Source: a virus. From it: DNA of 64,000 nt. The stretch spans positions 64,001 through 128,000 of the IMG/VR virus record IMGVR_UViG_3300020394_000003, one strand, 5' to 3'. The notes beneath the pieces are model-generated. The model was not told the origin of the DNA. It did no database searches and saw only the letters and a list, made by a program, of their open reading frames with translations. How positions within the stretch are numbered: the first letter of the stretch is position 1; every line of letters starts with the position of its first letter. Made by a program: the position numbers and the translations under genes. Below, piece by piece: positions 1 through 64,000 of the stretch.

Positions 1-1191
1 ATTCTAGAAAAATATATCAGAGTAGAGGATAAAAGCGAACTAGGGATCACAGACGAGATACCAGAGCCAATCCTCACACGTAGTGATTCTACCCGCGGCG
101 TTGTGAATATAAATATTTGGAAGCAATTTTTAGAAAGTGCTCTGTTGACAGAACATAAAGATAAAAAGCTTTCTGAATTTTTCGGCGACCTAGAACTTAC
201 TTACAATTACGATGAAGAGGGTAACCCAACAGGTGAGCCTACCGGAATTGATGGTTCAACAGGGGTAAGGTATGGTCTCAGATTGAGCTATGTACCGCCG
301 GAAGATATGGCAAATGAATTAGAGCAAGCTTTCGAAGCCATGGCAGAAAGTGAATCTTGGGCAGATATTGAAGCAAAAGCATCTAAAGAGAAGGCCTTTT
401 TTCTAGCGCCTCCAAATCTTACTATAGAAAACAATGGAATGTCTGTTAATTCTACTATATTGACTGATGATAGCGGCGATGAAGTGACGGCTACTAATGC
501 TTCTGCAAGGGCACAAGATGTTTATAACAATGTTGAGGCTAGACTCGCGTCGGGCACCTATAATGGATATAGTCCAAAAGGCGCTAGATTCGTAATCCCA
601 ATTGCTTATGCGGAATATGACGCGCTAGACCACACTCTAGAGCAGCACAAAGATAGCATTGATCAAGAAATGGATCTCAAGTGTCTTGTAAACGACCTAG
701 TAGCAACTCCAGACTTTGAGCTTATTTTTAGATATGTCTTCCCGCTAAATAGAATTACATCTTTGATGAGTATCTATGTTGGTCGTGCATTCCTAGCGTC
801 AATTGGTGAAAAAACTATGTCCACAACACAAGATAAATTAAAAGATGTCCTTAGCAACGGATACCCCAAGCCAGATCCTGAATCAGGAGAGTGGCAAATT
901 TACAATATCAGAAAGTTTGTAGGCCGCGGCGGAGTTTCTTATGATCGATGGGACGACGATTTCTTGTTTCGAAGATCTAAGAGGCGACTAGTAAGAATGT
1001 TTAGGACCTATTATAAATCTAGAGACTTCTTATCAGGTGGAGATGACGAGGGCGATGGTCAAAGTGACTTCACCGCATCCGAGAAGGAACAAAAAAGAGA
1101 AAGAAAGAGAGGGGATAAGGGCTCTAAGAGATACTTCCGACGCTTACGCAGACGAGAACGAGACCGTCCTTTTGATAAAAATGGCGAATGA
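1..1191 (+). CDS. C-terminal part of a large putative virion/baseplate-region protein (5' truncated by the window edge)
   Basis: The frame of the 103..1191 ORF is open from base 1 (ILEKYIRVEDK...), so the GTG at 103 is probably internal. It lies immediately upstream of the gp25-like gene and has a highly charged, basic C-terminus. Confidence 0.6.
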   Translation: MLEKYIRVEDKSELGITDEIPEPILTRSDSTRGVVNINIWKQFLESALLTEHKDKKLSEFFGDLELTYNYDEEGNPTGEPTGIDGSTGVRYGLRLSYVPPEDMANELEQAFEAMAESESWADIEAKASKEKAFFLAPPNLTIENNGMSVNSTILTDDSGDEVTATNASARAQDVYNNVEARLASGTYNGYSPKGARFVIPIAYAEYDALDHTLEQHKDSIDQEMDLKCLVNDLVATPDFELIFRYVFPLNRITSLMSIYVGRAFLASIGEKTMSTTQDKLKDVLSNGYPKPDPESGEWQIYNIRKFVGRGGVSYDRWDDDFLFRRSKRRLVRMFRTYYKSRDFLSGGDDEGDGQSDFTASEKEQKRERKRGDKGSKRYFRRLRRRERDRPFDKNGE

Positions 1192-1204
1192 TACTGAAGC
1201 AAAA

Positions 1205-1212
1205 ACTATATA
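1205..1212 (+). promoter_or_regulatory. Putative phage late promoter motif ACTATATA
   Basis: One copy of the recurring ACTA(T/C/A)(T/A)TA motif, 33 nt before the gp25-like start. Confidence 0.55.
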
Positions 1213-1244
1213 CTTTATAATTAACTCAAGAGGAACACTCACCA

Positions 1245-1637
1245 ATGGCTTATGACGCTTCACTTCCATTCAGAAGAGATGAAACTACTGGATTTGCTAC
1301 AATCGATACTGTAGCCGACGCAGTACATCAGGATTTAAGAATATTGCTATTGACTACCCCGGGCGAAAGAGTCATGGACCCTTTATTCGGAGTTGGATTA
1401 AAAAGATTTTTATTTCAACCACTAGTGTTAGGTACCCTAGGAGATATTGAAGTACGTATCCGCAACCAAGTTAAGAAGTATTTAAATTTTATAACAATTG
1501 TAAATATAGACTTTTCTAGTGCACTAAGTACAGCACCGGGTACGTCAGTAACTGATATGGATGAAAACCTGCTGGGAATCACTATAAGCTATCAGTATGG
1601 TTATAATGAAGTAAGGGATTTGTATATAACAGCCTAA
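1245..1637 (+). CDS. gp25: Baseplate wedge protein, GPW/gp25 family
   Basis: Signature LRILLLTTPGERVMDPLFGVGLKRFLF; 130 aa; precedes the gp6-like gene. Confidence 0.9.
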   Translation: MAYDASLPFRRDETTGFATIDTVADAVHQDLRILLLTTPGERVMDPLFGVGLKRFLFQPLVLGTLGDIEVRIRNQVKKYLNFITIVNIDFSSALSTAPGTSVTDMDENLLGITISYQYGYNEVRDLYITA

Positions 1638-1655
1638 AATTTAAAAATTTAGGCT
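1631..1655 (+). other. Inverted repeat AGCCTAAA-N9-TTTAGGCT at the gp25/gp6 junction
   Basis: 8-bp stem overlapping the gp25 stop and abutting a promoter-like variant GCTAGTTA (1653-1660). No U-tract, so not a classic terminator. Confidence 0.4.
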
Positions 1656-1677
1656 AGTTAATGGATGGAGTTCTACG

Positions 1678-3483
1678 ATGTCAAAAGATAAAAGATTTAA
1701 CAGAAATATACGATACACAAACAGAGACTTTACATCTGTTAAAAATGATTTAGTAGAGCAGGCAAAGATTTACTACCCTGACACGTACAAGGACTTTAAT
1801 CAGGCTAGCTTTGGTTCAATGATGTTGGACTCAGTAGCATACGTTGCAGATCAGCTTAATTTTTATTTAGACTATCAGGCCAATGAAAGCTTTATTGATA
1901 CGGCTGTCGAATATGAGAATGTTGTAAGGCACGCTAAGAGTTTGGGATACAGATGGAAGGGCGCCCCTTCTAGCTTAGGCGTGATTTCCATGTATGTCAT
2001 TTGCCCCGCCGCAGGTCTCGGAATGGGAGTAGATTTAGATTATGTCCCAGTGCTAAAAGCCGGCGCCCAATTCACATCACAGTCGGGCGGCAGCTTTTTA
2101 TTAATGCAAGATGTGGATTTTTCTTTAAGTTCAAATGAAATCGTAGCTGCTAGAAAAGACTCCACAACAGGTTTACCTACACACTATGCGATCAAAGCAT
2201 ATGGTAAAGTCATTTCTGGCGAAATTATGAGAAAAACAGTTAATGTTGGCAGCTTTCAAAGATTTAGAAAAATTCAAGTAGGTTCGTTAAGTAACGTGTC
2301 GGAAATTTTACGTGTCACCGATGACGAAGGTCACGAATATCATCAAGTTGAATATCTATCACAAGACGTTATTTACAAAGAAGTTGTTAACAAAGATGCT
2401 CGCATCTCTGGGGTACCATCCGTGATGCGCCCTGTCTCTGTTCCTAGGAGATTTATTATTGAAACAGAAGGTAACGATCTCTATATTCAGTTTGGCCATG
2501 GCTCAGACTCAGAAGCAGCCTCTCCATCAGTGGTAGAACCTACAAACTTAACGCTGCAGCAGTTTGGAAGAAGCTATATTACGGATGAATCTTTTGATCC
2601 CAATAACTTATTATCAACGGATAAACTAGGAATTAGTCCGTCAAATACAAGAGTGTATGTGATTTATAGAATCAATAGTCAGACCACTGCAAATGCAGCA
2701 GTTGGAACAATAACAAAGGTTGGCAGCAACGAAATGTTATTTAGGGCCGAGCACGAACTGAGTCAAAAAAAGGTAAGGGAAGTAAGAAGATCTTTAGAGT
2801 CTTATAATGAAGAAGCAATCGTGGGGGCAATTACGCTTCCCGATACTGACGATATTAAAAGAATGGTGTACGATAACTTTGCAACTCAAAACAGGGCTGT
2901 CACAAAACAAGATTACTTATCACTAGCATATTCTATGGATCCAAAATTTGGCAAAATTAAACGATGTAACATCATGAGAGATCCTGATTCATTAAAAAGA
3001 AATTTAAATATGTATGTTTTAGCTGAAGCACCAAATGGAAAGTTATCGGTTGCAAATGACTCATTAAAAAGAAACTTAAAAACTTGGCTAAATCAATATA
3101 GGATGATCAATGATACAATTGATATTCTAGATGGAAAAATTTTAAATTTTAGAATTGATTTTGATGTTGTGGGGCACAGAGACTATAATAAGCACGATGT
3201 TTTAAATCAATGTGTAAAAGTGTTGAGAGATGAATTTGCACAACCAAAATATATGGGTGAACCATTTTATATTTCTGATATTCAGAATATGTTAAACGAT
3301 GTAGATGGTGTTACCGACGTTAAGATGGTTAAAGTTACATGCATGAATGGCGGAATTTATTCCGATTCTTTTCTTGACATAGCACAACAAAAGTCCGCAG
3401 ATGGAAGATATATCGTAATTCCAGAAAACTGCGCAGTAGAAATTAAATATCCAAGAAACGATATTGTGGGGACAATTACATAA
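1678..3483 (+). CDS. gp6: Baseplate wedge protein, T4 gp6 / baseplate J family
   Basis: N-terminal YTNRDFTSVKNDL...DFNQASFGSMMLD...ESFIDTA and C-terminal QNRAVTKQDY are characteristic of gp6; 601 aa; GGAG SD. Confidence 0.9.
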   Translation: MSKDKRFNRNIRYTNRDFTSVKNDLVEQAKIYYPDTYKDFNQASFGSMMLDSVAYVADQLNFYLDYQANESFIDTAVEYENVVRHAKSLGYRWKGAPSSLGVISMYVICPAAGLGMGVDLDYVPVLKAGAQFTSQSGGSFLLMQDVDFSLSSNEIVAARKDSTTGLPTHYAIKAYGKVISGEIMRKTVNVGSFQRFRKIQVGSLSNVSEILRVTDDEGHEYHQVEYLSQDVIYKEVVNKDARISGVPSVMRPVSVPRRFIIETEGNDLYIQFGHGSDSEAASPSVVEPTNLTLQQFGRSYITDESFDPNNLLSTDKLGISPSNTRVYVIYRINSQTTANAAVGTITKVGSNEMLFRAEHELSQKKVREVRRSLESYNEEAIVGAITLPDTDDIKRMVYDNFATQNRAVTKQDYLSLAYSMDPKFGKIKRCNIMRDPDSLKRNLNMYVLAEAPNGKLSVANDSLKRNLKTWLNQYRMINDTIDILDGKILNFRIDFDVVGHRDYNKHDVLNQCVKVLRDEFAQPKYMGEPFYISDIQNMLNDVDGVTDVKMVKVTCMNGGIYSDSFLDIAQQKSADGRYIVIPENCAVEIKYPRNDIVGTIT

Positions 3484-5027
3484 TGGCTGTTAAAAGATAT
3501 TGGGCATTGAAAGATAACACTATCACCAACGCCTACGAATCAAATTTACAATATCGAGCGACCGGCTCAAACATGGGCGGGTCAGATGTTCTTGAAGTAT
3601 TTAGTGTTTACCAGCAGGCAGGAACATCATCCTCAGATCAGGATGAGTTTGCAAGGATCCTAATTCAATTTCCAATTACAGGCTCAAACCTGCAAAATGA
3701 TTATACTTCAGTAAAAAGAGATCGAGTACTAGGGAATATTCCAGCTTCAGGAAGTGTAGAATTTTATCTTAAAATGTATAATGCACGCCATTCTTTAACC
3801 ACTCCCCGTGACTATAGTCTTGTAGTAGCTGCTCTTAACAAAGATTGGGATGAGGGCAGCGGTTTAGATATGGACAACTACACTGATGTTTTGTACGGCG
3901 ATATGAAGGGCTCTAACTGGATCTCATCTTCACTGGGAACAAAGTGGACATCAGCCGGCGGTGATTGGGATAACGATGATTCTCTAGGTGTAACCGCCTC
4001 TTTTTATACTGGCGTTGAAGATATGGAAGTTAATGTAACACCGCTTGTTGAAAACTGGATTGCAGGTACAAAGAACAACTATGGAGTAATTGTACGGCTA
4101 GCCCCCGATCTAGAGTCTGCAGAAAAATCATATTACACTAAGAAATTTTTTGGAAGAACATCTGAATTTTTCTTTAAAAGACCGGTATTGGAAGCTCGCT
4201 GGAATTCGGCCACTAGGGATGACAGAAATAATTTTTATTATAGCAGCTCAGTCGCTACATTATCAGACAATCTAAATACACTTTACTATTATAACTTTGT
4301 ACGCGGCCGCCTCCGAGCGATTCCACTCGATGCAGGCTCTGAAGTCGTAGTGAGTCTGTACACGGCTTCCCCAGATGGCACCCCAAGCGCCACGGATGGT
4401 AAAATCGCCCTCTCAAAGGGTGGAGGTGTCGTCGCTGCCGGTGATGTTAACGCAACCGCTAGCGTATCATCAACCGGAGTTTATACTGTATCATTATCTG
4501 CAACTGGTTCTAAAAGTTCGCATTCGACACTGTATGATGTGTGGCAAATTAGAAAAGCGACCGATCAGGGAGTAGATGGGTATACACAGATTTATACAGG
4601 AAGCATCAAGCCCAAATCGGATACTGGTGCGACGTGGAACAGAAATCGAACTTACGTTACAACTGTTCCAAATCTTAAGAAAACTTATCACAGAACAGAT
4701 ACAGACCGACTAAGACTTTACACTAGAGAAAAAGACTGGAGTCCAACTATTTATAATAAGGCAAACAATACGATTGAAAGATCAATCATCGAAAGTGGTT
4801 CATATAGAATTACAAGAAATATTGATAAACTAGTAGTACTACCATTTGGTACGGGATCTGAGATGCACACTCAAATGTCTTATGATGTTTCAGGCAATTA
4901 CTTTGACGTAGACTTTTCGATACTAGCATCGGGGTATTCTTACACAATGGACTTCAGTTTTTATGATGACTCAATAGGCGACTGGATAGTGCAGCCACAA
5001 AAGTTTAAGTTTAGAGTTGACGAATAG
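3483..5027 (+). CDS. Virion baseplate-associated protein with a DNRLRE/CBM96-like beta domain
   Basis: Motifs WDEGSG, WTSAGGDW, NVTPLVENW...NYGVIVRL...RPVLEARW; translationally coupled (TAATG) to gp6. Confidence 0.6.
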   Translation: MAVKRYWALKDNTITNAYESNLQYRATGSNMGGSDVLEVFSVYQQAGTSSSDQDEFARILIQFPITGSNLQNDYTSVKRDRVLGNIPASGSVEFYLKMYNARHSLTTPRDYSLVVAALNKDWDEGSGLDMDNYTDVLYGDMKGSNWISSSLGTKWTSAGGDWDNDDSLGVTASFYTGVEDMEVNVTPLVENWIAGTKNNYGVIVRLAPDLESAEKSYYTKKFFGRTSEFFFKRPVLEARWNSATRDDRNNFYYSSSVATLSDNLNTLYYYNFVRGRLRAIPLDAGSEVVVSLYTASPDGTPSATDGKIALSKGGGVVAAGDVNATASVSSTGVYTVSLSATGSKSSHSTLYDVWQIRKATDQGVDGYTQIYTGSIKPKSDTGATWNRNRTYVTTVPNLKKTYHRTDTDRLRLYTREKDWSPTIYNKANNTIERSIIESGSYRITRNIDKLVVLPFGTGSEMHTQMSYDVSGNYFDVDFSILASGYSYTMDFSFYDDSIGDWIVQPQKFKFRVDE

Positions 5028-5038
5028 CGAGATAAAAT

Positions 5039-8000
5039 ATGGCAATCAAAGATTTATTTGAGAAACCACAGCAAGTACTGAGTTCGGCAGATTCCGAAAA
5101 GACAACCAAAGGAAAGGTCGAATCAATCGACAACCTTGATGCAGTACTGCGTCAAAAAGAAGAGTTTGTTCCTTATATCGATCACTCCTCTGCATCTAAT
5201 TTCGCCATCTATGGCTCTGCTGAAAAATACTATGAAGATGCTTTCACGGCAATCTATCGACAATATCCTTATGACGGTTCCGCTCACGAAAAAAAAGAGT
5301 ACGAATTAAACATAAATTATCTAACAAGGTATATTCTAGATAACAAATATCCTAGAACAAATGGTTATATTACGCTAGGACTGAATAATACGTATTCGGG
5401 CCTATCAGGTTCATACGGCAATGTAGCCTCCAGCGAATATATTAAGGTTGTAGGGGGCCCGCACACAGCATCAAACCTTCAATATGATGTTGAGGGCATG
5501 ATTGGACGCCCTCTTTACGAAACTTTCAAATACTCAAATAAGCTTGCTTCTAATCCATATGAACTAGCTGGCTTAGCTAAGGGGCAAAACTTAGGCTCAC
5601 AGCTTTCAAACTTGAGGTTTAATGCCTCAGACGGAATGACTGTTGAATTCTGGCTTAAAAAGACTGCCTTTGATCCAACAAAGACCAAAAGAGAAGTTGT
5701 ATTTGATCTTTGGAATGGAAAAAATCATGTAGGGGCAGATCCTGATTTGTCATCTGGTAGATTTTTGATTGAGCTTTCTAGTAGTGACGGTGGCCCCTTT
5801 AGGCTTACATGTGTTTCTGGTTCTACTTCTTTGGCATCCGATCTTGCAATTTGTAGCACTAGTATAACCGGCGGCATAGTTGCCAACGGCGGCTGGAATC
5901 ATTATGCTGTGTCTCTTAAATCATATCCTTCTAGCAATGAGACATTGGTTAAGTTCTATGTCAATGGCGATTTGGATAAGCAGACAACAATTAGCGGCTA
6001 CATTAACGAAGTTACAGGCGGCTTAAACGCATACATTGGTGCCCTGCAAACAGGTACCGCTCTTGGCGGCGCCGCTGGTTACGGGCTGCTTAGTGCGTCT
6101 TTAGACGAGTTTCGATACTGGAAGGAGGCACGAACATCAGAGGATATTGGTAGAAACTGGTGGACTCAAGTAAATGGAGGATCAAATACTGAAACTGCAA
6201 ACACAAGCCTAGGTGTATATTATAAATTTAATGAAGGTATTGTACAAACCTCCGCTGCAGATACCGCTGGTTATGCTTTTGATAAAAAGATTTTGGACTA
6301 CTCTGGTCGCGTATCAAACGGAGTTTGGGTTGGGTACCCGGGCCTCCCACATCGTGCTAGAAGTACAAATTCGGCCATTGTGGAAGCGAATGTGGCAGCA
6401 ACAGAATTTAAAGACCCAATTCTATACAGTACACACACTAGAGTTAAAAATTTAAGAACCGAGCTGATGGCTAGCGGTTCGATGTGGGATGATGAAAATA
6501 ACGCATCACTGTTGAACGCACTGCCATCTTTTATGCGAGAAGAAGACGAAGAGATAGGGGACGGAACATTAACGAATACATTACAAATGATGGGTGCATA
6601 TTTCGACAAGATCCATCATTTAATTGATGCATTGCCAAAAGTTAGAGCTACATCGTATCTTACAGCATCAGCAAAGCCCTATCCTTTCGCCACTCATTTG
6701 CTGGAAAGTATTGGGTTAAACGCCCCTGAACTTTTTGTACAGGCGAATGTGCTAGAGTCGTTTGCTCAAAGAGATGAAGACCGTCCGTATACGCAAGATT
6801 TAACAGAGCTTAAAAATCTTATTTATCAAAACATTTACAATAACTTAACATACATTTACAAGTCCAAGGGTACTGAAAAGTCTATTCGAAATATTGTACG
6901 TTGTTTCGGAGTAGACGAAGAACTTATTCGACTTAATTTGTATTCTAGCAATTTAACTTATGAGTTAAAAGATAATACTAGAACTAAAACAGTAAAATCA
7001 AAATGTGTTAATTTTAATGACGTTGATAAATTTGACTCTACAATATATCAAGCGGCAGATCCTGACAATGCAAATACTTCGGCGTATATTACTGGATCCG
7101 GCCCGACAACAGTAACCGCATCTTTAGGTAAAGAAGATTTGCTTGGAATGACTGTGGAGGGAGAATTCATTTTCCCAATCAAGCTTACTAGGCGAGATTT
7201 CGGATATTTTGACACCCCATTTACAAAAGTGTCTCTATTTGGCATGCATACGCCAACAAAGAATGGTAATTCATTTGACACCAAAGACTATGCAAACTTC
7301 CAAGTTCAAGCTATAAAACCGAATGCAGAATCTAACCATGCATATTTTAAGCTTACCTCAAATTATGACCCGTACCCAATTCCAGAGCTAACATCCAGCT
7401 TGTTTAATGATGTATACGACAATCAAAGATGGAACCTATCTGTTAGAATTAAACCACTTGATCCCGTAACTAACTTTGTACAAGACAATCAGGTTGATAC
7501 AACGTTTAACCCGCTAGCAAGAATGTGCCAAAACTACGAAGTTCACTTTTATGGCGTGAACATGGAAACAGGATACCCAGAGCATACCTTCCACCTTTCG
7601 GGAACCATGGAGGCACATAAAGCTAGAGATTTTCTGAGAGCTTCAAAGAAAATCTATGCCGGTGCCCACAAACAAAACTTTAACGGCGCCACAATCGATC
7701 TCTCAGATGTTAAAGTATCGAACATTAAATACTGGGCAACTTGTTTAGATAATGAAGATTTACTAGCACATGCTAGCGATCCAGAAAATCACGGTGTTAC
7801 AGATCCATACAAGAATGTTGCTTTACAGGTTGCGAGCCTTAATAAATGGCACATTCCAAAAATTGATACTTTAGCCCTTAACTGGACATTTGAAAACTGT
7901 GTTGCACCATCTTCTGATGCAGGCGACCCATCAACTGACGACTCGTTTTTCTTCGTGGACGACATCTCATCGGGCTCGTCAGAAGCGGTTGCTTCCGCAA

Positions 8001-11000
8001 AGTATGGCTGGTTCAGCAACATTATTGATCAACAACACAGTGGAAAAGGAGACAGGTTCTTACCGCCAGAAAGTGGTGACAAAAATCCAATTGATGTAAA
8101 CTACATCTCTTCTGCCCGTCGTCAGTTACCAGAGGTTGTAAATACAAACGACGCTGTTCAGATTTTAAGACAAGATGATGATAAGTTTACTAGAGAACAC
8201 AGCATAGTACAGCACTATTATGCTATCGAAAAGAGCATGTACCAGACCATTTCTGAAGAAATGATTAATATGTTCGCATCAATTGTTGATTTTAATAACT
8301 TAATTGGTGAACCGGTAAACCGCTATCGACAAGAATATAAAGACCTAGGAAAGCTTAGGCAACTGTTCTTTGACAGAATTGGAAATACACCAAGTCTAGA
8401 TAAGTACGTTCAATTTTACAAATGGCTAGACTCAGCTGTCACCACTGTTATCCAAGAACTCATCCCAGCGTCAGCCGAAGTTGCTGCAGACCTACACAAT
8501 ATGGTCGAAAGTCATGTTCTTGAGAGAAATAAATACTGGACTAAGTTTCCTACGATTGAGTTCAAGCAAGATGATCCTGAAGCGGGCCTTCGCGGTGTCA
8601 TGGAGCTTACGTATGATTGGGAGCATGGCCATCATCCTGTAAATCAAAATCAGGCAAACAACGCTCTTTATTGGAAAGAGCGCGCAGAACGAGATGATTT
8701 CCCGCTGTCAGTGACAGCTTCCGTCGGCTCGCCATTCTTTCAATTAGATGGTAACCCAGTAGATGGTAACAAAAATACAATTCGTCGCACCCTAAACACT
8801 CACAGGGAGGCTAAGAAAAACTCTCTAGCAAGACCTGATGGTACTCTGTATGGAGGCCGTGAATACTCATTAAGAAAATTTACAAAGCCATACAAATTAG
8901 AAATGGACATGCCACTAGAAATAAAATCTGGCATCAATTTTGAAAAAAATAAAAATGTAGATATTGCGAAAAACCTTTTGCATCCAAACGCGCCGCTTAC
9001 AATAAGCTCATCGACTAACGGTCCACTAGCCGATTTACCAACAAATGTAATGTTTGTAGATGGTGACAATATTGATTCTTTTAAAGATGTTAGTGACGAT
9101 TTAGAACTGAACAAGGGCAAAAGAAAATATACTGGTACAGTTATTATGGGTCGAGAAAAAGAATTCGATCAGCACAATAATGAGACCTACGCAGAAACTA
9201 CATACGCAAAAGTACTACCAGCAACAATCGTATCCAGTTCGGTAGTAACAGGCTACAACAAGGTGTTCGCTGGTGTTGATGCTCCCGGGTTTGTTACCGG
9301 CGCTTCGATCACAAACATTCATCATGATTTTTATGGACAAGATCGAGAGATTCCGATGCAAGGTCCGTTCACAGAAAAATATGTAGGAGGACATCAATCT
9401 AGACACGTTCGCCTAAACCCCGGAACAGACGATTTCCAGAATAGGCCCGAGGCGTGGAGAATCCTAGTAGGAAAAGTCGTTCCCGGCTGCAGCCGTCAAG
9501 ATCCCGGTGCCTTTGGATTTGTGGGGCAAGATTACCCATATCCAGTTATTGGTAAAGAACCCATAGCTGCCACTGGAATAATTAATTGCCATATTGGTTC
9601 AGACTTGCCATTTTGCGATCCAGCAGATGGAGATACCATTACTATCAGTGATGGCAGGACCACATCAGTATTCGAATTTGATACTAACGGCTCCGTAGTG
9701 GCTGGAAATGTAACACTTGATATATCAGGAGTCAGTGGAGGTGCAAATAGTCGATCAAGACAGTATGCACAAATTCTTGCAAATGCTATCAATGCAGTAG
9801 CAGACTTACAAGTTCAAGCCACTGATAACGAACACACAATAACACTAGTTAACACATTATATGGTGCACCCTCTTCGAAAGCTTCGTTTTCTCTGGGAGC
9901 CAAGGGAAACGCTGCAATTGTAAAAACCCCCAAAAACAGCGGCGCAGGAATTGGCAGGTCTCACAGTGAAACAACTGTGTGGCGAGTAACTGGTATGGCC
10001 GGCGGACAAAACCCGGTTATTTTAAATCAAAAGCCGCCAAGAGCGGTCCGGTACCGAGAAGAATTGATCAAGCGACCAGTTAACTTTAAGAACATTAGGC
10101 AAACAACTGCCTCTGTCGACGTGGTTGTTGAGGCTTCAAGACAGCACGGCCCAATCGGGAACTATACACACAACTATGAAATTGTCCAATCTGCAGGTAG
10201 AACAACAAATGATCTAGATTTTAGAAAAACAAGCAGACTGGATCATCAAGATACAGCGCTAGCAAAAGGTGGTCAAGATATTGATGCTGTAACGTACAGC
10301 AGAAAACTTTTACAAAGAGAAATTACAAATGAAGACGAGCCGCAACATGCAGGCGGGAGCCTAGGAGATCCTAACTTCTGGCACAGGAATGCCCCGGGCG
10401 TAACGCACAGCACAAGAGACCTTTCGAAAAATCCTAGAAGAGGAAAAAACAAGACTGTAATTGTATCAAGATTTAGCGCACCGGGTGGCTACGAAAGCAT
10501 GTCTCGCGGATTTTTAGACCCAGCGCATGAAGAGCATTCACCATATGATGTAGTTACGTTCCGCAATAGAGCAGTTAGGGGAGAATTCCAATACATTGCT
10601 ACTAGCGGATCAGTACCAGAAAACTTTAAAGATACACTCTATCAAGACGGCTTGGATGCAACGACATTTAGAGTAGTAGATATTCACGGTGAACCGTGGG
10701 GCCTAAAGAGTCATCTTACTAGATACACTGCACCATATGGCAGAGATTCAGTGCTATCTCATGGCCCTCTTCAAGGTACCGAAGTGCTTGAAAATGAAAC
10801 TTTTTACCCGGGCTTTCATAAAGTACATCGCAATGGAGCTACTGCAAACGACTTTACTACAGATATTGATCGAGTAACACACACAACATACTACGGAGTT
10901 CCCATGAACCGCGGTATAGTGATGGCTTCCGATGTTGCAGGTTTCACTCCTTCTGCACCGGGCGGTACTAAAAACAGCTCGCGAGCCTTAAGATATGTCA

Positions 11001-14000
11001 CTCATCGCATTGGCTTTCCTATCGGCCACCCCGGTACCGGTAGAGAATTTACTATGGCCGTGTGGATTTATCCTCTTAAAAATCAATCTAACAGGACGGC
11101 AGTTTGGGCCCTTGGTGATCGCGGCCTAGGCGGTACACACATGAGAGATACCCCGAACAACAGACCGGCCTGCCATATGTCTATAGACATCGATCAAAGA
11201 ATTTACTTTAGTATCAATGACCCACTTACTCACAACCAAAAAAGAATGTGGTATACAACAGATGGAAGCAATCTCAGTGTCCAAACGAAAGTACATAATA
11301 TTGTTTTAAGTTATGACGGTAGTTCGACTAGCAATGTTCCAGTCATTTACGTTGATGGGGTAGCCAAAGCCCTCACTGAAACACCTGAAGGGGGAACAAT
11401 TGATCATAGCTATCAGATGGAACGAATCGATGAAGATCCACACCGCGCCCACGGATCAACATCCGATACCGCTAACGGCATTATTGTCGGCGGCGGACCC
11501 TCTGCAGGCGCGACTCCCTCAAACACACATCTAAGTTTTTGCGATACGATCTTTATGGAGGCTGCTCTTTGGGCAACAAACCTTAGTGCCGCGCAGGTGA
11601 CGCAAATTTATGCAAATGGTTATATGCCAGATCTTACTAGCTCAACAGGTGGTATTCCCACTATTAACGGTGGCTCAATTACATCAACAGAAGATTTGGT
11701 ATCTTGGTGGAGGTTTGGTGATCAGACCAATGACCCCGGTAACCCGTCACAGATTCGTCAATCGGGCTCCACCGCGGGCAATGGATATAGCATGCTCGGA
11801 ACGCCGGTCCTGAGAGATGTGGCGGGGCTCAACAACATTGCACCGATGTATAAGGGAAATGCAATAACAGATTCACAAAATAAAATAAATTATGCCAATA
11901 TTGTCACAGAGGAAGCTTCCTCGATTGACCTCGGTGCGCTTGACATCTCCGCCTTCCAGCCCGCAGCACAAACACCTGCATATTCCATTAGCACAACCGA
12001 GCTTCAACACACAACGAACTTCTTTACAAAATTAAAATTTGACAACTACTGGGTACAGCATCAGATCCCAAGAAATCACTCTAACTATAGTTGGATTAAG
12101 GCTTCGTTAATAACCGGATTTCAGCCTGTCGGATTTCCTACATCCAGCGATGCACTAGCATTTTTGCAACGCTCAGAAACGGGCTATAATGTACACCTTT
12201 CGGATCGACGCAGATTTGATGCCAGTCTTAACACAACCGACAACGCTGCATTCTCGGATATTCAAGGAACAAGCTTCACTGGATTAAACACTGTCATTGC
12301 AGAACCTGTAAACGTATCAACAAATACACTAGGTCATCCTGTTAAAGGAGTCTTCAGTGCTACAGATGATGACGGGACTGTTTATACATCCCTGTATGGT
12401 CCACCCCTAGCGCATGGCATGCAAAGTACACACCCAAAGAATCACCTACAATATCTAAATGGTACGTTCATCCCCCAAGTATATAAATACGTCGACAGCG
12501 ATGGAATTGTAACGGATACAGACCCCTTTATATTTAACAGCTTGATTCACAATAGACAAGGGCCATATGGTTGGCCATCGTGGAAACAAATCCGTGGAGC
12601 CGATCATCCTGTAGTCAGGGCACAAAAGAAAGAAAACATGTTTTCATTTGTGTTGCCCGATGCACTAGAGATTCATTTACAAACATCGACTGGTCACAGA
12701 GTAATTAGGCCTCGCTATGGCGATATTAATGTGTATGATAGGGTTATGCCTGTTACTTCAAAATTTAAACCTATTTCATCCACCATAAACGTTTCTACAA
12801 AAATTAGAAATAGTTTTGGAAAAGATGTATCAAAAGACATTCCTATTGATATCAGCACCACTTATGGCAACGAACTAGTTTACTTTAACAGAGAAAAGGT
12901 AAATAAAAAACTAAACTTGTCTAGAAGTAAAGTAGCGGCATACGAAGAAGTTAAAGCAATGTTTACAAAGGGTGCTTTAGAATCTTCAATATCTCCCGTT
13001 ACATCTATCAATAAATTCGTATATAAGGAAACTATCTATCCATCACACGATAACATGTATAGCGGCGACGTTCGAATTAAACAAGACTATAGTAATAACT
13101 TTTGGCGCGCCACTCACGCTGAAAGAACATCAAACAATCCAAAAACAATTCATGGTCAAGCTTTTTATGGCCGTGATCCCCAATATCTTGGAAATGATAA
13201 CCTTGGCCCCAGCCTCACTCACTTCGGCACCGGTGGTTCAGTAGGAAGACCGTCAATGTCAATATGGCCACTAGACGAAGCAACTGGCGCCATGGACAAC
13301 CTGCCAAATACTTCTTACAGAGCAAAATGGGCTAATGGAAGTTTTCATAGTGATTGGATTGGAAAGGGAGAGGGAGAACTTCTCAATAGGTGGTCATGGC
13401 CGATTAAATGGGACCAAGGATACTACACGCAAGGAACTGGTTACCCAACAAGTTCAGTCCGAGGAGATAATTCTACGAATAACCATGGCACCACAGCCAA
13501 AAATCGCCTGCTGCCTGAAGCAACAGCCTGCTATTACATGCCTCATTTTATGCATGCAACCTCTTCGATTACCTCTCCAACTGGATTACCGCTGGTTTCA
13601 TCAACGGCTTCTGCATTTCCATATACAACAAGTGAACAACTGGAAAATGTTATGTCGTTAGCCAATGCTAGCGGAATCAATCCTGCTCAAGCAGTGCAGG
13701 GCGTCCGCGTCGTAGAGGGCATTTATACTACAGAAGAATGGAACACAGATCAAGCAACTGCTGGCAATTTAACGATTCAACCTTTAAATCAAAATTCTAA
13801 TTATGCTGGATTCGTACCAATGCAAAGTGGATACACAGCGTGGCAAGCGGGTAAGCTAGCTGGAGTCATAAGAGAAGTATCTGTACCTCAAGATGGAACT
13901 GAAGAATTGGTTAATAAAGGAACGCAGTTTACCAAGTTCGTATCAGCATCAACCGACCCTTGGTACTCATCATATGATGAATTTTACAATGATATTAGAG

Positions 14001-17000
14001 TAAAAGCAAAAGACTACTCAGTGTTGCCAGAGTTTAGGATGGAAGACCACATTGGGGACTATATTAACAATAAGGGTGGAGACTTTTTAGCAGAGCAAAA
14101 TTCATTGTTTAGAATGGTGGGTATGCCCTCTGGTTCTAATGAATTAGCAGCAAACAGTTCCGAAGATAACTTTTACAAAATTTACGGTACAAGTGATTTC
14201 TTGAAACATTTTGACATACTTAAAAATGATATTGAAGAACACTTTCAACCATCGTCTCTGACGCTCAAGTGTAACGCTGTTCTTAAATTTAATCCATACG
14301 ATGGGTTCTACCCTGCACAGAGAACATTGCAACTAGCTAGTCAATTTTCTGCTTCATATGGCCGATATGTTGAGTATGAAGGCCCCGGTATGCATTTTCA
14401 TATGGCAAACGATGATGACGCCGAAACGTCAGGTGGGTATATTTTCCGTCAACATCCAATTGGCGAAACAGCCGGCGTAACTACAAATTTAGCATTTAGA
14501 AACTTTTTAAGTCCACTATTCTCGCCGGGAATTATGTTTAATACTATTAAAGCTGGTATCGCCTGTGACTGGCCTGTTATGACCGAAGGTGTTAAGATTT
14601 ATAAAACTAGGTCAGGAAAGTCAGACTATTGGGGATTAGGTTTTTCTAATCCACACCAAGATGATGAGCTTCATGACCGTTTCGACGCTCTGTACGGCGT
14701 ACCCAACAATACACACGTTTCTGCGACTAAACAACTAAACGAATCAAATGGTGTGCTACAAAGTGGAATTTTTAAGATTAGAGAAGATTTAAGAAAAGGC
14801 GCTATTTCCGAATCTTTAATTGTGCAATCTGCATCAATTGCGGGTATTTCGGACGGGTTCCGAATTATTGAGCCCGAAGGAAAGTATAACCATGGCGGTG
14901 ATGAAACGGACGGTGGATTTTATGCAACAAAGATTAATGTCGCCGATCTTCCCGGTATGCAAGCCACCAGCTATACACTCGACCCAATCCGAGATGATAA
15001 TAGTCTAGTATTTACTAGAATTAAAATTACAGCATCGTATGGTCCCGGCCCCAACATGGGTAGATGGGATAAGAGGATCCCCTTTGAGGCGATGATTAAT
15101 CCTGAAAATTATCTAAAAAATATTAAACTATTTGATTATATCGCACATCCATCTTGCTCACTAGACGTTACTGCATCTTGGCAAGGCCAAGGCGATGAAT
15201 TGTATTCCATGATGGCAAACAACTTCCTAGCCGCAGTACCCGACTTTTTCTTAAAAAATAATTCGATGACAACTATTTCTTCTAAAGCACAGGATGAATT
15301 AAATTTATATGCCGAGCAGGGGACTTCTTATGGGATGAGAATCAAGATGTATCGTTCTCTAAACAGGGAAAGGAACTACAATGCCGAGCGCGCCCGCGCA
15401 CTTCGAACTAAGCTATATGATGTTCCTCAAGATCCACGCGATGACCACGGTCTACATGAAACGTTTACTATGTATAGCCGAGCCTCCGCTTTCGGACCTC
15501 CAATTTTTGGAAGAACACACTGTGTAAGAAATGCTGGGAACCCTGTCCTTGCAACAGATCCCAACCCAGATACACTAGCGCAAGCAATCGCGTCAAAGCT
15601 GACAGCATCTTATAGTGCTTTAGAACTCGGCAATATATTCTCTGATCTTGATATAGAAATTTTGGATGCATGCGGCACGCAGCGTATTCCTGAAACACTC
15701 TTTCACACCGCTTCATTCCACGCTACCACTGGTGGAGTATTGGATAGCGTCGAGGGATACTATTGGTCACACACTCCTCCGTATTATCACGGAGAAGCAT
15801 GGTGTGATTTAATCTTTAAGCCAAAACAATCAAAAACTTACTCGCTAGCAGAAATTGTCGATCAATTAGAAGTGCGACAATATCGTGTAGACCCCGGCTT
15901 TGAAGATCCTACCGGTGCAAGCGGAGAAATGAACCCACAATTTATTCCCAACGGATTCCACAGTTCTTCACTATACTCTGCTGAAAACATTAACGCGAAT
16001 GCAATGCAGATTGACTCAAGTGTTAACTTATTTGGAATTGGAAAGGTAAAAACATATGCTTATAACAATGTTGGAGCAACAGGAAGGGCCTCAGCAACTA
16101 CGGTAAGAAGAACGACAGGGGATTCGCCGGCGTGGATTATCCAGCCTAAATTTGAAACTCCGATGCTTAACTTCAGCAGTCTAACCCCAGCACAAGGTGG
16201 AACATGCCCAAGGCCGCTTACTGACGACATTCTGGAGACTCCATTATATGGTGCGGAAGGTGCTCCTAGGGGAATGTGGCATCAATTCGGTACCTTGCCG
16301 CAAGGCAGTGAAGGCGTGTACTTGTCAGTGGGCGATATCCCTTCAGACTGGCTAAATAACCACCCATTAGCAAAAAATTCAGATATTTATGCTGGGTCTG
16401 ATGATGAAGGATCGGGTTCTCTAGCAGCATACAAGCGCGCTTTCTTGGGAGACAGAAATCAAGGAATGAAGTCTCTGTCTGATTTAGTCGGAATGGATAC
16501 TACACCACAAAGACTTGGCACAATCAAGGAGACTATGACAGTATATGAAGCAGTCGTTGCTGTTCCGTTCGTACTAAAAGACAATTTAAGATGGTTCTTT
16601 ACTCTAGACCCACATATGGTTGATGTGGCCCTAGGAGAAGAATCTTATCGTATTCAAGATGGATCTGACGAACCGGGTGTCTCAATTGCTGAACAGCTTA
16701 GAAAAATGCAAAAATATGTATTCCCGCCTCAATTTGATTTTCTTAATAATAGAGAATTGACACCAATGGCGATGTATATTTTTGAATTTAGTATGAAATT
16801 TAGTAAAGATGATTTATCATATATGTGGCAAAACTTGCTACCGCCGACCACTAAAAAATTCGAAATGGCTTCAGCCAATGTGCATCATAATTTATTGATC
16901 AATGAATTGATGGGCTATGCAAATAGAGAAGATGCACAGCCACTTAAGGACAATATTCAATGGATGGTATTCAAGGTTAAGCAACGCGCCCCTGTGAATT

Positions 17001-17992
17001 ACTACGATAAGATAATTGCAAAAACCCCTGAACTGGATAGGTTAGATCGAATCAGCAGAAGTCGTCAAGTAAATTTGGGAACAAATAGTGAAAATAGATA
17101 CAGCTTCAACTGGCCGTATGATTGTTTCTCTATTGTAGAAATGGCACAGCTAGAAGCAACAGTTGAATTTGCAGAAGCATCACCATCCGTATCACAGGCA
17201 CTCAAATTCGACCCATCAGGGGGACGACCTAGTAGACAAGGCGCATATGGGTTCCCAATAATTCCAAATCAGACGCCACCCGGCCTGATTCAAAACTTGG
17301 GAGGATTTTCTGGTGTCTCTGGAGAAGGCGGCGGCGTGATTCAAAAACTTGGCAGATCGCCATGGACACAGGAAATCCAGAGTGGCGATGGCTATAGTAT
17401 GGGTGCCGTCGTCGCCGATAACCCCTTCGGCTCAATCCGCGAAGGTTTTGGTTATGAACCCGGTGGAACAGGAGTAACACCATATGAGCTAGAAGGATAT
17501 GGCACCGTCGATAGTTTAGGCGGCGTTCTAGGCACCGTAGAACAGGGGGCTTATAATATGCGTTCGCTAGATGTAAGGACTTACGAAACAGGTGTTGACG
17601 CATTGTCAACTGAGTTCCGAAATCTTGCTTTAGAAGGATCGTCTGGACCAATTTTCCAAGGGCCGGCCGCAGGTCAAGCACTAGCTTTCGAGTACGACTT
17701 TCAACAAGGCGCCGTGCAAATGAACTCTGGAATGTCAGGCATTAATAGTGTACAAAGTCTTGCTACGAATCCCGCAACAAATGCGCTTCAATTCCAAGCT
17801 AATTCTGGTGTCGGTGCTTCAACCAATCTCGCAAGTCAATACGGAGGACTCAGCACTGCTGGTTCGCTATCAATATTGAACAACTCTACGTTCAATGCTG
17901 CTGCAGGGGCAGCAACACAGCAAGTAACGCAAGTAAACAATAGCGCAGCACAGTATCAGCCAATTTCAACATTCTTCACGTTTACGATTTAG
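5039..17992 (+). CDS. Giant (4317 aa) baseplate/receptor-binding protein with two LamG-like domains and a gp7/P2-gpI-like segment
   Basis: LamG-like signatures (MTVEFWLK...WNHYAVS...FYVNG...LDEFRYW at ~5630-6130; FTMAVWI...HNIVLSYDG...IYVDG...EAALW...LVSWWRF at ~11050-11720) and YIYKSKGTEKSIRNIVRCFG, the KGT motif of gpI/gp7-type wedge proteins. Confidence 0.65.
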   Translation: MAIKDLFEKPQQVLSSADSEKTTKGKVESIDNLDAVLRQKEEFVPYIDHSSASNFAIYGSAEKYYEDAFTAIYRQYPYDGSAHEKKEYELNINYLTRYILDNKYPRTNGYITLGLNNTYSGLSGSYGNVASSEYIKVVGGPHTASNLQYDVEGMIGRPLYETFKYSNKLASNPYELAGLAKGQNLGSQLSNLRFNASDGMTVEFWLKKTAFDPTKTKREVVFDLWNGKNHVGADPDLSSGRFLIELSSSDGGPFRLTCVSGSTSLASDLAICSTSITGGIVANGGWNHYAVSLKSYPSSNETLVKFYVNGDLDKQTTISGYINEVTGGLNAYIGALQTGTALGGAAGYGLLSASLDEFRYWKEARTSEDIGRNWWTQVNGGSNTETANTSLGVYYKFNEGIVQTSAADTAGYAFDKKILDYSGRVSNGVWVGYPGLPHRARSTNSAIVEANVAATEFKDPILYSTHTRVKNLRTELMASGSMWDDENNASLLNALPSFMREEDEEIGDGTLTNTLQMMGAYFDKIHHLIDALPKVRATSYLTASAKPYPFATHLLESIGLNAPELFVQANVLESFAQRDEDRPYTQDLTELKNLIYQNIYNNLTYIYKSKGTEKSIRNIVRCFGVDEELIRLNLYSSNLTYELKDNTRTKTVKSKCVNFNDVDKFDSTIYQAADPDNANTSAYITGSGPTTVTASLGKEDLLGMTVEGEFIFPIKLTRRDFGYFDTPFTKVSLFGMHTPTKNGNSFDTKDYANFQVQAIKPNAESNHAYFKLTSNYDPYPIPELTSSLFNDVYDNQRWNLSVRIKPLDPVTNFVQDNQVDTTFNPLARMCQNYEVHFYGVNMETGYPEHTFHLSGTMEAHKARDFLRASKKIYAGAHKQNFNGATIDLSDVKVSNIKYWATCLDNEDLLAHASDPENHGVTDPYKNVALQVASLNKWHIPKIDTLALNWTFENCVAPSSDAGDPSTDDSFFFVDDISSGSSEAVASAKYGWFSNIIDQQHSGKGDRFLPPESGDKNPIDVNYISSARRQLPEVVNTNDAVQILRQDDDKFTREHSIVQHYYAIEKSMYQTISEEMINMFASIVDFNNLIGEPVNRYRQEYKDLGKLRQLFFDRIGNTPSLDKYVQFYKWLDSAVTTVIQELIPASAEVAADLHNMVESHVLERNKYWTKFPTIEFKQDDPEAGLRGVMELTYDWEHGHHPVNQNQANNALYWKERAERDDFPLSVTASVGSPFFQLDGNPVDGNKNTIRRTLNTHREAKKNSLARPDGTLYGGREYSLRKFTKPYKLEMDMPLEIKSGINFEKNKNVDIAKNLLHPNAPLTISSSTNGPLADLPTNVMFVDGDNIDSFKDVSDDLELNKGKRKYTGTVIMGREKEFDQHNNETYAETTYAKVLPATIVSSSVVTGYNKVFAGVDAPGFVTGASITNIHHDFYGQDREIPMQGPFTEKYVGGHQSRHVRLNPGTDDFQNRPEAWRILVGKVVPGCSRQDPGAFGFVGQDYPYPVIGKEPIAATGIINCHIGSDLPFCDPADGDTITISDGRTTSVFEFDTNGSVVAGNVTLDISGVSGGANSRSRQYAQILANAINAVADLQVQATDNEHTITLVNTLYGAPSSKASFSLGAKGNAAIVKTPKNSGAGIGRSHSETTVWRVTGMAGGQNPVILNQKPPRAVRYREELIKRPVNFKNIRQTTASVDVVVEASRQHGPIGNYTHNYEIVQSAGRTTNDLDFRKTSRLDHQDTALAKGGQDIDAVTYSRKLLQREITNEDEPQHAGGSLGDPNFWHRNAPGVTHSTRDLSKNPRRGKNKTVIVSRFSAPGGYESMSRGFLDPAHEEHSPYDVVTFRNRAVRGEFQYIATSGSVPENFKDTLYQDGLDATTFRVVDIHGEPWGLKSHLTRYTAPYGRDSVLSHGPLQGTEVLENETFYPGFHKVHRNGATANDFTTDIDRVTHTTYYGVPMNRGIVMASDVAGFTPSAPGGTKNSSRALRYVTHRIGFPIGHPGTGREFTMAVWIYPLKNQSNRTAVWALGDRGLGGTHMRDTPNNRPACHMSIDIDQRIYFSINDPLTHNQKRMWYTTDGSNLSVQTKVHNIVLSYDGSSTSNVPVIYVDGVAKALTETPEGGTIDHSYQMERIDEDPHRAHGSTSDTANGIIVGGGPSAGATPSNTHLSFCDTIFMEAALWATNLSAAQVTQIYANGYMPDLTSSTGGIPTINGGSITSTEDLVSWWRFGDQTNDPGNPSQIRQSGSTAGNGYSMLGTPVLRDVAGLNNIAPMYKGNAITDSQNKINYANIVTEEASSIDLGALDISAFQPAAQTPAYSISTTELQHTTNFFTKLKFDNYWVQHQIPRNHSNYSWIKASLITGFQPVGFPTSSDALAFLQRSETGYNVHLSDRRRFDASLNTTDNAAFSDIQGTSFTGLNTVIAEPVNVSTNTLGHPVKGVFSATDDDGTVYTSLYGPPLAHGMQSTHPKNHLQYLNGTFIPQVYKYVDSDGIVTDTDPFIFNSLIHNRQGPYGWPSWKQIRGADHPVVRAQKKENMFSFVLPDALEIHLQTSTGHRVIRPRYGDINVYDRVMPVTSKFKPISSTINVSTKIRNSFGKDVSKDIPIDISTTYGNELVYFNREKVNKKLNLSRSKVAAYEEVKAMFTKGALESSISPVTSINKFVYKETIYPSHDNMYSGDVRIKQDYSNNFWRATHAERTSNNPKTIHGQAFYGRDPQYLGNDNLGPSLTHFGTGGSVGRPSMSIWPLDEATGAMDNLPNTSYRAKWANGSFHSDWIGKGEGELLNRWSWPIKWDQGYYTQGTGYPTSSVRGDNSTNNHGTTAKNRLLPEATACYYMPHFMHATSSITSPTGLPLVSSTASAFPYTTSEQLENVMSLANASGINPAQAVQGVRVVEGIYTTEEWNTDQATAGNLTIQPLNQNSNYAGFVPMQSGYTAWQAGKLAGVIREVSVPQDGTEELVNKGTQFTKFVSASTDPWYSSYDEFYNDIRVKAKDYSVLPEFRMEDHIGDYINNKGGDFLAEQNSLFRMVGMPSGSNELAANSSEDNFYKIYGTSDFLKHFDILKNDIEEHFQPSSLTLKCNAVLKFNPYDGFYPAQRTLQLASQFSASYGRYVEYEGPGMHFHMANDDDAETSGGYIFRQHPIGETAGVTTNLAFRNFLSPLFSPGIMFNTIKAGIACDWPVMTEGVKIYKTRSGKSDYWGLGFSNPHQDDELHDRFDALYGVPNNTHVSATKQLNESNGVLQSGIFKIREDLRKGAISESLIVQSASIAGISDGFRIIEPEGKYNHGGDETDGGFYATKINVADLPGMQATSYTLDPIRDDNSLVFTRIKITASYGPGPNMGRWDKRIPFEAMINPENYLKNIKLFDYIAHPSCSLDVTASWQGQGDELYSMMANNFLAAVPDFFLKNNSMTTISSKAQDELNLYAEQGTSYGMRIKMYRSLNRERNYNAERARALRTKLYDVPQDPRDDHGLHETFTMYSRASAFGPPIFGRTHCVRNAGNPVLATDPNPDTLAQAIASKLTASYSALELGNIFSDLDIEILDACGTQRIPETLFHTASFHATTGGVLDSVEGYYWSHTPPYYHGEAWCDLIFKPKQSKTYSLAEIVDQLEVRQYRVDPGFEDPTGASGEMNPQFIPNGFHSSSLYSAENINANAMQIDSSVNLFGIGKVKTYAYNNVGATGRASATTVRRTTGDSPAWIIQPKFETPMLNFSSLTPAQGGTCPRPLTDDILETPLYGAEGAPRGMWHQFGTLPQGSEGVYLSVGDIPSDWLNNHPLAKNSDIYAGSDDEGSGSLAAYKRAFLGDRNQGMKSLSDLVGMDTTPQRLGTIKETMTVYEAVVAVPFVLKDNLRWFFTLDPHMVDVALGEESYRIQDGSDEPGVSIAEQLRKMQKYVFPPQFDFLNNRELTPMAMYIFEFSMKFSKDDLSYMWQNLLPPTTKKFEMASANVHHNLLINELMGYANREDAQPLKDNIQWMVFKVKQRAPVNYYDKIIAKTPELDRLDRISRSRQVNLGTNSENRYSFNWPYDCFSIVEMAQLEATVEFAEASPSVSQALKFDPSGGRPSRQGAYGFPIIPNQTPPGLIQNLGGFSGVSGEGGGVIQKLGRSPWTQEIQSGDGYSMGAVVADNPFGSIREGFGYEPGGTGVTPYELEGYGTVDSLGGVLGTVEQGAYNMRSLDVRTYETGVDALSTEFRNLALEGSSGPIFQGPAAGQALAFEYDFQQGAVQMNSGMSGINSVQSLATNPATNALQFQANSGVGASTNLASQYGGLSTAGSLSILNNSTFNAAAGAATQQVTQVNNSAAQYQPISTFFTFTI

Positions 17993-18006
17993 AATAGGGT
18001 GAGCGA

Positions 18007-18014
18007 ACTATATA
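18007..18014 (+). promoter_or_regulatory. Putative late promoter motif ACTATATA
   Basis: Recurring motif in the short intergenic gap before 18040. Confidence 0.55.
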
Positions 18015-18039
18015 TTTTGAAAACTAGGTAACAAACAAT

Positions 18040-19134
18040 ATGGCATTTTTTAATAAAAAAGAAGAAGTTATCGACATCCAATTAACACAGTATGGAAAAC
18101 ATTTGCTGTCAAAAGGTGTTTTTCGCCCTGTGTCGTATGCTTTTTTTGACGATAATGTGTTATACGATAGCACCTATGCCGGCTTATCAACTGAAAATCA
18201 AAACTCAATAGAGCCAAGAATTCAAGAGGATACCCCTGCGCTAAAAACGCAGCACATGTTTTATGGTGCTGAAACAGAAATTTTAAGAATCGCAAATGAA
18301 ATCAGGGGCACAAATGGAAAAGTCCCTTCTATGCAGCCCGTAGCTGATAAACATTATGCCTTATCAGCGCCTCTGGGAACTAGCGCACTTCATACAGACA
18401 AACTGCCTTCTTGGAGTGTAAGATATTTTGCAGCCGAGTTAGATGATTCGGTGCAGTATGTTACAGGCGCCCATCCTACAATGAAAATTCCACAACTTGA
18501 GTCTACAGTTACATACAAAACAGAAATATATGATGATAGAAGTACAAACCCTGCGCTGCGGTCTGCAACATCTGGATTTGGCAGCGGGATTGAACAAAAC
18601 ATTTCTAGCGAGTCAGAGTACATGATGGCATCTAGCAAATTTGATGACGGTTCGTATTTTATCACTAGAGGCGACCAACTGCTTATTGAAATTGATGAGA
18701 AGAACACAGACTTTTTTAAAGAAAATTTTGATATAGAGGTGTTTGTCATTGAAGAGGTCGATGTCACGGGATCAGTTAAAACCCCGGGCCTTAATGGTTC
18801 TAAAAATAAAAAAGAAATATTGCGACCTCTGAACTTCCCCGCCATAAATTCCCCGGTTGTAAATGGTATTTTAACAGATCCACAAAACAGCCCTTCTGTT
18901 ACACTAGACGCAGATGATGTGGCATACTATTTTGACGTTAAAGTGGACAGTGAGATACCCCCGGAGACTTTGTGTGCGATTATTGCAGAGCTTAAATCAC
19001 AAGGGCAAGAATTGGGATACCTGTCAGACTTAGATCTTAACTGCCCAGACGTGTATGTTGCTGGTGCAAACGTGCCGTTCAACTTATATGGCAGTAATGT
19101 TACCGATGAGGATATCGAAGAATGTCTAGATTAA
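18040..19134 (+). CDS. Putative baseplate structural protein; N-terminus paralogous to 25658..26569
   Basis: MAFFNKKEEVIDIQLTQYGKHLLSKG...YAFFDDNVLY resembles MAFLDNSGDIILDAVLTDTGRFRLAKG...FALGDDEIDY. Confidence 0.6.
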   Translation: MAFFNKKEEVIDIQLTQYGKHLLSKGVFRPVSYAFFDDNVLYDSTYAGLSTENQNSIEPRIQEDTPALKTQHMFYGAETEILRIANEIRGTNGKVPSMQPVADKHYALSAPLGTSALHTDKLPSWSVRYFAAELDDSVQYVTGAHPTMKIPQLESTVTYKTEIYDDRSTNPALRSATSGFGSGIEQNISSESEYMMASSKFDDGSYFITRGDQLLIEIDEKNTDFFKENFDIEVFVIEEVDVTGSVKTPGLNGSKNKKEILRPLNFPAINSPVVNGILTDPQNSPSVTLDADDVAYYFDVKVDSEIPPETLCAIIAELKSQGQELGYLSDLDLNCPDVYVAGANVPFNLYGSNVTDEDIEECLD

Positions 19135-22100
19135 TAAACACCATGGTTGGTGAATTATTCCAAGGAGTACTACCAACGCCAAAAATAAGATCTGTGAGTC
19201 TTAAATTATCGCCACTACCTCCTCCTGTTAATAATCCCCATATTGATCATGTTAGAGAAACTGTCATATATAAAGGAAGGGACGGCAAAAGAAAATTCGC
19301 TCCTAGTCAAGCAGCTGGAATTACAAAAGATCCTAGAAACTTATTAGTAGAAGTTTCTGTTGTATTGCTGGATATTATTGAGGATAATGGTGATTCAAGA
19401 TGGTTTAAAAATCAAAATCTAATGAAGTACTTGAGGCTACAGATAGTACACTCAGAAGATCCAGACTTTACTGCTAAATTAACTAACAAAGAAATTAGCC
19501 CTATACCATCTCAAATTAATAAATTTAAAAAAATGGACAATAGAGTTGTTAGTACCATTGTTGCTTTAGATACAAAAATTGATCAATTTTATGAAAAACA
19601 AAGGCTAGACAAAGAAATCAGAGAGTTTGTACAAAAATTTACATTTGCAGTAAACACAACTACGCCCGAGCATTTGACTTATTTTGCTAATGTATACCTT
19701 GACACAGAACAAATGATGCAAGATTATTCCCTAGATTTACCAGTAACAATGTTAGGTCAAGCATGCAGCGATACTACTGTCGAAGAAGTATACAAAAACA
19801 AATCCCTTGTCAGGACAGCATCGATTTACCAAGTATCAGGGACAGATTCAATTTATCCCGGTAACGCTTATAATGTTGGTGGTGGAAAATATATCGCAAA
19901 TGATATTATTAATGATGATATGATTTCTATGGATTTATTTGAAGTTCTTAATGCTTATCCTATGGATAGAAGAGCTACAAAATTAAATAAATATCGTAGA
20001 AAAATTGAAAAGATTTTAAACAATAATCAAGAATCCAAATATGTGCAAATGGTCAAGTTGCTCTCTCAATGGTCCGACCGAAGTGGAAATGCAAAATCAG
20101 CGGCATTATACAGGATTTTGGTTGCTAGAAAAAAGATTTACGATAGCTCTATTCAGGCGGGAAAGACACTAACTCGTAGAACTGTATCGAATCCAACGAT
20201 TCGTGATCAGAGGACAATACAAGATTTATCTAATATCACAATTACTGTGGAGGATACAGACGAATCGATGGAGTCAGTGAGAGATATTAGGACCAGAAAC
20301 AACTCAACTACGTCAGAAGCAGCCGCCCAAAATCTTAAAAATGCACTGTATTTTAGCAACATCATGTTTGCTAGAGACAATGCTAATTCTGCTAGGCTAA
20401 CATTTTTTATTGATTGGCGAAAAATGATAATGAAAAATAGCAAATATGCTGGTTTATTAAAAAATGACAACCTTCAGATAAACGAAACACTCCGCTCGCA
20501 GGTTAAAATAAAAAGTGTTTCTTTGATTCGAGAGAGGCAAGATGAAAAAGGGGTTATTGAGCAGGGAGACCACCGGCACACTAGGGATCGAGATTCTGTT
20601 AGAAAGCTAATTACACGAGCCTCTGAAACAAACTCTGGAATTAGAGGCACAAGAATGGAAAACTCTCCGTTTAAAAAGAAAGATCGGCCTGTTGGTGCTA
20701 TGAAAGAGATGAAATTGACTGACATCACTACAGCTGACCTCCGCGCTTTTGAGGCTGTAGATTATGATATTTCTGAAAAAACTTCTGGTAAATATAAATA
20801 TCGTGTCGAATTTAGTATGGTTGACAATATCGGATCGTACTTGGCACAACGCGCTAAAGAATTATCATCAGCCAAGGAAGAACTTAAACAATATTACGGA
20901 ATTAGCACAATGAAGTGCAACTATAATATTGCTAGCGAAAAGTTTACAGAGTTCTTTATCTCAGCATTGTATCAAAAGTATTCAATTCCAAGTCCCGATA
21001 CCATGGCACAAATGACACCAGAAGAACTTAATATGCTGCTGAATACTAGTTCTCCGTTGGAGGCGCCTTGGATGAAGCCAATTGCTAAATATGTTGAAAT
21101 TCTTAACTTGTTCGGTAACATTACAGATTCAGACGGTGAATCTTTGGCAAAAAAAATGTATTTAAAAGTAGAGCCGTCTACTGGTTCGCCTGATGGTATT
21201 CTAGAGGTAATTAAACAATTTGAAGATTTGGAGTCTAAAATCGCAGAAGTTTTGGGCGTTACTTTAACAGACATAGCCAGCATCGATACAACAAATTCAA
21301 AAATCAAATCAATTCTAAAAGACAAGATTGTAATAAGTTACTTATTTAAAGATGAGTTAGACTGCTCTTCTCTTTCTTCGGTCAAAGCTAGATTTCTAGA
21401 ATACACTAATAGTTCAGACTTAGGGTTATCATATATTACAGCAGCTGACTTAACAACTAGAATAGTTCAAGATGAAGCAAAATATTTTAAAAATACACCA
21501 AGTTTACAACAAAATGCTTTAGCCGACATGGGTACTTACAGATTTTCTTATCTCTCTCCCTCCTATTTACAAGTTGGGGGCAAAAGATTAGAACTGTTAA
21601 ACAGAGGAGAATCGTTATACGATCCTCAGCAATATAAAGAAATGATGTTTAGTATCTCACTGTTAAAAACAAATCCTGCCGCTCGCTCAATGACCATGCC
21701 TGTACTAGCATATCAACCTACAGACCTACAACAGAGCACCGCGGCTTCGGCACAACTAGCAGGCATGAACATGCAGGCGTTACAATTATTATCAAATTAC
21801 GGCATTATCATAACAAATCAAGTCCCGGCGTCATCGGTAACTTCAATAGATGCAAAGCCACTTCAAGATGTTCGTGATATTTTAGGAGAAAATACACTAT
21901 TAGCAATCAATAACGCAATCAGAACCTCATCTGACGAAGACGGAGAGGACGACACACAAGTAACACAAAAATTGAATAGCGAAGTAATACAAGCAGATGC
22001 AACTGCTTTCGCATCATCACTGATTAACACTTTAGTTAATGTGGGGATGGCAAACTTTTCAGGGGTGAACAGTGATGTTATTAATACTAAAGAATTTAAT

Positions 22101-23093
22101 CCACTAGTCAAGCAACAAATAGAGGCATCCAAAACCTTAGACTTCTACAATATGTCCAACCCTATTAATGGTATCGATTCTAGGATAAGATCTAGTAACT
22201 CTAAAAGTTCAGCAGATTCTGATGCAAAAATCAGGACCATTCCAAATCAAATTAAATCATTGTTTTTGGTAAAATCTGGCCAAGTATCACCAGTTAAAAA
22301 TTGGTTTGAAGTAGATACAGATCCTATGGCCAACCCAGAACTTAGACCTTTGTTCGAATTGCTCTATTTTAATATTCAAAAAATTGAAGTGTTAACTGGA
22401 TTTACAAAAACAAAAGATAGTAAGACTGGCGAAGCACTATTGAGGGCGCCTAGTTTCAAACTACTGACCCCAGATATGATGGCCAAAAAAGGCTCCTTAT
22501 TGTGTAGGCTGAAAAAATATCAAAACGATTCTCTTCACATTGGCCAAACCGACATGATAGATCTTCCGGTTGTAAACGAATATTTTATCTTAAAATTAAC
22601 AGATGCAAGCCCTCAATTAGACCAAAATCCAATAGTTCAAAGTGACTTAACTACAGATGGTGGTGAATATAAGCTGCCGAATGGCACTAATTACATAGGA
22701 AAGTATCATATCCATAAAGATGGAACAGTAATGACGGGAGCCAGCATGGGCACAAATGAAAGTATCTTGACGCCTCTGAAGCAAACCGTGGGTGTCCAAG
22801 CGCGAGCGTCAGCATATGCAGCTCAAAATCTTGCTGGAATTACGGCAACTTATCAAAAACAAATATTACAAGGACTAGTGTCACACCATTATGATCAAAT
22901 TTCTGTAGAAAGTGATTATTGTAGCACCGGCAAAACAATAACTAGTGCTGGTGGGACAACAGCTAGATCAACCGCAGCATATGATAGAGCCTCAATGACG
23001 TATGCTACAGTGTCGACTACGACAGCAATGGCCCCAAGCACCGGTGTTCTTACCGGTGGCTCCAGCGGCGGCTCAGGTGGAGGGGGCTATTAA
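19122..23093 (+). CDS. Large hypothetical protein, probably virion-associated (1323 aa)
   Basis: Long ORF overlapping the upstream stop, within the baseplate block; small YHIHKDG module and a Gly/Ser-rich C-terminus ending GGGGY. Confidence 0.6.
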   Translation: MSRLINTMVGELFQGVLPTPKIRSVSLKLSPLPPPVNNPHIDHVRETVIYKGRDGKRKFAPSQAAGITKDPRNLLVEVSVVLLDIIEDNGDSRWFKNQNLMKYLRLQIVHSEDPDFTAKLTNKEISPIPSQINKFKKMDNRVVSTIVALDTKIDQFYEKQRLDKEIREFVQKFTFAVNTTTPEHLTYFANVYLDTEQMMQDYSLDLPVTMLGQACSDTTVEEVYKNKSLVRTASIYQVSGTDSIYPGNAYNVGGGKYIANDIINDDMISMDLFEVLNAYPMDRRATKLNKYRRKIEKILNNNQESKYVQMVKLLSQWSDRSGNAKSAALYRILVARKKIYDSSIQAGKTLTRRTVSNPTIRDQRTIQDLSNITITVEDTDESMESVRDIRTRNNSTTSEAAAQNLKNALYFSNIMFARDNANSARLTFFIDWRKMIMKNSKYAGLLKNDNLQINETLRSQVKIKSVSLIRERQDEKGVIEQGDHRHTRDRDSVRKLITRASETNSGIRGTRMENSPFKKKDRPVGAMKEMKLTDITTADLRAFEAVDYDISEKTSGKYKYRVEFSMVDNIGSYLAQRAKELSSAKEELKQYYGISTMKCNYNIASEKFTEFFISALYQKYSIPSPDTMAQMTPEELNMLLNTSSPLEAPWMKPIAKYVEILNLFGNITDSDGESLAKKMYLKVEPSTGSPDGILEVIKQFEDLESKIAEVLGVTLTDIASIDTTNSKIKSILKDKIVISYLFKDELDCSSLSSVKARFLEYTNSSDLGLSYITAADLTTRIVQDEAKYFKNTPSLQQNALADMGTYRFSYLSPSYLQVGGKRLELLNRGESLYDPQQYKEMMFSISLLKTNPAARSMTMPVLAYQPTDLQQSTAASAQLAGMNMQALQLLSNYGIIITNQVPASSVTSIDAKPLQDVRDILGENTLLAINNAIRTSSDEDGEDDTQVTQKLNSEVIQADATAFASSLINTLVNVGMANFSGVNSDVINTKEFNPLVKQQIEASKTLDFYNMSNPINGIDSRIRSSNSKSSADSDAKIRTIPNQIKSLFLVKSGQVSPVKNWFEVDTDPMANPELRPLFELLYFNIQKIEVLTGFTKTKDSKTGEALLRAPSFKLLTPDMMAKKGSLLCRLKKYQNDSLHIGQTDMIDLPVVNEYFILKLTDASPQLDQNPIVQSDLTTDGGEYKLPNGTNYIGKYHIHKDGTVMTGASMGTNESILTPLKQTVGVQARASAYAAQNLAGITATYQKQILQGLVSHHYDQISVESDYCSTGKTITSAGGTTARSTAAYDRASMTYATVSTTTAMAPSTGVLTGGSSGGSGGGGY

Positions 23094-25606
23094 TGTCAAT
23101 TAGCAAAAAAGTAACATACATCCCAGCCACTATGATTGATAGTTCGATAGATTTATTAAGAAATGAAATGTCGGCGTATTGGAGAAAGTATAAAAAATCA
23201 GAAAGATTTACTAAAGGTTCGCAATTATTATATCTTGCTGATCACCCAAAAATTGATGACACAATTAAAGGAATCACTGACTTTTCATTTTCGGAAGAGC
23301 AAGATATTAGTAGCGCAACAATGCCCTTTAAACAAGTAAGCATGAGAGTATATGGTAATCCAACAATGTTTAAAAATCAACGTCATTGGCGCGCCTACTT
23401 TGAAGGCGGTGAATTTGATGGAAAAAACTACAACCCTAAAATATCGATTGGCACACAATATAACGATAATGTTTTTACATGTGAACGACCGTTTACAGAA
23501 CGAGAAGCACAAGCTTTAGGTGGAACATCACTAGTAAAAACATATGCTGTAGACCTAGAATATAACTTTTATCAAGAGGACTACGAAAAAGCATTGAACA
23601 GAAACGTGCCAGAAAATTTATTGCCTAATTTGTATACACTATATTCTTATAAGGAAGAAATAGATGATGAAAGTGTGAGAAATACACCAATCTTTCGTGC
23701 TCATGTATCTTTAAACGGAAAGTTACACAATAACAAAGTACATCAGTTTACAGACAAGGGTTCTGAAAATCCCAAAGCTTCAAATAGTTTACAATATTTA
23801 ACTTCTTTTGCCCGGGCCCTGACTTCTCGTAATAAAGAAAGTGGTACACATGCTAATATCATAGAAGCTTATCAGAACACAATATTACCTCCGTCGAATA
23901 TGGATTTACTAGCATATAATGTAAAAAAAGAAATGTTTCCAATGTTCACGGAAATAAACTTTGCAACAGATAAAACAACTCAATTTACACAAATATTAAA
24001 AGATTCAAGCACTAGTTGTATTTTTATGAAAGATGTTGCTGGATCACTGCAAGGCACTCACAACTTTCCACACACAGTAAGGGGATATACAACCCATGTA
24101 GAAACGCCGGTGATGCAAGAAAATGAACTAGGAACCAAGACATTAATGAACATAAGCAGAGTTGCAACTGGAAATGCTAGAATTTGGGATCTAAACGATT
24201 GGCTTAAAATGTTTAAGGCTTCGAATGCTTACCCAATGCAAAACAGTATTATGTTAGGTAGAACCAATGAAGACGCTAAAATGGCAACTACTAAAAATTA
24301 TGGTTTTTATAAAAAGATGATGGAGACTATTTTTGTTGGTAAACTAAGAACATTAATTAAAAGCCAACAAAGAAGGTTCGCAGACATTATTGATGGAGAC
24401 AGCAGTTATTCAGAAGAGGTGTTTTACAGAATCGACAAGTATACCCAAGGATACGATGCGCCAATTCAAACTTTTTGGATTCCAAACACTAATGAGGTTG
24501 ATGTTATGAACTACATTGATACTCAAGTAAAATATAGCAGTGAATATACATACAAAGCTTCGGTTTTCAAGTTGGTAATCGGCGCGCAGTATTCATACTC
24601 AAATTTAGCAATCACCAAAAAAGTCACAGAAGAGTGTGTGGAATTTGTATCAACCGAAGGAGAGCCAGTTGCACCTAGGGTGCCCGGGTCGGTGACAGTT
24701 AGTAACATTTCAGGCACAAGAACAGCAATCGAGGTACAGAATGATCAGAGATATATGGCTGAGTTTGATGTCATTGTATCCCCAAATATTATGCTAGTGG
24801 AGGTACCTTTCTTTTCGGTTACATCTAGAATGATTGACGATCCTCCCCTAGCACCAGAAATTGATATTTTGCCATACAGATCAGATAGCAGATTCCTAAA
24901 GTTTTTTATGCAGGGCTCTACTGGAGAAGAGGTTATTGATCCAATCATTATGACTGATAAAGATCGCAGAATGGTACAGATGATTAGAAAAGCTAGAAAT
25001 TTAGAAAAGAATGACCCTATCACTTATAAATCAGACGACTATCCTGCTTACTTTGAAGTGTATAGATTAGAAGAACCTCCGAGAACGTACAGGAGTTTTG
25101 TGGGAAATGTTAGAGCTTCAATCGCCACAGACATTTCTGATAAGACCAAACAAAAAGCCGCGGCCCTAGCATACATTGAGCAAATTGCACCTAATAAAAA
25201 ATACTACTATATGTTTCGAAGTGTTGATGTGCATGGGAAGATTGGGTATCCATCCGCAGTGTATGAAATTGAAATGCTAAACGACAAAGGGGCGTTTTAT
25301 CCTATAATTAAATTGCATGAAATGAACCCTAGGCCGGCCCGGATTACAAAAAAAACTGGAAGAAGGTTTATACAAATCATACCAAATATTGGCCAGACAC
25401 TAATTAATGAGAGCAAGTCTGGATTTGAAGATTATTCGTCAGCAAATGACATTACAGGAAAACTAACATACGGCTTCAAAGCAGAGTCTATATGGGATAA
25501 GAAATTTAAGATAAGATTAACGTCAAAAAAGACGGGTAGAAAACTAGATCTAAATCTTGATTTTGCAAACAAAAGAGTTAAAACAGATTTTGAAGAAAGT
25601 TCGTAA
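23093..25606 (+). CDS. Hypothetical virion protein (837 aa) with fibronectin-III-like strands
   Basis: YIDTQVKYSSEYTYK and PNKKYYYMFRSVDVHG resemble FN3 C-terminal strands; coupled by TAATG. Confidence 0.55.
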   Translation: MSISKKVTYIPATMIDSSIDLLRNEMSAYWRKYKKSERFTKGSQLLYLADHPKIDDTIKGITDFSFSEEQDISSATMPFKQVSMRVYGNPTMFKNQRHWRAYFEGGEFDGKNYNPKISIGTQYNDNVFTCERPFTEREAQALGGTSLVKTYAVDLEYNFYQEDYEKALNRNVPENLLPNLYTLYSYKEEIDDESVRNTPIFRAHVSLNGKLHNNKVHQFTDKGSENPKASNSLQYLTSFARALTSRNKESGTHANIIEAYQNTILPPSNMDLLAYNVKKEMFPMFTEINFATDKTTQFTQILKDSSTSCIFMKDVAGSLQGTHNFPHTVRGYTTHVETPVMQENELGTKTLMNISRVATGNARIWDLNDWLKMFKASNAYPMQNSIMLGRTNEDAKMATTKNYGFYKKMMETIFVGKLRTLIKSQQRRFADIIDGDSSYSEEVFYRIDKYTQGYDAPIQTFWIPNTNEVDVMNYIDTQVKYSSEYTYKASVFKLVIGAQYSYSNLAITKKVTEECVEFVSTEGEPVAPRVPGSVTVSNISGTRTAIEVQNDQRYMAEFDVIVSPNIMLVEVPFFSVTSRMIDDPPLAPEIDILPYRSDSRFLKFFMQGSTGEEVIDPIIMTDKDRRMVQMIRKARNLEKNDPITYKSDDYPAYFEVYRLEEPPRTYRSFVGNVRASIATDISDKTKQKAAALAYIEQIAPNKKYYYMFRSVDVHGKIGYPSAVYEIEMLNDKGAFYPIIKLHEMNPRPARITKKTGRRFIQIIPNIGQTLINESKSGFEDYSSANDITGKLTYGFKAESIWDKKFKIRLTSKKTGRKLDLNLDFANKRVKTDFEESS

Positions 25607-25613
25607 GTTATGC

Positions 25614-25637
25614 ACTATTTATAATAGTAACTATTTA
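25614..25637 (+). promoter_or_regulatory. Tandem putative late promoter motifs (ACTATTTA twice)
   Basis: ACTATTTA at 25614-25621 and 25630-25637, before an SD-like AGGAAGAGGA and the ATG at 25658. Confidence 0.65.
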
Positions 25638-25657
25638 AAAAAGGAAGAGGATTACAC

Positions 25658-26569
25658 ATGGCATTTTTAGATAACTCAGGTGACATCATTCTTGATGCGG
25701 TCCTAACTGATACAGGGCGCTTCCGTTTGGCCAAAGGCGATGGAAGTTTTAAGATTACAAAATTCGCTTTAGGAGATGATGAGATTGATTATGCATTGTA
25801 TAACAAGAATCACCCATCTGGAAGCGCTTACTATGATTTAGAGTTACTACAAACGCCCGTACTCGAAGCATTCACAAATAATACGTCTATGCTTAAATCT
25901 AAACTAGTTTCGATTCCAAGAACAAATTTGCTGTACCTTCCGGTAATGAAGTTAAATGAAATCTATTCTACAAACAATGCTAGGCACACTACTGGTGCTT
26001 ATTTAGTCGCTGTTAACAAAGATACCGAAGAAGCATTGGGGGTTGACGCTAGCAGCAATGCGGTATCTGGTATTATGTACGGAGAAAATGTAGGCGCTGG
26101 TACGACAATTCGTGTAGATCAGGGTCTAGATACATCAGAGATCTCGCCCGCTTTTACAATTGACGCGGACCTAGTGGAGACTCAATATATTGTAGAGTTT
26201 GATAATAGATTTGGATCAATTGTAAACGCAACTAATGGTTCGATTACTTCACCATCTTTTATTGATGATGATAACATTGCGACATATTTTTTCTCGCTTG
26301 GAACAGATATCGGAATTGTATCTGAAAATACAGAAAGAGACGCAGCCGCGTCTACGCAAACTATTCAAGGCCCTCGCGGAACATATATAGAATTTCAAAT
26401 TCAATCATCGTTGGATTTAAACACTGGAACATTCTTGTTTACTGAGCTGGGTTCAACAACAACTGTTAACTCCACGGCCGTTTACTACATCGATACAACA
26501 GTCAGAATTACAGGTGCAACAACGGGATACAGAATTGATGTCCCGGTGAGACTAGTAAGGAAGCAATAA
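25658..26569 (+). CDS. Baseplate/tail-collar-like structural protein
   Basis: N-terminal DAVLTDTGRFRLAKGDGSFKITKFALGDD resembles the first half of the P2 gpH-type tail-collar fibre domain (DUF3751). Confidence 0.6.
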   Translation: MAFLDNSGDIILDAVLTDTGRFRLAKGDGSFKITKFALGDDEIDYALYNKNHPSGSAYYDLELLQTPVLEAFTNNTSMLKSKLVSIPRTNLLYLPVMKLNEIYSTNNARHTTGAYLVAVNKDTEEALGVDASSNAVSGIMYGENVGAGTTIRVDQGLDTSEISPAFTIDADLVETQYIVEFDNRFGSIVNATNGSITSPSFIDDDNIATYFFSLGTDIGIVSENTERDAAASTQTIQGPRGTYIEFQIQSSLDLNTGTFLFTELGSTTTVNSTAVYYIDTTVRITGATTGYRIDVPVRLVRKQ

Positions 26570-26579
26570 GGAAACACAC

Positions 26580-27761
26580 ATGGCTACTACTTTTAAAACA
26601 TTTTCATCTAATGATGTAATTTCTACAAAAACTTTACTACACGAAGCAGTTCCCCTAACCGGGGCGATTGTTTCAGGTACATACGGAGACCTTAACGTTA
26701 AAAACTATTCGCATGGGATGTTTCAGTCAATCTACGACTATCCATATCTTAGTTCATCAGCGAACCATGTTTTTGATGTTTCGGTAGGATATAGCCCTCA
26801 TTCTCCGCTATCTGGTTCCAGCAATCGAGTAGCCCAGAATAAAAAGTTTAACATTTATAATCAAATGGCGCAAGTCTTGATGGGTTTTGACCACACTGGA
26901 TCGGTTCAGCGCTTCGATGAAGACGGCGATCTGCTCGCCGGAGGAACCAAAATTGATTCTGCAATTTTCCTTAGCTTTTCTCGGCTGCTGGTAAAAGATG
27001 AAATCAAGAAAGGTTCATTCTCTATAACTTTAGGAGTCAGCCCTTATGCTGCTCAGCGAGACACTGGTCTTCATGGTGACGGTAGGGTATTCGACAAAAG
27101 AATTACGCTAGCAGATACAAACGCTCAGAACGATTTTAGAGTAAACTCCCCCGCAGGAGAATATGGTATCTTGTATGCTAGTGTCGCGCAAGGAAGCAAC
27201 GTTCTTGTTGGCGATCCAGCTGCAGGTTCGACAACAGTAAAAGCTGGTTTGATTTACTATCAAGCGGGTATTGCAGTAATCACCTCTTCTGTGTTGATCA
27301 GAAGGGACGATCATGATAATCGCGACAGCAATCATAGCGGCCTTTTACATGCTAATCTAGGAGCTTTCTTGACTGGTTCAGTCTTTGGACATAAGGGCGT
27401 TAACTCAACTACTCCAGAAGGCTTTCACGGTCTTGTAACTGGCTCAAACATTTCTTCATCCTGCGATGCTGTGCGAGCTAGAATTCACAACATCTCCTTT
27501 AATAACACAACAGAACTAAACTCAACTGTGTATTTCTGCAGAGCCAATCACAACGAATTTAACTATAGTGCAAACCCAACGTATCTTAACGGCAGTAAGA
27601 TCAGGGTTAAGCAGCAAAGTACAGACCAGCCAGTGTCCTACATTACCACTGTCGGACTTTACTCTGCGGATAATGAACTCATGGGTGTTGCTAAACTTTC
27701 TGAGCCTCTGCGAAAAGATCCGACTAATGAAATGACATTGCGAGTACGTTTGGATTACTAG
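26580..27761 (+). CDS. Baseplate structural protein; C-terminus paralogous to 28460..29728
   Basis: FNYSANPTY...YITTVGLYSADNELMGVAKLSEPLRK...LRVRLDY. Confidence 0.65.
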   Translation: MATTFKTFSSNDVISTKTLLHEAVPLTGAIVSGTYGDLNVKNYSHGMFQSIYDYPYLSSSANHVFDVSVGYSPHSPLSGSSNRVAQNKKFNIYNQMAQVLMGFDHTGSVQRFDEDGDLLAGGTKIDSAIFLSFSRLLVKDEIKKGSFSITLGVSPYAAQRDTGLHGDGRVFDKRITLADTNAQNDFRVNSPAGEYGILYASVAQGSNVLVGDPAAGSTTVKAGLIYYQAGIAVITSSVLIRRDDHDNRDSNHSGLLHANLGAFLTGSVFGHKGVNSTTPEGFHGLVTGSNISSSCDAVRARIHNISFNNTTELNSTVYFCRANHNEFNYSANPTYLNGSKIRVKQQSTDQPVSYITTVGLYSADNELMGVAKLSEPLRKDPTNEMTLRVRLDY

Positions 27762-27762
27762 C

Positions 27763-28449
27763 ATGTCTGGCAGAGACCGGGCAACTAGACGGCTTCGCGC
27801 AAAATATAAAAAACTTATTGGTGAGTTAAGGTATTTGTATACAGATTTGGAGTATTACAAAGAAGAGCATCAATACAGAAAAGAAGATTTTCATGAAGAC
27901 TTTGCGTCTTGGTGCGAAGAGATGGGTTATGATTGTACCCGACCAGAAACGCGTCAAAAATATGAAGAAAAACAAATTGACCCATACTCTCAAAAAGTCA
28001 ACAAAAAAGAGCTACAAGAAATTCAAAAAGAAGTATATAATGATGATAGTGACGAATCAGAAGATCCTGATGACGCCTATAAAGATTTGAAATCATTATA
28101 CAAAAAAATAGCAGTAGAAACTCATCCCGACAAACTCACCCGTGCAGAAAAAGCAGCGCGAGAGAGAAAAGAGAGATTGTTTATAGAAGCAAAAAAAGCA
28201 TATGATGAGAACAATTTTTTTAGGCTGTCGCAGATAGCAGAAGAATTGGGGCTAGACCTGCCACCACCATCAAAGCAACAGCTTGTATGGATGAGAGAAG
28301 AGAAGAAGAAAATAGAAAAAATCATTGCTAGCATATCTACGACATATGAATGGGTTTGTGGAGAGGAAAATCCGCTGATGCCAAAAGATGTTATGTACCA
28401 AAAATATGCAGATGCGATTGGTTGTGTAAAATTGAAGAAAGAGGGCTAA
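27763..28449 (+). CDS. J-domain (DnaJ-like) co-chaperone with flanking coiled coils
   Basis: DLKSLYKKIAVETHPDK...LFIEAKKAY matches J-domain helix II, HPD motif and helix III. Confidence 0.8.
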   Translation: MSGRDRATRRLRAKYKKLIGELRYLYTDLEYYKEEHQYRKEDFHEDFASWCEEMGYDCTRPETRQKYEEKQIDPYSQKVNKKELQEIQKEVYNDDSDESEDPDDAYKDLKSLYKKIAVETHPDKLTRAEKAARERKERLFIEAKKAYDENNFFRLSQIAEELGLDLPPPSKQQLVWMREEKKKIEKIIASISTTYEWVCGEENPLMPKDVMYQKYADAIGCVKLKKEG

Positions 28450-28459
28450 TTAGTACAAG

Positions 28460-29728
28460 ATGTCAGTATACAAGTTCCAGCGCGGCGATATTTTTTACAA
28501 CAGGATCAAAACGTATCCAAAGTTTGGTTATTACGTCTATAACGGGACAACATACATCAACAATAAAATCGCCTCTAGTGGCTCTTTGACTGACACACCT
28601 ATTGGACTAAAATCGGGATTTGTTAGCCTGTATGAAATGAATGTTGATAGAGTCGAAGATAAAGACTCAGGAAGAGTAATATTTGGTGGCACACCCTATG
28701 ATATTAAAGATAGGGGAGTGGTATATCCGTTTATTACAAAAGACGGCACACTGTCATCCTTTAAAACGGTTTCAGCTGGTAGTTTTGCTACATTTGGCTA
28801 TGGAACAGTCATGTCTTCTAGCTATCCTATGACAGCAAGTTTAAGAAGAGAATACTACCAGCTTGGCGAAGCACGCCCTCGCATCACAGCTTTAAGAAAC
28901 ACAATGGATTTTTACACACCGCTTAGCGATCATTACGCTTATAATTCTACTCTCGGTGATAAAAGCAGCCAAAATATGTGTTTGATTTCGATTCCGTCAA
29001 TTATGTATGGCTCGTCGATTAAAAAAGGTTCAGTTTCGTTAAAATATTACTTATCCGGTTCTCTTTTGGCAGAATTGCAAGATACAAATAGAAACGGCGA
29101 ACTAGTACAAGTGACAGGTTCGACATACGCTCAATCACAAGGGAAAGACAAAGTAGCGGGCGTTATCCTCTACAATGAAGGCTTTATCATGCTGACAGGT
29201 AGTTGGCACTTAGAACAAGAAACAGCAGTTTATGGAGGCGGTAAAACAGGTCGTGATTACCTGACTAACGGAGTTCCCGAGCCAAGTCAGTGGCGCCACT
29301 GGGGTCACACGATGGAGGGCGATAGCCAGAATCTAAAAACTGGTGACGACGCCTCTACCGAATATATTAGTTTCGGCTTAGACTATCAAGGCACCAACTA
29401 CGTGCCAGTAATGACCATGCTAGCTCATGCACCAAAGGGTGAACTTAACTATTCTAACAATCCAACTTTTGTAAAGCATGGCCAAGAGAAGAAAATGACA
29501 CCTCTAACTGGCTCTAAATTTTACAGGGAGCACGATTCGATCAGTGCTAAAAACACAATGACATCCAGTTATGCTGACCCGACTGGAAGCTACCAAAAAC
29601 AAACGTTTATATCAAAAATTGGACTTTACGACAAGGACAATAATCTTATTGCGATTGCAACTCTAGCAAATCCGGTGAAAAAATTGGAAGACTTAGATTA
29701 TACTTTTAAATTGAAATTAGATTTCTAG
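28460..29728 (+). CDS. Baseplate structural protein, paralog of 26580..27761
   Basis: IKKGSV...LQDTNRNGEL...GVILYNEG...LNYSNNPTF...FISKIGLYDKDNNLIAIATLANPVKK...FKLKLDF. Confidence 0.65.
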   Translation: MSVYKFQRGDIFYNRIKTYPKFGYYVYNGTTYINNKIASSGSLTDTPIGLKSGFVSLYEMNVDRVEDKDSGRVIFGGTPYDIKDRGVVYPFITKDGTLSSFKTVSAGSFATFGYGTVMSSSYPMTASLRREYYQLGEARPRITALRNTMDFYTPLSDHYAYNSTLGDKSSQNMCLISIPSIMYGSSIKKGSVSLKYYLSGSLLAELQDTNRNGELVQVTGSTYAQSQGKDKVAGVILYNEGFIMLTGSWHLEQETAVYGGGKTGRDYLTNGVPEPSQWRHWGHTMEGDSQNLKTGDDASTEYISFGLDYQGTNYVPVMTMLAHAPKGELNYSNNPTFVKHGQEKKMTPLTGSKFYREHDSISAKNTMTSSYADPTGSYQKQTFISKIGLYDKDNNLIAIATLANPVKKLEDLDYTFKLKLDF

Positions 29729-29737
29729 GAGGAGGAA

Positions 29738-30148
29738 ATGTCAGTCAAAATACACAAGCATTCAAAATCTGCTTGGATTACAAAATGGAGTAAGCAAGAA
29801 AAACCATGGGGAACAGAGATGGTTTGGGCCAGTTTTACGGCGGGACACGGTAAATTGCTTACTTTAAGAAAAGATAATAGGACTAGTCTTAAGTATAATC
29901 CACAAAAAAGCGAATCGCTTATTGTACTTACGGGCAAGGTGCACGCTAAATATGGTGACGAGCATACTCTAAAAGACTCTATTGGTCACCCATGGCAAGA
30001 ATCAATTCTTGAACCGGGCATGACTTTAAACGTACAATCTGGTTGTCCGTATCGACTTACTGCTCTTGAGGATTCACAAATCATTGAGATCGGAAATCAT
30101 TTAGCAGATAGCCCTGTTCGCATTGAAGACGACTACGGAAGACAATAA
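29738..30148 (+). CDS. Cupin, mannose-6-phosphate-isomerase C-terminal-like, with a degenerate metal site
   Basis: KPWG...GKLL...TSL...E...VLTG...VRIEDDYGR is typical of MPI type II-like cupins; strong GGAGGAGG SD. Confidence 0.75.
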   Translation: MSVKIHKHSKSAWITKWSKQEKPWGTEMVWASFTAGHGKLLTLRKDNRTSLKYNPQKSESLIVLTGKVHAKYGDEHTLKDSIGHPWQESILEPGMTLNVQSGCPYRLTALEDSQIIEIGNHLADSPVRIEDDYGRQ

Positions 30149-30687
30149 TGATACTGGGACTTGACATCTCTACTAGTATCACTGGGGCTACCATACTTGA
30201 CAAAGATGGTAAAATTATCTATAATGATGCATGGGATACAAGAAAATTTAAAACAATGTTTGCTAAAGCTGAGTATGTTAAGGAAAAGTTATTAGATGCT
30301 TTTGAGAACAGCATTGACGATAGCAGTGTGATCAAACATATCTACATCGAGCAAAACCTGCAATCATTTAGAAGCGGTTTTTCGTCAGCAAAAACTTTAT
30401 CTACTCTTTCTAAATTTAATGGCATTGTGTCGTGGATGTGCTACGACTTACTAGAAATAACACCAGAGTATGTAGCAGCGCCAACGGCAAGGAAGCTAGC
30501 CGGCATAAAGATACCTCGCGGAACAAAAGCCAAAGAGGTGGTTCTTAAGTATGTTGAACAAGAAGGTTTACTTGAGATTGAGTATACGAAACACGGAAAT
30601 CCAAAACCACAATTTTATGATCGGGCAGATTCTATAATAATTGCAAAAGCAGGGCACTACTTATTGCAGGAGAAAGATGATGAATAA
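30148..30687 (+). CDS. ruvC: RuvC-like Holliday junction resolvase
   Basis: MILGLDISTSITG (D), IYIEQ (E) and DRADS (D,D) form the RNase-H-fold catalytic set. Confidence 0.85.
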   Translation: MILGLDISTSITGATILDKDGKIIYNDAWDTRKFKTMFAKAEYVKEKLLDAFENSIDDSSVIKHIYIEQNLQSFRSGFSSAKTLSTLSKFNGIVSWMCYDLLEITPEYVAAPTARKLAGIKIPRGTKAKEVVLKYVEQEGLLEIEYTKHGNPKPQFYDRADSIIIAKAGHYLLQEKDDE

Positions 30688-31561
30688 ACATATGGTCGCA
30701 GAGTGGCGAAGCTTTCTTAAAGAAAACAAGCCCGCAGCAGAAGAAGTATCTGATGAAGTAATAAGATTAATTTTTTCTGATGAAATGGATAAAATCTTAC
30801 AAGATCAAAAACTAGATGAGAGTCTGTCCAGTCGCGCTAAATCTATTGCAAAGAAGTACGGCATTCCTCTTGGAATAGCCATGGGTGTTGTTACAGGTGC
30901 AATTAGTGGCAAGCAGTTTGCTGATATGCAAAACGCCCGTAATGCAGAAGTTTCCGCTCAAGCAGATGCGCCCCAGCCCGGAGACTATTCATATCACCTA
31001 AATAAAAGCCGTCTACCCCCCGGCTATTCAGATCTCAGTAATCGAGAGGCAATTGAGAAAGCATGGCAAGACATTGAAAGACTGCCCAGAAAAAGAGCAC
31101 CGGTGTCTGGAACTGCCCCCACGTTAGTTGGCGGAGAAATAAAGGTTTTAAAATTTGGGTATATCCCCACGCAAGAAATAAATCCAGACACAGTACTGCC
31201 TATGTCAGCCATGACTGCTGAAAATTATAGAAATATGCTAGAAGCTAGATTAGCAAAATCTCCCGATGAGTTGATCTATCTTAAGGGAATGATCTTTGGT
31301 GACACTGGAAAATGGGCTAGTGGTACTGGTGAAGAAGTGTTTAGGGTAGAGGGAAACTATGCTATATTGCCTCCCGAATGGTCTATAGCTCATGAAGTGT
31401 ACGCAAGCGCAGTAGAAGAAAGACTGTTTGAAATGGTCAAGTACGTAAGAGAAAGTCCAGAGATGGCTAGCGAAGTTATTTTTAAGCAACTTAATGTAGA
31501 AAATGAAGAACAGTTTAATGAATTTGTTAGTGATCAGCTGTTTAAAATCGGCCGACAGTAA
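30680..31561 (+). CDS. Putative internal head protein with one hydrophobic helix
   Basis: Likely start is the ATG at 30680 (AGGAG at 30668, late motif ACTACTTA at 30656-30663). N-terminus MNKHMVAEWRSFLKE carries an L-x-E site; GIPLGIAMGVVTGAISG is hydrophobic. Confidence 0.5.
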   Translation: MNKHMVAEWRSFLKENKPAAEEVSDEVIRLIFSDEMDKILQDQKLDESLSSRAKSIAKKYGIPLGIAMGVVTGAISGKQFADMQNARNAEVSAQADAPQPGDYSYHLNKSRLPPGYSDLSNREAIEKAWQDIERLPRKRAPVSGTAPTLVGGEIKVLKFGYIPTQEINPDTVLPMSAMTAENYRNMLEARLAKSPDELIYLKGMIFGDTGKWASGTGEEVFRVEGNYAILPPEWSIAHEVYASAVEERLFEMVKYVRESPEMASEVIFKQLNVENEEQFNEFVSDQLFKIGRQ

Positions 31562-31569
31562 AAAAATAG

Positions 31570-31598
31570 TTGACAACGCCGACGACTAGTGGTATATT
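31570..31598 (+). promoter_or_regulatory. Sigma70-type (early/middle) promoter
   Basis: TTGACA (31570-31575), 17-nt spacer, TATATT (31593-31598) with a TG extended -10 and an upstream A-tract; AGGAGG SD at 31607. Confidence 0.8.
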
Positions 31599-31616
31599 GG
31601 TACTATAGGAGGACTC

Positions 31617-31787
31617 ATGGAGTCAATTAAGCTTGTTTTTGCTGGTTTTTTTATGGGGTTCGCAATCAGCTGTATTCTCGCATCAGTAGCTCGCGCCCCT
31701 AGTGTAACACATATCGACAAGGAGAAGCTACAAGACAAAGAAATCGAAGCTGTCATCTTGCTAGAGATTCCTGAAACTAATGAATGA
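31617..31787 (+). CDS. Small membrane protein, 56 aa (absent from the supplied ORF track)
   Basis: MESIKLVFAGFFMGFAISCILASVARAPSVTHIDKEKLQDKEIEAVILLEIPETNE; AGGAGG SD; overlaps the primase start; N-terminal hydrophobic helix. Confidence 0.65.
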   Translation: MESIKLVFAGFFMGFAISCILASVARAPSVTHIDKEKLQDKEIEAVILLEIPETNE

Positions 31788-32715
31788 GCATGAAAAATAT
31801 AAGATTGTAACAAAAGTTTTGGGTCACTCTTACAGATCTGGCACAGAACATTTGTACCATTGTCCGTATTGTAAGCATCACAAGAAAAAACTATCAGTTA
31901 ATTTTGAGCGTGATGTCTACAAGTGTTGGATATGTGATGCCCGCGGCCGCACCATTCGCCGTATTGTTAGACGTTTTGGAAATTTGACTTTATTAAGGGA
32001 GTGGGATGCAGTCGCCGGCCGCGTAGATTTGAGCGATTTTGATAATTTATTTCAAGAGTTTTACGAGCCAGAAATAGAAGAGTTGTGTACTCTTCCGCCT
32101 GAGTTTAAAACTTTGACAAACCAAAAGCTGTCGCTAGCATCTCGTCCTGCAGTTAGTTATCTTAAAAATAGAGGCATCAACAGAGAAGACTTGCTTAAAT
32201 GGAAAATAGGCTATGCGCCCGATGGAGAGTATAAAAATAGGATCATTATTCCTAGTTTCAATATGAATGGTGACGTTAACTACTTTGTAGCTCGTTCTTA
32301 TGACAATTCATATAGAAAGTACATGAACCCTAGGGCATCAAAGGATATATGCTTTAACGAATTGTATATTGATTGGGATAGCGATCTTATAATTGTCGAA
32401 GGTATCTTCGATGCTATCGTAGCAGGAAACGCAGTTCCAATTTTAGGCTCTAGCCTTCGCAAAAACTCAAAGTTAATTAAGAGAATTGTAGAAAACGATA
32501 CACCAGTTTACCTAGCTCTTGACGCCGATGCTGAAAAAAAGGCAGAAAAAGTTATTCAAACTATGCTAGAATGTGATATAGAACTTTACAAAATTGATGT
32601 CATGGGGTATGAGGATGTGGGCTCCATGACAAAAGAGCAGTTTCAATTAAGAAAACAAACCGCATCATTTGTAGACACCGACACTAGGCTTATGCAAAGT
32701 GTCATGTCAATTTAA
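31780..32715 (+). CDS. dnaG: DNA primase (Zn finger plus TOPRIM)
   Basis: CPYC..H...CWIC zinc-binding domain, YLKNRGI, RIIIPS, VEGIFDA and LDADA TOPRIM acidic motifs. Confidence 0.88.
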   Translation: MNEHEKYKIVTKVLGHSYRSGTEHLYHCPYCKHHKKKLSVNFERDVYKCWICDARGRTIRRIVRRFGNLTLLREWDAVAGRVDLSDFDNLFQEFYEPEIEELCTLPPEFKTLTNQKLSLASRPAVSYLKNRGINREDLLKWKIGYAPDGEYKNRIIIPSFNMNGDVNYFVARSYDNSYRKYMNPRASKDICFNELYIDWDSDLIIVEGIFDAIVAGNAVPILGSSLRKNSKLIKRIVENDTPVYLALDADAEKKAEKVIQTMLECDIELYKIDVMGYEDVGSMTKEQFQLRKQTASFVDTDTRLMQSVMSI

Positions 32716-32727
32716 ATTGGAGAACGA

Positions 32728-35700
32728 ATGAAGTTAGCTCATATAGCTGATACTCACATCAAAAACTTAAAGTATCATTTTGAATATCGCAAGGTTTTTG
32801 AACAACTATACGCCAAACTGAAAGAAGAGAATGTTGACTATATTATTCATTGCGGCGACATTGCGCATACGAAGACACAGATCTCGCCAGAATTCGTAGA
32901 ACTGTGTACAGACTTCTTTCGTAATCTAGCTGCGATTGCGCCAACTTACATTATTTTAGGCAATCATGATGGGAATCTTAAGAACAGCAGCCGTCAGGAT
33001 GCCTTAACGCCCATTGCGGACGCCCTAAATTGTAATAGACTACACCTGCTCAAGAACTCGGGAGAAGTAATTGTAGACGATTCTCTGACGCTTAACGTCC
33101 TTAGTGTGTTCGATCAGGATAACTGGGTTGTTCCGTCAGACGATTCTAAGATTAATATTGCTTTGTACCACGGCGCGATTAGTGGTGTGTCCACTGATAT
33201 TGGTTGGGTTATGGACCACGGTGAACATGATGTGGGAATCTTTGAGGGCCATGATTATGCATTCCTAGGCGACATCCATAAAACCAATCAGGTGCTAGAC
33301 CATGAAGGCCGTGTACGTTATTGCGGCTCAACAGTTCAGCAGAATCATGGAGAAACCAACGACAAAGGATTTTTGATCTGGGATATTCAAAGCAAAGATG
33401 ACTTTACTGTTAAGCACCATGTGCTAAAGAATCCAAAACCATTTATCACCATCGAGTTGACACCCAAGGGTCGAATGCCACGCGGGATCAGTGTGCCTAC
33501 GGGCGCCCGCTTGCGACTAGTAAGTAATAATAACTTGCCACTAACTCAGATGAAGCGCGCTTTAGACGTAGCTAAACATAGATTCAGCCCAGAAGCAATT
33601 ACTTTTCTAAATCGTGCTGCAGGACAAAGAAGCAACGTCGAGGAATTTACCGATAATCTTAAGGTTGAAGACTTGAGAAACCTTGGCGTTCAAGAAAAGC
33701 TAATCCGAGAATACTTGAAAGATTATGAAGTCGATGAAAGTCTTCTAGAAAAAGTTATTTCTTTAAATGCTGAATATAACAAGATTGTAGAACAGACTGA
33801 AGAAGTGGGCCGAAATGTAAATTGGAAGATCCATCGTGTAGAATGGGATAATCTTTTTAACTATGGCGAGGGAAACAGTATTGAATTTACCAACCTTAAC
33901 GGGATTATCGGAATTTTTGGAAAAAATTACAGCGGAAAAAGCAGCGTTATTGATTCTATTTTATACACGATGTTCAATACAACGTCAAAGAACGAAAGAA
34001 AAAATTTAAATATCATAAATCAAAATAGGCCACAATGCCGCGGCATGGTTGAGATTTCTGTAGATGATGTGCTTTATCGTATTGAAAGAACTAGCGAAAA
34101 ATATACTAAAAAATTAAAAGGCGAGGTCACGCTTGAAGCTAAGACAGATCTAGACTTTAAGAGAGTATGTCCAGTTACTGGAGATGTGGAGAGTTTGAAC
34201 GGCTTGAGTCGAATCGAGACAGACAAGAATATTCGAAAGCACTTTGGAACTTTGGAAGACTTCCTATTGTCAGCGATGGCTAGCCAGCACGGTGCCCTGC
34301 AATTTATTAATGAAGGCTCGACTAGGCGTAAAGAAATTTTTGCTAAGTTTTTAGATTTAGAAATTTTTGAACAGAAGTTTAAGTTAGCGAAAGAAGACGC
34401 ATCCGATACTCGCGGCGCTTTACGACGCTTGGAGGGTAGAAACTATAAAGAAGAAATTGAAACCGCACAGTTTGAACTACAAACAAACAATGAAGAATTG
34501 CGAAGCCAAAAGACACAGTGTAATGCACTAAAGAGTAAGATTGAAACAAACCATCAAAAAATAAATGAAATTGATAAAACGATTGAATCAATTCCGGCTG
34601 AGATTATTGATGTTGTAGATGTTAAGACAAAGATTAAAAACGCTAGGATGCGTCAAGAACGCCTAATTCAAAAAAATACTGAGCTTAGCAGTGAGCGTAC
34701 AAAAAATCAAACAATGTACTCTAAGATAATTCAGTTTCTTGATACTTTTGATATTCACGAACTTGAAAGAAAGCAAGAAGAAATTAGTACAATTAGAGAT
34801 GAAATCTCTGCTTGGCAGCGGAAGAGAGATGCTGAGCAACTAGATTTAGAGAGGTATAGGAAAAAACAAAAACTACTAGCTACTCATGAATATGATCCTA
34901 ATTGTGAGTACTGCTCTAATAATGAATTTGTAAAAGACGCTATTGCTGCGCAAAAGAAAATTCCTGCATCGACAGCACGTATGGAAGAGTATTTAGCAAA
35001 TATCACTACGCTTAATGTAGAGCTAGAAAAGTTGATGCCGGCTCAAGTAGAAAAACATGTGGAAAAATATTATAAAGTTGTTGATAAAAAAGCGACAGTA
35101 TCAGCTGCTATTGCCGATTTGAACTTAGAGATGGAAAAAAACAAGTTAGCCAAAGAGAGGTTATATCACTCCATTAAAGAGCTAAATTCAAAGCTTAATG
35201 AATATAATCAAAACAAAGAGGCTATTGAAAATCTAGAAGAATTGACGGCTAGTAAAGCTAGTCTGATGATGAAAGGCGAAGACCTTGCAGATAGTCTTGA
35301 TGTCTGCGAAGAAAAGATAATTTCACTAGTGCGCACAAACGGCTCCTTGGAACAAAAAGTAGAATCAATTAAACAAAGTAAGCAAGATTATATTGACCTA
35401 CAAGACGAGTTTGCTGCATATGATTTGTTTATGCGATGCATGCATTCTAACGGTATCGCTTACGATGTGATCAAAAGAAAGTTACCGGTAGTAAATCAAG
35501 AAATTGCTAAGGTGCTGGCTAACATTACTAACTTTGAAATTTATTTTGAAGATAATGGCAAAAAGTTTGAACTTTTTATTAAGCACCCCAAACATGAGCC
35601 GCGCCCACTAGATATGGGTTCCGGCGCAGAAAAAACTATCGCAGCTATGTCAATCAGACTAGCTCTGTTGTCTGTGTCTTCATTGCCAAAGGGAGACATT

Positions 35701-35889
35701 TTTATTCTTGATGAGCCCGGGACAGCACTTGATGAAGATAATATGGAAGGATTTATTCGTATTCTTGAACTAATTAAGATGTACTTTAAAAATATCTTGC
35801 TTATCTCTCATCTTGACTCGCTCAAAGATTGTGCCGATGTTCAAATCATGATTGATAAGAGAGAGGGGTACGCTAAAATTAATCATTAA
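32728..35889 (+). CDS. Fused Mre11/SbcD nuclease and Rad50/SbcC ATPase (T4 gp47-gp46 equivalent)
   Basis: Phosphoesterase motifs ADTH, GD, GNHD, GDIH; Walker A GKNYSGKS; coiled coil with CEYC zinc hook; signature GSGAE; Walker B ILDEP; ISH loop, all in one ORF. Confidence 0.9.
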   Translation: MKLAHIADTHIKNLKYHFEYRKVFEQLYAKLKEENVDYIIHCGDIAHTKTQISPEFVELCTDFFRNLAAIAPTYIILGNHDGNLKNSSRQDALTPIADALNCNRLHLLKNSGEVIVDDSLTLNVLSVFDQDNWVVPSDDSKINIALYHGAISGVSTDIGWVMDHGEHDVGIFEGHDYAFLGDIHKTNQVLDHEGRVRYCGSTVQQNHGETNDKGFLIWDIQSKDDFTVKHHVLKNPKPFITIELTPKGRMPRGISVPTGARLRLVSNNNLPLTQMKRALDVAKHRFSPEAITFLNRAAGQRSNVEEFTDNLKVEDLRNLGVQEKLIREYLKDYEVDESLLEKVISLNAEYNKIVEQTEEVGRNVNWKIHRVEWDNLFNYGEGNSIEFTNLNGIIGIFGKNYSGKSSVIDSILYTMFNTTSKNERKNLNIINQNRPQCRGMVEISVDDVLYRIERTSEKYTKKLKGEVTLEAKTDLDFKRVCPVTGDVESLNGLSRIETDKNIRKHFGTLEDFLLSAMASQHGALQFINEGSTRRKEIFAKFLDLEIFEQKFKLAKEDASDTRGALRRLEGRNYKEEIETAQFELQTNNEELRSQKTQCNALKSKIETNHQKINEIDKTIESIPAEIIDVVDVKTKIKNARMRQERLIQKNTELSSERTKNQTMYSKIIQFLDTFDIHELERKQEEISTIRDEISAWQRKRDAEQLDLERYRKKQKLLATHEYDPNCEYCSNNEFVKDAIAAQKKIPASTARMEEYLANITTLNVELEKLMPAQVEKHVEKYYKVVDKKATVSAAIADLNLEMEKNKLAKERLYHSIKELNSKLNEYNQNKEAIENLEELTASKASLMMKGEDLADSLDVCEEKIISLVRTNGSLEQKVESIKQSKQDYIDLQDEFAAYDLFMRCMHSNGIAYDVIKRKLPVVNQEIAKVLANITNFEIYFEDNGKKFELFIKHPKHEPRPLDMGSGAEKTIAAMSIRLALLSVSSLPKGDIFILDEPGTALDEDNMEGFIRILELIKMYFKNILLISHLDSLKDCADVQIMIDKREGYAKINH

Positions 35890-35903
35890 GATTCGGAGGA
35901 TAT

Positions 35904-36098
35904 ATGATGGCAGTAGTAAAAGCAAGGTTAGACGCACTAGTTGAAAAAATGATTTCTCGCAAGTTTATGGTGTGGCTCACGGCAACAGGGCTCATGGTTT
36001 GGGCCGGCCTAGAATCGTCAGATTGGGTGATTATCTCAGGAATCTATATCGGTGGTCAAACCGTTATTGATGGCATTGCCAAACTCAAGGGTGTTTGA
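35904..36098 (+). CDS. Putative holin-like two-TM membrane protein
   Basis: 64 aa; SRKF followed by two hydrophobic helices; MM dual start; first of three overlapping membrane genes. Confidence 0.5.
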   Translation: MMAVVKARLDALVEKMISRKFMVWLTATGLMVWAGLESSDWVIISGIYIGGQTVIDGIAKLKGV

Positions 36099-36505
36099 TG
36101 AGCGACGAGGCACAAACAAAAAGCATGCAACAAGCAATATTAAAATTTCTGTTATCTCACTGGAAAGAGGTGTTGCTGCTGCTATTATCCGTAGGTATAT
36201 TTTTTAAAATGCAAAGTGACATTAATGAATTACAAAAAGCCTACGACGCAGCCCGAGAGAGCTACGAAACACAGATCTCGGGACTTCAAGATATTCACAA
36301 AGAAGAAATAACAATGCGTGAAAAAGCTTTACAAACTTATCGCGATGCACTCGATACACTAGAACGTCAGTACCGTGAAGAACAGGAGCGAATTAAAGAA
36401 CGCACCGAACAGCGCAGAGAAACATTGACTGAAAATCATGTTGAGCGGCCTACAGAGGTTATAAACGAAATACAAAAACAATTTGGATTTGAGTATGTGG
36501 AGTAG
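36098..36505 (+). CDS. Putative i-spanin-like protein (N-terminal TM plus long coiled coil)
   Basis: WKEVLLLLLSVGIFF anchor followed by a ~90-aa coiled coil; the ATG at 36098 overlaps the holin stop. Confidence 0.5.
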   Translation: MSDEAQTKSMQQAILKFLLSHWKEVLLLLLSVGIFFKMQSDINELQKAYDAARESYETQISGLQDIHKEEITMREKALQTYRDALDTLERQYREEQERIKERTEQRRETLTENHVERPTEVINEIQKQFGFEYVE

Positions 36506-36956
36506 GATTATACAAATATTGGGCTTAAGTCTAATTTTTGGAAGCCCCGCATACGCAGACGAACTGGCAGAGACATCTAACGGCAAATTTACAATACTAG
36601 AACAGAGCGCACCCGCTCCATTTAGGGGCACACTATTTGATCCTGCAGCCACAGCCTACCTGCTGACGTTTCAAGAAACTTTAAAAGCACAGTATCAGCT
36701 AGATTTGGAGTATAGGATTAGCGAGCTAAATGCTACACATACACTAGAATTGACAAATTTAGAAATTAGATACACCGCTCTTAGTGACGAATATCAGCTT
36801 AGAATTGACGCAAAGGATTTAGAAATTCAACAGCTAAACGATTCGCTAGCAAAACTCAGCAGAAACGATAGACACTGGTTTGTCATTGGGGGGTTTGCTA
36901 TTGGCGTAGGGGTGACAGCTGGAATTGTTGCTGCGGTTAACAGTGCGAGTAAATAA
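36495..36956 (+). CDS. Secreted coiled-coil protein with a C-terminal Gly-rich TM helix (spanin-partner-like)
   Basis: MWSRIIQILGLSLIFGSPAYA/DE is an SPase I-type signal with no lipobox Cys; coiled coil; C-terminal WFVIGGFAIGVGVTAGIVAAV. Confidence 0.45.
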   Translation: MWSRIIQILGLSLIFGSPAYADELAETSNGKFTILEQSAPAPFRGTLFDPAATAYLLTFQETLKAQYQLDLEYRISELNATHTLELTNLEIRYTALSDEYQLRIDAKDLEIQQLNDSLAKLSRNDRHWFVIGGFAIGVGVTAGIVAAVNSASK

Positions 36957-37354
36957 TGAGCGACAAAGATTGGAATCGACTAGCAGCTTTTGAGAAAGCA
37001 ATTGCTAAAAAATATGGCAAAGAAACAATTCAGAATCCCAAGTCAAATTGGGATGAGGACAAAGAGCGCGACTACGTTGAGCAACAAAAAAAATTATACC
37101 AAAAAGAGATAATTCGCAAAGAGTCTACAGAGAAGATAGAACATGATGGTATTTTGATTTCTAAAAAACTACTTAATAGAGAATCAAAACGTTCATGCCC
37201 GGTTTGTGCTAAATTATTTTTTAGATCTATGGACGATGTAACTATGACAAAGTATGATTGCTGCTTTGCTTGTTATGTTGAATATGTTGAGAATCGTGAA
37301 GAGCGTTGGTTAAAAGGATGGAGACCAAATGAAGATAACAAAAGCACAGATTAA
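36956..37354 (+). CDS. Hypothetical Zn-finger protein
   Basis: CPVC...CCFAC; translationally coupled to the upstream gene. Confidence 0.6.
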   Translation: MSDKDWNRLAAFEKAIAKKYGKETIQNPKSNWDEDKERDYVEQQKKLYQKEIIRKESTEKIEHDGILISKKLLNRESKRSCPVCAKLFFRSMDDVTMTKYDCCFACYVEYVENREERWLKGWRPNEDNKSTD

Positions 37355-37559
37355 ACAAATTATTAGAGAAGAAATGGAATCGATCATTGGCGAGCAAGAC
37401 GACGGAGCCGAGATTATGGCTGCTATCGAAGATGTCCCCCCGGCAGCTGAACAGATCGCAGACAGAATTAAAAAAGAGATTGAAAAGCTAGCAGAACCTT
37501 CAGGACTAGAGCCGCAAGTATTGGCTCAGGCAGTCGCTGCTCTTTTAACAGCAGATTAA
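37329..37559 (+). CDS. Small acidic putative internal head protein
   Basis: N-terminal MKITKAQIKQIIREEM leader shared with 43430; GGAG SD. Confidence 0.55.
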   Translation: MKITKAQIKQIIREEMESIIGEQDDGAEIMAAIEDVPPAAEQIADRIKKEIEKLAEPSGLEPQVLAQAVAALLTAD

Positions 37560-37568
37560 AAATTACGT

Positions 37569-37576
37569 ACTATTTA
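37569..37576 (+). promoter_or_regulatory. Putative late promoter motif ACTATTTA
   Basis: Recurring motif 20 nt before ATG 37596, heading the terminase-portal operon. Confidence 0.6.
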
Positions 37577-37595
37577 TTAAAAGGAAAAAAATATT

Positions 37596-38141
37596 ATGGC
37601 AACAACACTAGAGATTATCCAAGGAATTCACCAAGCCGCAGCAAATGCGTATGATGGCGCATTGGATGAAAACGGAGATCCCGTAAAGGTAGGACTAAAA
37701 AGAGAAGAGGGCGATCCTCTGATCGATAGGCGAGTCATGGATGGCTTTAATGTTTCTATCCACGGAAACAAGCTGTGTGTTGCATACCATTCTGAAGTTC
37801 GTCTAAAAGAGGTGTACGGCTCTAATTTCGAATCAGATACAGAGCAAATGATCGAAGACATCGCCAGTTTTTTAAAGAAAGAATACAGGAAGGTAACAGG
37901 CGAAAGTCTATCACTCAAAGCCGTTGGCGAGTGCGATATGATCGTACAGAATACATCAAAAGTCCGGTCATGGGTTCAAGCACGAAAGCATTACGAAATT
38001 AGCTCTTTAGCCGAAGTAGAAGGTGTTCCTAGTTCCGAAGATGAGACAGCGGACACACCGGTCGATCCAGACTTCGAAAAGTTTATGAAGTTGGGAGGAT
38101 TAGGCACCAAGGCCAAAAATGATAAAAGACCTAAGTCCTGA
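37596..38141 (+). CDS. Hypothetical protein directly upstream of terL
   Basis: 181-aa ORF with SD. Its position would suit a small terminase subunit or head protein, but I recognised no diagnostic motif. Confidence 0.55.
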   Translation: MATTLEIIQGIHQAAANAYDGALDENGDPVKVGLKREEGDPLIDRRVMDGFNVSIHGNKLCVAYHSEVRLKEVYGSNFESDTEQMIEDIASFLKKEYRKVTGESLSLKAVGECDMIVQNTSKVRSWVQARKHYEISSLAEVEGVPSSEDETADTPVDPDFEKFMKLGGLGTKAKNDKRPKS

Positions 38142-38155
38142 GACGATGATGATGC

Positions 38156-39742
38156 ATGAGTACGCAGCTATCCAAAAATGATAAGTTAAAAGAAATTTTA
38201 AAGTGTGGTAAAGACCCTAGCTACTTTTTAAAAAATTACGCTAAAATTTCTCATCCAATGCATGGCTTGATTCCATTTAAAACCTATGGGTTTCAAGATG
38301 AACTGCTAGAAAACTTTAATGACCACCGGTTTAATATTATCCTAAAAGCCCGTCAGTTAGGTATTTCTACTATTACGGCAGGATATATTGTATGGCTTAT
38401 GATGTTTCGTCGTGACAAGAACGTACTTGTCATGGCAACCAAGTTTGGCACCGCAGCCAACTTGGTTAAAAAAGTAAAGTCAATTGTAAATCATTTACCG
38501 CCATGGCTAAAGATAACAGATATTAAGATTGATAACCGTACCTCATTTGAGCTAGACAACGGTTCGCAGATTAAGGCCTCTTCGACCTCGTTTGACGCAG
38601 GTCGCTCAGAGGCTTTGTCTCTTTTGGTTATTGATGAGGCTGCACACGTTGATGGTCTTGAAGAACTATGGACGGGCTTATACCCCACGCTGTCCACGGG
38701 TGGTCGCTGTATCGCCCTATCCACCCCTGCAGGCGTTGGTAACTGGTTTCATCAGACATTTATTGACGCTGCCGCTGAACAAAATGACTTTCATCCAATA
38801 ACTCTTCCGTGGGACGTGCATCCAGACAGAGACCAGCAGTGGTTTGAGAAAGAGACTAGAAATATGTCTCGCCGTCAAATTGCACAAGAGCTTGAATGCA
38901 ACTTCAACACTTCCGGTGACAGCGTTGTAGATCCAGATGATATTGCTTATTTGCTCGACAACGTAAAAGAGCCTCAGTATAGAACAGGATTTGATAGAAA
39001 TTATTGGATTTGGGAGCAGAATATACCGGAAGCTAGTTATCTTTTGGTCGCAGACGTTGCCCGCGGTGACGGCATCGATAGCTCAGCATTTCATGTTATT
39101 AAGCTAGAGACTATGGAAGTTGTTGCAGAATATAAAGGAAAACCTACAATTGATACATATTCTAAGATATTATATGATACGGGAGTAGAGTATGGAAATT
39201 GCCTACTAGTCGTAGAAAATGTTGGAGTTGGCTACTCGGTGCTAGAAAAACTTATAGAGCTTGGTTATCCAAATCTTTATTACTCGGTTAAATCAACACA
39301 TGAGTATGTAGAGCAATATCAGGCAGAAACTATGAACAATGCTGTTGCCGGATTTACCACTTCTACTAAAACTAGACCATTAGTTATTGCAAAATTAGAA
39401 GAGTTCATCAGAAACAAACTAATTAGAATATATTCTAGCAGAACTGTAGAGGAGATAAAAACTTTTATTTGGTACAATGGCAAACCGCAGGCAATGCGCG
39501 GCTACTCAGACGATTTGATTATGGCACTCGCTATTGCATGTTGGATTAGAGACACCGCGTTAACAGTAAATCAAAGAGACTTAGAGTACCAAAAAGCGTT
39601 TCTAACTTCAATACAAACTACTAGTAGACAGTTGAAAACTACAATTCCCGGTATGCATGGCCACCGGCAAGGAAAGGCCGATAGAATAACAGACGAGCAA
39701 AAAAAGATGATAAAAGACTTTTTGTGGGTTTATAAGGGGTAA
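38156..39742 (+). CDS. terL: Terminase large subunit (T4 gp17-like)
   Basis: Walker A KARQLGIST, Walker B LLVIDEAA, LSTPAG coupling motif, QELECNF, and RNase-H nuclease motifs ADVARGDG and DDLIMALA. Confidence 0.95.
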   Translation: MSTQLSKNDKLKEILKCGKDPSYFLKNYAKISHPMHGLIPFKTYGFQDELLENFNDHRFNIILKARQLGISTITAGYIVWLMMFRRDKNVLVMATKFGTAANLVKKVKSIVNHLPPWLKITDIKIDNRTSFELDNGSQIKASSTSFDAGRSEALSLLVIDEAAHVDGLEELWTGLYPTLSTGGRCIALSTPAGVGNWFHQTFIDAAAEQNDFHPITLPWDVHPDRDQQWFEKETRNMSRRQIAQELECNFNTSGDSVVDPDDIAYLLDNVKEPQYRTGFDRNYWIWEQNIPEASYLLVADVARGDGIDSSAFHVIKLETMEVVAEYKGKPTIDTYSKILYDTGVEYGNCLLVVENVGVGYSVLEKLIELGYPNLYYSVKSTHEYVEQYQAETMNNAVAGFTTSTKTRPLVIAKLEEFIRNKLIRIYSSRTVEEIKTFIWYNGKPQAMRGYSDDLIMALAIACWIRDTALTVNQRDLEYQKAFLTSIQTTSRQLKTTIPGMHGHRQGKADRITDEQKKMIKDFLWVYKG

Positions 39743-39744
39743 AA

Positions 39745-41745
39745 ATGGCAGACAATACTAAAAATCCAAGAAACAATCAATCGGAACTTTTCCGTAGACT
39801 AACCAGACTCTTTTCTGGGCCAATTATTAACTACAGAAGCCAATCTGGTAGAAGAATCAAGAGGCAGCATTTAGATAAGTACTCCTCGACATTTAAGTCT
39901 GCCAGTGGCCAGCAGTTCAAGAAAAGCACATATAATCCTTTAGATAGAATTTCTCACGACGCGATTGCAAACCAGCGAAGAGCCGAAAGGTACGTAGATT
40001 TTGATCAAATGGAGTATATGCCAGAACTAGCATCTGCGTTAGATATCTATGCTGACGAGATGACTACGGCATCCGACTTATCTCCTATGATCAAGATCAA
40101 CTGTGTCAATGAAGAGATTAAGGCTGTTTTGTCAACTTTGTACACCAACATCCTTAACCTTGACGCCAACTTGTTTGGCTGGTGTCGCACTATGTGTAAG
40201 TATGGTGACTTTTTCCTGTATCTCGACTTAGACGAAAATTTTGGAATTCGAACCGTTTTGCCCATGCCCCCACAAGAAGTAGAGAGGCTAGAAGGCCAAG
40301 ATACAACGAACCCAAACTATGTCCAGTATCAGTGGAACTCTGCAGGAATGACGTTTGAAAATTGGCAGATTTCACATTTTAGAATCCTTGGTCACGACAA
40401 GTATGCTCCGTATGGAACATCAATCCTAGAGCCGGCCCGACGTATTTGGCGCCAATTAACACTTATTGAGGACGCAATGATGGCCTATAGGGTCATCAGA
40501 TCACCTGAACGCCGAGTCTTCTATATCGATGTTGGGCAGGTCAATCCGGCTGATGTAGAGCAGTACATGCAAAAAATCATCACGCAGATGAAAAGACATC
40601 AGGTTCTAGATGATTCATCCGGCCGTGTTGACTTGCGCTATAACCCTATGTCCGTAGAAGAGGATTACTATATTCCTGTCCGTGGTCAACAGTCTAACAC
40701 AAGAATTGAAAATCTTGCTGGTGGGCAGCACGCCACCGCAATTGATGATGTTAAATATCTCCGCGATAAATTATTCTCAGCGCTAAAGATTCCACAGTCT
40801 TATCTTACTATGGGCGAGGGAGCGGAAGAAGACAAAACAACGCTGGCTCAAAAAGACATTCGCTTTGCCAGAACAATTCAGAGACTTCAACGTGTTGTAA
40901 TCAGCGAACTAGAAAAGATTGGTATTGTTCACCTGTATACACTAGGCTTTAGAGGGGATGACCTTTTAAGTTTTAAAATTTCATTAAACAACCCATCACG
41001 AATTGCAGAGTTACAAGAGCTTGAGCACTGGAGAACTAAGTTCGAAGTTGCCGGCGGCGCTACAGAAGGATACTTTTCTCGTCGCTGGGTAGCCCAACAC
41101 CTATTTTCAATGTCAGAAGAAGAGTTTCTTCGCAATCAACGTGAAATCTTCTATGATAGAAAATACGACGCAGGACTGCAAGCAGTTGCAGAATCCGCTG
41201 CTGCAGAGGCGGCTGGCATGGGAGGCATGCCGCCAGCCGGGGGTGAGCCCGGAGGTCTTGGTGGAGGCGATGAAGGTGGCCTAGGCGCCGATCCCGGCGG
41301 CGCGGCTCCATTAGGCGGCGAAACAGAAATGCCCCCAGACGCCGCGGCCGATCCCGGCGCAGAACCCGCCCCAGAGCCCGAAACTGGTGATCTCTTGGCC
41401 GCTCCCCCCGGCTCCAGACCTTCGCCTAGAATGCATCAAGGTCCGCGCAGCCACAGCCCCAAGAGATATGACCCCGTAAAGGTCGATGGGCGTGATATGG
41501 GTGCTAGAAAAAGATCTTATAATAGTATTGGCCGACCAGAGTTTGGCACTTATAGAACAACAAACTTGGGAGCTTCAGAGTTGCGAAGCTTATCTAAAGG
41601 TGTATTTACTGAAGAACGTTCTAATTATACAGACACAGATGTGCTCGAAGAGAGTCGATTGTTTGAGATTAATCATGAGGTTAGGACACTAATCAACAAC
41701 TTAGAAAGAAATTCGGAGCATTCAAAAGATGAAAATGAAGCATAA
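39745..41745 (+). CDS. gp20: Portal protein (T4 gp20-like) with a long low-complexity C-terminal extension
   Basis: EDAMMAYRVIRSPERRVFYIDVG, EEDYYIPVRG, DDVKYLRDKLFSALKIP, DIRFARTIQRLQ. Confidence 0.95.
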   Translation: MADNTKNPRNNQSELFRRLTRLFSGPIINYRSQSGRRIKRQHLDKYSSTFKSASGQQFKKSTYNPLDRISHDAIANQRRAERYVDFDQMEYMPELASALDIYADEMTTASDLSPMIKINCVNEEIKAVLSTLYTNILNLDANLFGWCRTMCKYGDFFLYLDLDENFGIRTVLPMPPQEVERLEGQDTTNPNYVQYQWNSAGMTFENWQISHFRILGHDKYAPYGTSILEPARRIWRQLTLIEDAMMAYRVIRSPERRVFYIDVGQVNPADVEQYMQKIITQMKRHQVLDDSSGRVDLRYNPMSVEEDYYIPVRGQQSNTRIENLAGGQHATAIDDVKYLRDKLFSALKIPQSYLTMGEGAEEDKTTLAQKDIRFARTIQRLQRVVISELEKIGIVHLYTLGFRGDDLLSFKISLNNPSRIAELQELEHWRTKFEVAGGATEGYFSRRWVAQHLFSMSEEEFLRNQREIFYDRKYDAGLQAVAESAAAEAAGMGGMPPAGGEPGGLGGGDEGGLGADPGGAAPLGGETEMPPDAAADPGAEPAPEPETGDLLAAPPGSRPSPRMHQGPRSHSPKRYDPVKVDGRDMGARKRSYNSIGRPEFGTYRTTNLGASELRSLSKGVFTEERSNYTDTDVLEESRLFEINHEVRTLINNLERNSEHSKDENEA

Positions 41746-42550
41746 CAAAAAAAGAAATACAGCAATTTTGTATGAAATCTTAACACAACAATTTACGCAC
41801 GCTATTGTCAACAAAGATGCTAGCAAGAAAAATGAGATTGCTCAAATTTTAAAAAAGTATTTTAGACAAGGAACTGTACTAGCTGAAGAATTAGAGCTTT
41901 ACAAAGCACTATATGAAACTAAAGGATTAGAAAAAGGCTTATGTGAAAGACTGGTTACAGAGGTCTCACGCGCACACGCCTCAATTGATAAGACTAAAGT
42001 CTACGAACAACAGTCAGAGTTGATTAGCACAATTAATAAAAGAATTTCCCCAAACGCCTTCAAGACGTTTGTTCCAAATTATAAAAGCTTAGCTTCAATT
42101 GCCCAGCTATTTAGTCCAGAAGTTACTATCAAAAATAAAGTTCTTCTCGAACAAAATCTTGTTAATATCATGTCAGAGATGGTTGACGAGAAAAAAGAAG
42201 AACTGCTGCCAATCGATAATATTGTTTATAGCAAGTTTGTCGAGCGTTTTAACGAAAAATATTCTGATGGCTTGCTGCAGGAGCAGAAAGAACTGATAAG
42301 TAATTATATCTCCTCGTTCGCAGATAATGGAGTCGGTCTCAAGGTATATTTAAACGAAGAGATCACCCGTCTTAAAGAAGAACTAGGTCAGGCCTTAAAT
42401 TCAGAAATGTTTACACAAGATAGTGACATGAAAGAAAAAGCTGAAAAAGTTTATACTATTTTAGAACAATCAAACAAGACCAAGGTTGATAAAGCGTTTG
42501 TGCAAAAAATTGCAAAAATTCAATCCTTAGTTAAGGAGTTAGTTGATTAA
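41729..42550 (+). CDS. Helical prohead-associated hypothetical protein
   Basis: Follows the portal; KHNKKRNT N-terminus; helical, with several L-x-E sites. Confidence 0.55.
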   Translation: MKMKHNKKRNTAILYEILTQQFTHAIVNKDASKKNEIAQILKKYFRQGTVLAEELELYKALYETKGLEKGLCERLVTEVSRAHASIDKTKVYEQQSELISTINKRISPNAFKTFVPNYKSLASIAQLFSPEVTIKNKVLLEQNLVNIMSEMVDEKKEELLPIDNIVYSKFVERFNEKYSDGLLQEQKELISNYISSFADNGVGLKVYLNEEITRLKEELGQALNSEMFTQDSDMKEKAEKVYTILEQSNKTKVDKAFVQKIAKIQSLVKELVD

Positions 42551-43092
42551 TGGCTATTAAGATCAAAATTGGAACAAAGAATAAACCAGAGCCAGTAAGT
42601 CGAAAATTTGAATTAAAAATTCGAAAGTCACTTGATGGAAATTTGATGATCTTTGATCATGCCGATATTGATATTGTAATCATGCCATCAAAAAAGAAAA
42701 TTTTGGCTCTACCAAAAGAGACAATGAATGACGCCGCATACGGAGCACAGAACCGCCTAATGGCTCACCTTAGAAGAAAGGGTCTAATAGATCTAGCTTC
42801 AGTACAGGGTGGCAACATTTATGGCTCAATGGAGGCAATCCTAGCAGAAAGCGTCGATGGTCTTGACTCTGTAAAGATGACACTCTTAAATGTAGATAAG
42901 TTTATTGATGAAGAGCGTCCTTACTTTGATTTTGTACGCGCTGCTGTTGATCAGGCGGAAGACATGTACACAGATCCAGAAGATCTGCATTCTACTGAGC
43001 TTGGCGATGTGCCACACGCAGATACCAAAGGCTCGCTACAACCGGGCTATGTTAGAGATCCTTATGGATTATCGTCACTTTACAAAATTTAG
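42550..43092 (+). CDS. Hypothetical head-module protein
   Basis: 180 aa; TAATG coupling; AAGGAG SD. Confidence 0.6.
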   Translation: MAIKIKIGTKNKPEPVSRKFELKIRKSLDGNLMIFDHADIDIVIMPSKKKILALPKETMNDAAYGAQNRLMAHLRRKGLIDLASVQGGNIYGSMEAILAESVDGLDSVKMTLLNVDKFIDEERPYFDFVRAAVDQAEDMYTDPEDLHSTELGDVPHADTKGSLQPGYVRDPYGLSSLYKI

Positions 43093-43101
43093 AGGTGAAA
43101 A

Positions 43102-43440
43102 TTGGGTAGCTTATATGTAATGAACCTAGTATGGTTCATCTTATGTGCCTACGGGCTAACACAGATTATTGTATACGGCAGTATATTCAATAAGATAAGA
43201 CCTTCTAAGACATGGCTTGCCGGGTTTGGTGAATTATTTCACTGCCCAATGTGTATGGGATTCTGGGTTGGTGTTTTTTTGTTTTGCATTTCTCCGTATA
43301 CTGAACTATTTACCTTTGAGCAAACTATGGCAAATATTTTTATTTGTGGCTGGGTTTCATCTGGGACCTCATACATAATGAATGTTTTATTTTGTGATAA
43401 CGGAGTTCAACTGGGGGTAAACAGTAAAAATGAAAATTGA
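43102..43440 (+). CDS. DUF1360-like membrane protein with CxxC
   Basis: Hydrophobic helices and the GELFHCPMCMGFWVG motif; start is either TTG 43102 (GAGGTG SD) or ATG 43120. Confidence 0.65.
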   Translation: MGSLYVMNLVWFILCAYGLTQIIVYGSIFNKIRPSKTWLAGFGELFHCPMCMGFWVGVFLFCISPYTELFTFEQTMANIFICGWVSSGTSYIMNVLFCDNGVQLGVNSKNEN

Positions 43441-43729
43441 TAAAGAAGAGCTAGAAAAAATTATTTTAGAAGAAGTTATGAAAGAAATGGATACCTCCGC
43501 TACTGCTATTAAAAAAGGCATGAGAGGCCAGCAGATGCAGAAAAATGTTTCTTCAGCAGGCACCGGCGGCCGCGAAACCATTGCGCGACTTCAAAGAGTA
43601 ATTCAAACAATTGGTCAACAAAAAATGTCGACCGTGCCAGCACAAGTAAAGATGGCTTTGCAAAAATTAGAAGCGGCTTTGGGCATTCAATCCAATGCCG
43701 GTGCTACACAACAAGGAGATGCACAATGA
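43430..43729 (+). CDS. Putative internal head protein
   Basis: MKIDKEELEKIILEEVMKE leader resembles that of 37329; late motif ACTATTTA upstream at 43305-43312. Confidence 0.55.
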   Translation: MKIDKEELEKIILEEVMKEMDTSATAIKKGMRGQQMQKNVSSAGTGGRETIARLQRVIQTIGQQKMSTVPAQVKMALQKLEAALGIQSNAGATQQGDAQ

Positions 43730-43815
43730 GAAACATTTGGACTAGTAAGTGGCTTCTGCAGCCTGTTCGACGCTGCTGCAAGGGCTCCATATTCACGCGG
43801 GTGGTGCCCGCATAG
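43726..43815 (+). CDS. Unannotated 29-aa Cys-Cys peptide MRNIWTSKWLLQPVRRCCKGSIFTRVVPA
   Basis: ATGA overlap with the upstream stop, AAGGAG SD at 43713-43718, and it fills the gap before the protease gene. Confidence 0.55.
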   Translation: MRNIWTSKWLLQPVRRCCKGSIFTRVVPA

Positions 43816-43825
43816 GTTATAGGTT

Positions 43826-44425
43826 ATGAAAAAGGTACTTTTAAGAGAATATTACGAACTTTGTGAGGGTGGTGTCTGCCAAGATCTCCTCACAGAGGAA
43901 GAAAAAAGATTTGTTGCAGACGGAGGTATGATCCTGTCTGGCGTAATGCAGCGCGCTGACGCACAGAACGGTAATGGAAGAGTGTACCCACAAAAAGTTT
44001 TGATGAGAGAAGTTGAAAACTATGGAAAGTTAGTTAAAGAACGCCGTGCCCTAGGCGAACTCGACCACCCAGAGGACTCAGTTATTAATCTCAAAAACGC
44101 ATCTCACCTTGTAACTGATATTTGGTGGGATAACAAAGATGTCATGGGCAAAGTAAAGGTATTAAATACGCCCTCTGGTAAAGTGTTGCAAGAGTTGGTA
44201 AACAGCGGCGTCAAGCTTGGAATATCTTCTCGCGGCTTGGGTTCCGTACACGAATCCACGGGCGGCACTATCGTGGAAGACGACTTCCAGCTAATTTGTT
44301 TCGATTTTGTGTCAGAACCATCTACTGTTGGAGCATTTATGATGAAAGAGCATAAGGAGCCCAACGTTTTTACAAAAGCAGATAAAGTTAACCGCATCTT
44401 AAATGATATTTTGAGTGAAAAATGA
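43826..44425 (+). CDS. gp21: Prohead maturation protease (T4 gp21-like, peptidase S77)
   Basis: NGNGRVYP, ALGELDHP (catalytic His), GISSRGLGS (catalytic Ser), FDFVSEPS. Confidence 0.95.
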   Translation: MKKVLLREYYELCEGGVCQDLLTEEEKRFVADGGMILSGVMQRADAQNGNGRVYPQKVLMREVENYGKLVKERRALGELDHPEDSVINLKNASHLVTDIWWDNKDVMGKVKVLNTPSGKVLQELVNSGVKLGISSRGLGSVHESTGGTIVEDDFQLICFDFVSEPSTVGAFMMKEHKEPNVFTKADKVNRILNDILSEK

Positions 44426-44865
44426 ATAAGAAAGAATTGAAAGCAGCCCTGAAGCCATTAATCAAAGAGTGCATCAAGGAGGTGATGTTTGAAGAAGGCG
44501 TGTTATCCTCGGTCATCCAAGAAGTTGTCAAGGGAACGTCTGCACAAATGGTAACAGAGGTAGAGAGGAAGGTGGCACCTGCACGGACTCAAAAAGAACG
44601 AGTCCGTACAGGTCGCCCCGATCCGGCTCAAGCACTACAAGAAAGAAAAAGTAAATTATTAAATGCTATTGGGGCTGACGCATTCAATGGCATCGATATT
44701 TTTGAGGGTACAACCCCGGCCTCGCAGGGGAGAACAGTGGGTGAAGGAAAACACATGCCGGATGTACTAGGCGATGATCCAACTGATGCGGGGGTTGATA
44801 TCAGCAATCTTTTCGCTTCATCAGGACACTCATGGGATATCCTTGCTAGAGGAAATAAAAAATAA
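44422..44865 (+). CDS. Putative prohead core/internal protein
   Basis: MNKKELKAALKPLIKECIKEVMFEE leader with I-x-E sites; coupled to the protease. Confidence 0.55.
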   Translation: MNKKELKAALKPLIKECIKEVMFEEGVLSSVIQEVVKGTSAQMVTEVERKVAPARTQKERVRTGRPDPAQALQERKSKLLNAIGADAFNGIDIFEGTTPASQGRTVGEGKHMPDVLGDDPTDAGVDISNLFASSGHSWDILARGNKK

Positions 44866-45101
44866 TGGCAGTTAATGTTTCAGTTAAAGCTCGTAGAAAT
44901 GAGCACTCCGATAGGTTAATCCGTCGGTTTATTAAAAAGTGTAAGAAAGAAAAGGTTGTTGAGAAGTATCGTGAGCGCACTGATTTTTACCAAAAGCCTT
45001 CTGTTAAAAGAAGAAATAAAAAAAGACGAGCCGAGCGCATGCGAGAGATCGAACGATTAAAGCGTGAAAAATATACACAACGCGCTAAATACAGAAAGTA
45101 A
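44865..45101 (+). CDS. rpsU: Phage-encoded 30S ribosomal protein bS21
   Basis: V.V....E..DRLIRRFIKKCKKE.V....RER..FYQKPSVKRR matches the bS21 consensus; 78 aa, very basic. Confidence 0.9.
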   Translation: MAVNVSVKARRNEHSDRLIRRFIKKCKKEKVVEKYRERTDFYQKPSVKRRNKKRRAERMREIERLKREKYTQRAKYRK

Positions 45102-45135
45102 ATGTTTGAAGAGTTGGATATCTTCTCAATCGCAT

Positions 45136-45143
45136 ACTATTTA
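45136..45143 (+). promoter_or_regulatory. Putative late promoter motif ACTATTTA
   Basis: Intergenic, before the AGGAG SD and ATG 45179; heads the fibre array. Confidence 0.6.
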
Positions 45144-45178
45144 CAAAAAGCACATATTGCAATTTAGGAGATTAAATA

Positions 45179-45571
45179 ATGTCAATCAAACAGCCCTATT
45201 CAACTAGCATACGAAACGTTGGCTCGTATCAGTCCTCTGGCCGGCCATGGTGCCAAGGGAATATTAACGCGAGTACCGTCCAGCAAGTCGATTTTCCATT
45301 TGTAACACGATGGATTTGTATCATCAACAATCACGCCACACAAGATCTTAAAGTAGGATTTTCGTCCGCCGGCGTAGCTGGATCAAATTATTTTACTGTT
45401 CCCGCCGCTGGCACCACCACCACACCCGGACCCGCATCTTCAATTAGACTAGAACTCAAATGTGCGTCCATTTACCTATTAGGCTCTGGTGAAGTCGATG
45501 TTGTTGCGGGATTGACAAATATTCCAAGAGATCAAATGCCTTCCTTAGCGGGCGCAGACGGTATCGGCTAA
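45179..45571 (+). CDS. Small beta-rich virion protein
   Basis: NVGSYQSSGRPW...VDFPFVTRWICI; 130 aa; first gene of the fibre array. Confidence 0.55.
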   Translation: MSIKQPYSTSIRNVGSYQSSGRPWCQGNINASTVQQVDFPFVTRWICIINNHATQDLKVGFSSAGVAGSNYFTVPAAGTTTTPGPASSIRLELKCASIYLLGSGEVDVVAGLTNIPRDQMPSLAGADGIG

Positions 45572-45585
45572 TAGGAGTTCAATAA

Positions 45586-46440
45586 ATGAGTTTCGGATGG
45601 GCATACATCAACTGCGAAGATATCGCCATTACAAATATGAGCGGACCTACGGGTTCGATTTTAGTTCGTTCTGATACGTTTGAGGTTTCTGGTACACAGA
45701 ACTTCATGCTATATCATGAGCCTAGTACCGGAGGCCCACGGCATAATTTGTCTCTAACGGGCTCGTTTAGACAGCTAGGAGATTATAACGTCACAGGAGC
45801 AGTGTCGGTTACAGGTTCTGTAAATGTACTAGGTCCTGTAAAAATGTGGTCTGATTTGGTTGTAGAGGGCAACGTTGTCGCCAATACCTTCGATGTTGTG
45901 CACACAACTTTGACCGAAGTACAGTCTTCTGGTAGCACACGTTTCGGCAATGATACTAATGATACCCATGTGATCACAGGTAGGACCACATTTGCTGGCG
46001 CCGGCGCTGACCCTTACCCTGCTATGGTTGTTACTGCATCAGCCGCAGCACCCGGCTCCGGTAATACATCTTATATTGGTTTAAGAACAAAGCGCCCTCC
46101 TACAACTCTAGCCGTTAGTGGGAGCTTTTCAAAGCAATATGATCCGCACTATATTGGCACAACTACAATTAATTTAACAAACAATATTACAGGTTCAATT
46201 ATTGGCGTTAAGAATGGCGGAGCAGTTAACATTACGCTACCTACAGCCCATGCTACACCCGGTAGAATTTTAATTATTAAAGACGAATCCCTAACCCAAC
46301 CAAGAACTAGCGGTAACAAGATAACAGTTTCTTGTCAGTCTGGTGAACAAATTGATGATCAAAACGAATATTACATAATGGGTTCACGCGCTGCCCTGAC
46401 TCTGTATGCAGACGGAGTAAATCAGTGGTTTATCTTCTAA
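45586..46440 (+). CDS. Short fibre/adaptor protein with the shared C-terminal TLP...KDE...ID domain
   Basis: Beta-helix-like VTGS repeats; C-terminus ITLPTAHATPGRILIIKDE...QWFIF. Confidence 0.6.
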   Translation: MSFGWAYINCEDIAITNMSGPTGSILVRSDTFEVSGTQNFMLYHEPSTGGPRHNLSLTGSFRQLGDYNVTGAVSVTGSVNVLGPVKMWSDLVVEGNVVANTFDVVHTTLTEVQSSGSTRFGNDTNDTHVITGRTTFAGAGADPYPAMVVTASAAAPGSGNTSYIGLRTKRPPTTLAVSGSFSKQYDPHYIGTTTINLTNNITGSIIGVKNGGAVNITLPTAHATPGRILIIKDESLTQPRTSGNKITVSCQSGEQIDDQNEYYIMGSRAALTLYADGVNQWFIF

Positions 46441-46466
46441 GTCATGATTTCAGGAGGGCTGCATAA

Positions 46467-49400
46467 GTGGGATACAACGTTCTATCAGGTTCGATTACAC
46501 TCGGCAATTCCGGCTCAATCGAGATCACCGGATCGTTTTATGGATCATTAGAGGGCCGAGTAACAGCGAACAGTACGATTCCTCACGGTACTGTTTATTC
46601 AATCACCAATGCTGATACTGATCGGCTAATAACGGCGAATAACGGAACCGGAAACGCGTTTAACGCGGAAGAGGCCCTGACATTTAGCTCGGCAGATCGA
46701 AAGCTTACAGTTAGAGGCCTTGACGGTCAGGCGACTACAACTGTTGAAATTACTGGTGCAACAGAAAATAAACTTTTTCATGTAAGAAGCCCCACAAATC
46801 AAAATTTAATTTTTGCTACTGGATCTGGCCTCGTAGGGTTTGGTACTAATGCCCCTGAATATTTGGTCACAATCTCAGCGTCCACTAATCCGCTTGCATT
46901 GCACGGCCTTCAGACGGTAGAACTTGCTAATACTTCTAGCTACCTTGCTGTAGAACCCTCCACAGGAAGATTGGTTTTAACTAGCTCGGCTCAAGGCAGC
47001 GGCGGCGGTGGCGCCGGCGGAACTATAGGTAGTGCCGAAGACGGTGATTATACAGACGGACTGTATACTGATTTTACAACATCTACTGCAATTGGTACAG
47101 CGGTTGATAGATTTAATGAAGTTTTAAAAATTCTAGCACCATCACCGGCCCCAGCGCTATCGGCAATTAATGAAAATGTGACTGATGGTGTTACTGCCAA
47201 ATTATCTTTTGGTGCTTCTGGCCCTATCTCAACATTCTCATCGGTAGGAACCGCCGCGGGCTTTAGCGCTGTTGACCGTGCTGCTTCATATGCTGCTGGA
47301 ACTAGTGGTGCTAATATAAGATTAGGGGTTTACGACGGTACGACTGACATTTCAGGACTGCTAAATCCTGATGTTGCACAGAGTATCACAAACGGACACA
47401 TTGCATTTTCTAATGACGCATTTGGTAATGCAAACGAAGGCACGTTAAAATTAGAGGTCAACGGGGCTACGCTGCACACAGCATCTTTAGCGGCTCTAAC
47501 GGGCAGAGGCAACCCAGCTTCAGGAGCGGATGATAACTTATCGACAGACTCTGGATTCACGGATGTTTCTGTTGCAGCATCTAGTTTTGACGGCAATGGT
47601 TCTGAGTGGTATATTTTTAAGCACAGGACAGCAGCGTATAAGGTCGATGCCAACGACATGAGAAATGGCTGGAACTACGCCCGTGTAATTCACACCGTTG
47701 GCGGCGTAGACCGCATAACTAACTTTGTCGAATGGGTCGTCGACCCATCAGGATCGTCTAACAACCTAGCAGCGAGCAATGCTAGAATTGAGAATATATC
47801 TACAGCCGGATCAAAGTATTTATCTGGTGTTCAATACAATACAAGCGCCCAAGCTAGCTATAAAGTAGACGTTGAGAACTACTATCAAAATGTATACCCA
47901 GCCTCGGGAACACCTATATCATTTGGAGTAACGAATGTCGCGACTCCATCTGCACAGGCTGCACCAGATATCGCAAGCGATGAAGATTTTAGTAAACTTT
48001 TACGAGTCACTGGTAGTTTGGTCCTGAACGTTGATAATCTTCTAAGCGGAGCGATCACTGCAAATATAACTGCCACACACCCTCTTAAAAACACTCTTAG
48101 CAACGCCGGCGCAGCGACAACAGGTAATGGCTTCTTAATTGATAACAGGACGTTAGCCAGCACGAACTTAATTGAAAGATTTCACGATGAATCTTACAGA
48201 AAACAGTCCGGTAGTTATGACAGCCAAGCCTTAGCATCAGGAAATGCTACTGACTGGACTTCAAGTAATCACATGGTTGCAACAGGATCGGCAGGGCATA
48301 CCGATGGGTTGCTCATGTACAACCAGCAATTACGTAGCCCCAGTGCATCAGACCTTCCTAATGCTGGAAACTTTAGTAAACTTATAAATGTTAATGCTGG
48401 CCAACCAGATTATTCATCTGTATCGGGCAAGCGCACTTTTTACCGTAAGTTTCAAAACACAAGCGGTGCCACCATCCGCGATATAAAAATTACTTCTGAT
48501 AAAGCTAGTGCACAAATCATCAGCACTCATGATGCCCTAACGCATAACAAAATTAAAGTATTTACTAAAATTCCTGAAACTACGGGCTGGATGGACATCT
48601 CACAAAATTTTGTGTATGGTAGCACGTCGGACGATGCAGGTGCCCTTATTGATGGCGCTACTGACAACGCTAACCTTGCCAACACAAACGATAGCATTCA
48701 TTGTATTACATTTGGAACAGTTGGCGTAGCTAATAATGACTATGTGATGGTAAAGGTCGAAGCTGACGCAAGCTGGGTAGGTGCATATAACACGTTAAAT
48801 TTACAATTAGGAGCCTCAGATGTGTCAGCACCAACAGAGGCTCCGCAGCTGGATGATATCGAAACGGACGCTTCTGGTGTTTCTGATGCAAAGTTATCAT
48901 TTGGAGCCGCAAACGCGATTGACGACTACACACCCGCTACAGGCTCCGCGTTAGGATTATCAGACTTTAATTCGAATGTAAACTATCCAGAAAGTGGCGA
49001 CCGTCTTGGCGTATTCAGCTCTAAATCTAATATTGTTGGAGACCTTAACGACGACATTGGAAGCAACGGTCAAAATTACCCAGCGGATTCATTTAAGGAC
49101 GCCTACACTGGTACTCTAGAGTTGCATGTTAACGGTCGCAAGGTTCATGAGATTAATTTAGCATCCACCCTTAATGCGATCACAAATGATTTTAACGGCA
49201 ACAACTCTGGATTTAGTGTTTCGGCTGTAGCGTTTAGCAAAACAACAGATCTGATCCCTGACTATACAAAACCATACAGAACAGGTACATTTCAAATTGG
49301 CGCAGCCGATCAGGATTTAGGATTTAACACCGCTAGGGTCGTGCATAAGCGCTCGGGTCTAAGCGATGTTAATACAAACTATATCGAGTGGGTTGTCGAT

Positions 49401-50606
49401 ACTGATGCTAATGCTCTAGCGGCTTCTGATGTTGTTTTAAATAACTTTAGTCATGCAGACATATATTATCAATCGGGAGTCCGATACTTTGCGGCGCAAC
49501 CAAGCGCTTCATTTGCTTACAGGGCCTCTAACGTTTACAGAAACGTATATCAAAATGGCACCGCTGTTTCTTACCCAATAACTACAAATTGTTTTGTAAA
49601 TAATGTTCAAATTGTCGGCACTGGCGTGAATTCTTTAAGCGCCGACGCCGCTAGTGTTTCACTCCCTGCATTGAACAACGGAGCATTTTGTGAAGCTGCC
49701 GATATTCATGTTACAGGCAATGTCGTGCTTGACAATACCACATCTATTAAGGGCGGACTAGGCCTGTTTACAGATATCGATGCTTCAGTAAACTCACAAA
49801 TTTTGCATCCGCTCAAATCAAATTTAGTATCTAGCACACTAAGCAAAACTGACTTCATGCATTACTCTGGCACAATTGGCAGTACCACATTGGCAGCACA
49901 GGAATACTTTGGTCTAGAAACTTATAGACTACAGTCGTCAAGCTACAACAACCAGACAAATGTGACTGATACAAACTTAAGTTGGGATTCGCAAATTTCA
50001 GTTAATGACGCGGGATCTTACGCTAACTATGCAGACGGCCTTGTGACTGCAAACGGGTATGTTATTTCCCCGTTGCAAATTGGTAATTCTGGAGATACCA
50101 GAAACTCCGCAGAAGGGGGGTCGCTTCAGGCTCCAAACGGAAGTCCAAACTACTCAACACTCACTAACTCAACTAGAACATACTACAGATACTTTAGAAA
50201 CACTACTGGTCTTGCAAAAGCTACATTTACAATTACATTATACGGAGATGCATATTTATGTGCTAAATCAGGCGCATTTTATACTGGCGCCCTAGGAGCG
50301 AATAAGAATATCAATGTTGAATTAAGAGTTCCGTTTGACTCCGGGTTTACGGGCCCCGACGATACTTCAACAGATTGGGCTGATTGTATTAAACCATATG
50401 CTGCGGGAACACAACCAACCGAAGATGGTGTAGGTGTCTTTAATGGCGGCGGCTCGGATTTGACTCAAACAGTCCCCACCGGCGGCCGCAACATACCAAT
50501 TCAATTACAAGCCAGACAAATAAGAAACAATCAGTATTTTGTTTTGAAGATCACTGCACACAAGGATTGGACTGGATACTTATCTAGGATCGGGATCACT
50601 TACTAA
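46467..50606 (+). CDS. Large fibre/spike protein (1379 aa) with a tandemly duplicated ~565-aa module
   Basis: GTG start after AGGAGG; N-terminal fibre-like segment and GGGG linker; AKLSFGA...RLGV...GTL.L.VNG...G.N.ARV.H...N..EWVVD...Y.SGV.Y...RT.YR.F.NT.G occurs twice. Confidence 0.65.
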   Translation: MGYNVLSGSITLGNSGSIEITGSFYGSLEGRVTANSTIPHGTVYSITNADTDRLITANNGTGNAFNAEEALTFSSADRKLTVRGLDGQATTTVEITGATENKLFHVRSPTNQNLIFATGSGLVGFGTNAPEYLVTISASTNPLALHGLQTVELANTSSYLAVEPSTGRLVLTSSAQGSGGGGAGGTIGSAEDGDYTDGLYTDFTTSTAIGTAVDRFNEVLKILAPSPAPALSAINENVTDGVTAKLSFGASGPISTFSSVGTAAGFSAVDRAASYAAGTSGANIRLGVYDGTTDISGLLNPDVAQSITNGHIAFSNDAFGNANEGTLKLEVNGATLHTASLAALTGRGNPASGADDNLSTDSGFTDVSVAASSFDGNGSEWYIFKHRTAAYKVDANDMRNGWNYARVIHTVGGVDRITNFVEWVVDPSGSSNNLAASNARIENISTAGSKYLSGVQYNTSAQASYKVDVENYYQNVYPASGTPISFGVTNVATPSAQAAPDIASDEDFSKLLRVTGSLVLNVDNLLSGAITANITATHPLKNTLSNAGAATTGNGFLIDNRTLASTNLIERFHDESYRKQSGSYDSQALASGNATDWTSSNHMVATGSAGHTDGLLMYNQQLRSPSASDLPNAGNFSKLINVNAGQPDYSSVSGKRTFYRKFQNTSGATIRDIKITSDKASAQIISTHDALTHNKIKVFTKIPETTGWMDISQNFVYGSTSDDAGALIDGATDNANLANTNDSIHCITFGTVGVANNDYVMVKVEADASWVGAYNTLNLQLGASDVSAPTEAPQLDDIETDASGVSDAKLSFGAANAIDDYTPATGSALGLSDFNSNVNYPESGDRLGVFSSKSNIVGDLNDDIGSNGQNYPADSFKDAYTGTLELHVNGRKVHEINLASTLNAITNDFNGNNSGFSVSAVAFSKTTDLIPDYTKPYRTGTFQIGAADQDLGFNTARVVHKRSGLSDVNTNYIEWVVDTDANALAASDVVLNNFSHADIYYQSGVRYFAAQPSASFAYRASNVYRNVYQNGTAVSYPITTNCFVNNVQIVGTGVNSLSADAASVSLPALNNGAFCEAADIHVTGNVVLDNTTSIKGGLGLFTDIDASVNSQILHPLKSNLVSSTLSKTDFMHYSGTIGSTTLAAQEYFGLETYRLQSSSYNNQTNVTDTNLSWDSQISVNDAGSYANYADGLVTANGYVISPLQIGNSGDTRNSAEGGSLQAPNGSPNYSTLTNSTRTYYRYFRNTTGLAKATFTITLYGDAYLCAKSGAFYTGALGANKNINVELRVPFDSGFTGPDDTSTDWADCIKPYAAGTQPTEDGVGVFNGGGSDLTQTVPTGGRNIPIQLQARQIRNNQYFVLKITAHKDWTGYLSRIGITY

Positions 50607-51706
50607 TGAGCACTGGAAAGACCAATATAACCTCGACCCAGTTTGCAGCCAAGAAGCTTCTTGGTAAGGCGCATACCTCTAATTTAAAATCAGATGTTAA
50701 TGAATCAGTACCCTCTAACGTATCGATGCCCTTTGAATCAATCTTTGGAGAGTCAATTCCTAATGACCCGGGCACTGATTTTTACACTGTTTATGGAACC
50801 CCGGGAACTGTTGAGCAAGTATACTTTGATGTGGTATCCATCAGCGATACCATTTATGACGCCGATGACACCGGCGGTGGTGGCGACGAATCCTCTACCT
50901 CCGGTCCCCACGGCTACTACCTGAAGCTACCAGCAGCTTATGAGACGACATCTTCTAATCCTAGTAGAGGAACTGGCGAGTTTACAAATGGCAAACGAGT
51001 ATACGATTCTCGCGGTGGCTTACAATTGGTTCCACCCTTAGTTTCAAACGCTAGCCCAAACAGATACTTCTTAAAGCTATACAAGGGAGATCCAACAGAT
51101 CCAGCGAATGAAATTACTTCTGGAGATAGCGTCGACTGGCAGGTTGATTATTACTCAGGGATCATCTTTATTCAAGATTATAACTCCGCACGCGTCCCAG
51201 TAACAGCATCAGCATATCTATATGTGGGTAAATATCTAGATGAAAGAATTGTACAAATTTCAGGTTCTGGCGGCGGCGGCTCCGGCGCCGGAATATTTAC
51301 AGAAATTGATAATAACGAAGCTTTTGTTACTAGTAGTTTGACAATTGGGGCAAATACTAATCCAACTCATACGTTAACATTAGTTGGAAACTCCCACTTA
51401 TCTGGTGGAATATCTCACAAGCGCCACCACACAACAGAGAATTACACTGTGACACTATCGGATTATTATATTGGCGTAGATACAAATTCAAGTCAGGTTA
51501 CTTTGACGTTGCCATCCGCTGGATCTACAACTAGCGGTCAGACATTCGTCGTAAAGGACGAGGGCGGAAACGCAGGTACTAATAATATTACAGTTCATAT
51601 TGCTGGTAGTGACACCATCGACGGAGGACACTCAGTAGTGCTAGAATCAGCATATGCTGCAGTGTCGATATATAGCAATGGTCTTTCGGGCTATTTTGTT
51701 TATTGA
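50606..51706 (+). CDS. Fibre/adaptor protein with the shared C-terminal TLP...KDE...IDG domain
   Basis: DWQVDYYSGIIF domain, SGGGGSG linker, C-terminal TLTLPSAG...VVKDEGG...DTIDG...YFVY. Confidence 0.6.
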   Translation: MSTGKTNITSTQFAAKKLLGKAHTSNLKSDVNESVPSNVSMPFESIFGESIPNDPGTDFYTVYGTPGTVEQVYFDVVSISDTIYDADDTGGGGDESSTSGPHGYYLKLPAAYETTSSNPSRGTGEFTNGKRVYDSRGGLQLVPPLVSNASPNRYFLKLYKGDPTDPANEITSGDSVDWQVDYYSGIIFIQDYNSARVPVTASAYLYVGKYLDERIVQISGSGGGGSGAGIFTEIDNNEAFVTSSLTIGANTNPTHTLTLVGNSHLSGGISHKRHHTTENYTVTLSDYYIGVDTNSSQVTLTLPSAGSTTSGQTFVVKDEGGNAGTNNITVHIAGSDTIDGGHSVVLESAYAAVSIYSNGLSGYFVY

Positions 51707-51790
51707 TAACCACTTCATCTAGCTCTTTTTAAATAAGTCAAGTATTTTAAAATACTTAAAAGAATATACCCTAAAAACGCATAAAAGCAC

Positions 51791-51798
51791 ACTATATA
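51791..51798 (+). promoter_or_regulatory. Putative late promoter motif ACTATATA
   Basis: Recurring motif, followed by a structured ~85-nt leader and a GGAGG SD. Confidence 0.55.
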
Positions 51799-51884
51799 GA
51801 GTGCACGCTTCAGAAACATTAGCCCTGCTATATGCGGAAGGGCGTGCTAAAGCAATTTTAAATACATTTTGGAGGGTATAAATA

Positions 51885-53480
51885 ATGGCTTATAAATTTC
51901 AATTAGGAAGCTTTACAGCTTCGGGCTCCATTAAGGTTGAGGATACGCTTGACGCGGCTTCAACTTTGCAAATTGGTGGAGTTGGGGTCACAGCAACCGC
52001 AGCTGAGATTAACCTCATTGATGGTGGTACCGCTCGCGGAACCACTGCTGTAGCATCCGGCGACGGATTCTTACACAATGATGCTGGAACCATGAGAATG
52101 ACTAGTGTCGATAAGATGGCGGATCTTTTCGCTGGAAACGCGCTATCAGCCTCTTCTGGTGTTCTCAGTGTTAAAGCTGATGACGCATCTTTGGAGATCA
52201 ACTCTGACGCACTTAGAGTTAAAGAAGGTGGTGTTACCAACGCAATGCTTGCTGGCTCTATTGCCAACGCTAAGCTTAGCAACAGTGCTATCACACTAAA
52301 CCCCGGTGCAGGATTAGGTGCATTGGGTTCTGTTTCACTCGGTGGTTCTATCAGTATTGCTGTTGACGGCGTTCTTGAGGACCTTGACACCCTTGGTGCT
52401 CCAAGCGCTGATGGTGAATTCCTTGTTGCTACAGGTGCTGGCGCTTTCGCTTACGAAAGTGGTGCAACTGCTCGTACTAGCATTGGTCTTGGTACCGGTG
52501 ATAACGCTCAGTTCAACGCCGTCATCATTGCTGATGACGCAGCATTTGGTGCAGTTGGTGATACCGACATGTTAACCATGGACGCTGGTAGTGACATCAC
52601 AGTTGCTGCCGATCTCGACTTTGTTATCGGAAAAGCAGGTGGTCTTACTCTTGCTGACGGTGCTGTCCAGTCAACCGCTGCAGAGCTTAACTTACTCGAC
52701 GGTGCAGGTGCCGGTTCTGTTGTCAACAACAAAGCTGTAATCTACAACGGCGGCGGTGTTGTTATCGGTCAGTCTCTCGCGACTGCTGATGATGGCCACC
52801 TCGGTAACCAAACAACCCCACAGATGATTCAGATGAAGGCTACTCGCGTTGAGTTCAACCAAGCTGTTGTGTTCAACGATGACATCTTCGTATCTGGCTC
52901 TACAGTGACAATGGATCAACAGCATCTTGTTATTCAAGATAAGCTTATTGGTCTTGGTTTCGTTTCTGGTTCTGTCACAGATGACAATGTTTCCGCCCCC
53001 GGCGACCGCGGATTTATCTTCGGTATGCACGGCGAAGACAACGTTGCTATGCACTGGGATGAAGGTTCGTCTAGATTCAAGTTTATCAAAACGGACTCAC
53101 TTCCTACCGCTACTACGGTTAACGAAGTTTCCAAGGCTGACCTTGAGGTTGGTGTGCTTCACGCTTCCAGCGTTGTCGCCCCGCTTTCACTCAGCATTGA
53201 TGCACAAGCTCAAGACGCAATTAACCTTTCTTCTGCTGCAGGTAAGGTTGTATACGTCACTGGCACCTTGGCCGCTAGCCGAAGCACTACGCTTCCAGCT
53301 GCGCCAAACGTCGGTGATCAAATTGATGTCAAGCTAGCTGCCACTGGTGGTAACTCACTTACAATCGAAAAGGGTGCCGATGGGCACAACATCGATGGTG
53401 GTGATTCAATCATCCTTGAGTCAGACTTCGCTGCTGTCAAGCTCGTTTACGTTGCTGCTAACACATGGAGAGTCTTCTAA
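51885..53480 (+). CDS. Probably abundant fibre protein (531 aa)
   Basis: TAAEINLIDG/TAAELNLLDG repeats, GGVTNAMLAGSIANAKL fibre motif, C-terminal TLPAAP...IDG...WRVF domain; codon bias similar to the major capsid gene. Confidence 0.65.
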   Translation: MAYKFQLGSFTASGSIKVEDTLDAASTLQIGGVGVTATAAEINLIDGGTARGTTAVASGDGFLHNDAGTMRMTSVDKMADLFAGNALSASSGVLSVKADDASLEINSDALRVKEGGVTNAMLAGSIANAKLSNSAITLNPGAGLGALGSVSLGGSISIAVDGVLEDLDTLGAPSADGEFLVATGAGAFAYESGATARTSIGLGTGDNAQFNAVIIADDAAFGAVGDTDMLTMDAGSDITVAADLDFVIGKAGGLTLADGAVQSTAAELNLLDGAGAGSVVNNKAVIYNGGGVVIGQSLATADDGHLGNQTTPQMIQMKATRVEFNQAVVFNDDIFVSGSTVTMDQQHLVIQDKLIGLGFVSGSVTDDNVSAPGDRGFIFGMHGEDNVAMHWDEGSSRFKFIKTDSLPTATTVNEVSKADLEVGVLHASSVVAPLSLSIDAQAQDAINLSSAAGKVVYVTGTLAASRSTTLPAAPNVGDQIDVKLAATGGNSLTIEKGADGHNIDGGDSIILESDFAAVKLVYVAANTWRVF

Positions 53481-53513
53481 GATATTATCTTGGAATTCTA
53501 TTCCTCAAACTTT

Positions 53514-53542
53514 GGGGGCCCTCTTCGGGGGGCTCCCTTTTT
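53514..53542 (+). terminator. Rho-independent terminator
   Basis: GGGGGCCCTC-TTCG-GGGGGCTCCC then TTTTT; C(UUCG)G loop. A second hairpin, TGTTTGG/CCAAACA (53542-53562), overlaps the end of the U-tract. Confidence 0.85.
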
Positions 53543-53566
53543 GTTTGGAACATTCCCAAACAGTCT

Positions 53567-53574
53567 ACTATTTA
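53567..53574 (+). promoter_or_regulatory. Putative late promoter motif ACTATTTA
   Basis: Immediately after a terminator, where re-initiation is needed for 53614. Confidence 0.7.
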
Positions 53575-53613
53575 TAAAAGACCTCGTAACATGCACAATT
53601 GGAAGGTATTTAA

Positions 53614-55434
53614 ATGTCATATAACTTATTGTCGGGTAGCGTTGAATTTATTGGCGAAACCCTAGGTACCGCGGAAGACCTAGTTAACACGCACGCAACG
53701 CAAACAATTACTGGTGCGAAAACATTCACCAACCTCACGGCCTCATCTGAGGGCGATGGCACCGTTGGACTCACCGTAACAGGGGATCTAAATGTTTCTA
53801 ACGATCTTTCTGTTGCTGGTAACGATCTTACTTTGGCAGAGTATATCAAGCACATTGGTGACACAGACACGAACATACGTTTTCAAGATAATCGAATCGA
53901 TTTTACGGCCGGCAATAATGTTCTTCTAATGCTCGACTCGGCCGGAGGAACGATTGCAATCAACAACACAGCCGGTAACAGAAACTTTGTATTGAAAAGT
54001 GCAACTTCTAACCAAGGGATGTACCATTCAGCGGCCAACCGCTCATTTTTATTTGGAGATATAAACGTAGTGCCGCAAGATAGTGAAGCACTAGTTCACA
54101 TTACAAGCTCATACCATGAGCACTCGCTGCTTACAGTTGGAAATAAGAAAAACCCAATTTTTGCAATATCGGGCTCCACAGGAGATATCGGCCAAGGCCC
54201 AAGGGTTATAATTACAGGAAGTCTTCTTGTTGGCGGATCCGATGCTGGCTCTGTAGAAACTAGGTTCGCCGGCGGTAATGTTATTGCCGCTGGTATTGTC
54301 ACAGGGTCATACGGATTGAGGGGAGAGTTATTAAACGTCCATTCAGGATTAGAGCATGTCACTAATGGTGGTGAAAAGAAATTAGCTGTCAAGGCACACA
54401 CTGGCATTTCTGTTGATAATAACGGCGTTGCAGTCGATGTAAATGGATTAACAGATGTGGGCTCAATCAACACTAGTACTACCAATCAAGATTTCATATG
54501 TGTCTCAGATTATTCTAACAGTAATGCCACAGCAAAAATGGGCGTTGGTGACCTGCTGGCACAGACCGTTGGATCAGTAGCCAATGTGGGCTCAGGCACC
54601 GGCCAGATTTATAAGACAACACTCAGTAGAGAAGTTAAACTTAAAAGAATTGCCCAAGGTTCGAATATCACAGTTACCAATGGTGCAGATGATATTACTA
54701 TTGCCGCTACTGTTCCTACCGTCCCAATTACGACTTACAACTTTACCAATAACGAGCGACTGATTACATCAGTAAGCAATAATACTGTTAAAACAGAAGC
54801 CAACCTTCACTGGAACTCGGAGAGGCTAATGGTGACAGGCTCTGTTTCTGCTACACAAGAACTAACTGGATTCCAACTACAAGTTGGCAGTGAAGAGGCT
54901 GGAGATGATTGTATGGCAAAAATTAAGACAGAAGATGCCAACAAAACCCTCCTGTTATGTAAAAGTTCAGCACATGAAGTTATACTAGGTGTTACTGGCT
55001 CAAACAAGGTTGTGGTCGGTGGAGCCCACTTTGATGGGGTTTTTAACGTATCGGGCTCAAACAATGTCCATTTGATTTCGCTTAAATCTGATAGCGAAAA
55101 CCCAGCATTTTATGTAAGTGGCTCAGGTGATGCTGCTCTTTCTGGCAGATTGGCATTGAAATCCGACGGCACAGCAGATCCTACCGTATTAGCCAATCAT
55201 GCACACATATATGCAAAAGATGTAGCAACTTCAGCCGAGGTTTTTGTTCGTGATGAAGCTGGCAACATAACACAAATCTCGCCTCATAACGAGGAAGGCG
55301 AGTGGCAATACTTCTCTAGAAACACACGCACTGGCAAAGTTGTCAGGGTAAATATGGAAAGAATGATTAGAAAATTAGAACAAATTACTGGTGAGTCCTT
55401 TATGGAAGAATGGTATGAGGACCCTACCGATTAA
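53614..55434 (+). CDS. Fibre protein (606 aa) with a possible C-terminal chaperone-like domain
   Basis: TQTITGAKTF fibre motif, many xSGS/xTGS turns; C-terminal DEAGNITQISPH...VNMERMIRKLEQITGE. Confidence 0.6.
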   Translation: MSYNLLSGSVEFIGETLGTAEDLVNTHATQTITGAKTFTNLTASSEGDGTVGLTVTGDLNVSNDLSVAGNDLTLAEYIKHIGDTDTNIRFQDNRIDFTAGNNVLLMLDSAGGTIAINNTAGNRNFVLKSATSNQGMYHSAANRSFLFGDINVVPQDSEALVHITSSYHEHSLLTVGNKKNPIFAISGSTGDIGQGPRVIITGSLLVGGSDAGSVETRFAGGNVIAAGIVTGSYGLRGELLNVHSGLEHVTNGGEKKLAVKAHTGISVDNNGVAVDVNGLTDVGSINTSTTNQDFICVSDYSNSNATAKMGVGDLLAQTVGSVANVGSGTGQIYKTTLSREVKLKRIAQGSNITVTNGADDITIAATVPTVPITTYNFTNNERLITSVSNNTVKTEANLHWNSERLMVTGSVSATQELTGFQLQVGSEEAGDDCMAKIKTEDANKTLLLCKSSAHEVILGVTGSNKVVVGGAHFDGVFNVSGSNNVHLISLKSDSENPAFYVSGSGDAALSGRLALKSDGTADPTVLANHAHIYAKDVATSAEVFVRDEAGNITQISPHNEEGEWQYFSRNTRTGKVVRVNMERMIRKLEQITGESFMEEWYEDPTD

Positions 55435-55484
55435 CACAACAAAGAATTCACTAAAGCAAAAAATGTCATTTACGCTTTCTGCAT

Positions 55485-55492
55485 ACTAATTA
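55485..55492 (+). promoter_or_regulatory. Putative late promoter motif ACTAATTA
   Basis: Intergenic, before the AGGAG SD of the scaffold-capsid operon. Confidence 0.55.
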
Positions 55493-55528
55493 ACATATGA
55501 AAAAATATTTTTTTATAGGAGTAACTTT

Positions 55529-56641
55529 ATGTCTTCACTGTTAGAACAGGCTATTATCGATGCCACTGCATTAAAAGAGGCTGCATTGAAAAATGCCGAA
55601 GCTGCCGTGCTAGAGAAATACGCACCAGAAGTAAAGAAAGCTGTCGAAGCTCTTTTGGAGCAACCCGAAGACCCAATGGCAGACCCAACAGCTGCCATGC
55701 CCGGTGCAATGGAAGAGCCCGCCGGCATGGAAACGGATGTTGAACCAGACCTAGCGGCCACAGAGGGAGAGGACATGTGCCCCTGCCCAGATGAAGAGGA
55801 AAGCACTGAAATGGTTATTGACTTTGATGAGCTATCTAGTTTTGTAAAAGGTGAGAAACCTGCCCAAGATCAACAAGATCTTGCAGCTGCCATGCCTCCC
55901 ATGCAAGAAGAGGTCGAGATTTCAGACGATTTGCTAGATAATATCTTAAGCGCTCTTACTGAAGAAAAAGGTGAGAAGGGAGATGCTGATCCTCTTGATG
56001 GCGAACGTGCTAAATTCGACAAGGACCACGATGGGGTTCCTGACGGAGCAGATAAAGATAAGGACGATCCTGATGTCAAGGAGTCCATTGATGAAGACGA
56101 GCTTACTGCCATGGTTGAAAAGATGGTGGTAGATATGGCTTCTAAGAAAACAGGGTGGCTAGGCGTTTCAGAGGGTGACATGGCCCACGAAGCTGAACTT
56201 GAACTAGCTCGCCGTCAATCAACAGAATTTAAAGAGGAAAACGAAGCTCTGAAGAAAGCTACTGCAGAATTGCAGGAAAAGCTTACTCGCTACGAAGATA
56301 CTCTAAACAAGTTAAAGAATAAATTAGATGAAACCAATCTTAATAATGCAAGATTGTTTTACGCGAACCGCGTTTTGAAAAGTGGCTCCTTGAATGAGCG
56401 GCAAAAAAATAAAGTTGTCAATGCTATTTCAAAGGCAGGTTCAGTTAAAGAAGCGAAGGTCATTTATGAAACCCTTCAAGACACAGTGGGCTCCACGCCG
56501 GATCGCCGCGGACCACAATCACTGCGTGAAGCTGTTACTAGACCCTCTTCTATTATGTCATTGCGAGAAAATCGTGACCGACATGAAAAAGCTGATCCAG
56601 TTTCTGAGAGAATGAAACTTCTCGCAGGTATTAAAAAATAA
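55529..56641 (+). CDS. Prohead scaffolding/core protein (gp22-like position)
   Basis: Acidic, coiled-coil, many L-x-E protease sites; ends RMKLLAGIKK; directly precedes the major capsid gene. Confidence 0.75.
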   Translation: MSSLLEQAIIDATALKEAALKNAEAAVLEKYAPEVKKAVEALLEQPEDPMADPTAAMPGAMEEPAGMETDVEPDLAATEGEDMCPCPDEEESTEMVIDFDELSSFVKGEKPAQDQQDLAAAMPPMQEEVEISDDLLDNILSALTEEKGEKGDADPLDGERAKFDKDHDGVPDGADKDKDDPDVKESIDEDELTAMVEKMVVDMASKKTGWLGVSEGDMAHEAELELARRQSTEFKEENEALKKATAELQEKLTRYEDTLNKLKNKLDETNLNNARLFYANRVLKSGSLNERQKNKVVNAISKAGSVKEAKVIYETLQDTVGSTPDRRGPQSLREAVTRPSSIMSLRENRDRHEKADPVSERMKLLAGIKK

Positions 56642-56667
56642 CATTACATTCAAGGAGAAAATAAAAA

Positions 56668-58503
56668 ATGTCTATTCTTAATAAACTTACTGAAGGCATT
56701 GTCGAGCGTGACCTCTCCCGAGAGTCACATGCGCTTCTCACCAAGTGGGAGCGTACAGGCCTTCTTGAAGGTTTGACCAACGACCGCGACCGTAACGCCA
56801 TGGCCCGTCTCTTAGAGAACCAAGCCAAGGAGCTACTTCGTGAGTCTACCAGCATGAGCGCTGGTGATGTTGAGGGTTTTGCCTCTGTTGCATTCCCCAT
56901 CGTCCGTCGCGTTTTTGCGGGACTCGTTGCTAACGAGCTAGTCTCTGTTCAGCCAATGAGCCTCCCATCTGGTCTCATCTTCTTCCTCGACTTCAAGTTC
57001 AGCCCCAACATTGCTGACGCAAACGACCTTTCGACTGATGTTCGTACTGATGGTCTTTTTGGACAATCTAACGACAAGTCGATCTATGGTACAGACAAGG
57101 TAGGTAGCCAGATCACTGGTGGTGTCAACCTAGTCGGAACTTACGGTGATGATCAGTCTGGTCCTCGTACAACCGTTGGTTACGCATATGGTAGCCCCTC
57201 TGGTTCTGCAATTCTCGACGCCGCGGATTCTGATGTAAACCATCACCACGTTCGCGCTTGCTTCGCACTTAACAACGTTACTGAAGCTCAGAAGAAACTG
57301 ATCATGTACGATCCCGATCTTCTTGCCCTTTCAGGCTCTGGCACAGCTGCTGCTGTTCTCGTTGTTTCGGTCGACAAGAGCATTCTCACTAGTTCTGCTG
57401 GTGCGGAAGCTGACTTCGATAACCTTGGAGCGTTTAGCCTTCATGATATCAACAACTTTACTCAAGTTGGTACCGGAGCTAGGCAGGTTCGTCGCCTTAC
57501 TCGTATGCAGGATTCCGACGAGACCACCACAGAACGTGTTCTTTTCACTGTCGTAGGTGCAAACGGCGCCGCTGGTGTTAACCAATCTGGCGTAGCTGCT
57601 TCCGGTTCTATTGTTGGCGGATCTGACGTTACTATCCGATTCCCAATCCGTGATCAGCTTACTGCTTCCGACGCCCTCGGCGCGGTTGTTGGTGCTACAC
57701 CTTGGGGACTTGAGAACGAAGCGTCGATTCCAGAAATCGACATTCAGGTTGACAGCATCGCTGTTACCGCACAGACCAAGAAGCTCAAGGCGAAGTGGAC
57801 CCCCGAACTCGGTCAGGACCTCAACGCTTATCACAACCTCGATGCTGAGGTTGAGCTTACCAGCATTCTCTCTGAGCAGATCGCTCTTGAGATTGATCGT
57901 GAGATCCTTGCTGACTTGGTTCGCGGCGCAACCGCTGCAACATACTACTGGTCACGTTCACCCGGTATGTTCCTGAACCGCGAAACTGGCCTTGAGGTTG
58001 GTGCTGCTTCTGCTGCCCCTGACTTCACCGGTACTGTTTCCGAGTGGTACGAGACTCTTGTCGAGACCATTAACGACGTATCTGCTCAGATCCATCGTAA
58101 GACTCTCCGTGGTGGAGCGAACTTCATTGTGTGTTCACCTGAAGCCGCTAACATCCTTGAGTTTACCGCTGGATTCCGTGCTAGCGTCACAGCCGATGAC
58201 GAGCGCGGCACCGTTGGTGCTGTCAAGGTTGGCTCCCTGTCCAAGAAGTGGGACATCCATGTGGATCCTTACTTCCCACGTCAGGTCATCCTTGTCGGTC
58301 GTAAGGGCGGATCATTCCTCGAAAGTGGATATGTGTATGCTCCATACGTCCCGCTGCAAGTCACTCCCACCATCTTTGGACCAGAGGACTTCGTGCCCCG
58401 TAAGGGCGTGATGACTCGTTACGCCAAGAAGATGGTGCGTCCTGATATGTATGGCTTAGTTGTCATCCGTGGAATGGTCGGAGAGTCTGGCGCTACTAGC
58501 TAA
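56668..58503 (+). CDS. gp23: Major capsid protein (T4 gp23-like)
   Basis: LLENQ, PIVRRVF...VSVQPMSLPSGLIF, KLKAKWTPELGQDL.AYH.LDAE.EL, EIDREI, YAPYVPL, GVMTRY; probable cleavage after LLRE (E59). Confidence 0.97.
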   Translation: MSILNKLTEGIVERDLSRESHALLTKWERTGLLEGLTNDRDRNAMARLLENQAKELLRESTSMSAGDVEGFASVAFPIVRRVFAGLVANELVSVQPMSLPSGLIFFLDFKFSPNIADANDLSTDVRTDGLFGQSNDKSIYGTDKVGSQITGGVNLVGTYGDDQSGPRTTVGYAYGSPSGSAILDAADSDVNHHHVRACFALNNVTEAQKKLIMYDPDLLALSGSGTAAAVLVVSVDKSILTSSAGAEADFDNLGAFSLHDINNFTQVGTGARQVRRLTRMQDSDETTTERVLFTVVGANGAAGVNQSGVAASGSIVGGSDVTIRFPIRDQLTASDALGAVVGATPWGLENEASIPEIDIQVDSIAVTAQTKKLKAKWTPELGQDLNAYHNLDAEVELTSILSEQIALEIDREILADLVRGATAATYYWSRSPGMFLNRETGLEVGAASAAPDFTGTVSEWYETLVETINDVSAQIHRKTLRGGANFIVCSPEAANILEFTAGFRASVTADDERGTVGAVKVGSLSKKWDIHVDPYFPRQVILVGRKGGSFLESGYVYAPYVPLQVTPTIFGPEDFVPRKGVMTRYAKKMVRPDMYGLVVIRGMVGESGATS

Positions 58504-58535
58504 TAGTAACGTTTAGACCTTAGAGTCCAAAATTT

Positions 58536-58570
58536 AAAGCCCTCTTTCTTCGGAAAGAGGGCTTTTGTTT
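58536..58570 (+). terminator. Rho-independent terminator after the capsid gene
   Basis: AAAGCCCTCTTTC-TTCG-GAAAGAGGGCTTT then TGTTT; C(UUCG)G loop. Confidence 0.9.
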
Positions 58571-58579
58571 TGCCCTCAA

Positions 58580-58587
58580 ACTACTTA
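58580..58587 (+). promoter_or_regulatory. Putative late promoter motif ACTACTTA
   Basis: Directly downstream of the capsid terminator. Confidence 0.65.
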
Positions 58588-58592
58588 CAGAC

Positions 58593-58660
58593 GAACCTTG
58601 TATGAGGTTCATTCCAAGTTATTGCGCATATTAGAAATGCGGCCGTAATTTTACGGTGAC
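58593..58660 (+). ncRNA. Candidate structured cis-regulatory 5' leader (hairpin plus three-way junction)
   Basis: GAACCTT/GAGGTTC hairpin; then GTTA/TGAC closing the stems CGCAT/ATGCG and CCGTA/TACGG, just upstream of the GGAGG SD. Confidence 0.4.
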
Positions 58661-58686
58661 ACGATTATAAATGGAGGGTTTTTAAC

Positions 58687-59136
58687 ATGGGAAGTAAAAG
58701 AGTAGGACTCGCGAGAATGGAGTCTTTGGTTAAACAATTAAAAAGAGAATTGGCACTCGGCGCAAGCGCTGGTATTAAAATGGGAGCAGATGATTATCTT
58801 GTGCCCTGTTACCCTGATGCTGCATTTGAGGACGCCAGCGGATCAAATCCGGCTTTGTCAGTCGCATGCTATCACTCACGTTGGACAACAAGCGGTTCAA
58901 ATGATGATGCTACGTTGGCAGCCGGCACCGTGCTTGGTCAGATGAAAAAGATTACGCTGGTTTCCGATGGCGGTAATGGTACCGTCACAATCGCAGATCC
59001 GGTATCCGCTAGTTTGGACGTTATCTCGTTTCAAGACGTTGGTGATACAGCAGAGTTGATGTGGAATGGTTCAGCTTGGAGAATTATCTCCCTGCATAAT
59101 ACTGCTTCTGGAGATACTGGTCCAACCGTCGCCTAA
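58687..59136 (+). CDS. Putative capsid decoration/spike protein
   Basis: Own promoter and terminator right after the capsid gene; C-terminal beta domain (TLAAGT..GQMK.I...GDTAELMWNGSAW) resembles the fibre C-terminal domains upstream. Confidence 0.55.
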   Translation: MGSKRVGLARMESLVKQLKRELALGASAGIKMGADDYLVPCYPDAAFEDASGSNPALSVACYHSRWTTSGSNDDATLAAGTVLGQMKKITLVSDGGNGTVTIADPVSASLDVISFQDVGDTAELMWNGSAWRIISLHNTASGDTGPTVA

Positions 59137-59161
59137 ACAAACAAATAAGTTTTCATACTTT

Positions 59162-59194
59162 CCCCCCTTCCCATTCGGGTTGGGGGGTTTTTTT
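59162..59194 (+). terminator. Rho-independent terminator
   Basis: CCCCCC-TT-CCC-ATTC-GGG-TT-GGGGGG followed by T7. Confidence 0.8.
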
Positions 59195-59204
59195 GATAAA
59201 GTTT

Positions 59205-59212
59205 ACTATTTA
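59205..59212 (+). promoter_or_regulatory. Putative late promoter motif ACTATTTA
   Basis: Directly after a terminator, before the AAGGAG SD. Confidence 0.7.
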
Positions 59213-59241
59213 TAAAAGCACCTGTTTAAAAGGAGACTATT

Positions 59242-59613
59242 ATGGGTAAGAAAAGACGGGCACTCTCATCGCCCCAAAAATTTAAAGCTAGATACCGACA
59301 GTTGAGAGGCACCCCCTCTACTACGGCAAGTACGGACAACTCAGTAATGATTGCTAAACTAGCAGAACAAAAACAAAGGGAAGTAGAGACCCCTACCCCA
59401 GTTGTGGAAGAGGTACTAAACGCAGCAGAAGTTGAGCCAGCAGTTGAGCCAGTTGCTGAAGCTGTCGTAGAAACACCAACAGTGGCCCCTGCCGTTACAG
59501 CACCGACAATTAAGAAAACAAGCAGTACACGATCTAGAACTAGCACAAGAAAAAAATCTACGCGCACCCGTAGAACTAAGGCTAGTAAAGCAGACTCTAC
59601 CAAAGCTGAGTAA
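59242..59613 (+). CDS. Low-complexity protein with basic termini and an acidic Pro/Val/Glu/Ala core
   Basis: MGKKRR... start; VEPAVEPVAE core; KKTSSTRSRTSTRKKSTRTRRTK tail; strong SD. Confidence 0.65.
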   Translation: MGKKRRALSSPQKFKARYRQLRGTPSTTASTDNSVMIAKLAEQKQREVETPTPVVEEVLNAAEVEPAVEPVAEAVVETPTVAPAVTAPTIKKTSSTRSRTSTRKKSTRTRRTKASKADSTKAE

Positions 59614-59638
59614 AACAAGCCGGTTTCTATATTGCCTA

Positions 59639-59646
59639 ACTACTTA
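59639..59646 (+). promoter_or_regulatory. Putative late promoter motif ACTACTTA
   Basis: Intergenic, before the AGGAGG SD of the neck gene. Confidence 0.6.
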
Positions 59647-59665
59647 TGCTTAGGAGGAATCATGC

Positions 59666-60916
59666 ATGGCTTCACCAACTCTTACACCGTCGAGCAATAC
59701 TAGCGTATCGAGACTACCGCCCACTGGTACTTTGGGCGATGTAGCCTCGTCTTTACCATTTGGAATCTACTCATCAGAATCTGATTTTATTTCAGGAGCA
59801 GTAGATCAGGTGGCTTACACTTACAAAAAGCTTGGTGGTGATATTTTAGATATCGAACTTAAGGCGACGAATGTATATGCCAATTATGAAGAGGCCGTCC
59901 TTGAGTACTCATACATTATCAACACTCATCAGGCTAAAAACGTATTGTCCGATGTTTTAGGCGCTACCACTGGAACTTTTGACCATGACGGTAATTTGAA
60001 ATCAGGGCCAACCGGTGCAAACTTAAAGTTTCCTAGATTTGAATATGCATATGCAAAAAGAATTGCAGATGCTGCGTCTACAGAAGCAGGGGTCGGCGGC
60101 ATTCTGACAGAGTATTCTGCTAGCTTCCAGCTTACTGATGGTGTTCAGGACTATGACTTGCAGACCCTACTGTCTGAATCGGCCAGCGATTCAAGCTCAG
60201 CATTTAATGGCCTGATCAACGACAACAAAGTTCAGATTAGGAGAATCTATTACACCTCTCCTAGGGCAATGTGGAGATTTTATGGATATTACGGCGGTGT
60301 AAGTGTTGTGGGCAATATGAACACTTATGGCCAGTTTGCTGACGATTCAACGTTTGAAGTAATTCCAACTTGGCAGAACAAAATGCAGGCGATTCAGTAT
60401 GAAGACTCGATTTACACAAGAACCTCTCATTATTCATACGAAATTATTAACAATAAGCTAAGATTGTTTCCTGTTCCAACAACTGACTTTGGGCCTTCTA
60501 AAATGTGGGTTACGTTTACGGTCAAGAAAGACGTTTTTGAAGAATATAGCGATAGAAAATCCGGCATTGAAGGCGTAAACAACATGAACACCATGCCATT
60601 TGACAACATTCCGTATGCAAACATTAACGCAATCGGTAAACAGTGGATTCGTCGGTTCGCCTTGGCACTCTCCAAGGAGACATTGGCGCAGGTTCGTGGA
60701 AAATTTCAAACTGTTCCAATCCCGGGTGAAACAGTAACCTTAAATTCATCGGAACTAGCGAACCAAGCGCAAACAGAGCAGGAAAAATTAAGAACTGAAC
60801 TAATGCAATTGCTCGATCAAATGACATACTCTGCTCTCATGGAAGATGATCAGAAAATAGCCGATGCCGCCGCCGCAATCAATGCGACTGTGCCTTTAAA
60901 GATTTATGTGGGGTAG
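59666..60916 (+). CDS. gp13: Neck/head-tail adaptor protein (T4 gp13-like)
   Basis: KLGGDILDIEL, QDYDL, WIRRFALALSKETLAQVRGKF..P.PG..VTLN. Confidence 0.8.
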   Translation: MASPTLTPSSNTSVSRLPPTGTLGDVASSLPFGIYSSESDFISGAVDQVAYTYKKLGGDILDIELKATNVYANYEEAVLEYSYIINTHQAKNVLSDVLGATTGTFDHDGNLKSGPTGANLKFPRFEYAYAKRIADAASTEAGVGGILTEYSASFQLTDGVQDYDLQTLLSESASDSSSAFNGLINDNKVQIRRIYYTSPRAMWRFYGYYGGVSVVGNMNTYGQFADDSTFEVIPTWQNKMQAIQYEDSIYTRTSHYSYEIINNKLRLFPVPTTDFGPSKMWVTFTVKKDVFEEYSDRKSGIEGVNNMNTMPFDNIPYANINAIGKQWIRRFALALSKETLAQVRGKFQTVPIPGETVTLNSSELANQAQTEQEKLRTELMQLLDQMTYSALMEDDQKIADAAAAINATVPLKIYVG

Positions 60917-60920
60917 TTAG

Positions 60921-61418
60921 ATGGGTGATGAAAACAATAAATGGTCACAACCAGACGCACCCCCTCCACCATTATTCACGGGTAAGAAAGAAAGGGATTT
61001 AGTAAAGCAAGTAAACGACGAATTGATTGAAAGAGTGATTGGTCAAACGATTGTCTATTATCCAATCGATGTCGAGCATACTGAATTTCATGATCTATAT
61101 GGCGAAGCTCTACAGAAGTCCTTTCTGCCCCCAGTCAGAGTGTATGCGCTAGTTAATTTTGAAGGAATTGAAACAGAGTATAATGTAGGAGTTGGTTTAG
61201 ACAAGACTTCTAGTATTACAGTGCATTTTCACAAAAGAAGATTAACGGAAGACCAAGACCTTTATGTCAGAGAGGGCGATTTTGTGCGTTATGGCAATAT
61301 TTATTATGAGATTGTAACGCTTTCTGAACCGAAACAATTATTTGGACAGATAGATCACAGGATTGAAATTTCTGCTAAATGCGTTAGAGCAAGAGAGGGA
61401 TTGTTTGATGCCACCTAA
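60921..61418 (+). CDS. gp14: Neck/head closure protein (T4 gp14-like)
   Basis: ELIERVIGQTIVYYP...LYGE...EGDFV...YYEIV...QLFGQ; follows the gp13-like gene. Confidence 0.75.
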   Translation: MGDENNKWSQPDAPPPPLFTGKKERDLVKQVNDELIERVIGQTIVYYPIDVEHTEFHDLYGEALQKSFLPPVRVYALVNFEGIETEYNVGVGLDKTSSITVHFHKRRLTEDQDLYVREGDFVRYGNIYYEIVTLSEPKQLFGQIDHRIEISAKCVRAREGLFDAT

Positions 61419-62349
61419 ATTTATTACGCCCAAGGGAGAAAAAAGGAAGCTCGATCTAGAGAGTAAAACGCCACCAGAGGAAGTCGAATTTGAAATGGCG
61501 CCTTCAACTTTAGAAACCATCGACAGGGCCTTTTATGGTTATGTTGACGAAAGAATCGACGCATTTGTCACAACCGGAACAACATTCAAAAAAGTCCCAG
61601 TAATTTGGCAGTCTGCCGAGCGCGCCTTTCAAATTAAAAGCGACAAGGGCGTGAGAGATAAGGACGGTAACATCAGAATGCCAGTGATCACAATTGAGAG
61701 AACTTCGGTTGTGAAAGATCCGCAGCAGCATGGTAAACTAGTTGCAACTTTGGCCCCACTAGAGACCGTTAATGGCGGGTCATGGACAGTAGCTAGAAGA
61801 ATCAATCAAGAAAAAACCGCCATGTTTGCCTCAAACGTATCTTTGAAAAAAACAGGCGGCGATATCGGCAAAGCAAGTCTCCCGAGCACAATGTCATCAA
61901 AGGCACAAAAGTATTTTCCGGTTGATAATAAGCAGATCGTGTACGAATCAATATCAGTACCCTTACCAATATACGTAAACGTTAGCTACACTGTCATTAT
62001 CAAGACTCTCTACCAACAGCACATTAATGAAATTTTAATGCCGTTTATTACAAAAACAGGCAACTGGAATATTGCAGAAATCGAGTATGATAGCCACACA
62101 TATGAAGCCTTTTTGCCAACAGAGTTTGGCGCAAATAATAATGTTTCCGACCTAGGAGAAAACGAAAGATTATTTGAAACAAAGTTCGATGTAAGAGTAT
62201 TGGCCTACTTAATAGGGCAGGGTCCAAACCAAGAGGGCCCAGAGCAGGGAATCGTGGAGAATATTGTCAAAGTTCGACTACCCCGAGAGCAGGTGATATT
62301 CGAAGACCCACACCCCCGAGCACACAAGGACCAATTTTATAAAGAGTAA
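61408..62349 (+). CDS. gp15: Tail terminator/sheath stabiliser (T4 gp15-like)
   Basis: Likely start ATG 61408 (GAGG SD); KVPVIW..AER, MPVITIERT, P.PIYVNVSY; lies between the neck genes and the sheath. Confidence 0.7.
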   Translation: MPPKFITPKGEKRKLDLESKTPPEEVEFEMAPSTLETIDRAFYGYVDERIDAFVTTGTTFKKVPVIWQSAERAFQIKSDKGVRDKDGNIRMPVITIERTSVVKDPQQHGKLVATLAPLETVNGGSWTVARRINQEKTAMFASNVSLKKTGGDIGKASLPSTMSSKAQKYFPVDNKQIVYESISVPLPIYVNVSYTVIIKTLYQQHINEILMPFITKTGNWNIAEIEYDSHTYEAFLPTEFGANNNVSDLGENERLFETKFDVRVLAYLIGQGPNQEGPEQGIVENIVKVRLPREQVIFEDPHPRAHKDQFYKE

Positions 62350-62372
62350 AATGGAGATTCAGCCAAACGGCT

Positions 62373-62380
62373 ACTATTTA
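62373..62380 (+). promoter_or_regulatory. Putative late promoter motif ACTATTTA
   Basis: Intergenic, before the tail sheath gene. Confidence 0.65.
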
Positions 62381-62451
62381 TTATACGACAAGGCTCGATA
62401 TGTGCAACACACATTGAATGAAGAATTTTAGTTTTAAGGAGTTAAACAAAT

Positions 62452-64000
62452 ATGTCTGTAAAGAAGTACAAATTCGTCTCCCCCGGTATTTTTATCAAGG
62501 AAGTCGATCAGTCATTTAGAACACCCGCAGCCCCACAGGTTGGGCCTGTAATTATTGGACGAACCCGAATGGGCCCCGCAATGCGCCCTGTCCGTGTCGA
62601 ATCGTTTGGAGATTTCGTCAAAACTTTCGGTAACCCAGTATCTGGATTTGCTGGTGGCGACCTATGGAGAGACGGAAACTTAGGTGGTCCGACCTATGCC
62701 GCATATGCAGCACAGGCCTACCTATCGGCACAAGTTGGCCCCGTAACAATGATGAGGCTACTAGGTGTTGAGCACGCTAACCAGTCTTCAAACGCTACCA
62801 AAGCCGGCTGGACCACTGATGCTACCCATAACGAGGACTACGCATCCAATGGTGGTGCTTATGGACTGTTCTTATTCAACTCTGGTTCCGGTGGAGACAG
62901 TGGGACAACTATCGGAGATGCAGGCGCAAACCCAGCGAAAGGTACTCTAGCTGCAGTTTGGTATCTCAACGAGGGAATGATTACCCTCAAGGGTGAAGGC
63001 CGCGAAAATAGAGATGGTACAATTACAGGCTCTGCAGGACTTCTTCGCACCAACTCATCAAACGTCGCAGATCACGAACTTCGTGCAGAAATTTACAACT
63101 CCTCTGGTGCCAAGGTCCATGAAACGAGCTTCAACTTTAACCGTTCATCCGACCTTTACATTCGTAAAGTGTTCAACACGAACCCGCAGAAGTTAAGTGG
63201 ATATGCTTATAGTGCCAGTGATCGCGAAACATATTTCCTAGGACAGACCTACGATCAAAGTGTCGCAACCACAATTACTGGCTCGTCAAACGCCCATAAC
63301 CTTGGAATGATCGCTGGCCTCAAGCTAGGCGGCGGCAGCACTGGTTATCACGACCAGAATTTTGCATATACTAACAGTAAGACCGGTTGGATCGTATCGC
63401 AAGATATGGGAACAGCTGCTAACTTTAGTGTTTCCGACAAGCAGAAGCTTTTCCGCCTTGTTGGTCTTGAAGGCGGAACCTCAGTTCAAAGAAGATTTAA
63501 GGTATCTATCGAAGATATTAAGGCTTCTTCAAATGAGGATGTTAACCCATACGGTACCTTCTCAGTTGTCCTTAGATCAATTAGCGATAGCGATAACAAT
63601 GTACAGGTCGTAGAAAGATATTCCGGCCTAAACCTCAACCCCCAGTCAGAAAATTACATCGCTAAACAAATTGGTGATTCCTTCATGACATGGGATGAGA
63701 CTGCTAGCCGATACCGCGAGTACGGTGATTTTGCTAACCGCTCAACCTATATTCGTGTTGAGATGTCTAGTGATGTCGAGAACGGTTCAACCGATCCAAG
63801 ATTACTACCATTCGGTGTAATCGGGCATCCTCGACCTATTAGTTTCCGACTTATCGGAGCAGATAGTAGCAATGGAGATACCCTTGCCCGCGCTGTGCTA
63901 GCAAGTGCAACAGCCTATTCTGGTTCTGTTCAGTCTGCAGCATATATTCTGGGACATAACAACATTCCACACTCCTTAGTCACTGGCTCAGGTCACGCAA
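62452..64000 (+). CDS. gp18: Tail sheath protein (T4 gp18-like), 3' truncated by the window edge; absent from the ORF track
   Basis: ATG 62452 after AAGGAG. It translates as MSVKKYKFVSPGIFIKEVDQS...VIIGRTRMGP...FVKTFGNP, the canonical sheath N-terminus, and appears open to the end of the window. Confidence 0.92.
   Translation, partial: MSVKKYKFVSPGIFIKEVDQSFRTPAAPQVGPVIIGRTRMGPAMRPVRVESFGDFVKTFGNPVSGFAGGDLWRDGNLGGPTYAAYAAQAYLSAQVGPVTMMRLLGVEHANQSSNATKAGWTTDATHNEDYASNGGAYGLFLFNSGSGGDSGTTIGDAGANPAKGTLAAVWYLNEGMITLKGEGRENRDGTITGSAGLLRTNSSNVADHELRAEIYNSSGAKVHETSFNFNRSSDLYIRKVFNTNPQKLSGYAYSASDRETYFLGQTYDQSVATTITGSSNAHNLGMIAGLKLGGGSTGYHDQNFAYTNSKTGWIVSQDMGTAANFSVSDKQKLFRLVGLEGGTSVQRRFKVSIEDIKASSNEDVNPYGTFSVVLRSISDSDNNVQVVERYSGLNLNPQSENYIAKQIGDSFMTWDETASRYREYGDFANRSTYIRVEMSSDVENGSTDPRLLPFGVIGHPRPISFRLIGADSSNGDTLARAVLASATAYSGSVQSAAYILGHNNIPHSLVTGSGHA

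Follow-up and report, generated by a model that had tools for sequence, protein, structure and literature searches.

Mycobacteriophage virions are reportedly glycosylated by glycosyltransferases that the phages themselves encode. The proposal is that these soluble enzymes act in the cytoplasm and add sugars to the phages' own capsid and tail proteins, either ahead of assembly or while it proceeds. To our knowledge, no short sequon that recurs across numerous virion proteins has been described for the mycobacteriophage system, and we know of no short O-glycosylation sequon described across any other phage particle. In our literature search, chemically documented virion glycosylation by phage-encoded enzymes was found for mycobacteriophages only.

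Two bacterial systems are also relevant. GtfA and GtfB form a complex of GT-B proteins that, in the cytoplasm, places the first sugar on Ser/Thr residues of serine-rich-repeat adhesins in S-x-S contexts; variable glycosyltransferases then extend the glycan (PMC6973325). The flagellin of Campylobacter jejuni carries O-linked nonulosonic acids at Ser343/345, within I-S-G-S-N, and in S-S-G-S stretches (PMC4975691). This modification of FlaA, by a Maf-type system using pseudaminic or legionaminic acid, is an O-linkage to Ser/Thr formed in the cytoplasm; the residues are on the exposed side of a protein that self-assembles into a filament.

Here, we describe a tripeptide, Ser/Thr-Gly/Ala-Ser, which is found in outward-facing particle proteins of an uncultured phage and its many relatives at ~3-fold the frequency expected by chance, and at up to ten times that frequency. 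The sites modified in C. jejuni FlaA resemble this motif. Unlike the mycobacteriophages, which are actinobacterial siphoviruses, the phages concerned are marine T4-like myoviruses with unrelated structural proteins, and the system is a putative one, described from sequence. The window is the whole stretch of DNA analysed (64,000 nucleotides, positions 64,001 to 128,000 of IMG/VR record IMGVR_UViG_3300020394_000003). Proteins are named by the window coordinate of their genes.

For each protein, the expected number of motifs was derived from its own composition and significance was obtained from 500 shuffles. The window proteins contain 71 [ST]GS tripeptides, compared with 22.3 expected from composition. 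When the 8000 possible tripeptides were scanned blindly in these proteins, SGS (38 vs 11.9 expected, p 1e-9), TGS (33 vs 10.4, p 2e-8) and TAS (28 vs 10.2, p 3e-6) took ranks 1–3. The permuted controls GS[ST], [ST]SG, S[ST]G and G[ST]S were near 1 (range 1.0–1.4). Hence, the excess reported in a preliminary description survives correction for composition; the per-protein shuffles and permuted tripeptides rule out local S/G/T-rich composition as the cause. The same description had reported the motif as enriched in outward-facing virion proteins. Consistent with this, the 114 ORFs outside the window contain 15 [ST]GS tripeptides, at the expectation of 15.3. Table 1 lists the window proteins concerned. 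Earlier hand counts for 3483, 28460, 45586, 53614 and 58687, and the presence of the motif in the sheath, were reproduced, as was its absence (count of zero) from the Mre11-Rad50 fusion (32728), terminase (38156), portal (39745) and gp6-like wedge (1678). The motif-rich proteins have almost no PHROG or Pfam family matches, and none at all was found for 3483. No publication describing the motif was found in the literature.

Table 1. Window proteins bearing the [ST]GS motif, and contrast cases. Counts are observed sites vs those expected from composition.
Feature	Position	Strand	Details
514-aa virion protein, adjoins gp6-like wedge gene	3483..5027	+	7 [ST]GS vs 0.86, 0/500 shuffles
4317-aa giant virion-module protein	5039..17992	+	9 sites vs 4.64, mild excess, shuffle p 0.04
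393-aa protein, C-terminal paralogue of 28460	26580..27761	+	4 sites vs 0.70, p 0.008
422-aa protein	28460..29728	+	6 sites vs 0.74, 0/500 shuffles
284-aa fibre-like protein	45586..46440	+	6 sites vs 0.61
1379-aa fibre-like protein	46467..50606	+	9 sites vs 2.89, 0/500 shuffles; three within first 23 residues
531-aa fibre-like protein	51885..53480	+	3 sites vs 0.92
606-aa fibre-like protein	53614..55434	+	8 sites vs 1.11, 0/500 shuffles
370-aa protein directly upstream of capsid gene, scaffold-like by position only	55529..56641	+	Contrast case
Major capsid protein, gp23 family, central insert	56668..58503	+	Gp23 237 bits; 3 sites vs 0.72
149-aa protein, after capsid gene	58687..59136	+	2 sites vs 0.31, p 0.03
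416-aa head-tail adaptor-like protein (phrog_211)	59666..60916	+	No site in this phage
Tail sheath, 984 aa, runs past window end	62452..64000	+	5 sites in window, 8 in full protein

An artefact of statistics or ancestry would require counts inflated by hidden repeats, by low-complexity patches rich in S/G/T, or by undetected paralogous domains that the fibre and baseplate proteins have in common. There are some traces of shared ancestry. Thus, 46467, 53614 and their relatives have a common N-terminal M-x-Y-N-L-L-S-G-[ST], C-terminal domains are common to 45586/50606 and to 26580/28460, and the counts for relatives are inflated by common descent. However, the permuted tripeptides, which have the same composition, show no comparable excess, and the flanks of the motif carry little information. 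Furthermore, the bias is seen in capsid, sheath, adaptor and fibre proteins alike, although their folds are unrelated. At the level of BLAST, the window proteins bear out the earlier statement that the motif is shared by unrelated proteins, since only two paralogous pairs were identified among them. Finally, the codons used at the motif vary freely; this rules out a DNA-level repeat as the cause and indicates selection at the protein level. We consider an artefact very improbable.

The motif has a defined grammar. Position 1 is S or T equally. At position 2, G is preferred (3.15), followed by A (1.8–2.0), and charged residues are depleted. Only S is favoured at position 3 (T 1.3; N and D about 1). 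The motif is also directional; TGS is found at 2.98 times expectation and the mirror SGT at 1.14 times. Judged from the sequences, this grammar resembles that of an enzyme site. We propose that [S/T]-[G/A]-S is an O-glycosylation sequon on exposed loops, and the acceptor for a pair of phage-encoded GT4 glycosyltransferases described below. We give this proposal an even chance of being correct.

The same tripeptide could instead be a lineage-specific structural motif that is left unmodified. In this case, [S/T]-G-S would act as a strand cap or ST-turn where a β-strand gives way to an exposed loop, in fibre shafts and outer domains specific to this phage group, and would accumulate as these domains evolve via loop insertion. 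The sites usually follow a hydrophobic strand residue at strand-to-loop transitions, several are conserved in position, and RM378, a relative, also over-uses T-[LFVI]-S, a β-strand pattern. In addition, 5 of the 6 sites in 45586 fall in a part of the protein whose behaviour resembles that of an intertwined, trimeric shaft. Conversely, if a preference for turns were the cause, G-N, G-D and G-T should be enriched as well, and direction should matter less than the ratios for TGS (3.0) and SGT (1.1) indicate. The values were 0.65–0.97 for [ST]G-N, 1.1–1.2 for G-D and 1.25–1.37 for G-T, compared with 3.15 for G-S. Replacement of G by A in the same columns is also a misfit with a positive-phi glycine turn. 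Taking these levels together with the sheath model described below, in which none of the 8 sites is a two-residue hairpin, a generic type II' β-hairpin turn (G-[NSTD]) does not fit. Overall, we regard the unmodified structural motif as unlikely, but as deserving serious weight.

The locations of the sites within the capsid and sheath are informative. All three capsid sites (residues 178, 222 and 312) are in the central insert, between the conserved Gp23 segments 15–101 and 338–595, as the preliminary description had stated. The motif at site 178 is present in 65 of 80 orthologues, with exchange of S/T and G/A, and the family has 37 motif columns in 80 proteins (O/E 3.7). In the sheath, the core is formed by residues 691–975, T4 gp18 is the top fold match, and all 8 sites are within residues 144–616, in outer inserts. 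Placement was judged from predicted secondary structure and pLDDT. In the model, the sites are in coil/loops or at strand ends, with three in low-confidence loops. Thus, the idea that sites are tight, buried β-turns does not fit the predicted sheath, even though several sites are conserved in position and could be structural. The 29 sheaths examined have 51 motif columns, and family O/E values range from 3.7 to 6.6. Many columns at constant density may reflect turnover of sites, as with viral glycan shields. Strong conservation of position is seen at capsid site 178, sheath site 616 and several sites of the 45586 family. Such conservation is expected of structural residues and counts against a sequon. 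In the 45586 family (O/E 6.0, 18 sequences) the semi-conserved sites include GPTGS, SGSTxFGN and TGSL. The fold model of 45586 is confident for the C-terminal 95 residues only; the N-terminal 190 aa, where sites are abundant, have pLDDT <50 as a monomer, and the model was dropped as a map for sites.

Some particle proteins avoid the motif. In the scaffold-like family (55529) there are 2 sites compared with 6.9 expected in 37 orthologues. For the tail tube family, encoded after the sheath at genome positions 129472–130137, there are 0 compared with 6.5 in 34 orthologues. The product of gene 60921 was ruled out as the tail tube since it has no similarity to the tubes of Mel-JY01 or RM378. Active depletion of this sort is not predicted by a structural motif. 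Conversely, the adaptor-like family (59666) has 131 sites compared with 25.4 expected in 57 orthologues.

We also measured the bias in relatives. In 80 uncultured relatives, SGS (646 vs 197) and TGS (510 vs 171) are the top 2 tripeptides. For proteins of the clade encoded outside the virion region (331,000 aa) the corresponding ratios are 1.14 for [ST]GS and 0.76 for TGS. RM378, immuto and Mel-JY01 have the bias in weaker form. In immuto, a Flavobacterium phage of host LMO8, a single 373-aa protein (NC_055915.1, 135075–136196) contains 12 sites. In T4 virion proteins there are 12 motifs compared with 15.3 expected, with zero in the sheath, capsid and gp5/6/7/10/12. For P-HM2 the excess is 1.5-fold and non-significant, with zero in the sheath. 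T4 and P-HM2 have the same folds without clear bias, so the folds do not cause the motif excess; this also argues against the structural explanation.

The preliminary description had placed the modifying enzyme outside the window. A candidate is found ~11 kb upstream, in a glycan island at genome 36.1–53.3 kb. Three GT4 proteins above the Pfam cut-off (48, 31 and 37 bits) and weak GT2-like matches are encoded at genome 36.1–50 kb. Two of these, GT4_1 and GT4_2, are predicted soluble glycosyltransferases encoded side by side (genome 36.1–38.7 kb; GT4_1 at 36134–37411 and GT4_2 at 37412–38731). Both are present in all 73 relatives' loci, and adjacent in 69, whereas the genes downstream of the pair in this phage recur in only 0–7 of the 73. 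The downstream genes encode the third GT4, NeuB (263.5 bits), a CMP-sugar synthetase (CTP_transf_3, 44.5 bits) and methyl-, sulfo- and hydroxylating enzymes. There is also an MptE-like/DUF115 (PF01973) match of 23.4 bits, below the Pfam cut-off of 34.6. No secretion genes were found in the island, and Pfam scans of it detected no flippase or polymerase signature, which argues for a cytoplasmic acceptor.

Both enzymes of the pair keep catalytic-type residues; in GT4_1 the EX7E and R-K residues are kept in 23 of 23 sequences. Modelling of the GT4_1-GT4_2 complex gave a score of 0.87, compared with 0.00 for the best of 3 controls. Of 80 solved complexes, 58 scored at or above the mark used here, as did 2 of 110 mismatched pairs; these counts are only roughly valid here as our own alignments were used. 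Runs agreed in at least 92% of contacts and partner pLDDT was at least 88. The model supports formation of a heterodimer, although the prediction may reflect a general likeness to GT-B dimers. A sequence search of solved structures retrieved generic GT4s only (BshA, MshA, PBCV-1 B736L and WbaZ). The nearest of these, BshA and MshA, are small-molecule GT4s and give no indication of the acceptor. In a set of 50,697 phage records, essentially the only full-length GT4_1 homologues are those of immuto, Mel-JY01, LR756508 and RM378. These are the nearest relatives of the capsid, and three of the four are biased.

The presence and conservation of the pair are observed, as are the statistics, grammar and distribution of the motif; we infer that the GT4 enzymes act on virion proteins at the motif. 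Some relatives count against this link. LR756508, which has a GT4_1 homologue (29% identity), shows no bias near the capsid gene (10 vs 8.5). Neither LR756508, with GT4, nor LR756511, without GT4, is biased there, and the pair does not support a strict link; 40-kb samples of these 484–595 kb genomes were tested, so tail genes may be missed. In G001 (L065), GT4s are present and the [ST]GS bias is weak, with [ST]AS partly taking its place. No bias was seen in Tetrasphaera phage TJE1, whose GT4 match is weak; this phage also counts against the link and is uninformative as a test in an independent lineage. Moreover, the association of GT4 with the motif is largely that of one lineage, and is thus close to a single observation. 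The earlier interpretation is partly supported: the enrichment holds up, and a candidate enzyme pair, invariant in the clade, is encoded outside the window.

The LR756508 exception would also fit a motif read by something other than a glycosyltransferase. The reader might introduce a different modification (phosphorylation, acylation or similar); alternatively, it might be a host ligand, a chaperone of assembly, or a protein that decorates or cements the particle. The island would then do another job, such as remodelling of the host envelope. An enzyme-like grammar and restriction to surfaces suit any partner that reads sequence, nothing physically ties the GT4 pair to virion proteins, and NeuB-type islands occur in only 6–7 of 73 relatives. 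However, annotation of the window and the island at 36–53 kb revealed neither a kinase nor any other protein-modifying enzyme, and the GT4 pair are the only clade-invariant, lineage-restricted modifying enzymes identified. The argument for a cytoplasmic acceptor also weighs against this reading. We judge another reader to be improbable.

In the proposed glycosylation system, an invariant GT4_1/GT4_2 pair with variable cargo recalls GtfA/GtfB. The differences are substantial. DUF1975, which defines the GtfA/GtfB type and mediates its contacts between the partners and with the acceptor, was not found in GT4_1 or GT4_2 (Pfam, E up to 0.01; Glycos_transf_1-type families only). GtfB is a non-catalytic chaperone, unlike either phage GT4, and the predicted phage interface uses the C-terminal tail of GT4_1. 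Furthermore, the putative phage acceptors are isolated tripeptides in folded proteins, rather than long repeats with alternating serines, and there is no accessory Sec system. With the Maf-type system, this phage shares NeuB and the CMP-sugar synthetase; its MptE-like/DUF115 match is weak. However, NeuB, the CMP-transferase and MptE-like genes are found in only 6–7 of 73 GT4 loci while the bias is clade-wide. This rules out NeuB/Maf-like genes as a partner that accompanies the motif everywhere, and nonulosonic acid cannot be the universal first sugar. G003, a complete relative, has the bias (O/E 2.55) but lacks homologues of NeuB and the MptE-like protein.

Phage glycosyltransferase clusters that hypermodify DNA (bioRxiv 10.1101/2023.12.21.572611), and the T4 α/β-glucosyltransferases, are a further comparison. 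Such clusters sometimes adjoin structural genes, and their enzymes are related to those of the cell envelope. The GT4 pair adjoins a PD-(D/E)XK nuclease gene, a DNA-metabolism context that counts against the sequon. However, DNA hypermodification depends on a hydroxymethyl-pyrimidine, the product either of a hydroxymethylase or of a methylase acting with TET, and would not explain a protein motif. PF00303, PF12851 and PF00145 had no match in the genome (89% complete), though PF12851, which also matched no control genome, is weak in this respect. The lack of a detected thymidylate-synthase-type hydroxymethylase, TET/JBP or C5-methylase argues against DNA as the sugar target. So does immuto, which has a GT4_1 homologue; its DNA contains only dA, dC, dT and fdPreQ1, with no glycosylated nucleoside (PMC10516641).

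We suggest the following scheme. In the cytoplasm of the infected cell, the GT4_1/GT4_2 heterodimer would place the first sugar, or sugars, on a Ser/Thr hydroxyl of the motif in exposed loops of the capsid, sheath, neck, fibres and outer baseplate. Position 1 would be the likeliest acceptor because S and T exchange freely there. The variable downstream genes would then extend and tailor the glycan; in this phage, the set would comprise the third GT4, the weak GT2-like proteins, NeuB and the CMP-sugar synthetase (supplying nonulosonic acid) and the methyl-, sulfo- and hydroxylating enzymes. Selection would keep the motif on outward surfaces and remove it from buried or interface-rich proteins. 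A wider reading is possible, though we lean against it in this full form: a large and abundant aquatic T4-like lineage may have its own general O-glycosylation, with a sequon, a heterodimeric GT4 priming nearly all outward virion proteins, and a hypervariable cassette diversifying the glycan from phage to phage, here to a tailored nonulosonic acid. On this reading, the sugar coat of the virion would differ between strains, much like an O-antigen or a viral glycan shield.

The idea is directly testable, as the relatives immuto, RM378 and Mel-JY01 are in culture. If the sequon is real, sequence alone would show where the particles of thousands of uncultured marine phages are glycosylated, and the sugar-gene islands present in many marine phages would gain a function. 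It would also constitute a compact O-glycosylation system, soluble and directed by a sequon, that might be useful in glycoengineering. A glycan coat on the virion would be implied, with possible consequences for adsorption, stickiness of the particles, grazing and decay, and for how host defences recognise the phage.

The window (64001-128000) lies within a 161.7-kb uncultured phage genome, nearly all genes of which are on the same strand. On sequence grounds, it holds a virion module, that of a distant T4-like myovirus. Most of its other virion proteins have no Pfam or PHROG family match. Among cultured phages, the closest by capsid protein are Flavobacterium phage immuto (48% identity), Rhodothermus phage RM378 and Microcystis phage Mel-JY01. 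Hundreds of uncultured relatives in IMG/VR have capsid identities of 60-70%.

Features of the virion module and of the upstream glycan island
Feature	Coordinates	Basis or remark
gp6-like wedge	window 1678 (start)	family assignment
terminase	window 38156 (start)	family assignment
portal	window 39745 (start)	family assignment
prohead protease	window 43826 (start)	family assignment
gp23-type capsid protein, large central insert	window 56668 (start)	family assignment
head-tail adaptor-like protein	window 59666 (start)	family assignment
tail sheath, 984 aa, continues past window end	window 62452 (start)	family assignment
true tail tube	genome 129472-130137	directly after sheath
giant ORF, 4317 aa, baseplate/tail module	window 5039-17992	[ST]GS 9 vs 4.6 expected, mild excess
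second giant ORF, 2523 aa	ends at window 1191	zero [ST]GS
cysteine-dioxygenase-like cupin (phrog_7851) and RuvC-like resolvase	window 29738-30687	between virion genes and Mre11-Rad50 fusion
PD-(D/E)XK nuclease	genome 35352-36119 (L082:53-820)	found before both GT4s at 71 of the 73 related loci
GT4_1, GT4_2 (adjacent glycosyltransferases)	genome 36134-37411, 37412-38731	
three tandem GT4s, including GT4_1 and GT4_2	within genome 36.1-53.3 kb	Pfam
MptE-like/DUF115	within genome 36.1-53.3 kb	weak match
CST-I-like	within genome 36.1-53.3 kb	weak match
NeuB	within genome 36.1-53.3 kb	Pfam, 263 bits
CMP-sugar cytidylyltransferase	within genome 36.1-53.3 kb	Pfam
methyltransferase, sulfotransferase, PhyH-type dioxygenase	within genome 36.1-53.3 kb	Pfam
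several GT2-like proteins	within genome 36.1-53.3 kb	weak matches
HAD, nucleotidyltransferase, mannose-6-phosphate-isomerase-type cupin	within genome 36.1-53.3 kb	Pfam

The preliminary description had counted SGS and TGS by hand in outward-facing virion proteins, and proposed a sequon for phage-encoded glycosylation. Every count was reproduced. Motif-rich proteins exceed the expectation from their own composition 5- to 10-fold, and 0 of 500 shuffles reached the observed number (for the proteins starting at 26580 and 58687, p = 0.008 and 0.03); the enrichment thus persists after correction for composition. Reordered tripeptides of the same composition were near expectation. Window ORFs contain 71 [ST]GS (22.3 expected) and the 114 ORFs outside it contain 15 (15.3 expected). 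Since the motif had been picked by eye, all 8000 tripeptides were scored blind against per-protein composition. SGS, TGS and TAS ranked first, second and third in window proteins; nothing of comparable enrichment was found outside the window. A nucleotide repeat was ruled out because the codons vary freely. Only two paralogous pairs of window proteins are detectable by BLAST and the motif flanks carry little information. Hence, as previously argued, one repeat family is not the explanation. Ordinary proteins under-use TGS and TAS: T4 virion genes (L093, L094) have 2 vs 7.7 and 1 vs 7.1 expected, and non-virion (GT4-region) proteins of the clade have observed/expected (O/E) ratios of 0.76 and 0.66. 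Thus, the true fold-enrichment in virion proteins is nearer 4 than 3. The enrichment is confirmed and robust.

At position 1 of the motif, S and T serve equally well (O/E 3.2 and 3.0-3.2), to the exclusion of all other residues. At position 2, G (3.15) is followed by A (1.8-2.0), and charged and large polar residues fall to 0.4-0.5. Position 3 is restricted to S (T 1.25-1.37; N and D about 1). Direction matters (TGS 2.98 vs SGT 1.14; TAS 1.50 vs SAT 0.94), and the preceding residue is usually hydrophobic or proline.

Uncultured relatives were sampled as 80 loci around the capsid gene. SGS (646 vs 197) and TGS (510 vs 171) were the two most enriched tripeptides, with O/E mostly 2-4.5 per locus and 1.13 for permuted controls. 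For an internal control within the clade, proteins totalling 331,000 aa were taken from the GT4 regions, where most genes are non-virion; [ST]GS came out at 1.14 and TGS at 0.76. With exchange of S/T and G/A, capsid site 178 is conserved in 65 of 80 orthologues and sheath site 616 in 26 of 29. Turnover is common elsewhere, with motif columns numbering 37 in capsid and 51 in sheath, and family-wide O/E holds steady at 3.7-6.6. Relatives also show enrichment in the adaptor-like and 45179 families, of which this phage's members have zero motifs. In the two relatives weakest in [ST]GS, A partly takes the place of G.

The main rival to a sequon is a structural motif specific to the lineage, which we think less likely. 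All three capsid sites lie between conserved gp23 segments, in the central insert where they had been reported, and the eight of the sheath all fall between residues 144 and 616, clear of the conserved core (691-975). An AlphaFold sheath model (pTM 0.77) puts six of these eight in coil and the other two at the edges of strands; three of the eight are within low-confidence loops and none forms a two-residue hairpin. The terminase, portal and Mre11-Rad50 fusion lack the motif, as first noted, and so do the prohead protease and true tail tube. Orthologues of the tube (34 sequences) have 0 vs 6.5 expected, and those of a scaffold-like family upstream of the capsid gene 2 vs 6.9. Because such orthologues share ancestry, this apparent depletion is suggestive and not a clean probability. 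Conserved sites of the fibre-like 45586 family may be structural. This protein (45586-46440) and 17 orthologues (alignment A1) share S-G-S-T-x-F-G-N-x-x-D-D-x-H-x-x-T-G-S, with G, D and H invariant. The stretch includes two motif sites, is within a region not folding as a monomer, and looks like a metal- or trimer-forming fibre motif. Separately, several otherwise dissimilar fibre-like proteins have a common N-terminus, M-x-Y-N-L/V-L-S-G-S/T-V/I (window 46467-46540 and 53614-53680; L062:1179-2384, L058:3227-4222 and L005:2952-3944 in relatives), possibly a shared attachment or adaptor segment docking different fibres to one site.

Among more distant phages, [ST]GS is in excess in RM378 (whole genome, 52 vs 19.4; TGS ranks 4th and SGS 5th), where sites cluster in an unannotated gene block (64.8-76 kb), in immuto (36 vs 15.3) and in Mel-JY01 (19 vs 9.0; sheath 4 vs 0.95). 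T4 virion proteins have 12 vs 15.3, with zero in sheath, capsid and gp5/6/7/10/12, and P-HM2 has 18 vs 11.6, with zero in sheath. Therefore, T4-type folds are not the source of the motif; the bias is a feature of one lineage. TLS, TFS, TVS and TIS are also within the ten most over-represented tripeptides of RM378 (L090-L092), suggesting that T-x-S is favoured more broadly in this phage of a thermophile.

Candidate enzymes had been predicted outside the window, and Pfam confirmed a glycan island upstream. No island protein with a Pfam match resembles a flippase or polymerase. The invariant part of 73 related loci is the nuclease gene, then GT4_1, then GT4_2. GT4_1 is conserved like capsid (median 60% identity) and GT4_2 less so (42%). 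NeuB, cytidylyltransferase and MptE-like genes occur in only 6-7 of the 73. The complete relative G003 has the motif bias, only two GT4s and one GT2 as glycosyltransferases, and no NeuB or MptE-like homologue. A search of 50,697 phage records placed GT4_1 homologues of full length almost exclusively in the phages nearest by capsid: immuto, Mel-JY01, LR756508 and RM378. EX7E and R-K signatures are kept in 23 of 23 GT4_1 sequences and mostly in GT4_2. A predicted GT4_1-GT4_2 complex scored 0.87 (best of 3 controls, 0.00), a mark that 58 of 80 solved complexes attain, as do 2 of 110 mismatched pairs; these counts are rough because our own alignments were used. Contacts agreed at least 92% between runs and partner pLDDT was at least 88. 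The model thus supports a putative complex, although resemblance to GT-B dimers already known may have raised the score. Quite a few relatives, though a minority, have a GT4_2 orthologue of about 690 rather than about 420 aa (L101:8272-10347, L105:6394-8466, L117:8251-10284, L128:8236-10353 and others); the extra part fused at its C-terminus is possibly the third glycosyltransferase or another domain.

Phage glycosyltransferase clusters can also glycosylate hydroxymethyl-cytosine in DNA (bioRxiv 10.1101/2023.12.21.572611). A search of the genome sequence (89% complete) found no thymidylate-synthase-type hydroxymethylase or C5-methylase, and no TET/JBP, the TET search having had no positive control. 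Digested immuto DNA yields dA, dC, dT and, replacing dG, fdPreQ1, and nothing else (PMC10516641). Hence, the conserved GT4 appears not to glycosylate DNA in immuto.

Literature searches found no published description of the motif. Mycobacteriophage virion glycosylation is the closest known system in kind. The closest in architecture is GtfA/GtfB of serine-rich adhesins, in which two conserved proteins prime S-x-S acceptors and a variable set of enzymes extends the glycan (PMC6973325), but its DUF1975 domain is absent from the phage pair and the phage acceptors are not repeats. In acceptor context, the nearest is the glycosylation of flagellin with nonulosonic acids; in C. jejuni FlaA, Ser343/345 of an I-S-G-S-N stretch are among the mapped sites, as are serines of S-S-G-S stretches (PMC4975691). 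By analogy, the phage system would work most like these three families and belong to none. NeuB/Maf-like genes were rejected as the universal system of the clade, being too sporadic.

The association between GT4 and motif rests essentially on one lineage. A GT4_1 homologue is present in LR756508, but the 20 kb to either side of its capsid gene show no bias; LR756511, which lacks the GT4, shows none near its capsid gene either; TJE1 has a weak GT4 match and no bias. We infer that a glycosylation sequon is the best-supported explanation, with about an even chance of being correct. One immuto protein (373 aa; NC_055915.1 135075-136196; L081:28174-29295) has 12 sites vs 1.26 expected and is the best single glycoproteomic target in a cultured phage.
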